Under the pieces are notes generated by a model. It was not told where the DNA came from and made no database searches. It was given only the letters and a program-made list of their open reading frames with translations. This document shows positions 1 to 33,347 of a stretch of DNA of 33,347 nt, one piece after another. Made by a program: the position numbers and the translations under genes. The stretch covers positions 1 to 33,347 of the forward strand of contig JASEHA010000002.1 in assembly GCA_030018795.1 (NCBI GenBank). The letters run 5' to 3'. This DNA comes from a bacterium. GTDB taxonomy: Bacteria > UBA9089 > CG2-30-40-21. Position 1 is the first letter of the stretch. Each line of letters starts with the position of its first letter.

Positions 1-660
1 GGCACCAATGCAAGCATTCAGCAGGCAGCCACTGGGCAGTATGGATCGTTTACCACAAGCTGGACAGTTGATGTCCAGGCGTATGGGACAACAACCGTGA
101 CAGCCAGAGGGGTGAGCGTGGCCACAAATGTGTTCAATATCCAGCCGCAGCTTGTCAGCGTTGTACCGACACAGGGGAGTGTTGGCACTATAGTGACGAT
201 TCTGGGCACAGGCTATGCATCAGGCGATAATATTACGGTAGCGTTTGGGACAAATGTTGGTATTCAGCAGGCAGTTGCCGGACAATATGGCTCATTTAGT
301 ACAAGCTGGACAGTTGATACCCAAAAGTATGGAACATGCACTATTACTGCCAGCGGTGTGAGTGTTGCTACGAATGTATTCAGTATCCAACCGCAGGTGG
401 TCAGCATTGTCCCGATACAAGGAAGCGTTGGCACAGTAGTAACTATTAGCTGCACAGGGTATGGTCCAAGCAACACAATCAGAATCAGCTTTGGCACCAC
501 AAATACCCTGACAACAGCTAAGGCAAGTAGTTATGGAACTATGACAACAATCTTTACCGTGAATACTCAAGTATTTGGAACAACAAGTGTTGTTGCTACA
601 AGCCAGAATACTAAGGACATTTCAGGCAAATATATTAACAATTTCAAGGAGTTTAAGATA
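1..660 (+). repeat. 5' block of 'YGSW/F-type' (B1) modules: one truncated plus two complete. It ends in an atypical Lys-rich junction linker.
   Basis: Modules read ...GQYGSFTTSWTVDVQAYGTTTVTARGVSVATNVFNIQPQLVSVVPTQGSVGTIVTILGTGYASGDNITVAFGTNVGIQQAVAGQYGSFSTSWTVDTQKYGTCTITASG... The third module ends with SQNTKDISGKYINNFKEFKIL (about 601-663) instead of the usual F-F-I-Q-P-Q linker. Confidence 0.75.
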
Positions 661-3600
661 CTTACAGCCATTTATATCACCCCAACTGAGGGTACGGTAG
701 GAACATTTGTGACTGTAACTGGTAATGGTTATGGCCAGATTGAGAACATAAGAATAGACTTTGGGACAACTATAAGTATGGTTAGTACTCAAAGCACAGC
801 AAATGGTAGCTTTACAGCAGTGTTTACTACCAATCCACAACCTACATTAGGTGTAATGGTTACAGCTGTTGGTGCAGTTACACAATATCCATCCAGCCGG
901 GTATTTGGTGTGGGGGCAAAGATTACCAGCGTTGTCCCTTCACATGGAACGGTTGGGACATTGGTCACAGTGGATGGCAATGGGTTTGGCAGCGAGGAAA
1001 CAATAATCTTAAGTTTTGGGCATACATCAGAGATAGCTGAGACAATGTCATTAATTGATGGAATATTCTCAAGCATCTTTGTCATTGATACTCAAAGCTA
1101 TGGATCAACAACCATTACTGCGGTTGGACAGACAACAAATCTGTCATCAAAGATAGACTTTAAGATAGAGCCAGAACTGGTAAACGTTATCCCAACTTGC
1201 GGTACGGTAGGGAGCAGTGTTACCATTAGTTGTACAGGTTATGGTGCCGAAGAGGCTGTATATGTTTCCTTTGGCAATGTAGAGAGTATTGCGACTGGTA
1301 TTGCTGGCATTGATGGGACACTTACCGTAGTATTTACAATAGATACTCAAAGCTATGCCACAAAGAGCGTAAAAGCAACTGGCATTACAACACAGGAAGC
1401 AGCAGTCAATACCTTCTACATTACCCCACAGCTGGTAAATGTTGTCCCAACTTGCGGTACAGTAGGGAGCAGTGTTACTGTTACGGGTACAGGCTATGGT
1501 GCGGGCGAAACGGTATGGGTAGATTTTGGCAAGACCATGAGCATAACTATGGGTGAAGCTGGTGAGGCAGGAGTATTTACCGCAGTGTTTACGGTTGATA
1601 CCCAGAGGTATGGGACACGGACGGTTGTAGCAACAGGCCAGCTGACACAACATGCTGCCAGTAATACATTCTATATTACCCCAGAATTAGTAAGCGTTAC
1701 ACCAAAGCTTGGTACGGTTGGCAGCTTTGTAACTGTGTTTGGCAGCGGCTATGGAGCAAGTGAAACCGTAAAGATAGGCTTTGGCAAGACTGTAAGCATT
1801 GTCAATAACATGACAGGTGCGGATGGTACATTTACGGCTGTCTTTACAGTTAATACCCAGGAATATGGGACAAAGACAATGATGGCAACCGGTCTGGCAA
1901 CAAATCATGCAGCAAGCAATACATTCTGTATTATAACCAATATAATAAGCGTAACACCTTCAACTGGTACGGTTGGAAGATCTGTGACTGTCAAGGGTAC
2001 TGGCTATGGTAATGGTGAGGTGGTGCTGGCAAACTTTGGCAAGACATCAGGTATTAATAGTGGTACGGCAAGCACTAATGGTACATGGACAATAGTATTT
2101 ACAGTGGATACTCAAAGCTATGCCACAAAGAGCATAAAGGCAACAGGGGTTGTAACACAGTATGCGGCTGTTAATGATACCTTCTTCATTATACCAAAGG
2201 TAGTAAGCGTAACACCTTCGACTGGTACGGTTGGAAGCTATGTGACCATATATGGCAATGGCTATAGCAGTGAAGAGCATGTGTGGGTTGACTTTGGTCA
2301 AACCATGACCATAGCCACAGGTATTGCCAGCAGCGATGGCAGCTTTACCGTGGTGTTTACTATTGATACCCAGAGGTATGCCACCAGGACCATAACTGCT
2401 ACAGGTGTTGACATTCAACTGCATAGTGCGGCAAATACCTTCTATATCACGCCAGAGGTGGTAAGTGTTACACCAAATAGCGGGACAGTGGGGACATTTG
2501 TAACCGTGTACTCCACAGGCTATGGTTCAGAAGAGGCTGTGCAAATAGACTTTGGCAAGACTGTGAGCATGGTTATGGGTGCAACCAGTGTGGATGGCAC
2601 ATTTACGGTGGTATTTACCATTGATATGCAACGATATGCGACAACAACTGTGATGGCAACAGGGGTTAGCACTCAGCACAGTGCAGCAAACACTTTCTAC
2701 ATTACTCCAAAGATAGTCAGTGTTACACCGTCGATGGGCACGGTTGGAACATATGTCACCATATACTCTACGGGTTATGGCTCAGGTGAAGCTGTGCAAG
2801 TAGACTTTGGGCAGACAGTGAGCAGGATTAGCTGTCTGGCGGGCAATAATGGTACATTTACAGTAGTGTTTACGGTTGACACGCAGGCATATGCCACTAA
2901 GACCATAACAGCTATTGGTGTTAGTACACAGCATGGTGCTATAAATACCTTCTATATTATGCCTCAAGTAGTAAGGGTAACACCTTCAAGGGGTACGGTG
3001 GGCACAGATGTTACAATTAGTTGTACAGGCTATGGTCCAGGAGAGGCTGTACAGGTTTCGTTTGGCAATGTAGGTAGTATTGCTACAGGTATTGTCAGCA
3101 ATGATGGGACATTTAGTGTTGTATTCGAGATTGATACCCAAATCTATGCAACCAAGACGATAACCGCTTTAGGGCTTGAGACACAGTATCCAGCAGTTAA
3201 TACCTTCTATATTACACCAGAGGTGGTAAGTGTAGTTCCAACAACAGGTACGGTTGGCAGTTGTGTTACCATTAATGGTACTGGATATGGTGACAATGAA
3301 ACCATAAATGTTAGTTTCGGTGTAGCAGGGAATATTACTTCAAGCCAGTCTTCAGCTATTGGGACATTTATTGCCACATTTACTGTAGATACCCAATACT
3401 ATGGGACAAAGACGGTTAGTGCCATTGGCGTAAATACGCTGCATGCAGCAGAGAATAGATTCTTTATTACCCCGCAGATGGTCTGGGTAACACCGAATTC
3501 AGCTACAGTAGGAACGATTGTGACCATTAAGGGAACTGGGTATGGGTTGTATGAAACAGTGAAGATTGATTTTGGCAATACATCAATCATAAAATCTGCA

Positions 3601-6600
3601 ACCACAGATTGGGCAGGAACATTCAGTTGTACCTTTACCATAAATACGCAGGTTTATGGGGATAAGACTATTACTGGTACTGGACAGGCAACAAAGTGTC
3701 CAGCAGGGATAAACTTCTTTATACGTGGTGCCATTACCCATATTTCACCACACTCAGCTACAGTAGGGGCAAGGATTACTGTCTTTGGTAATGGGTTTGG
3801 TGAAGAGGAGTTTATTACTATAGACTTTGGTACATATGTAGGAATAAATGCTGATTATGCCCATAGTAATGGCAGCTTTAATATTGCCTTTATAGTTAAT
3901 ACGCAACCTTCTGGCAGCCTGACTGTTTGGGCAACTGGTGGAAGTACATGGGAGAGGGATGAGCATCTCTTTATTATTACTGGTATTACCATGGTTAAGC
4001 CGACATCAGGACCGATAAGTACAGTGGTAACACTGTCTGGTGCAGGGTATTATGCGAGCGAATATGTCCAGATTGACCTTGGGACAGCTATTAATATTAA
4101 CAGACCTTTGACAGATGCAAATGGTAAGTTCTATACAACCTTTACCATTAATGATCCACAGTTCTATGGGATAAAGACCATTACTGCTGCTGGTCAGACA
4201 TCTAATCGTCTGGATATTGACTGGTTCAAGATTACCCCAAGGGTATACTTAATAAGCCCGTCAAGGGGTACGATAGGCACACCAATCATTATTAAGGGTG
4301 ATGGTTGGGAGCCAACCCTGAATTATCCGAATATATATCCAAATACGGTCTGGATTGAGGTAGACTTTGGTAGTCATGTGTGGAGAGGTATTGATCCTGA
4401 TACAGGTATCAGTCCAAGAACATCAGAACTTGGTACATTTACAGCTATGATTGATGATGCTGGTTCTCAACCAGGCGGGAGCATCTCTGTGACCGTGTCA
4501 GAGGCAGATAATCCAACTCTGATGGTTAAGGTACCATTCTATATTGAGGGTGAGATCACAAAGATTGAACCATCTATTGGTACGGTTGGCTCTCAAGTGA
4601 CGGTTGAGGGTCGTGGTTATGGTAATCTTGAGGGTGTGAGAATAGACTTTGGGACATCATGGGGGATTGTGCCCAGTACCAATAATAAAGCTGATAGTCA
4701 GGGTGTCTTTAGCACGGTATTTGTAATAGATATGCAGCCATGTGGCTCCACCACGGTCAGGGCTACTGGAGAACAGAGCAAGGTAACCATGACTAAACCA
4801 TTTGCTATCTTACCAAATATTATTACCCTGAATCCGAGTACTGGATTCTCGGGGATGATTATTCGGCTTGAAGGTAATGGGTTTGGATCATCAGAGGCAA
4901 TCAAAATAGGGTTTGGGACAACACCAACCATGCAGATAACAAGTACAGATGTAAATGGTTGGTTTGGGACAACCTTTACTGTGGATGTTCAGGCAAAGGG
5001 TGAGGTAAATATTCCGGTAATTGGTCTTAATTCTAATGTTATGGCCACAAGCACCTTCTGGATGCAGTCAGGGATTACACTAATAACGCCGAGTATCGGG
5101 ACGGTTGGAGTGACTGTAACCGTATATGGTGCTGGGTTCTGGCCAAATAGTGGTGTAACCATAGATTTTGGGAAAACACCAGCTATTAATGCAGCAAGTC
5201 CTGTATCTGCTTCATCCATGGGGACATTCTGTGCTACATTTGTAGTGAACTCTCAAAGCTATGGAACGACTACTGTCAGGGCAAAGAATTATAATGTAGA
5301 ACAGTATAATTGGGCAATTGATGATGATTACTTCTTTATCAAGGCTAATATAGCGACTGCTGTGCCTGCTGCTGGAACAGTAGGCAGGGTGGTGTCTATT
5401 ATCGGGGCAGGTTATAAATATAATGAGATAATAGATGTGAAATTTGGGACGACAAATAAGATAGCAACTACTGTTGCAAGTTTTGAGACAGGATACTATG
5501 GTGATGGCGGGACATTTGCAACAACCTTTACGGTTGATATGCAGGCATATGGGAATGTGACCATTGAGGCTGTTGGCAGGACCTCTGGTGCAAAGGGTAA
5601 TAGGATGTTCCTGCTTAGTGGTAATATTACCCTAATAACACCTTCTATTGGTACAGTGGGGACATGGGTAAGTATAACCGGCAATGGATATGCAGCCTCA
5701 GAGATTATTCGAATTGACCTGGGCACAACAAAGACGATTACCCTGGCTACAGCAACCTCTGGCGGCAACTTTAGTACAAGATTTATGATTGATAATCAGC
5801 CATATGGAACAACAACGGTTACTGCTTATGGAAATATATCGAAGCAGCAGATAAATGGCAAATTTAAGGTTATGCAGAGGATTGCCAGTGTTTCGCCATC
5901 CTCTGGTAGTACTGGAAACGTGATTACAGTTACTGGTGATGGTTATCATGCCGGTCAGGGGATAGGATTAAGCTTTGGAAGTACATCAAATATTGTCTCT
6001 ACAATAGTGGGTGCAAACGGCAGGTTTGAGGCTGTGTTTACGGTTGACATGCAGCCTTATGGTTCAAGGAGCATAGTAGCAATAGATACTGAAGGGCTTG
6101 TTGGTGAAGCAACCTTTAAGATTATGGCTAATATATCTCTGGTTTCTCCATCTCAATCACCGGTAGGAACAACCATTAGTATAGAGGGTAATGGGTATGG
6201 CAGAACAGAACAAATGTTTATCCTCTTTGCCAATAATCCGGTTGAGGATGCTACTGATATATGGAGTGATGCGAATGGTTGGTTTAGTGGGAGTTTTGTA
6301 GTAGACAGTCAACCCTATGGGACAACAACAATTCTTTGTTATGGTATGACTTCTAACGCAAAGGGTGAAAATTATTTATTGGTTATACCAAAGATTATTT
6401 CAATTACACCTGTCTCCTGTAGTGTTGGCAGTGTGGTAAGTATTGTTGGGGCAGGGTTTGTACCAACAGATGATATTACCGTTAGTTTTGGGACAACACA
6501 AAATATTAGGAATATTGTGACCTCAAGTATGGGTACATTCAGCATGGAATTTACGGTTGATGTTCAGCCTTATGGGACAGCAACCTTAGTTGCTATGAGT

Positions 6601-9600
6601 GCAATAACCAGGGTTGAGGAATATCTCAATATTTTGCCAAGGGTTATCATGGTTTCTCCATCCCAGGGTACTATTGGCAGTTATGTTATGATTATGGGTA
6701 ATGGGTATGGGTCAGGCGATATTATCCAGGTTAATTTTGGTAAGGCATCAAGCATCTGTAGGACAATAGCAAATGAAGTAGGTGAATTTATAGCAGGGTT
6801 TATGGTTGATACTCAGGTCTATGGCAATACAATTATTTCAGCAAAGGGTATAAAGGCTGGTACAGCTACAGGCAACTTTATCATTCTTCCTGAATTAATC
6901 AGGGTTGAGCCTTCAATGGGTACGGTTGGTACTCCGGTTATTGTTTCAGGTCAGGGTTATGCTGCCTCAGAAACTGTATATATCAGGTTTGGGAATAATA
7001 TGGAGCCGATAGCTGATACTATAACCAATGAATTGGGGATATTTACGGCTGCCTTTGTTGTGAATACTCAGAGTTTTGGGACAACAACTGTTAATGCTAT
7101 TGGTGTCAACTCTTCATCATCAGCTAATTATTTCTTTATTACACCGCAGTTCTATGAGGTTGCACCGACAAGTGGTACAATAGGCATATCAATAACCATT
7201 CGCGGAAATGGATATACTGCAAATGACCTTATCACTATTGATATTGGAACCACTCCTGAGATATTGAAGAATAAACTGGCTGAGCCTGATGGCTCCTTTA
7301 TCTTAAGCTTTACAGTAAATACCCAGGTTTTTGGGACATGCACTATTGTCGCTAAGGGTATGTATTCATCTACAGCTAAGAATCTATTCTTTGTTGTTCC
7401 GCAGATAGTTGAGATTACGCCAACCATTGGTACGGTGGGAACAATAGTTAACTTAAGCGGTAATGGGTATATAAGCGGTGAAAGAATAAAGGTTGGCTTT
7501 GGGCAGATTGAGTCAATGACAACTATGGTAGCAGATACAGTCGGACAATTCTCAAACATATTTGCTATTGGTACCCAACCTTATGGGACAACAACAGTTA
7601 CGGCAACAGGGCTGATGAGTGAGAGTCAGGCATATACAAGGTTTATGGTTACTCAGCAGATAGTTTCTATATCACCTCAAGCAGGAACAATCGGGACAAT
7701 AGTGACTGTGGTTGGTAATGGTTATGGTTTATCTGCAGCTGTTCGCATAGACCTTGGCAGTATACAAAGCATTGCTCTGGTAAATTCAAATGTAAATGGT
7801 GTATTTACAGCTATATTTACGGTTGGACTGCAGACAGTGGGAACAAAGACAGTAACGGCAACAGGATTAAATACTGGTGTGGTATCAATGGTTGCATTCA
7901 AGATTAAGCCAAATATCTATTTGATTACACCAACAGAGGGTACGGTTGGGACGATAATTACCTTATGTGGTAATGGATATGGTGTTTATGAGACTATTAA
8001 TGTTGACTTTGGAACAACAAAAACAATCATGTCATTTAGTGCTTCAACTGGTGGGACATTTACAAAGACCTTTACTATAAACACTCAGGGTTATGGTACA
8101 ACCACGGTTATAGCCAGAGGGATTAGTGATGAGAGTATCCGAACAGTGATGATTAGAGGCAAGATGACCCTGATTACTCCAATCAAGGGAACAATAGGGA
8201 CATTTATTACTATCAGCGCTATAGGCTATAGGACAGGTGAAACTGTAAGGGTAAGCTTTGGGACCACTGTTACCCTGTCAACAATTCAAGCTACAGAGGC
8301 CGGGACATTTACCGTGATATTTACAGCTGATAATCAGCCTTATGGGACAAATACAATCTCAGTTTATGGTATCAGTTCAACTGAGAATATAATGGCAGGT
8401 TTTGCTGTAGATCCAAAGGTATACTATGTGTATCCGATTGCTGGTCCAAAGGATGCTACGATTGATGTCAGGGGTAATGGTTATGGTAAGAATGAGACAA
8501 TAAGGGTTGATTTTGGTCAGAGTCAGGCAATCATAGCTGTGATTGCAAATGCAGACGGCAGTTTTGCCGGACAGTTTAATGTTACGGATCAACCCGGTGG
8601 CGTAGCAACCATTACCGCTATTGGTATGACTACTGGGGCAAGGGATGAGTATGATCTGCAGTTTACTGTCAAGCCTGGTATTGTCTCTATGACGCCGACA
8701 AGAGGGACAGTGGGCACGATTATCAGGGTGTTTGGCAGCAACTATGTGCCAAGTGCAATAATCAGGATTGATTTTGGTGACAGTAAGAGTATTACTATCA
8801 GGCAGGCAGCTATAGACGGCACCTTTGATATCAGTTTTACGGTTGACACTCAACGTTGTGGCTGGCAGACGGTTGTAGCTACTAATGTTGATAATCCAAC
8901 TCAGACCGATTGGCGAGGATTTACCATAATAGGCCGAATAGTAACAAGTACACCAACAAGGGGCACTGTAGGGACAGTGGTCTCGATAGCTGGTGATGGA
9001 TATGGAGCAGCTGAATTAGTCAGGATTGATCTTGGTGTAACCTCAGGGATTAAGGCAATGGTCTCAACAACAAATGGTGTGTTCTCAGGCAGCTTTAGTG
9101 TAGATGCTCAAGCTTATGGGACATGCACCATTATTGCTAGTGGTCAGACTTCTGGTCAGTCTACCACATCTACATTCTTTGTTACACCTCGAATCAAGAC
9201 AGTAACACCAAATACTGGTACAGTGGGAACATCTGTGACCGTTATTGGTGATGGTTATGAGGCAGCAGACTTTATCTGGATTAATCTGGGAACAATGAAG
9301 AGCATTAGTTATGCAACCACAGATAATCTGGGGGTATTTAATGCAGTATTTACGGTTGATACTCAAGTTTATGGCACAACAACGATAAAGGCAATAGATG
9401 TTGTTTCGTCTGAGGCAACATTCTTTATTAAGCCGCAGGTTTACAGCGTCCTGCCGACATCTGGAACAGTAGGAACAGTGGTAACAGTATCTGGCACAGG
9501 TTATGCTGCTAATGACACTATAACTGTTGGTTTTGGTACAAATGCTACTATTCAAACGGCAGCAGCAGATATACGCGGATGGTTTAGTACAACATGGACA

Positions 9601-12600
9601 GTTGATACGCAAGTGTTTGGGACAACAACCATTACCGCTGCAGGAATAGCCGCAGCATACAATAGGTTTGTTGTTCTGCCACAAGTATATAGCGTGTTGC
9701 CAGCATCTGGTACAGTTGGCACGGTTGTGACTATTCAGGGCACAGGTTATGCAGCAGATGAAGCAATAACCATTGGCTTTGGTATAAACGACAATATCCA
9801 GCAGGCAGTGGCAAGCACATATGGGTCATGGACAGCTGTGTTTACCATTGATACTCAAGCCTATGGCTCGACAACCATCATGGCTCTTGGTGCTGGCAAG
9901 TCTGCTTACAGGCAATTCAAGATATTGCCTGGTATCTTGATGATGACACCAAAGAGTGGTAGTGTTGGTACTCAGATAAGCATAGTTGGTGCAGGCTATG
10001 GCAGTGATGAGGTTATAACCTTTGGTATTGGCTGGAGCCCAGCACTTGGCAGCCTTACCTCAAGCCAGCATGGCTCATTTAGTGTTTCGTTTACCGTAGA
10101 TATTCAGCCTTATGGGACAAGGACGGTTGTAGCTGTAAGCCCGATAGCCGGAACAGCTACGGAAAGGTTCTTTGTCAATGCTCAAATAACCAATGTCTTA
10201 CCACGATTCTCACCGTCAGGTGGGACTGTAGGCGTGATAGCCACGGTTGAGGGTAATGGCTATCTGCCAGGAGAGGCTGTCAGGATAGACTTTGGCTGGA
10301 CAAATTCGATTACAACAACAACAGCAGATAGTTATGGCGGATTTTTGGCTAAGTTTACAATAGATACACAACCCTATGGGACCACAACCATTAAGGCAGC
10401 AGGACTGATAAGTAATGCACAGGCTGATGCTTACTTTATTATCAACACTAATATTACTGCCATTACCCCGAATAAGGGTATTGTTGGTACAATGATTACC
10501 CTGAATGGGAACGGTTATGCAGCAGTTGAACAGGTAAGCGTTTCACTTGGGACAACTCAAATAATTACCCAGACAGCAACGAACAATAAGGGTGAGTTTG
10601 AGGCTGTGTTTACAGTAGATACTCAAGCTTATGGAGTTCTAACCGTAGCAGCAGAGGGAACTGTTTCCAGAACACCAGCCTATACAAGCTTTGTTATTGA
10701 GACTAAGATAACATCTGTATCTCCGTCAACAGGCACAGTAGGCACAATAGTAACTGTCAGTGGGACAGGCTATGCTGCAGGTGATGCTATTACCGTAGCC
10801 TTTGGAACGAATACAAATATTCAGCAGGTATCGGCAAGCAGCTCTGGGGCATGGACAGCTGTATTTACGGTAGACACTCAGAGGTATGGTTCGACTGCCA
10901 TCACCTCATCAGGTGGGGTGGCTGTGGCAAATAGTATGTTTGTTATCCAGCCGCAAGTGGTCAGTGTCAGCCCGAATAGTGGCACAGTTGGGACAGTGGT
11001 GATTATCACTGGTACTGGTTATGCGGCAAGTGATAGTGTTACCGTAGCCTTTGGAACAAACAATAATATTCAGCAGGCAGTAGCCAGTGAATATGGCTCA
11101 TGGACAACTATGTTTACGGTTAATGTTCAGGTGTATGGGACAACAACGATTACTGCCAGTGGTGCAGTGGCACAAGCAGGCAATACATTCTTTATCCATC
11201 CGCAGGTGGTCAGTGTTAGCCCGAATGCTGGTACAGTTGGCACAGTGGTGAGTATCTATGGCACGGGTTATGCAGCAGGAGATAATGTTACAATAATATT
11301 TGGAACCAATACGAACATCAAGCAGGCAGCTGCCAGTGTATACGGCTCATGGACAACTGCGTTTACGGTTGATGTTCAGGTGTATGGGACGACCACGATT
11401 ACTGCCTCTGGTGTGAAGGCTGTGGCAAACAATGTATTTGTCATCCAGCCACAGGTGGTCAGTATCAGCCCAACAACAGGAAGCGTGGGCACAATAGTGA
11501 GCATAGCAGGCACAGGCTATGCGGCAAATGATAACATTACCATAGCCTTTGGGACAAACAGCAGTATCAAGCTGATGACAGCTGGCAGCTATGGTTCGTT
11601 TACCACCAGCTGGACAGTTGATACTCAAGGTTTTGGGACATGCACCATCATTGCCTCTGGTGCAAAGGCTGTGGCAAGCAAACTGTTCTTTATCAAATCT
11701 CAGGTTTATCAAGTAAGCCCGTCAAGCGGTACGGTGGGGACAATAGTTAGTTTAAGCGGCACCGGGTTTGCTGTGGGAGAGGCAATAGCTGTTGCCTTTG
11801 GCACAACTCCAACCATTCAGACAGCAACAATGGATAATCGCGGCTGGTTTACCACTACCTTTACTGTTAATACCCAGCCGGTTGGGACAGTAACGATTAA
11901 GGCTGTTGCGGTTATGTCTCAGACAGCAGTAAACTACTTTGTCATTGACGGCAATTTGAGTATTTCACCAAATACCGGGACAGTAGGGACGATTGTTAAT
12001 GTAAATGGCTCCGGGTTTGGTGCCAGTGATACGGTAAGGATTGATCTTGGCTTAACCACAAGTATTGCGACAATAGACTGCAGTAATCTGGGAACGTTTA
12101 GTACCTCATTTACGATTAATACTCAAAGCTATGGGACAACTACGGTAAAAGCAAATGGTGTTATCAGTGTTCAGAAGACATTCTTTATTCAGCCGCAGGT
12201 CTGGAGGGTAACACCAACCACAGGCACAGTAGGAACATTAGTAACCGTATCAGGCACAGGGTATGGAGCAAGTGAGACAGCAACCATTGCCTTTGGTACA
12301 AATTCTGGTATCAAGATAACTACAGCAAGTAATAAAGGCTCATGGACAACTGTATGGACTGTTGATACTCAGGTTTATGGGACAACAAGTATTATTGCCA
12401 GTGGTGCTAAGGCTGTGGCAGATAATGTGTTTGTTATTAAGCCGCAGGTTGTCAGTGTTACACCAACAGCAGGCACGGTTGGCACTATCGTTACGATTTA
12501 CAGCACAGGCTATGCCGCAGGCGAGACAGTGAAGATTGCCTTTGGCATCAATGCGAGCATTCAGCAGACAATTGCCGGGCAGTATGGATCGTGGACAACA

Positions 12601-15600
12601 AGCTGGACAATTGATACACAAGTGTATGGAACAACAACCATCACGGCCAGTGGTATCTCATCAGCAACCAATTGCTTTGTTATCCGGACAAGCCTGTTCA
12701 TGATTTCACCGTCAAGAGGCTCTGTAGGCACAATGGTAAGCATTGCTGGTGCAGGGTATGCAGCAAATGATGCCGTAACAGTTGCCTTTGGTAATAAACC
12801 TGCTATGGCAACAACAACGGCAAATATAAGCGGGTTCTTTAGCTTAAGCTTTACTGTAGATACACAGATTTATGGGACAAAGACAGTTACGGCTCAAGGC
12901 GTGAGTTCTGAGAACAGCCTGAACTTGTTTACGATTATTCCAGAAATATATGCGGTAACACCAACTAATGGTACGGTTGGTACAAGGGTAAGCATTAGTG
13001 GTTCTGGTTATGGAAAATATGATCCGATGTTCTTTGAGTTTGGAAACAATACCAGTATTGCCTCATCGATCTATGCCACGATAAATGGTTTATTTAATAC
13101 CTCGTTTGTGGTTGATACGCAAAGTTATGGAACAACAACTATAAGGGCTAAGGGCAGCTTCTCAACCACAGCGGCAAATACATTCTTTATTATGCCGCAG
13201 ATTATCAGCGTCCTGCCGACAACCGGCAGCGTTGGTACAGTAGTGACTGTTAAGGGTACTGGTTATGCGGCAAATGATAGTATCACGGTTAGCTTTGGCA
13301 CCAATGCTGCTATCCAGCAGGCAGCAGCCAATGCAGCCGGGTCATTTAGCACAACATGGACAGTAGATACGCAAGTTTATGGAACATGCACCATTAGTGC
13401 TATCGGTGCAGATTCTTCTATAGCGGTAAGTATATTCTTTGTCACACCGCAGGTTGTCAGGGTGATGCCAACACAGGGGAGTGTGGGCACAGTAGTAACT
13501 ATTGATGGCACAGGTTATGCAGCCGGCGAGACCGTGAATGTTGCCTTTGGTACCAATGCTGCTATTGGGCAGGCACAGGCCAGCACAGATGGTTTATGGA
13601 CAACCAGCTGGACGGTTGATATTCAGCGGTATGGTACGACAACCATTACAGTAAGCGGTATCTCAAGTGCCAGCAATTGCTTCTTTATCCAGCCGCAAGT
13701 TGTTAGTGTAATGCCAACACAGGGGAGTGTGGGCACAGTAGTAACCATCGACGGCACAGGTTATGCAGCAGGCGATGCTGTGAATATTGCCTTTGGTACC
13801 AATGCTGCTATTCAGACAGCACAGGCCAGCATATACGGCTCATTTACAGCTGCCTTTATGATTGATACACAGGTTTATGGCAACACATTGGTTACAGCAA
13901 AGGGAGCATTGTCAGCAGCAGCAACTAACAGCCTCTTTATTATCCCTGATGTTTGCTCAGTTTCACCATCAAAGGGTATAGTTGGCACATTGGTAACTAT
14001 CAAAGGTACTGGTTATGCAGCCATAGATACAGTGATAATACGATTTGGAACTAATGATAATATCCAGACAACTACCTCAGATAATAAGGGGTATTTTGAG
14101 GCAGTATTTACTGTGGATACTCAAGTGGTTGGCAGAACAACAATTAAAGCATTTAGTATGGAGTCTGCTACAGCTGAGAATGTATTTGAAATAATTGGCG
14201 GTGTAATAATTTTACCAACCTCTGGAACGATAGGGGTAACGGTTGAGGTAAATGGTTCTGGGTTTGGTGCTTATGACCTTATCACTGTCCACTTTGGTGC
14301 TATCAGGAGTGTAGCTGAGTGTCTTAGTGATGATAAGGGTGTGTTTAATACAAGCTTTGTAGTTGGTGCTCAGCCTTATGGGACAACAAGTGTGATAGCT
14401 GCTGATGATTCAGTAGCAGAGGCACAGTTCTTTGTCTTGCCTGAGGTTACAAGTGTTGAGCCAACAGCAGGTACAGTGGGCATGGTGATAACTGTGACTG
14501 GTACAGGTTATGCAGCCAGTGACAATATTACCATAGCCTTTGGGACAAACAGCAGTATTAATCAGGTTGTGGCTGGTCAGGATGGTTCATGGATAACCGC
14601 ATGGACAGTTGATACTCAAGATTATGGAACATGCACGATTACTGCCTCAGGTGCAACAGCAGTGGCAGCCAACACCTTCTTTATCCAGCCGCAGGTATAT
14701 TATGTAACACCAACAGCTGGCACGGTTGGCACAGAGGTGATAATTGCTGGTACAGGTTATGCAGATGGTGAGACAGTGAATATTGCTTTTGGCACCAATG
14801 CTGCTATTCAAACAGCACAGGTCGGCACATATGGCTCATGGACAGCCAGCTGGACAGTAGATGTTCAACGCTACGGGTTAACAGATATTACAGCCTCTGG
14901 TGCAAACGCTGTGGCAATCAATATATTCTTTATCCAGCCACAGGTTACAAGTGTGCTGCCAACAACAGGGACAGTGGGCACAGTGGTGGCTGTGACTGGT
15001 ACGGGTTATGCCGCAGGTGATGGTATCACTATAGCCTTTGGGACAAACAATAATATCAAGCAGGCAGTTGCCAGCCAGTATGGATCATGGACAACTACAT
15101 TTACGGTTGATACCCAACGTGTTGGAACAACCACGATTACAGCCTCTGGTGCAGACGCAGTGGCAAGCAACGTGTTTGTCATCCAGCCGCAGGTTACAAG
15201 CGTGCTGCCGACAACAGGCAGCGTTGGAAGCGTGGTAACCATAGCCGGGACAGGCTACGGTGCAAATGACAGTATCACTGTTAGCTTTGGGACAAACAAT
15301 AATATCAGGCAGGCATCTACTGGATTGTATGGCTCATTCAGCACCACCTTTACGGTTGATACTCAAATCTTTGGAACAACAACCATTACAGTATCCAGTG
15401 CAAAGGCAGTGGCAGTCAATGCCTTCTTTATCCAGCCGCAGGTTACAGGTGTTGAGCCAATGCATGGAACGATAGGCACAATGGTGACGATTACTGGCAC
15501 AGGCTATACATCAGGTGGCAATATTATTGTTGCCTTTGGGACAACCAGCAGCATTAAGCAGGCTGTGGTTGGTCAGTATGGCTCATGGACATGTGTGTTT

Positions 15601-18600
15601 ACGGTTAATGCTCAATCCTATGCAACAACTACCATTACGGTTACTGGTGCATCCTCTGAATCAGCGAGGAATCAATTCTTTGTGGATGGCAGGATTATTG
15701 GGATATATCCAACAGCAGGTGCTATAGGGCTTTTGGTTACTATCAAGGGTGATGGTTATCGAGCCGGGAGAACTGTGAATATTAGCTTTGGAACAATTGG
15801 GATTCTGACAACAACAACCGTGGCAGCAAGCGGTGAGTTTACAGCTTTCTTTGTTATTCCAGATGATTCTGTTGGTCCAAAGACAGTAACAGCAGCAGAT
15901 GGTGTGGTAACGAATAATATTTCGTTTACTATCAAGGCTGGTATCTCAGACCTTTCACCAAACAAAGGTACGGTTGGGACTGTGGTTTGTATTGCCGGGA
16001 ATGGCTATGGTGGCAATGAGACCATCAGAATTGATTTTGGTCAGACTCGGACCATTACCTTTACTCAAACATCAGTAACTGGAACATTCAGTACTATGTT
16101 TACTATAAATACTCAAGCTGCAGGCCCAACAACAATTATTGCTGAGGGTGTCAATAGCCAGAGTACAGATATGAAGACATTTACCATATTGCAGCATATC
16201 TTGAGCATTACCCCAACAATTGGTACGGTGGGCAGTATGATTACTATTATTGCAGATGGCTATGGTAGTAATGAGCTTATCCGAATTCAACTTGGGACAA
16301 GCCCAAGTGTTGGTTCAATTGTTTCGAGTGATAAGGGGACATTTACCGCAATATTCAGTATTGATACTCAAGTCTATGGCAGCAGAACAATAGTGCCTGT
16401 TGGTCAGGTATCATGCGTTATTGGTGTGGATACAACCACATGCTTTGTCCTTCCAGAGGTTTATTCAGTCTCGCCAGAGGCTGGAACTGTTGGGAGAACA
16501 GTTGAGGTTAAGGGTACTGGCTATGCAGCGGGTGATACAATTATCATTGCTCTTGGCAATAATGCTACTATTGGTCAGGTGTTGGCTGAGGATTCAGGCC
16601 ACTTTATGGCAAACATTGTGGTTGATGTTCAAGCGTTTGGAACAACAACCGTGAAAGCAAGCGGTGTGGCTGTGGCTGAGAATACATTCGTTATTCAGCC
16701 TGCTCTGTATTCTGTTGTTCCTTCAAGGGGAACGGTTGGGACAGTGCTTGATATCAAAGGCAGGGGTTATATTGCGAATGATAGCATTGCTATCAGCTTT
16801 GGCAGCACACATACCATTCAGCAGACAGTTGCAGACACAAAGGGCTTCTTTGCTACATCATTTACTATCGAGGTTCAGCCATATGGAACAACAACCATTA
16901 AAGCCAGTGGCAGCATGGATGCAGAGGCAGAGAATACTGCCTTTATCCTGCCTGATATTTACTATATCTCAAATACAGAGGGCACGGTTGGCTCTACTGT
17001 TGTTATCCGCGGCAATGGATTTGCTGCGGGTGAGGTTATAAAGATTGACATTGGCACATGGGATCCATATGCGACTGCGGATGAGAATGGTTACTTTGAG
17101 TATACCTTTACCGTTGATACTCAAACCTATGGCTCAACAACCATTCGGGCTACAGGCAGTAATTCAACCACACCAAGTGAGGTGACATTTAATATCCAGC
17201 CAGAGGTATACTATGTCTCACCAATTTGTGGAACAGTGGGGACAATTGTTCAGGTACGCGGCACAGGGTATGCAGCCACAGAGTTGATAACCATTGTCTT
17301 TGGGAATAATTCAGCTATTCAGACCACAATGGCAGATGCCATTGGCTTCTTTGATACAACGTTTATGGTTGATACTCAAGGTTTTGGGACAACAACGATT
17401 GTTGCCAGAGGGGCATTGGCTGGCAGTGCGACAAATACATTTAATATCCAGCCAGAGGTGTATGCAGTTCTGCCTTCACAGGGCAGCGTTGGGACAGTTG
17501 TAACCATTAAGGGTACAGGTTATGCAGCAGGGGATGTGGTAAATATTGCCTTTGGCACAAATGCCATCATCCAGACAGCAAATGCAAGCATATACGGTTC
17601 ATGGACATCAAGCTTTATCGTTGATGTTCAAGCGTATGGCACAACAACCATTATTGCCAGTGGTATCTCAAGTGCCAGTAATCGTTTCTTTATCCAGCCG
17701 CAGGTAGTCAGCGTTGTACCGGCTTATGGTACGGTTGGAACGGTGATAAGGATTTACAGCACAGGCTATGCTGCAGGAGATATGGTGAATATTGCCTTTG
17801 GTACAAATGCCACCATTCAGACAGCAGCAGCAAGCACATATGGTTCATTTAGCAGCACCTTTACGATTGATACTCAAAGTTTTGGAACAACGACTATTAC
17901 TGCCAGCGGTATAAGTATAGCGATGAATAACTTCTTCATCCAGTCAGCGGTGTACATGGTAACGCCAAACAGGGGCAGTGTAGGGACAATGATCAGTGTT
18001 GGCGGTACTGGTTATGCTGCTGGTGAGGCTGTCACTATTGCCTTTGGGACAAACAATAGTATTAGGTTGCCAGTAACCGATAGCCGCGGCTGGTTTGAGA
18101 CAACATTTACCATTGATGTTCAATCGTATGGAACAACAACGATTATTGCCAGTGGTGTGAGTGTGGCTACAAATGTGTTTAGTATCCAGCCGCAGGTAGT
18201 CAGCGTTCTACCGACAAAGGGAAGCGTTGGTACGATAGTTACGATTTATGGCACAGGCTATGCTGCAAATGATACGGTGAAGATTGCCTTTGGCAACAAT
18301 GCCAGTATTCAGACAACAAAGGCAAGCACATATGGCTCATTGACTACAAGCTGGATAGTCGATACTCAAGGTTATGGCACCACAACCATTACTGCCAGCG
18401 GTGTGGATATGGCAGCAAACCGCTTCTTCATTCTGCCGCAGGTGTACAGCGTAACACCAACTACAGGTACGGTAGGGACAGTGATTGCCATTGCAGGTAC
18501 AGGCTATGCATCAAATGAGGGTGTAACCGTTGCCTTTGGCACGAATAATAGTATTAAGACACAGTTTGCAGATAACTGCGGCTGGTTTAATATAAGCTTT

Positions 18601-21600
18601 GCCGTTGATATGCAAGCCTGTGGAACAACAACGATTACTGCCAGCGGCAGTGATGCGGTGGCTCAGAATGTGTTTGGCATTCAGCCGCAGGTATATACTG
18701 TAGTGCCTTCAGCTGGAACAGTAGGCACAATCGTTACTATATCTGGCAGCGGGTATGCAGCTAATGACAGTATAACCGTGGCATTTGGAACAAATGCTAA
18801 TATTCAGACAGCAGTGGCAAGCACATACGGTTCATTTAGTACAACGTGGACAGTTGATATGCAGCGTTGTGGGACAACAACGATTACTGCCAGCGGTGCA
18901 AAGGTTGTGGCTCAGAATGTGTTTGTCATCCAGGCTCAAGTCACAAGTGTGCTGCCGACAGCAGGGACAGTTGGTACAGTGATAACAATAACTGGTACTG
19001 GCTATGCAGCAGGTGATAGTATCGCTCTGGCGTTTGGGACAAACTCTCATATTCAGCAGGTAACTGCCAGCCAGTATGGCTCATGGACAACCAGCTTTAC
19101 TGTTGATACACAAGGCTATGGAACAACAACCATTACCGCATCTGGTGCGGCAGTTGCTGCTCGAAATGTGTTTGCCATTCAGCCTCAGGTTGTCAGTGTC
19201 CTGCCGACACAGGGGAGCGTGGGTACGATTGTGACCATAACCTGCACTGGTTATGCTGCAGGTGAGACGATTAATGTGGCATTTGGCACAAATAACAGCA
19301 TCAAGATAACATCAGCTGGACAGTATGGCTCGTTTAGCACAAGCTGGATGGTTGATACTCAAATGTATGGGACATGCAGTATTACTGTCAAGGGTCAGTT
19401 AACTGTGGCAGGAAATACCTTCTTTATCCAGCCGCAGGTATACTCGGTTGTGCCAACAACAGGCACAGTGGGCACAATGGTGACTGTATCTGGTACAGGT
19501 TATGCAGCAAATGATAATATCACCATTGCCTTTGGAGTAAATAACAGCATTAAGACAACTGCTGCTGGCGTACAAGGGGCGTTCAGCAGTATATTTACCG
19601 TTGATACTCAGAGTTATGGGACAACCAATATCCTTGCCAGTGGCATGATATCAAGTGCTGGCAATTCATTCTTTATCAAGCCAGGTATATTCTATGTTAC
19701 TCCGATAGTTGGAACCGTTGGGAGCATAGTAAATATCAAGGGTGCTGGATTTGCAGCGGGTGATGTGATAACAGTTGATTTTGGTAATCATCCAGCCATA
19801 CAGACAGCAAACGCAGATAGCGTGGGTTACTTTGCAACTGCATTCACGGTTGATGCCCAGGCAGTTGGCAGTACTACGATTAAGGCAACTGGTGTATTCT
19901 CTGAGGCAGCCATTAACTACTTCAGGATTGAGGGTGCACTTTACCTGAGCCCAACAACAGGTACGGTTGGAACAAGGGTAAGCATGTCTGGTAATGGGTT
20001 TGGATATAACAAGCAGATACAGGTAAGGTTTGGGACAACAGATCCGATTACAACCATTATTTCAGATAATAAGGGTGCATTCAGCGGAGTCTTTACGGTT
20101 GATACTCAAGTGTTTGGCAAGACAAGGGTGATTGCCATTGATGGCTCTACAGCTGAGACCGAGTTCTTTGTGCTGCCAGATGTCTATTATGTGTCGCCCA
20201 TCTCAGGTACAGTTGGAACACCGGTAAATATCCGTGGCACAGGTTATGGGACAGAGGCAGTAACCGTTAAGCTTGGTGTATCACAGATTATAGCCCAGGC
20301 AAATGCAGCCGGTTACTTTGAGACAGTGTTTACCATGGATACTCAAGGCTATGGGACAAAGACTGTAACAGCTACGGGTCAGAGTACAGCTGCTGTAGAT
20401 AGCAACATATTCTTTGTCCAGTCGCAGGTTTATCAGGTAACCCCAGGTCATGGGACAGTAGGGACAATAGTTGATACAAGAGGTACTGGCTTTGGTATAC
20501 TTGATCCGATTAACATAGCCTTTGGGAATAATGGCAATATTACTTCAAGCACAGCCGATGGTCGGGGATACTTTGCTGTAACATTTACGGTAGATACTCA
20601 AGTCTATGGCTGGACAACTATAGTGGCAACAGGTGCATCAATTTCTTCAGCAAGCAACAGGTTCTTTATTGCGTCTCAGATATATCAGGTATCACCAAAT
20701 AAAGGAACGGTTGGAACATTGGTGAATATTGCAGGTTCTGGTTATACAGGAAATGATGGGATAACCATTGGCTTAGGGATAAACAGCAGTATCAAGTCTA
20801 CAAATGCAGACAGCCGCGGCTGGTTTGCAACAAGTTTTGTCATTGATACTCAAGTTTATGGTACGACAAGTGTTATAGCAACAGGCATCTCCTCAGCTGT
20901 AAACAGCTTCTTTATCCAGCCACAGATTTACTCGGTTGCTCCAACCATGGGTACGGTTGGCAGCCAGATAATCATCCGTGGCACTGGCTATGAGGCAATG
21001 GATAGCTTGAATGTTGCCTTTGGAACAACGCCAATAATTATCAGTGGTGCAGGGATGGCTAACGGCTCGTTTGTGATTGTGTTTACAGCAGATACTCAAA
21101 GTTATGGAACTACAAATATCAGTGTTTCTGGCAGGACAACACTTAGCAGGAACAGCTTCTTTGTTATTCCTGACATCTACTCCATGACACCAACACGTGG
21201 TACAGTGGGCACCATGGTAGAGGTAAAGGGTTGCGGCTATGGAATGGTTGATCCAGTTACTATTGGCTTTGGAAAGAATACAGGTATACAGTCAGCAACA
21301 GCCAATAGTGATGGCAGGTTTAGCACCAGCTTTGTAGTGGATACTCAAATCTTTGGAACAACAACCGTTAAGGCTCAAGGCATAAGCTCTGCAGAGAGGG
21401 CATTCATTATTATTCAGGAGATAGCATCTGTATCTCCGTCAATGGGCAGTGTGGGAACGGTTGTTGAACTTAAGGGTACTGGTTATGCGGCCAATGACCC
21501 AATTATCATTGCCTTTGGGACAGAGAATAATATTCAATCAACAAGCTCAGATATAAATGGCTTCTTTACCTGCGTCTTTACCGTCAATACTCAAGGTTTT

Positions 21601-24600
21601 GGCACAAAGACCATTAAGGCTATAGGCAGCAGCGGGACAGCGATAAGCAGATTTATCATTACCCCGCAGGTTTATCTTGTTACGCCAGATAGGGGAACAA
21701 TTGGCACAGCAGTAACCATCAAGGGTGCTGGATATGCGGCAAATGATACATTAAGGGTTGATTTTGGCAATACAAATGGTATTAAGGCAGCAACAGCAAC
21801 AGGCAGCGGCAGTTTTGTGACCATATTTACAGTGAATACTCAAGGGTATGGGGCGACTATGATTAAGGTTAGCGGTGTGGATGCAACTGCTGAAAATAGC
21901 TTCTTTATCCAGCCAAATGTTTATCTGGTCTCACCGAGCAAGGGAACGATTGGGTGCGAGGTTGAGGTTAAGGGTACTGGTTATGATGAAAATGATGGGC
22001 TAACCATTGGGTTTGGGAATAAAGCCAATATTGGCTCTGCCCTGGCAGATATAAATGGGTATTTTAGGACAACATTTATTGTTAATACTCAAATCTTTGG
22101 TACAACAACCATTACTGTCAGCGGTATAGATACAGCGGCAAATACATTCTTTATCCAGCCGCAGATTCATAGTGTAATGCCAGCACGTGGCTCAGTTGGC
22201 AGCATGGTTACCATTGCTGGTTGTGGTTATGGTGCAGATGACAATATCAATGTTACCTTTGGAACAAGTGCAGGCATTAAGCAGGCTGCAGCAGATGTTA
22301 ACGGCTGGTTTAGCACAGTCTTTACGATTGATACTCAAGTGTTTGGGACAACGAGTATTGTTGCTAAGGGTATGGTAGCTGCATCAGCAATAGCAAGTAA
22401 TGTATTCTTTATCCATCCGCAGGTATCGCAGGTAAGCCCGGCTAATGGTACGGTTGGAACAATGGTGAATATATCTGGTACAGGTTATGCAGCCGCAGAC
22501 GTATTGACAATAGCCTTTGGTACGAATAACAATATCCAGACAGGCGTGGCAGATAGCCGTGGCAGGGTTAGCCTGACATTTACAGTTGATACTCAAATGT
22601 TTGGGACAACCTGTGTGACGGTTAGCGGCTCTTTATCCATGACTGCAACCTCAAGCTTCTATATTCGTGCCAGTGTGTATAGCGTCAGCCCGGCTAATGG
22701 TACGGTTGGAACAGGGGTAAACATCAAGGGTTCAGGCTATGCAGCCTATGATGTTATTACCCTTGGTTTTGGAAATAATGCCAATATTGGTGCTGCCAGT
22801 GCAGATGATAAGGGATTGTTTACAGCAAGCTTTGTGGCTGATACTCAAGCATATGGTGCGACTACGATTGTGGCTACTGGTGTAAATTCAGAAAGGGGCG
22901 AGAAGAATACATTCTTTGTCAAACCTGCGATATATCGGGTAAGCCCGGTTGCAGGCACCATTGGCACACAGGTTAATATTAATGGTACTGGATATGCGGT
23001 TGGTGATAGTATTACTGTTGTCTTTGGAAACAGGAGTGGTATGGCAACGGCTACAGCCGCAGGTGATGGCCGATTTGAGACAGGGTTTGTGGTGGATACT
23101 CAGGTGTATGGTACTACAACCATTATGGCTCTGGGTGTAACCGCTGGTGCTGCAGCAAATACATACAAGATACTGCCGGAGCTTTACTCAGTTGTACCGA
23201 ATAAGGGTACGGTAGGGACAATGATTACAATCAAGGGCAGCGGCTATGCAGCTATGGATGCTATTACCATTGCCTTTGGGAATAATCCAAACAGGAAGCA
23301 GACAATAGCCAATAGTACTGGCTGCTTTGAGACAAGCTTTACGGTTGATATGCAGGGTTGTGGGACAGTAAGCATTATTGCTGCAGGTTCATCCTCAATG
23401 GCTGCCATAAACTTCTTTGTTATCAAGCCAGAGGTATACTCTGTATCGCCAGCTGTAGGGACAGTTGGAACAGTAGTTGAGGTTATGGGTGCTGGTTATC
23501 CGGCATCTGATACAGTTTCATTGAGCTTTGGCTTAACCAATAATCTTAAGACAGCAATGACCAATAATGTGGGTATGTTTGCGGTCAGCTTTACCGTAGA
23601 TGTTCAAGCCTTTGGTTCAACAACCATTACTGTAACAGGTGCAGGCAATTCGATTGGTTCAAGCAGCTTCTTTATTACCTCATCTCTGTATCAAGTGGTA
23701 CCTATCAGTGGCACGGTTGGTACAGTGGTTGAATTGCGTGGTGCTGGGTATGGGGCAACAGACACAATCAGGATATCGTTTGGTGAGACCGTAACCATTA
23801 AGACAGCGGTATCTGACAGCTATGGACATATAGTAACTACATTTACCGTAGATACGCAAAGCTATGGCTTAACCGTGATAACGGCTGCAGGCAAAGGGAG
23901 TGCTCAAAACAGCTTTACCATTCTGCCGAGCATCTATTCTGTAACACCATATAGGGCTACAGTGGGAACAATAGTAACAGTGCGTGGTGCTGGATATGCC
24001 AGGAATGAGAGTATTACCATAAGCCTTGGGGATAACCAGAATATTCAAACAGCGATTGCAGCAAATAATGGTCTATTTGTAGCCTTATTTACAGTAGATA
24101 CGCAAAGCTATGGCTTGACCATGGTTAAGGCTACTGGTGTAAATGCTGGAACAGCGACAAACAGCTTATTTATCTATCCACAGGTATACAAGGTAAGCCC
24201 AACAAGGGGTACTATTGGGACGATTGTTGGTATTTATGGCACAGGGTATGCAGGAAATGATAGCGTAACCGTGTCATTTGGGAATAATGCCAATATCAAG
24301 ATTGACACTGCGGGGATAAATGGTTATCTGGAGACAAGCTTTGTGGTTGACACTCAAGGGTGTGGAATCAAGACCATTGTGGCCACAGGTGCCCTGTCAG
24401 AGGCAGCCACAAATACCTTTACCATTACCCCAAATCTCTACTCAGTCGTGCCTTCATCTGGTACAGTTGGAACTACGATAAAGGTTTGCGGCACAGGGTA
24501 TGGCCCAACTGAGTTGATTACCATAGGGTTTGGTGATAATGTAAACATTGGGCAGGTATTCTCTGATAATCGTGGCTATTTTGCAAAGAGCTTTGTTGTT

Positions 24601-27600
24601 GACCTGCAGGATTATGGAACAACTACTGTGAGTGCGTCAGGTAATGTTTCTGGAACAGCAACAAATACATTCTTTATCAAACCAAATATCTATGCTGTTG
24701 AACCTACAGAGGGGACAATAGGCACAATAGTAATGATTACTGGCAGCGGGTATGAAACAAGTGATACTGTTACCATAGCCTTTGGGGCAACACCAGTAAT
24801 TCAGCAGGCAGCAGCAGATAATAATGGTTGGTTCTCAAGCGTATTTACGGTTGATACACAGAGTTATGGGACAATGGTTATTCGTGCTACTGGTGCATTG
24901 TCAGAGTCAGCAGTGAATAGCTTTAAGATTAAGCCGCAGGTTTATTCAGTGCTGCCAACAGAGGGAACAGTAGGGACAGTGGTCAGTATCAAGGGTAATG
25001 GTTATGCAGTTATTGATGTTGTTACTGTTGCCTTTGGGACAAATAGCAATATCAAGAAGGCAAATGCCAATAGCTGCGGTATTTTTGAGACAAGCTTTAC
25101 TGTTGATACTCAGGTGTATGGAGTAACAAACATTATTGCTGCTGGCACGTCATCAGAATCAGCTGCAAACAGCTTCTTTATCCATGCCAATGTCTATCGG
25201 GTAAGCCCTGTCAAGGGTACGGTAGGCAGTCAGGTTGAGGTTAGAGGTACAGGTTATGTATCTGGTGATACAATCAGGGTTGATCTTGGCAAGACATGGA
25301 ATATTCAATCGAGTACAGCAGATAGTGCTGGCAGGTTCCAGACCAGCCTTGTGGTTGATGTTCAAGCCTATGGTTCAACAACAGTCAGGGCAACAGGTGT
25401 ATCCTCAGAGTCAGCAGTAAACAGCTTTACCATTATGCCGGATATTTATCAGGTAATACCAACTACTGGAAGTGTGGGTACAAAGGTAACCATAAAAGGT
25501 AATGGGTATGCAGTCTCAGACTTTGTAGCCGTTGCCTTTGGGAATAATTCAAACATTGCAGCTGTGACAGCAGACAGGAATGGCTCTGTTCAGGCAGTAT
25601 TTACAGTTGATACTCAAGGTTTCGGGCAAAAGGTTATAATAGCATGCGGGGCATCCTCAGATGAGGCAGTTAATAGCTTCTTCATCAAGTCTCAGCTTTA
25701 TTCTGTATCGCCATCAAGGGGTACAATTGGTCAGACTATTGAACTGAAGGGTACTGGTTATGGAATGATGGATACAGTCATGATAACCTATGTTGGCAGC
25801 ACAGAAACAACAACAGCTGATGCTAATGGATACCTTACTGCAACATTTGTGGTAGCAAGTCAAGTGTTTGGGACAAAGACAGTAACTGCTCTTGGTCAGG
25901 TAGCAGGCTCAACCGAGAATGTGTTCAGTGTAATACCATCTGTCTACTCAGTAATACCAACAAGGGGTGGTGTTGGCAGCGTGGTCACTGTCAGTGGCTC
26001 TGGTTATGCGGCAAATGACCATATCACCATTGGTTTTGGGACAAATAATAATATTGCCAGTATTCTCTCAGATAATACTGGCAATTTTGAAACAACCTTT
26101 GCTGTTGATACCCAGCCTGTGGGCATAACAACGATTATTGCCTCAGGGTTGCAGTCATCTTCAGCATATAACTATTTTGCCATTGTTGGCGGTATTATCC
26201 TTCAGCCGGCAAGGGGCACGGTTGGATGTGTGGTCGGGATTTCAGGGACAGGGTTTACCGCAAACAGTAATGTAAGGATTGACTTTGGTCTGACAAAGAC
26301 CATTGCCCTGATATTGACAAATGCAAGTGGAGCATTCTCAGGGGCATTTACGGTTGATACTCAAGCGTATGGGACATGTGCGGTTTCAGCCAGTGGCGGT
26401 GCCTATGCAGCACTTGAGTTTGTTATCTTGCCGCAAGTGTTTAGTGTCAGCCCAACTGAGGGCAGTGTGGGAACGATTGTAAATATTAAGGGTAATGGTT
26501 ATAAAGGACTGGAGGCTATTGAGATAGACTTTGGGACAACAAGGTTTACAACTAATGCTGGAATATCTGGTGACTTTAGTGTTGTATTTACGGTTGATAC
26601 TCAAGTCTATGGACGGAAGACGATTATAGCTATAGGTGCAGCAGCAGGTTCAGCGGCAAATAGCTTCTTTATTCGTGCAGCAATTTATAACCTGACACCA
26701 ACAACAGGGACAATTGGGACAATGGTTACGGTTGGTGGGACAGGTTATGCTATAAATGATGCCCTTACCATATTATTTGGTACGAACAATAGCATTAAGA
26801 CAGGTGCGGCGGGGGTGAATGGCTCGTTTGAGACAACATTTATAGTTGATACACAACCATATGGAACAGCTACCATTACAGTAGCAGGTGCTTCTTCTGA
26901 GACAGCCTTGAGACGGTTCTTTGTGAGTCCACAGGTGTTTTCAGTTGTACCTTCAGCAGGTACGGTTGGATGTCAGGTTATGGTTAGCGGTACTGGCTAT
27001 GCCGCAAGTGAGGCAATTACCATAGGCTTTGGGACAACCAATAATATTCAGACAACAGTAACAGATATTCGTGGTTACTTTACAACAATATTCACAGCAA
27101 ACACCCAAAAATATGGGACAATAGCGGTTAAGGCAACTGGTGTACAGTCTGCTTCGGCTGAGAATACATTCTTTATCCAGAAGAATATCTACTATGTCAG
27201 TCCATCAACAGGCACAGTAGGACAGCAGGTTGAGATTCGCGGGACAGGATACAGCAACTTTGATAATATCAGGGTAGACTTTGGCAGCACATTAACTATT
27301 TGTACTGCTGTGGCAAATACAAATGGCTGGTTCAAGACATTCTTTACGGTTGATACTCAAGGTTTTGGCTCAACTACAATCATGGTTGCTGGTGTTGCCA
27401 TGGATAAGGCAGAAGCAGTATTTTCTATTATGGCTGATATGCCTGCTGTTCAGCCAACTACTGGTAGTGTTGGTACTGTGGTAACTATTAAGGGAACAGG
27501 CTACTTGGGCTCTTCAGATATAATTATAGACTTTGGTGATATGGAAAATATCGTTCTTACTCAAACAGATGCAAGAGGTTATTTTGTGGCTGCATTTACA

Positions 27601-30600
27601 GTTAATACTCAAGGTTATGGCACAAAGACCATAGCTGCTTATGATACTATAGACAATCGGGTTGAGAGAACATTCCTTATCCTGCCGAGTGTATATCTGG
27701 TGACGCCAGCTATTGGTACGGTTGGTCAGACAATAACAGTTAAGGGTGCAGGATTTGCAAAATATGACAATCTGACAATTGATATGGGAGACAGGCAAGG
27801 TATTACCAGCATTGTTACAGATCCACGCGGTGTGTTTGAGACAAGCTTTGTGGTTGATACTCAAGTGGTTGGTAAGAAGATGGTTGTTGTCAGTGGTACT
27901 ATGTCTACACAGGCAACAAGCAGCTTTACCATTACTGGTGGGATTATTATTTCACCATCCATTGGAACAATAGGGAAGGTGGTAGAGGTAAAGGGTAGTG
28001 GATTTGGCGGAGAGGATGTCATTAGTGTCAGTTTTGGGACAACAAGTCATGTGGCTACAGTAGTCAGTAGCAATCGTGGTACCTTTAGTACAATGTTTGC
28101 TATGGATGGACAGGTTTATGGGACAACAACCATTTCAGCTACAGGTAAGAGCTATGCTGAAGGCTATATCTTTGTCAAGCCAAACTTCCATCTGGTAATA
28201 CCAACAATAGGCTCAGTGGGGACAGTGGTCAGGATTGCGGGTACAGGTTATGCAGCATCTGATCTGGTGACCATAGCCTTTGGCAATACCATAGTGATTG
28301 GGACAACAATGGCTTCAGTGAGCGGATACTTTGAGACAACCTTTACGGTTGATACCCAGAAGTATGGCTCAACATATATCAGGGCAACAGGTGCAGCATC
28401 AGATGCAGCCTTGAATACATTCTTTGTTAATCCTGATCTTTACCTTGTATCACCAAATAAGGGACCGATTGGAACCGTGGTTGAGATACGTGGTACAGGC
28501 TATGATGCCATTGATACTGTGAATGTAACATTTGGCAGCACACAGAACATAATTACAGGCGTTGCCTCTGGTAATGGTGCATTTAGTGTTACATTTGGTG
28601 TGAATACGCAACCCTATGGGACAACAACCATTATAGCTGCTGGTACAAGGTCTGCTTCAGCTAATAATGCCTTTACCATTATGCCATCTATCTACTCTAT
28701 CCTTCCAAAGTCAGGTACAGTTGGAACAGTGGTTGAGGTAAAGGGGATTGGGTATGGTGTTAATGATGATATTATCATTGGATTTGGTGCAAGCGGTGCA
28801 TTGGCAGAAGGTGATGCTAATGCTAATGGTATCTTTGTTATTCATTTTACAACAGATACTCAAGCCTTTGGAACAACCACGATTATTGCGGTTGGCGTAA
28901 ATTCTACTCTTTGTGCCGGGACATTCTTTATCTATCCAAACCTCTATTCTGTCAGTCCAAATGCAGGAACAATTGGAAGGATGGTTGAGGTCAAGGGATC
29001 AGGGTATGCATCTGGTGAGGCTGTTGCAGTCAGGTTTGGGACAAATATGTTTTTCCAGAACATAACAGCTGATACAAGGGGTTATGTTGAGACCGTGTTT
29101 AATGTAAATACTCAGGTTTATGGAACTACCACGGTGAAGCTTACCGGAGTAATTGCCGGGAGTGCTACCAATACATTCCGTATCATGCCAAATATCTATG
29201 CTATAACACCAACTAAGGGTACGGTTGGAGCTACTGTTGAAATAAAGGGTGCAGGGTATGCGGCTACAGAAACAATCAGGATTGACTTTGGGAATGCTGT
29301 TAGTATTAAGACAACAATAGCCGATAATCTTGGTTGTGTAAATACGAGCTTTACGGTAAATGTTCAGCCATATGGTCAAAAGGTTGTTAGATTAACAGGG
29401 AGTTTATCTACGGTAGTTGAAGATACATTTACTATTATTCCAGCCATATACTCAGTAACACCAGTTTCAGGCTCTGTGGGTACAGTGGTTGAGGTAAAGG
29501 GTTCAGGCTATGCGGCAACAGATTCTATCACGATAGATTTTGGCAATAATGGCCGTATTCAGACAGCTATAGCAAATGGCAATGGTTACTTTACAGCCTC
29601 ATTTACAGTAGATACACAAGGGTATGGGACAACAACCATTACGGCAAGTGGTGCATCCTCATCATCAGCCATAAATACATTTATGATTGTTGGTGGGATC
29701 ATGGTTACACCGACTTCTGGTACAGTGGGTACCAATGTTTATGTTGAAGGGACAGGGTTTGATGTAAATGAGCCAGTGAATATTGATTTTGGCACAACAC
29801 CTGCTGTTGTTACCCTGAATACAGACAATCGTGGTGTATTTACCGGGTACTTTACCATTAATACACAGGCCTATGGTCAGGTAGTGGTAAAGGCAGTTAA
29901 TTCTACGACAGCTCAAACCAGCTTCTTTATCATGCCAACTCTGTATATGGTAACACCATCCTTTGGTACGGTCGGAACAGTGGTCACGATTAATGGTAAT
30001 GGTTATGATGATACAGAGGCAGTAACGGTCAGGTTTGGTGCAACTACATTACCTGTGGTGAATAGTGATAATATTGGCTGCTTTGAGGCAAGGTTTACAG
30101 TAAATACGCAAAGCTATGGGACAACAACGATTCGGGCAACAGGTGCTGGATCTGCTGAGGCAAGGAATGTATTCTTTATCAAACCAATGATATATTCTGT
30201 AAACCCAGTAACAGGTACGGTTGGTACTGTGGTTGAAATAGTTGGTGTTGGTTATAATAAGATGGATGCGGTGAGCATTGACTTTGGGACAACAGCAGCA
30301 ATAAAGCAGACAACAGCTGATATAAGCGGATACTTTAAGACAACATTTACTGTAGATACACAATCGCTTGGGACAACAACCATCAAGGCAACAGGCAGCC
30401 TTTCTGAGGCAGCATATGGAGTATTTGGTATTCGTCCATCCCTGTATTTAGTAAGTCCAACAACTGGTACGGTTGGAATGATGATTGATATTTATGGTCG
30501 TGGGTATGCTCAGGGTGAAGGGATTACCATTGACTTTGGCAACAATAAGGCTATCAAGACAACCATTACAGATGAAAAGGGATACTTTGCTACCTCCTTT

Positions 30601-33347
30601 GAAGTAGATACTCAAGTGTTTGGCAAGACAACCATCACAGCTAAGGGCATAATGAGTGCAGAAAATACCTTCTTTATCAAGCAGGATATTGCCTCTGTAA
30701 TGCCAAACAAGGGTACAGTAGGAACAGTTGTTTCTATTACTGGTACAGGCTATGCAGCAAGTAATAGTATTACTGTCATGTTTGGAACAAATATCAGTAT
30801 TCAACAGGCAGCAAGTGATGAGAAGGGATACTTTGAGGCAGTGTTTACTGTTGATATTCAAGTGTTTGGGACAACAACGATTACAGCTGCAAGTGCTAAG
30901 AATACATTCTTTATTATCCCGGATGTTTATCTGGTAAGTCCTACAATCGGTACAGTAGGGAGTATGGTTGAGATTCGTGGGACAGGCTATAAGCAAAATG
31001 ATAATGTAAATATCAGCTTTGGGACAACAGCAAGTATTCAAACCAAACTTGCGGATGTTAAGGGCTGGTTCAAGACAACCTTTACTGTGGATACTCAAGT
31101 CTATGGTCTGACAACTATTCGTGCTACAGGTATTGATACAGCTGTAAATAGCTTCTTTGTTGAACCGGCAATATACTCAGTCAGACCGACCTCAGGCTCT
31201 GTGGGTACAATTGTTACCATAAAGGGTACAGGGTATATGTCCTTAGATACCCTGACAGTGATGTTTGGCAACAATCCAAACATCAAGATGGATGCAGCAG
31301 GGGCTAATGGCTCGCTTGAGACAACCTTTGCGGTGGATACTCAAGCACTTGGCACAACAACGATTACTGTCAAGGGTACATTTGGTCAGGCTTCAAATGT
31401 GTTCAATATTGTAGCAACAATCAATATCAGTCCAACTATTGGTACTGTAGGTACAATTGTAAGCATTCAGGGTGATGGGTTCAAGGCAAACAGCCTGGTA
31501 AGGATTGGCTTTGGTAATGTAACAACTATAACCACGATAATGAGTGACCCAGCAGGTGCCTTTAGCGGGACATTTGTGGTGGATACTCAAGGCTTTGGAC
31601 AAAAGGTTGTCTCTGCTCTGGCTAAAGGCTATGCAGAGGAGACATTCTCTATTATTCCTGAACTGTATTTAGTATCACCGTCAAAGGGCAGTGTTGGCAC
31701 AGTAGTTGAGATACGTGGTACTGGTTATGATGTTATGGATGATATAACCATAGCCTTTGGGACAACACTGGGGATTACAAGTACAGTTGCAGATACACGA
31801 GGTTATTTCAGCACAATATGGACAGTGGATACACAAGGTTATGGGACAACAACGATTGTTGCCAGCGGTGTGGGTGTGGCAAGCAACGTATTCTTCATCT
31901 TGCCGCAGGTATACAGTGTGCTGCCGACATTTGGCACGGTTGGCACAATAGTTACTGTCAGTGGCACAGGTTATGCGGCAGGAGACATTATAACCGTTGG
32001 CTTTGGCACAAAAGCTAATATTCAGCAGGCAACAGCTGATATTTACGGATGGTTCTCTACAGCGTTTACGATTGATACGCAAAAGTATGGGACAACGACC
32101 ATTACTGCTACAGGCATAGCTGTAGCATACAACAGGTTCTATGTTTTGCCAGAGGTATACAGCGTATTACCAACATCTGGCACAGTTGGTACAATGGTAA
32201 CCATTCGTGGTACAGGTTATGCAGTAAGCGACAGGATAACCGTAGCCTTTGGCACAAATGCCAATATTCAGCAGGCAACAGCAAGTGTTCATGGGTCATG
32301 GACAGTGGCATTTACGGTTGATGTGCAGATGTATGGGACTACAACGATTAGTGCCAGTGGTGTGAGTGTGGCAAGCAATGTGTTCTACATCTTGCCAGAG
32401 GTATACAGCGTGGTACCAACACTTGGTACGGTTGGCACACTGGTAACCATACAGGGCACAGGCTATGCAGCAGGCGACAATATCACCATTGGCTTTGGCA
32501 CCAATGCCAGCATTCAAACGGCAGTGGCAAGTGTCCATGGGTCATTCACAGTAGTGTGGACAGTTGATACTCAAAGTTATGGCACAACAACCATCACGGC
32601 TGCAGGAATAGCCACAGCGTACAACAGGTTCTATATCCTGCCAGAGGTATACAGCGTACTGCCAATATCTGGCACGGTTGGCACGATAGTTACTGTCAGC
32701 GGTACAGGCTATGCGGCAGGAGACATTATAACCGTTGGCTTTGGCACCAATGCCAGCATTCAGACGGCAATGGCAGGTGTGTATGGGTCATTCACGGCTG
32801 TGTGGACAGTTGATACTCAAAGCTATGGCACAACAACCATTACCGTTGCAGGTATCGCCACAGCGTACAACAGGTTTGTTATTCTGCCAGAGGTATACAG
32901 AGTGCTGCCGACATCTGGCACGGTTGGCACAATCGTTACTGTCAATGGTACGGGTTATGCCGCAAACGACAGTATAACCGTTGGCTTTGGCACAAATGCC
33001 AATATTCAGACAGCAGCAGCAGATACACGCGGCTGGTTCAGCACAACATGGACAGTTGATACTCAAGCGTATGGGACAACAACCATTACTGCAACGGGTG
33101 CCAGTGTTGTTGCAGGCAATACATTCTACATCGAGCCGCAGGTTGTCAGCGTGCTGCCAGCAGAAGGCACGGTTGGGACAGTGGTAACCATCAGTGGTAC
33201 AGGCTATGCCGCAGGTGATAGTATAACTGTCAGCTTTGGCACAAATGCTGCTATTCAGACAGCGATAGCAGGTACATACGGATCATTTACTGCAGTGTGG
33301 ATAGTTGATACTCAAAGCTATGGCACAACAACCATTACCGTTGCAGG
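1..33347 (+). CDS. Internal fragment (5' and 3' partial) of a giant tandem-repeat protein, probably extracellular or cell-surface. At least 11,115 codons, composed entirely of IPT/TIG-like Ig-fold modules.
   Basis: Manual frame +1 translation of nt 1-33345 gave no TAA, TAG or TGA. The repeat motif is in the same register at nt 1 (GTNASIQQAATGQYGSFTTSWTVDVQAYGTTTV), nt 15001 (TGYAAGDGITIAFGTNNNIK) and nt 33241 (TNAAIQTAIAGTYGSFTAVWIVDTQSYGTTTITVA). All module lengths are multiples of 3. The supplied ORF track has no frame-1 + strand entry, as expected for an ORF with no stop in the window. All listed ORFs are 216 aa or shorter and lie in other frames. No start-proximal or C-terminal non-repeat sequence is present, so both ends are outside the window. 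Confidence 0.9.
1174..3720 (+). repeat. Sub-block A1: 10 consecutive homogeneous modules of 255-258 nt. The signature is 'VDTQ-x-Y-A-T-K/R' with linker 'TGV-x-TQH-x-AANTFYITP(E/Q)VVSVTP'.
   Basis: Pro positions are 1192, 1447, 1702, 1957, 2215, 2473, 2728, 2983, 3238 and 3493. Motifs SYATKSVKATG, SYATKSIKATG, RYATRTITATG, RYATTTVMATG, AYATKTITAIG and IYATKTITALG occur here, whereas YGT is used almost everywhere else. Confidence 0.7.
4243..4554 (+). repeat. Outlier module of 104 codons, the longest in the window. It has two loop insertions and lacks the VDTQxYG motif.
   Basis: Translation: VYLISPSRGTIGTPIIIKGDGWEPTLNYPNIYPNTVWIEVDFGSHVWRGIDPDTGISPRTSELGTFTAMIDDAGSQPGGSISVTVSEADNPTLMVKVPFYIEGE. 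Pro-to-Pro spacing is 312 nt (4258 to 4570), against about 255 nt in neighbouring modules. Confidence 0.7.
5074..5625 (+). repeat. Two adjacent extended modules of 92 codons each.
   Basis: The Pro spacing 5089-5365-5641 is 276 nt twice. The first module has an extended linker (RAKNYNVEQYNWAIDDDYFFIKANIATAV). The second has an insertion before the F-strand (ASFETGYYGDGGTFATTFTVDMQ). Confidence 0.65.
9439..19686 (+). repeat. Zone B1: 41 modules, mostly 246/249 nt, dominated by 'GTGYAA-x-D-x-ITIAFGTN-x-x-IQ-x-A-x-(A/G)-x-Y-G-S-(W/F)-T-T-x-(W/F)-TVDTQ' with linker 'FFIQPQVVSV-x-P'. A few other subtypes are interspersed.
   Basis: Examples: VVSVSPNSGTVGTVVIITGTGYAASDSVTVAFGTNNNIQQAVASEYGSWTTMFTVNVQVYGTTTITASG (about 10957) and VTSVLPTTGTVGTVVAVTGTGYAAGDGITIAFGTNNNIKQAVASQYGSWTTTFTVDTQRVGTTTITASG (about 14944). 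Pro spacing is 246-252 nt throughout, apart from the trio at 15694-16458. Confidence 0.7.
15694..16458 (+). repeat. Three zone-A-like modules embedded in zone B1. The first lacks the VDTQxYG motif.
   Basis: Module at 15694: IIGIYPTAGAIGLLVTIKGDGYRAGRTVNISFGTIGILTTTTVAASGEFTAFFVIPDDSVGPKTVTAADG. The next two carry the zone-A signatures GNGYGGNETIRIDFGQT and ADGYGSNELIRIQLGTS, with spacings of 255 and 261 nt. Confidence 0.6.
19687..31908 (+). repeat. Zone B2: 49 modules, mostly 252 nt. The type is 'x-(I/V)-Y-x-V-x-P-x-x-G-T-V-G-x-x-V-E-(V/I)-(K/R)-G-x-G-Y ... F-G-(N/T) ... (A/T)-D-x-(R/K/N)-G-(Y/W/F)-F-x-T-x-F-x-V-D-T-Q'.
   Basis: Examples: IYSVTPVSGSVGTVVEVKGSGYAATDSITIDFGNNGRIQTAIANGNGYFTASFTVDTQGYGTTTITASG (about 29446) and VYRVSPVKGTVGSQVEVRGTGYVSGDTIRVDLGKTWNIQSSTADSAGRFQTSLVVDVQAYGSTTVRATG (about 25192). 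Runs of exactly 252-nt spacing occur at 24199-25711 and 26950-27706. Confidence 0.7.
26191..31662 (+). repeat. Higher-order block in which a distinct 'punctuation' module subtype recurs at exactly every 7th module (modules 104, 111, 118 and 125 of my count).
   Basis: Punctuation modules start near 26191 (AIVGGIILQPARGTVGCVVGISGTGFTANSNVRIDFG), 27940 (TITGGIIISPSIGTIGKVVEVKGSGFGGEDVISVSFG), 29695 (MIVGGIMVTPTSGTVGTNVYVEGTGFDVNEPVNIDFG) and 31417 (NIVATINISPTIGTVGTIVSIQGDGFKANSLVRIGFG). Spacings are 1749, 1755 and 1722 nt. The six modules between each pair mostly use the Pro-type linker (F-x-I-x-P-x-x-Y-x-V-x-P, with a few lacking the first Pro) and all use G-x-G-Y, except that module 110 (about 27691) has G-A-G-F. 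Confidence 0.6.
31909..33347 (+). repeat. 3' terminal block of six B1-type modules of 246/249 nt, the last one truncated. Long identical nucleotide tracts are shared between copies.
   Basis: Modules read LPTSGTVGTMVTIRGTGYAVSDRITVAFGTNANIQQATASVHGSWTVAFTVDVQMYGTTTISASG, LPISGTVGTIVTVSGTGYAAGDIITVGFGTNASIQTAMAGVYGSFTAVWTVDTQSYGTTTITVAGIATAYNRF, and so on. Pro codons sit at 31924, 32170, 32416, 32662, 32908 and 33157. Confidence 0.75.

Follow-up and report, generated by a model that had tools for sequence, protein, structure and literature searches.

A 33-kb reading frame of tandem Ig-like modules from the middle of a very large Candidatus Desantisbacteria gene

When a 33-kb stretch of bacterial DNA carries no stop codon in one of its frames, does it belong to a single real gene, and what kind of protein would such a gene encode? 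The window, which here means the whole stretch of 33,347 nucleotides analysed, is the middle of one real, very large gene of Candidatus Desantisbacteria, in keeping with the uncultivated lineage that a sequence-only reading had named as its likely source. Probably, the gene is maintained by selection and encodes an Ig-domain stalk or fibre that is delivered to the cell surface by the type IX secretion system (T9SS).

The reading frame and its module array

A scripted six-frame translation of the whole window found 0 stops in the 11,115 codons of frame +1, although the base composition of the window itself predicts about 681 (ln P = -703 for none at all); each of the other five frames contains 262-984 stops and none is open for more than 246 codons. 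This translation is the check that the sequence-only reading had proposed for its claim of one uninterrupted ORF, and the claim stands. Composition is strongly asymmetric among codon positions, which is a coding signature, and paralogous modules share 60% identity at codon positions 1 and 2 vs 37% at position 3. The product encoded by the window has a mass of 1,148 kDa, so that this part alone exceeds the 1 MDa anticipated for the whole, and a pI of 4.77. A search of the window interior for a signal peptide, a foreign domain or a terminal domain found none, and neither tRNA nor Rfam RNA was detected across the window. Transmembrane-like segments are likewise absent from the 11,115 aa; a single 19-residue segment (aa 2132), which lies within a beta-rich module, is marginally over the Kyte-Doolittle threshold (1.81 vs 1.8).

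The entire translation is tiled by a self-built HMM, with 133 module matches in register from aa 1 to aa 11,115, and forms an array of about 134 modules of about 83 aa each, arranged head to tail without linkers (Table 1). The module consensus is I.P.vysV.Pt.GTVGT.Vti.GtGYaa.d.iti.FGtn..I.t..Ad..G.F.t.FTVDTQ.YGTTTItA.G..s..A.n.Ff, and the family is common to thousands of database proteins. The sole irregular unit is a variant with loop insertions, which falls within a segment conserved in another Desantisbacteria assembly (L005, described below). Because both edges of the window cut a module, the gene extends upstream as well as downstream, and both of its ends lie outside the window, as had been proposed.

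Table 1. Features of the window (nucleotide positions; all on the + strand)
Feature	Position	Strand	Basis
Interior of single ORF, frame +1, 11,115 codons	1..33345	+	Six-frame translation, self-built HMM tiling
5'-edge module, C-terminal 46 residues (HMM positions 37-82 at aa 1-46)	1..138	+	HMM
About 132 complete tandem modules of 79-91 aa (mostly 82-85), linker-less	139..33129	+	HMM
Collinear orthologs P0094, P0011/L005, P0115 and P0026, 73-80% aa identity	3025..10902	+	Alignment to other Desantisbacteria MAGs
Variant module of 104 aa with two loop insertions (aa 1411-1514)	4231..4542	+	HMM
Representative module (aa 3143-3224), predicted 7-strand Ig-like beta-sandwich of IPT/TIG-like type	9427..9672	+	PF01833, AF2, Foldseek
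Three consecutive modules, modelled jointly	10945..11691	+	AF2 (pLDDT 96.8, pTM 0.84)
Collinear orthologs P0088 (70%), P0104 (64%) and P0089 (85%)	15451..20913	+	Orthologous fragments
Collinear ortholog P0100 (77%)	23473..25158	+	Orthologous fragment
Collinear orthologs P0028 (63%), P0017 (85%) and P0003 (78%)	26083..33345	+	Orthologous fragments
3'-edge module, N-terminal 72 residues	33130..33345	+	HMM

Module order in independent genomes

The order of the modules is conserved across genomes, and their sequence is under purifying selection. "Partial" proteins of independent Candidatus Desantisbacteria MAGs match 67% of the window protein collinearly at 63-85% identity, and in assemblies from different studies the modules are arranged identically for up to 2,626 aa at a time. 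The window aligns with L005 (Desantisbacteria GCA_002784185.1) in one collinear 3.4-kb HSP of 79.6% DNA identity, in which all indels are in-frame and dN/dS is 0.34 (dN 0.17, dS 0.50). At least nine further collinear fragments come from independent MAGs and span the same range of identity as above, and one of these orthologs (P0003) carries 163 aa more of modules past the 3' edge of the window. Dozens of Desantisbacteria MAG entries labelled "hypothetical protein, partial" are pieces of the same conserved giant gene.

A long repeat array could also be produced by assembly, if shorter paralogous repeat genes, or the genes of different strains, were chimerically joined via shared repeats, in which case there would be no single gene of 11,000 codons. 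Short-read MAGs break the family into pieces: nearly all relatives in them are "partial" and lie on contigs of 1-10 kb, and some related contigs (L006, L007, L001) contain mid-module frameshifts, stops or N-gaps. Moreover, GC shifts between 0.40 and 0.47 along the window, one third of which (aa 1-1008, 3635-5150, 6972-7824 and 8387-8694) has no collinear match in other assemblies. However, ordinary assembly k-mers are unique in this array, because its longest exact repeat is 45 nt and its modules share on average only 52% pairwise DNA identity. Breaks of frame or register would be expected at chimeric junctions, whereas the observed register is perfect over 134 modules; the shared module order of independent assemblies argues in the same direction, and the relatives L001 and L003 also contain single-frame arrays of 22-23.5 kb or more. 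Mis-assembly, which the sequence-only reading had named as a possible refutation, is therefore quite unlikely, given the strong divergence of the repeats and the collinear matches to two thirds of the array in independent MAG assemblies.

It is more improbable still, to the point of being barely credible, that the window is a decaying or neutral repeat expansion, that is, a "junk" ORF held open by base composition and devoid of protein function. The sequence is repetitive and biased in composition (65% of the residues are T, G, V, I, A or S), and the dN/dS value above indicates only moderate constraint. Nevertheless, this value is well under 1 and indels between species are in-frame only, while frame +1 is free of stops and all other frames are saturated with them. 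In addition, conservation reaches at least 90% for the fold-defining glycines, the proline and the DTQ.YG motif, even though mean pairwise protein identity between the modules is otherwise only 41%, and the AF2 models of the modules described below are of very high confidence.

A divergent IPT/TIG-like fold

The sequence-only reading had taken the repeat to be a family of its own. According to structure prediction and profile comparison, the module is instead a divergent IPT/TIG-like Ig beta-sandwich, a subfamily within the E-set Ig-like fold. Similarity to PF01833 (TIG) is weak: at an E-value of 1 or less it is matched by 61 of 130 modules, the best reaching 1.7e-6, most modules score under the Pfam threshold, including the representative module (18.2 bits vs the gathering score of 20.9 bits), and scans of the window in 2,000-aa stretches gave no hit. 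The module profile also matches the IPT/TIG domain D of CGTases (E=0.008), and NCBI labels some of the orthologous fragments "IPT/TIG domain-containing protein". The AF2 model of the single module (pLDDT 93.3) folds its roughly 85 aa into an Ig-like beta-sandwich with seven strands, which resembles solved IPT/TIG domains. Its Foldseek matches, with E-values of only 3e-3 to 5e-2, are the IPT/TIG domains of EBF3 and EBF1 (TMq 0.60-0.68), CGTase domain D (0.59), Bacova_02650 (0.57) and the Ig-like fold of neocarzinostatin (0.6-0.7). The module belongs to the same fold class as the IPT/TIG domains of plexins, EBF, CGTase and the Bacteroides SGBP Bacova_02650, with weak but consistent sequence similarity; those proteins carry one to six such domains each, whereas the window has more than 130.

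Giant Ig-repeat adhesins are already known. Those secreted by the type I secretion system (T1SS) with RTX signals include MpIBP (1.5 MDa, about 120 BIg repeats), SiiE (53 BIg) and LapA/MhLap. In the three-module model, the arrangement of the modules is confident and without linkers, and the top multi-domain structural matches are the extender regions of giant adhesins of this T1SS RTX group (6xi3, SiiE 2yn5 and MpIBP 4p99). As in these proteins, the bulk of a megadalton surface protein would be a rod of tandem Ig-like extender domains, here about 134 linker-less modules, and the adhesin-like repeat architecture proposed from sequence is in this respect confirmed. The global TM-score is only about 0.3, because of which the predicted inter-domain geometry is considered to differ from that of the T1SS RTX adhesins. 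Unlike the near-identical repeats of MpIBP, the modules of the window have diverged from one another and keep their individual identity across species.

Ends of related genes and a putative surface fibre

Because the window carries neither end of its gene, the signal peptide, head, C-terminal domain and PorV partner proposed for it, as well as its total length, are extrapolated from relatives. Relatives with ends possess a Sec signal peptide, optional N-terminal heads, the module array and a T9SS-type C-terminal sorting domain, T9SS cargo being recognized by a sorting domain of type A (TIGR04183/PF18962) or type B (PF13585). The distant relative P0010 begins with MEAGSIGKRLAVLAGGVCLFVLSSVFWAREAEG, a Sec-type signal peptide that is followed directly by modules, and P0031 combines a beta-helix head with 13 modules and a CHU_C T9SS signal (29 bits vs a cut-off of 27). 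In L004, 11 modules of the window type are joined to a tail whose end domain matches the C-terminal domains of PorU and PorZ (E=9e-11) and scores 20.1 bits against Por_Secre_tail, under the cut-off of 23; the next gene downstream encodes a PorV/PorQ-family protein (149 bits vs a cut-off of 90). This tail is 78% conserved in P0206, from the Desantisbacteria MAG in which the 85% ortholog of the window also occurs, and P0049 is a complete Desantisbacteria protein with window-type modules and a T9SS C-terminal domain. PF18962 or PF13585 is also precomputed in P0043, P0044, P0048, P0051, P0053, P0054, P0057, P0063 and P0108. Orthology of L004 to the window cannot be demonstrated, since other alignment registers score 48-58%. 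Furthermore, tails of several kinds occur in the module family, and a genome may contain many of its genes, so that the T9SS tail in the sister MAG could come from a paralogous gene.

The protein may instead be a real giant secreted Ig-repeat protein that is exported by a T2SS/secretin or T1SS route, or one that serves as a scaffold of a surface layer, sheath or matrix, rather than a T9SS-anchored adhesin. This alternative is unlikely, yet it deserves more weight than those considered above: the secretion route is extrapolated from relatives, genes for a secretin, an S8 protease and an SLT protein lie immediately upstream of one relative (P0087), P0010 lacks a specialised head behind its signal peptide, and the top structural matches of the three-module model also include an S-layer protein (7ptp) and Bap of biofilms (7c7u). 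On the other hand, a T9SS-type C-terminal domain is found in every relative with an inspected or annotated true C-terminus (L004/P0042, P0206, P0031 and P0049, and the nine with a precomputed domain), and the gene directly 3' of L004 is of the PorV family rather than ABC/MFP/TolC. No RTX/HemolysinCabind match was found in samples of the window or in L004, the only contiguous relative from modules to C-terminus, and no T1SS signature in the window or the inspected tails, which also distinguishes the family from the T1SS RTX adhesins.

SprB of Flavobacterium johnsoniae is a repetitive gliding-motility adhesin of 6,497 aa and a T9SS cargo with a type B C-terminal domain. Like SprB, the product of the window gene would be a very large, highly repetitive, beta-rich filament of the cell surface; the C-terminal T9SS domains of its relatives are of type A or of CHU_C/type B, and the outer-membrane partner gene directly downstream of L004 resembles the position of sprF after sprB. 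The differences are that the window part alone is 1.7x as long as SprB, that the repeat is an IPT/TIG-like domain of about 83 aa and not the SprB repeat, and that the host is not a member of Bacteroidota; moreover, the T9SS end is read from relatives, and gliding is not indicated.

In the T9SS model, the product would be a rod outside the cell, built from 134 or more IPT/TIG-like Ig domains that each differ from the others. As suggested by the relatives, it would be exported via a Sec signal peptide, and a T9SS C-terminal sorting domain would direct its passage through the outer membrane and its attachment to the cell surface, possibly with an adhesive or enzymatic head at the N-terminus. The very long stalk would then hold this head, or the surfaces of its own domains, off the cell for attachment to surfaces or other cells, an adhesive role inferred from general knowledge; the modules by themselves give no indication of a ligand-binding function. 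Since an Ig-like domain is assumed to be about 3.5-4.5 nm long, the window part alone would span about 0.5 micrometre.

In the survey of West-Roberts et al. (2023; bioRxiv 10.1101/2023.11.21.568195), "large" proteins (>10,000 aa) were found in many phyla, "giant" ones have at least 30,000 aa, and the latter include those of Omnitrophota and the RCC1-type single-domain giants of Oscillospiraceae; neither Desantisbacteria, IPT/TIG nor T9SS is mentioned. On this scale the window gene is "large" and not "giant", and its placement among the very largest genes was overstated. It resembles the surveyed genes in being derived from a metagenome, longer than 10,000 aa and obscured by assembly fragmentation, and it shares with the RCC1-type giants, SwmB and titin a single domain repeated along the whole visible length. 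Unlike the Omnitrophota giants, it has no transmembrane regions, SecA_DEAD or enzymatic domains in the visible 11,115 aa, and it differs from the giants of that survey in domain type and phylum. Since many phyla are already known to encode proteins longer than 10,000 aa, the gene encodes a known kind of protein, of which it is an unusually large new example, and reveals no new mechanism.

The closest sister MAG, AAB296 (85% identical where orthologous), contains 261 mutually non-redundant modules (21,565 aa) in fragments, just 2,570 aa of which are orthologous to the window. If these fragments all lie in the same gene, the full gene would reach at least 30,000 aa, with at least 360 IPT/TIG-like domains and more than 3 MDa, and the window would be only about one third of it; this is a rather doubtful extrapolation. 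If true, it would be a "giant"-class gene in a phylum with none reported and the longest known protein of a single, non-homogenised Ig-like domain type, its modules each retaining their identity during evolution, which would make it a bacterial counterpart of titin in this respect.

One clean 33-kb frame documents what is most likely a bacterial surface protein of more than 1.15 MDa in a barely studied candidate phylum, and a practical lesson is that giant repeat genes of this class are systematically hidden by short-read MAGs. The protein is unusual among giant adhesins in that its approximately 134 modules are old, mutually diverged, conserved in position between species and not homogenised; this invites the question of which position-specific constraint preserves them. 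Should the link to T9SS be correct, no larger T9SS substrate would be known, and this one would come from outside Bacteroidota.

The open frame and the fold of its module

Scripted six-frame translation of the 33,347-nt window gives no stop among the 11,115 codons of frame +1, exactly as the sequence-only reading had stated in claiming a single uninterrupted ORF. About 681 stops would be expected from the base composition of the window (ln P of zero stops = -703), whereas each of the other five frames has 262-984 of them, with 246 codons as the longest open stretch. The antisense stretches of frame -3 listed in the table resemble shadow ORFs produced by the repeat's codon bias more than genes, and no tRNA or Rfam family was found within the window. 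GC content is 0.40-0.47 along the window, and GC skew is positive everywhere because of a strong codon-position bias, with G at 37% and C at 9% in the first position.

The frame consists entirely of modules, about 134 in number. A window-derived HMM gives 133 matches that tile the translation in register from residue 1 to residue 11,115, essentially without linkers, the first and last modules being truncated at the window edges, and no signal peptide, transmembrane-like segment or foreign domain was found inside the window. The visible product has a mass of 1,148 kDa and a pI of 4.77. The module consensus is I.P.vysV.Pt.GTVGT.Vti.GtGYaa.d.iti.FGtn..I.t..Ad..G.F.t.FTVDTQ.YGTTTItA.G..s..A.n.Ff, in which one glycine is invariant, and P10, five more glycines, Q62 and G65 are each at least 90% conserved.

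The earlier view that the repeat forms a wholly separate family of its own is not borne out, because Pfam, profile and Foldseek matches identify it as IPT/TIG-like. Pfam scanning of 2,000-aa stretches yields no TIG match, the sole match being a spurious Gal-bind_lectin, and TIG becomes visible only upon module-by-module scanning, which detects weak matches to PF01833 (IPT/TIG) in 61 of 130 modules (best E-value 1.7e-6) and Big_6 matches in 27 of 130. A PDB search with the module profile yields domain D, an IPT/TIG domain, in cyclodextrin glucanotransferases (E=0.008); the matches to plexin IPT domains and to Bacova_02650 are weaker. The AlphaFold2 model of a single module, computed with 130 modules as the alignment, is a seven-strand beta-sandwich (pLDDT 93), for which Foldseek returns Ig-like E-set folds (neocarzinostatin, EBF IPT/TIG and CGTase domain D; TM 0.6-0.7). 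In the model of three consecutive modules (pLDDT 96.8, pTM 0.84), hardly any residues separate the last strand of each module from the first strand of its successor. The best multi-domain matches of this model are the extender regions of giant adhesins (Lap-type 6xi3, SiiE 2yn5 and MpIBP 4p99), and IPT/TIG proteins and titin I9-I11 are also matched; the global TM is only about 0.3, and therefore the likeness to adhesin extenders is one of kind and not of exact geometry.

Module divergence, orthologs and selection

Mis-assembly of a repeat array is one alternative to a gene of this length. On average, two modules are 41% identical in protein (maximum 83%) and 52% identical in DNA, and exact DNA repeats within the window reach 45 nt at most. 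Between aligned codons, positions 1 and 2 are about 60% identical and position 3 only 37%, and different codons are used at 53% of identical aligned residues. Modules this divergent are not what assemblers collapse or mis-join.

Comparison with other genomes bears on the same question. L005 (PFKI01000073), a contig of Candidatus Desantisbacteria GCA_002784185.1, aligns with the window as a single collinear HSP of 79.6% DNA identity; the proteins are 73.6% identical, with dN 0.169, dS 0.503 and dN/dS 0.34, and indels are in-frame only. Other MAGs contribute at least nine more 'partial' proteins, each collinear with a further part of the window and 63-85% identical to it, the best being P0089 and P0017 (85%), and P0003 (78%) runs 163 aa past the 3′ edge. 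These collinear fragments, which together cover 67% of the window protein, are orthologs, because paralog-level identity reaches only 33-45%. Each module has thus stayed recognisable as itself from species to species. A chance ORF over a non-coding tandem array is rejected on the codon-position asymmetry, the dN/dS ratio, the in-frame indels and the confident folds. On the basis of sequence comparison, we conclude that the window ORF is a real gene and that purifying selection acts on it. Mis-assembly is possible only in the one third of the window without ortholog support, at aa 1-1008, 3635-5150, 6972-7824 and 8387-8694. A database search with the P0003 tail, intended to extend past the 3′ end of the window, returned no fragment of more than 62% identity.

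The array itself seems to have a long history. Adjacent modules are only slightly more alike than distant ones (46% versus 41% identity); this suggests that the array is old, that founder modules were duplicated region by region, and that recent homogenisation has been slight. Module length changes in blocks along the window (see table), and the most mutually alike modules are the last six, with up to 83% identity, suggesting that local founders expanded within their own regions and that the 3′ block is younger.

Relatives, gene ends and gene size

Homologs are overwhelmingly proteins of Candidatus Desantisbacteria MAGs from groundwater studies, nearly all of them 'partial' and on short contigs, and the orthologs of 73-85% identity assign the window to this phylum. 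Fragments with the same modules also occur under the labels Candidatus Woesearchaeota archaeon (P0018) and Cyanobacteriota (P0107), both on short contigs that are probably mis-binned. The homologue search yields only proteins near the query length (1,111-3,336 aa for a 2,000-aa query and 327-879 aa for a 504-aa query), and giants outside this band are never listed, for example the 5,854-aa product on scaffold JACQYP010000058 (L001), 23.5 kb that are all one frame broken only by a 20-N gap. Scans of GTDB representative genomes and JGI metagenome contigs recover no contig that contains the window itself, but only L003 (JAHIZN010000456.1, a 55,768-nt contig of a marine MAG), at 48% identity, and L004 (Ga0210016_1000665), with 62% in its best segment. 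The modules on the retrieved part of L003 are 38% identical to the window, and the gene there could be larger than that of the window. The largest proteins in the exhaustive profile search, P0090 (7,284 aa) and P0110 (6,156 aa), reach only about 20 bits for each module; they are IPT/TIG arrays too distant to belong to the window subfamily.

The window frame is intact, whereas the giant frames on two other contigs of the family are broken mid-module, on L006 by a frameshift at which a module is incomplete, and on L007 by stops and N-gaps at several positions. Because the breaks fall mid-module, the apparent gene boundaries on L006 and L007 reflect faulty assembly or decay and do not mark where the genes end. 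A multi-gene cluster on L007 and a pair of genes on L001 and L006 were rejected for breaks of this kind, at N-gaps, stops or a frameshift.

Natural ends of the family are seen in several relatives. P0010 starts with a Sec-type signal peptide followed immediately by modules, P0087 carries an N-terminal NHL-propeller head before 26 modules, and P0045 has a head of M23 peptidase and FG-GAP before its array. In the complete protein P0031 (2,192 aa), a beta-helix head precedes 13 modules, which are followed by a CHU_C T9SS sorting domain that scores above threshold, and P0049, a complete Desantisbacteria protein, joins four window-type modules to a T9SS C-terminal domain. On L004, one gene joins 11 window-type modules, which score 85 bits each, to a tail of about 1,860 aa, composed of unannotated repeats without a Pfam or NCBIfam match. 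This tail ends in a domain matching the C-terminal domains of PorU and PorZ, with Por_Secre_tail just below threshold, and the next gene encodes a PorV/PorQ-family outer-membrane protein (149 bits against a cut-off of 90). The response regulator and GAF/HD-GYP genes beyond it may be a c-di-GMP-linked regulatory pair beside an adhesin-like gene. The L004 tail is 78% conserved in P0206, a protein of AAB296, the Desantisbacteria MAG in which the 85% orthologs of the window also occur. That L004 carries the window gene's own C-terminus is unproven, as other registers score similarly (48-58%). The gene context of P0087 on contig L009 (JBFLXS010000012.1) is unlike the T9SS context of L004.

The fragments retrieved from AAB296, the closest sister MAG, amount to 21,565 aa and 261 modules; their mutual identity is at most 48%, that is, they are non-redundant, and just 2,570 aa of them have an orthologous counterpart in the window. 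The pattern recurs in the other sister MAGs. Because the AAB296 fragments are non-redundant and mostly not window-orthologous, the lineage probably carries about 30,000 aa of module, in one far longer gene or in several genes; paralogy and bin contamination by a distant relative are not distinguishable as sources of the extra AAB296 modules. The several distinct tails of the family favour several genes, and it seems improbable that one gene alone accounts for at least 30,000 aa.

Coordinates of features in the window and in related contigs
Feature	Location	Remarks
85-aa modules	window aa 389-1240	length block
83-aa modules	window aa 3566-7384	length block
84-aa modules	window aa 7385-9900	length block
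82-aa modules	window aa 10144-end	length block
Variant module	window aa 1411-1514	two loop insertions; sole irregular zone in HMM tiling
Open stretches, frame -3	window 9088-9825 (-), 30451-31176 (-), 8380-9015 (-)	212-246 codons
Collinear HSP with L005	window nt 3789-7200	
Retrieved part of L003	L003:20477-42618	22.1 kb; one frame, 87 same-subfamily modules
~115-aa repeat, ~14 copies	L004:~2560-7800	between modules and T9SS-like C-terminal domain; pattern F.F.V.Y.D.D.D.P..GYP.V...Y.Y.F.A.D..G
PorV/PorQ-family protein, then response regulator, then GAF + HD-GYP protein	L004:8280-11223	directly downstream of giant-family gene
Frameshift	L006:9554-9597	
Secretin, S8 peptidase, SLT lytic transglycosylase and PD40/Tricorn-like genes	L009:1-10000	upstream of P0087

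A putative surface rod and its place among large proteins

Starting from the observed ORF, fold, conservation and selection, we infer the secretion route, anchoring and adhesive role of the window product by analogy. The best explanation overall, and a likely one, is a surface rod of Ig-like domains delivered by the T9SS. The secreted rod would be exported by the Sec pathway and its C-terminal T9SS sorting domain recognised, both as in the relatives; a PorV-family protein would then shuttle the product, which would be attached to the cell surface with its N-terminus distal. One Ig-like domain spans about 3.5-4.5 nm, from which a length of about 0.5 micrometre would follow for the 134 visible modules. 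SprB, a T9SS adhesin, and SiiE, LapA and MpIBP, which are T1SS RTX adhesins, are extenders that contact substrates or other cells, and are the nearest functional analogues known generally; by analogy, the window extender may make such contacts through a head that it carries or through its own domain surfaces. The window gene is not itself assigned to the T1SS RTX adhesins, as no RTX or T1SS features were found in the window or in the tails inspected in relatives.

On the scale of West-Roberts et al. (2023), proteins of more than 10,000 aa are 'large' and present in many phyla, those of at least 30,000 aa are 'giant', and the reported maximum is 85,804 aa. To place the gene among the very largest was therefore an overstatement, the visible 11,115 aa belonging to the 'large' class and not to the record class. 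Unlike the window product, the Omnitrophota giants of that study have transmembrane regions as well as SecA_DEAD domains, and the closest architectural parallel is with the single-domain-type giants that it describes (RCC1-type, SwmB and titin); it makes no mention of Desantisbacteria, IPT/TIG or T9SS. With repeat family and size class corrected, the interpretation given in the sequence-only reading is supported overall. We classify the window gene as an unusually large addition to the giant Ig-repeat surface fibres or adhesins, within a limited coverage of the literature in which a prior description is possible. Two features make it notable, the number of its modules and their persistence as distinct individual units over the long term.

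Follow-up and report, generated by a model that had tools for sequence, protein, structure and literature searches.

The locus is the middle of one giant gene

The window, by which we mean the entire 33,347-nucleotide stretch analysed here, is filled by a single reading frame on the plus strand that contains no stop in 11,115 codons and is open at both window ends (Table 1). Each of the other five frames contains 262-984 stops, and, since stops occur at a frequency of ~6% in the other plus-strand frames, a stop-free run of this length is not a product of chance. No tRNA or Rfam match was found across the window, a Pfam search of the antisense ORFs returned no match, nor is there any credible gene on the antisense strand. 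The window forms the central part of one giant gene that belongs to an uncultivated Desantisbacteria-like bacterium.

The translated window has a mass of 1,148 kDa and a pI of 4.8. Its computed composition (T 15.8%, G 11.8%, V 10.9%, I 8.9%, A 8.8%, and S 8.4%, with D+E+K+R at 9.8% and Cys at 0.5%) matches the first-pass annotation, which had described a product rich in these six residues, with few charges and almost no Cys. Its 11,115 residues contain no transmembrane-like segment: the maximum 19-residue Kyte-Doolittle hydropathy is 1.81, and all of the high-hydropathy 19-residue windows are beta-strand motifs. A Pfam search of the window protein detected no catalytic domain and returned only weak matches to TIG, Big_6, and CARDB, which agrees with the annotation's view that the module is the only domain type present.

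Table 1. Coordinates of the array and its subdivisions (w, modules of the window; o, modules of the ortholog).
Position	Strand	Feature	Details
1..33347	+	Internal fragment of one giant ORF, 133 abutting Ig-like modules	Frame 0, 11,115 codons
1..396	+	w1 (cut by window start) and w2, 'core' subtype	w2 orthologous to o101 of the JAHIZN010000456.1 ORF
397..1176	+	w3-w5, individually distinct	Orthologous to o102-o104, 67-76% identity
1177..3222	+	w6-w13, eight-module 'FYITP' cassette	Eight modules of another subtype at the same ortholog position
3223..11205	+	w14-w44	Collinear one-to-one with o113-o143 (ortholog comparison)
4243..4554	+	w18, aberrant 104-aa module	Kept at the same ortholog position (o117)
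11206..33347	+	w45-w133	Ortholog contig offers no counterpart
25942..31662	+	Stretch with a Gly-type junction every 7 modules	
32155..32892	+	w129-w131, three consecutive modules	Modelled by AlphaFold2

A module HMM built from 81 cleanly delimited modules found exactly 133 end-to-end matches, the number that had been estimated by the first reading; 131 of these are complete, the window ends truncate the other 2, and per-module E-values run from 1e-16 to 4e-36. The module envelopes cover ~99% of the residues, leaving only ~73 (0.7%) outside. Modules range from 79 to 104 residues, usually 82-86, around a consensus of 83, and the longest is the aberrant w18 (aa 1415-1518), in which the N-terminal strand and the PxxGxxG motif are normal while the remainder is enlarged and divergent. 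Per-column residue frequencies reproduced the proposed module motif, with P6 (99%), G9 (96%), V11 (84%), G12 (98%), G19 (92%), G21 (99%), Y/F22 (100%), D/E26 (91%), F32 (86%), G33 (98%), G47 (100%), F/W49 (92%), F/W53 (98%), D/N56 (94%), Q58 (99%), Y/F60 (84%), G61 (94%), F79 (92%), I/V81 (99%), and P83 (80%). Only two acidic positions are kept across the modules.

Within the window, the modules share on average 41.5% amino acid and 52% nucleotide identity (at most 83% of nucleotides), and exact nucleotide repeats reach 45 nt at most, so that a repeat-collapse artefact of assembly is unlikely. An identity-versus-separation analysis of the modules revealed no general super-repeat. One recurrent subtype, the 'core' subtype, follows the pattern ..GTGYAAGD.ITVAFGTN..IQ...WTVDTQ.YGTTTI...IQPQ, and in the w45-w133 stretch core-type blocks (w43-46, w58-61, w70-78, and w127-133) alternate with more divergent modules.

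An ortholog shows purifying selection and conserved module order

A contig from another MAG (JAHIZN010000456.1) carries an ortholog, whose ORF contains no stop over at least 12,149 aa and encodes 144 modules. Module by module, it is collinear with the window; this contig also ends inside the gene. The blocks w14-w44 and o113-o143 are both 2,661 aa long and share 76.8% amino acid identity, and the dN/dS between the window and this independent assembly is 0.25 over 2,658 aligned codons, with the gene shown to be under purifying selection. The ortholog has at least 99 further modules upstream of the position that corresponds to the start of the window, which implies a full gene of at least 232 modules (~19,000 aa); the gene thus probably encodes at least 19,000 residues. 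Across the two genomes that this positional comparison took in, 35 modules have one-to-one orthologs at the same position, their second-best matches being ~30 percentage points lower, and one eight-module cassette has been swapped for a different cassette of eight, which preserves the count. By sequence comparison, then, single modules hold their position between the two genomes.

These data also bear on a further reading, that of an assembly artefact or of a pseudogene in decay that yields no functional product, which might be suspected of repetitive metagenome sequence with open ends, particularly as relatives of the module are mostly fragments on 1-3 kb contigs. This reading is effectively refuted, and we give it almost no probability, because (i) the frame is free of stops where the other frames have hundreds, (ii) the dN/dS was obtained against an independent assembly, and (iii) repeats as short and as diverged as these can be resolved by short-read assembly. 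The gene is real and old.

The modules adopt a predicted Ig-like fold

In the AlphaFold2 model of three consecutive modules (w129-w131; pLDDT 97.1, pTM 0.83), the structure is all-beta and each module has seven strands, as does a module modelled singly (pLDDT 94.7). In the three-module model, only 2 non-strand residues separate the last strand of one module from the first strand of the next. The models thus show each module as a seven-stranded Ig-like (TIG-like) beta-sandwich, joined to its neighbours without linkers, and they rule out a beta-helix. Foldseek matched the three-module model to tandem Ig-like arrays (probability 1.00, E 6e-8 to 1e-5), the top match being the extender of MpIBP (6xi3), with SiiE (2yn5), Bap (7c7u), the MG domains of complement C3, and plexin IPT3-6 (5l7n) among the others. 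The Ig-like or E-set fold that the annotation had proposed was therefore borne out.

The further claim that the modules carry the classic IPT/TIG signature was overstated. TIG is indeed the leading Pfam family, with matches at E<=0.01 in 27 of the 130 modules searched (best 2.4e-5), compared with 5 for Big_6 and 2 for CARDB. However, the consensus module scores 20.3 bits against TIG (PF01833; E 5.5e-4, profile positions 4-82 of 84), just below the gathering threshold of 20.9 bits; one real module reaches 21.2 bits, most fall below the threshold, and a Pfam search with seven 1000-aa chunks of the window protein gave no TIG match. In single-module Foldseek searches, the structure was no closer to TIG (CAMTA1, TM 0.53-0.64) than to other Ig-like families (invasin/intimin Ig-like domains, TM 0.60-0.70; C3 MG domains, 0.64-0.67), all with E-values of at least 0.019. 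The apt wording is an IPT/TIG-like Ig fold.

The single-module search also returned Ig-like domains of glycosidases, CARDB, and a CBM48, and the best PDB sequence match of the module is domain D of cyclodextrin glucanotransferases (CGTase). Together with the diversity of the modules and the remark of Monzon et al. (2021, PMC8286594) that a stalk role and an adhesive one can overlap, these matches could suggest that the modules resemble carbohydrate- or protein-binding Ig-like domains and are themselves ligand-binding units, with avidity arising from more than 100 slightly different sites. We regard such a polyvalent binder as quite unlikely: the matches are weak (E 0.02-0.1) and to generic Ig-like folds, no ligand-binding motif was identified in the modules, and conservation is highest at Gly, Pro, and aromatic core residues in loops and at the ends of modules, a pattern of fold and junction and not of a binding site.

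Junctions between modules

Linker type varies together with the identity of residue 22 in the module that follows (p=7.6e-6) and with that of residue 60 in its own module (p=5.8e-6), whereas shifted controls gave p>=0.69. The covariation is weaker in the ortholog (p=0.005-0.011) and may in part reflect the shared ancestry of duplicated two-module units. Gly-type (non-Pro) junctions at w104/105, w111/112, w118/119, and w125/126 recur every 7 modules and may be hinge points.

This spacing over part of the array, the positional orthology of 35 modules, the equal length of the 31-module block in both genomes, and the eight-for-eight cassette replacement would all fit a titin-like, position-addressed scaffold, ruler, or intercellular tether, in which partners bind at set positions or an exact length matters. 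Vertical descent of an old, non-homogenised array also predicts positional orthology, however, and no general super-repeat accompanies the Gly-type spacing; the comparison comprises two genomes only, and we judge this reading very unlikely. Its boldest form, in which the array is a bacterial counterpart of titin, a micrometre-scale scaffold or tether with addressed positions and not a passive spacer, is a rather improbable conjecture. If it were true, more than 200 individually conserved modules, a preserved count, and periodic Gly-type hinges would define a length and provide position-specific docking sites, and the protein could keep a small Desantisbacteria-like cell and a partner or prey cell a set distance apart.

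Relatives point to export and surface anchoring

Three relatives (P0020, P0049, and P0047) have N-termini that resemble signal peptides and lead straight into modules, and three others (P0016 and P0069, 28 bits; P0140, 26 bits) end in Por_Secre_tail (TIGR04183; cut-off 23 bits). At a metagenome locus (L005), modules 62% identical to those of the window are followed by a CTD-like end that matches the C-termini of PorU and of a T9SS-dependent protease, and the gene immediately downstream encodes a member of the PorV/PorQ family (NF033709; 149 bits against a cut-off of 90). The C-terminal region at this locus is 74% identical to a protein fragment of a Desantisbacteria MAG, which also carries close relatives of the window modules. 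Elsewhere, the same module is combined with NHL, PD40, peptidase M23, prenyltransferase-like, and PEGA domains; partners as different as these indicate a general spacer that defines no function itself.

The 11,115 residues of the window contain no adhesive or ligand-binding domain, the termini lying outside it. This lack, the direct passage from signal peptide to modules in P0020 (such that a tip domain may be absent altogether), the Thr-rich, low-charge composition, and Foldseek matches to S-layer proteins (7ptp; SbsC, 4uid) lend some weight to a surface coat or matrix protein in place of an adhesin. Many such rods would form a brush, a sheath, or a canopy associated with an S-layer. A cover of this kind would keep the surroundings at a distance from the cell and shield it from phages, predators, or minerals, and it would have no specific ligand. 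Yet S-layer proteins are usually abundant, modest in size, and self-assembling, and a gene of at least 58 kb would make a costly coat; the dN/dS together with position-specific conservation points to selection on single modules, and a tip domain could lie beyond the window. A coat is, on balance, unlikely.

We favour, as the probable though by no means certain explanation, a giant fibre or stalk that is exported by a T9SS-type route and anchored at the cell surface, and of whose gene the window is the middle. Its signal peptide, sorting domain, and any tip domain we infer from relatives at 53-62% identity, and not from the ortholog. The chain would leave the cytoplasm by Sec through an N-terminal signal peptide, use a type IX-like pathway, with a C-terminal type A sorting domain as the recognition signal, to cross the outer membrane, and remain attached to the cell surface. 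There the array would form a thin, fairly stiff shaft, its stiffness arising where the conserved end loops of adjoining modules pack directly on each other (GTGY and D/E26 on one side; FG, VDTQxYG, and the Pro linker of the preceding module on the other), with occasional Gly-type junctions as hinges. If each module adds 3.5-4.5 nm, the fragment would by extrapolation reach ~0.5 micrometre and the complete chain at least 0.8 micrometre; the ~0.5 micrometre of the first-pass annotation is a reasonable extrapolation that probably falls short of the whole protein. Such a shaft could keep its N-terminal end far from the cell, either to let it attach to particles, surfaces, or other cells or to provide a protective brush. 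The protein would then be an extreme case of a very large but recognisable type of bacterial surface protein.

Comparison with known systems

The closest structural parallel is MpIBP of Marinomonas primoryensis, a 1.5-MDa ice-binding RTX adhesin with more than 100 tandem Ig-like modules that projects from the outer membrane as a thin rod of ~0.6 micrometre and whose 104-aa repeats are identical at the DNA level (PMC5550230). Both proteins hold more than 100 tandem Ig-like beta-sandwich modules in one polypeptide, and the tetra-tandem of the MpIBP region II (RII) extender leads the Foldseek matches, with SiiE among the next. The window modules differ, however, in being 82-86 aa long, 41.5% identical on average, and individually conserved between genomes, and near-identical extender repeats, as expected of type I-secreted RTX adhesins with Ca2+-dependent BIg extenders (MpIBP, SiiE, and LapA), are absent from the array. 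Moreover, MpIBP is a type I secretion substrate with RTX repeats, whereas the relatives that show a C-terminus have T9SS-type domains (type A) instead.

Fibrillar adhesins combine tandem stalk domains, which build an elongated rod, with an adhesive domain in one chain, with 1-73 stalk domains per protein in the survey of Monzon, Lafita & Bateman (2021, PMC8286594). Our protein shares the tandem array in one chain but exceeds that range with the 133 modules of the fragment alone, and its window lacks an adhesive domain. A Pfam-based screen for fibrillar adhesins would largely miss it, as most modules score below threshold.

Among the single-domain-type giants described by West-Roberts et al. 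(2023), namely the Oscillospiraceae RCC1-type proteins, SwmB, and titin, the resemblance lies in more than 10,000 residues, one repeating domain type, the lack of TM regions, and a predicted extracellular location; the repeat is a TIG-like Ig domain rather than RCC1. The Omnitrophota giants of the same study have numerous TM regions, a SecA-DEAD-like domain, and mixed enzymatic domains, whereas the window fragment has neither TM regions nor enzymatic domains; the Desantisbacteria-like lineage is not mentioned in its main text.

With IPT/TIG domains (E-set clan), such as those of the plexin/Met IPT arrays, the modules share a length of ~84 aa, the P-x-x-G-x-x-G-T-x-V-T-I-x-G-x-G-F/Y motif, and the seven-stranded Ig-like sandwich, but their second half (F-T-V-D-T-Q-x-Y-G-T-T-T-I) is specific to this subfamily.

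Among T9SS-anchored surface proteins, SprB of Flavobacterium johnsoniae (~6,500 aa, type B CTD) serves gliding motility in Bacteroidota. Proteins of this group are very large, repetitive, beta-rich surface filaments that the type IX system exports by way of a C-terminal sorting domain, and among the relatives of our protein some have Por_Secre_tail and one has a PorV/PorQ neighbour. The CTD of these relatives is of type A, however, the phylum is another one, the repeats belong to a TIG-like family, and our protein exceeds SprB in length by a factor of at least 2-3.

A single open frame encodes 133 tandem modules

Frame 0 of the plus strand is stop-free over all 11,115 codons and remains open past both window ends, and the remaining five frames contain 262–984 stops each. 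Because this one long frame runs through both ends, an ORF listing returns only short ORFs (≤216 aa), nearly all of them antisense. In one of the antisense frames, stops number only 262 and ORFs reach 216 aa (examples in the table); Pfam searches of the antisense ORFs gave no matches, and their openness most likely follows from the codon content of the sense frame, which is strongly biased and Thr/Gly/Val-rich. GC content is 40–47%, and GC skew is positive throughout, as expected for a single coding strand. Searches of the window for tRNA, tmRNA, and Rfam families were negative. The encoded fragment (1,148 kDa; pI 4.8) contains no TM-like segment. The ORF carries 98 N-x-S/T sequons, many of which fall within a conserved FGTN(A/S)(S/N)I stretch.

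The translation was split at a G-x-[VIAL]-G-[TSD] anchor, a profile HMM was derived from 81 clean modules, and the fragment was searched with it using hmmsearch. The 11,115-codon translation yielded exactly 133 end-to-end matches (w1–w133), of which 131 are whole (79–96 aa, mostly 82–86 aa) and two are truncated by the window ends. Gaps between envelopes are 0–4 residues, except for 8 residues after module 3 and 59 unaligned residues belonging to an aberrant module, w18, and the modules make up ∼99.3% of the fragment, which bears out the proposal of the first-pass annotation that the window holds about 133 such modules and no other domain type. Per-column frequencies likewise reproduced the module motif proposed there, including its family-specific F-T-V-D-T-Q-x-Y-G-T-T-T-I core, and the computed composition agrees with the Thr/Gly/Val/Ala/Ile/Ser-rich, charge-poor, and nearly Cys-free one described.

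Coordinates of features in the window and in relative contigs (slash in sequences, module junction)
Feature	Sequence	Coordinates	Strand	Description
Cassette w6-w13	Window	1177-3222	+	Eight FYITP-type modules; ortholog o105-o112 = eight core CILPQ-type
Aberrant module w18	Window	4243-4554 (aa 1415-1518)	+	104 aa; first 23 residues fit the HMM, rest enlarged and divergent
Gly-type junctions every seven modules	Window	25942-31662	+	w104/105, 111/112, 118/119, 125/126; ..VGG/II.., ..TGG/II.., ..VG/GIM.., ..VA/TIN..
Antisense ORF	Window	9085-9684	-	
Antisense ORF	Window	30448-31098	-	
C-terminal region (~1,850 aa) of L005 module protein	Ga0210016_1000665	2563-8133		
Gene after L005 module protein	Ga0210016_1000665	8280-9263		PorV/PorQ-family
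N run of locus L003	JAEMOG010006674.1	~2500-2575		Scaffold gap between two called genes

The modules are Ig-like beta-sandwiches

Pfam searches of seven 1000-aa chunks detected no Ig-like family, TIG included. The only matches (e.g., in 9001–12000 and 30346–33345) were Gal-bind_lectin (25.1 bits; cut-off 22.1) and SAC9_GBDL_2nd, both of which lack an assigned stretch and are probably false positives summed from weak matches over many repeats; the former (PF00337) is also a precomputed label on two relatives, P0001 and P0010. The consensus module aligned with TIG (PF01833) over its full length at 20.3 bits (threshold 20.9), and one real module reached 21.2 bits. When modules were scanned singly at E ≤ 0.01, TIG was matched by 27 of 130, Big_6 by five, and CARDB by two. 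A sequence profile search of the PDB gave marginal matches throughout, led by domain D of cyclodextrin glucanotransferase (E = 0.025), itself an IPT/TIG-type domain, and followed by neocarzinostatin (E = 0.06), while NCBIfam returned only below-threshold matches, to a PGS-family Ig-like domain and an enediyne chromoprotein.

With 118 overlapping three-module segments of the same protein aligned as input, AlphaFold2 modeled three consecutive modules with a pLDDT of 97.1 and a pTM of 0.83 (single module: pLDDT 94.7); the model has seven strands per module and two non-strand residues between the last and first strands of adjoining modules. In Foldseek searches against the PDB, the triple model gave 224 matches at E ≤ 0.001, led by (i) the MpIBP tetra-tandem extender (6xi3), (ii) Bap, (iii) SiiE, (iv) complement C3 MG arrays, (v) a Haloferax S-layer protein, and (vi) plexin IPT3-6, and the single module matched intimin/invasin Ig-like domains, C3 MG, and the CAMTA1 TIG domain with TM scores of 0.53–0.70, all at E ≥ 0.019. 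The seven-stranded prediction and these Ig-like matches uphold the Ig-like beta-sandwich fold claimed earlier. The narrower IPT/TIG identity stands only in part: TIG is the commonest Pfam match, but the consensus falls under the threshold, which makes formal membership borderline. The modules are thus Ig-like beta-sandwiches best called a divergent TIG-like subfamily.

A collinear ortholog shows the array to be old and under selection

A scan of GTDB species-representative genomes identified an ortholog on JAHIZN010000456.1 (55,768 bp; "MAG: bacterium isolate Modern_marine.mb.176"), where two loci overlap exactly to give 36,449 nt with one stop-free frame, encoding 12,149 aa and 144 modules (numbered with the prefix o). 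The two genes are different sequences, with 80% nucleotide identity across 8.1 kb by megablast, and scans of genome and metagenome contigs for the window gene did not recover the window sequence but returned this one ortholog (80% nucleotide identity) and one 62% relative. Module-wise BLAST revealed strict collinearity, with w2–w5 corresponding to o101–o104 and w14–w44 to o113–o143; collinear pairs are 61–91% identical, whereas second-best matches are mostly 36–59% identical. The w14–w44 block spans 2,661 aa in each genome, with 76.8% amino acid and 79.4% nucleotide identity and a dN/dS of 0.25 (Nei-Gojobori, window versus ortholog).

Within the window, identity between modules averages 41.5% in amino acids and 52% in nucleotides (at most 83%); exact nucleotide repeats reach no more than 45 nt, and TRF found only arrays with ∼74–75% matching. 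The array is therefore old, diverged, and non-homogenised, and it could be assembled from short reads because its modules are diverged rather than identical. An assembly artefact or a pseudogene is effectively ruled out by the stop-free ORF, the collinear ortholog, the dN/dS, and the low identity among modules.

In the aberrant module w18, the B-C region (..GDGWEPTLNYPNIYPNTVWIEVDFG..) is enlarged and the VDTQxYG core is absent. The module is conserved in place in the ortholog, as o117, and given this positional conservation, it may be a specialised site. The stretch bounded by the anchors w5/o104 and w14/o113 consists of eight modules in each genome, but their subtypes differ (see the table), and the FYITP-type w6–w13 are nearest to o86–o94, elsewhere in the ortholog. 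By sequence comparison, this looks like an intragenic cassette replacement in which module number was kept.

Covariation across module junctions

Linkers were classed from the raw sequence, since Gly-type linkers align as gaps at the Pro83 column, giving 93 Pro-type, 16 Gly-type, and 23 other junctions. When the linker after module n was Gly-type, (i) position 22 of module n+1 more often held Phe in place of Tyr (9/16 versus 8/115; Fisher p = 7.6e-6) and (ii) position 60 of module n more often lacked an aromatic residue (10/16 versus 11/115; p = 5.8e-6). The association was absent from controls in which the comparison was shifted by -1, 2, or 3 modules (p ≥ 0.69), and in the ortholog array, the trend was the same but weaker (p = 0.005 and 0.011). 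Judged by Ig topology and the DSSP strand order, the C-terminal end of module n would carry the linker and position 60 (E-F loop), and the N-terminal end of module n+1 would carry position 22 (B-C loop). Covariation among sites at adjoining module ends fits packed junctions of two classes. Modules after Gly junctions form a weak subfamily, so that shared ancestry may account for part of the covariation.

Toward the end of the window, Gly-type junctions recur every seven modules, and the module following each of them has GxGF in place of GTGY. These junctions may be regularly spaced hinges; no such periodicity occurs in the upstream region of the ortholog. Identity plotted against module separation showed no titin-like super-repeat.

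Probable export and surface anchoring

Termini of the window protein lie beyond the window, and its probable route to the surface was considered from relatives that bear the module. Three of these (P0020, P0049, and P0047) begin with a signal-peptide-like sequence followed at once by modules, and two (P0052 and P0066) with a signal peptide and a prenyltransferase/squalene-cyclase-like domain before the modules. The C-termini of P0016, P0069, and P0140 match, above cut-off, the type A sorting domain (TIGR04183) of the type IX secretion system (T9SS). A further relative, at locus L005 of a JGI contig, has ten modules, the eight best-scoring of which are 59–74% identical to core-type modules of the window (those with GTGY and VDTQxYGTTTI), then ∼1,850 aa with a different repeat of ∼105–110 aa, and ends in a CTD-like domain with matches to the C-terminal ends of PorU and a T9SS-dependent protease. 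Directly downstream lies a gene for a PorV/PorQ-family outer-membrane protein (149 bits; cut-off 90). The C-terminal region of the L005 protein shares 74% identity with a fragment of a protein in the Desantisbacteria MAG AAB110, which also holds 58–62% relatives of the window modules. Upstream of P0020, there is no secretion clue, only housekeeping genes (ribosomal proteins, class I aminoacyl-tRNA synthetase, ClpX, and Lon).

The signal peptides, sorting domains, and PorV/PorQ neighbor of these relatives point to a most likely route for the window protein in which Sec-dependent export would precede type IX-like sorting and anchoring. The second L005 repeat is unannotated, with the approximate pattern G..P..G....F.F.V.Y.D.D...P....P.V.I ... 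Y.Y.F.A.D..G, and also occurs in P0121.

Full length and comparison with known giant proteins

The window start corresponds to o100/o101, which places at least 99 whole ortholog modules upstream of the matching point, with a further 15.5 kb of the ortholog contig lying upstream beyond the examined loci, and the window extends 89 modules past the end of those loci. If both genes have the same layout, the whole protein would comprise at least 232 modules and ∼19,400 aa, a size that West-Roberts et al. (2023) class as "large" (>10,000 aa). In MpIBP, >130 Ig-like domains extend over >600 nm, and three tandem domains measure 145 Å (PMC5550230). A rise of 3.5–4.5 nm per linker-free 83-aa module is plausible, at which the fragment would extend ∼0.47–0.60 micrometre and the whole protein at least 0.8 micrometre.

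The closest functional likeness is to extender regions of giant adhesins (MpIBP and SiiE) and to giant T9SS-anchored surface proteins, of which SprB is one. The modules are shorter than those of MpIBP, and they are diverged and positionally conserved, whereas MpIBP repeats are identical; moreover, MpIBP has a T1SS-type end, whereas relatives of the window protein end in T9SS type. A systematic survey of fibrillar adhesin-like proteins counted 1–73 stalk domains (Monzon et al., 2021; PMC8286594), a range that the array exceeds, and the projected 232 or more modules would be ∼3 times that maximum. The protein groups with giant proteins built of a single domain type, like RCC1 giants, SwmB, and titin, and not with the TM-rich, enzyme-laden giants of Omnitrophota (West-Roberts et al., 2023). 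Since no adhesive domain was seen within the window, "adhesin" would go beyond the data, and "giant surface fibre" is the safer term. We rate the protein as a new, extreme case of known giant surface proteins; a titin-like scaffold or tether is improbable.

With at least 232 distinct modules (∼19,000 aa), the protein would rank among the longest bacterial tandem Ig-like arrays and would approach the domain count of titin. Its source is a candidate phylum with essentially undescribed cell biology; Desantisbacteria are mentioned in only 20 open-access papers, and the ten of these that were listed treat mostly sulfur (dsr) metabolism and no surface proteins. Having been assembled from short reads, the array is a tractable model for the evolution of very long tandem-domain proteins and for misfolding avoidance.

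Distribution of the module among relatives

Such proteins fall into a twofold blind spot: (i) standard Pfam annotation of the long protein yields no valid domain, and (ii) relatives in public MAGs are shattered, the closest database relatives (≤62% identity) being nearly all "hypothetical protein, partial" on 1–3 kb contigs of Candidatus Desantisbacteria MAGs. When 1.84 billion representative proteins were searched with a profile, the module was found in 7,151 at E ≤ 1e-3 and in 691 at E ≤ 1e-30. Among the best 150 of the 7,151 matches, the longest protein has 7,284 aa, and both the window protein and its ortholog are absent; very long proteins may be under-represented in this library, and we draw no conclusion as to rarity.

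The module serves as a spacer across many architectures (P0049, P0047, P0052, P0066, P0121, P0140, and P0152), which include small complete proteins with a signal peptide, seven modules, and an acidic Glu/Lys tail; prenyltransferase/squalene-cyclase-like fusions; NHL and PD40 beta-propellers; a NosD-like beta-helix with a T9SS tail; and a peptidase-M23/FG-GAP protein. The two genes called at locus L003 are probably one gene divided by an N run, with PEGA-like repeats preceding the modules upstream of the gap and a T9SS type A domain ending the downstream part.
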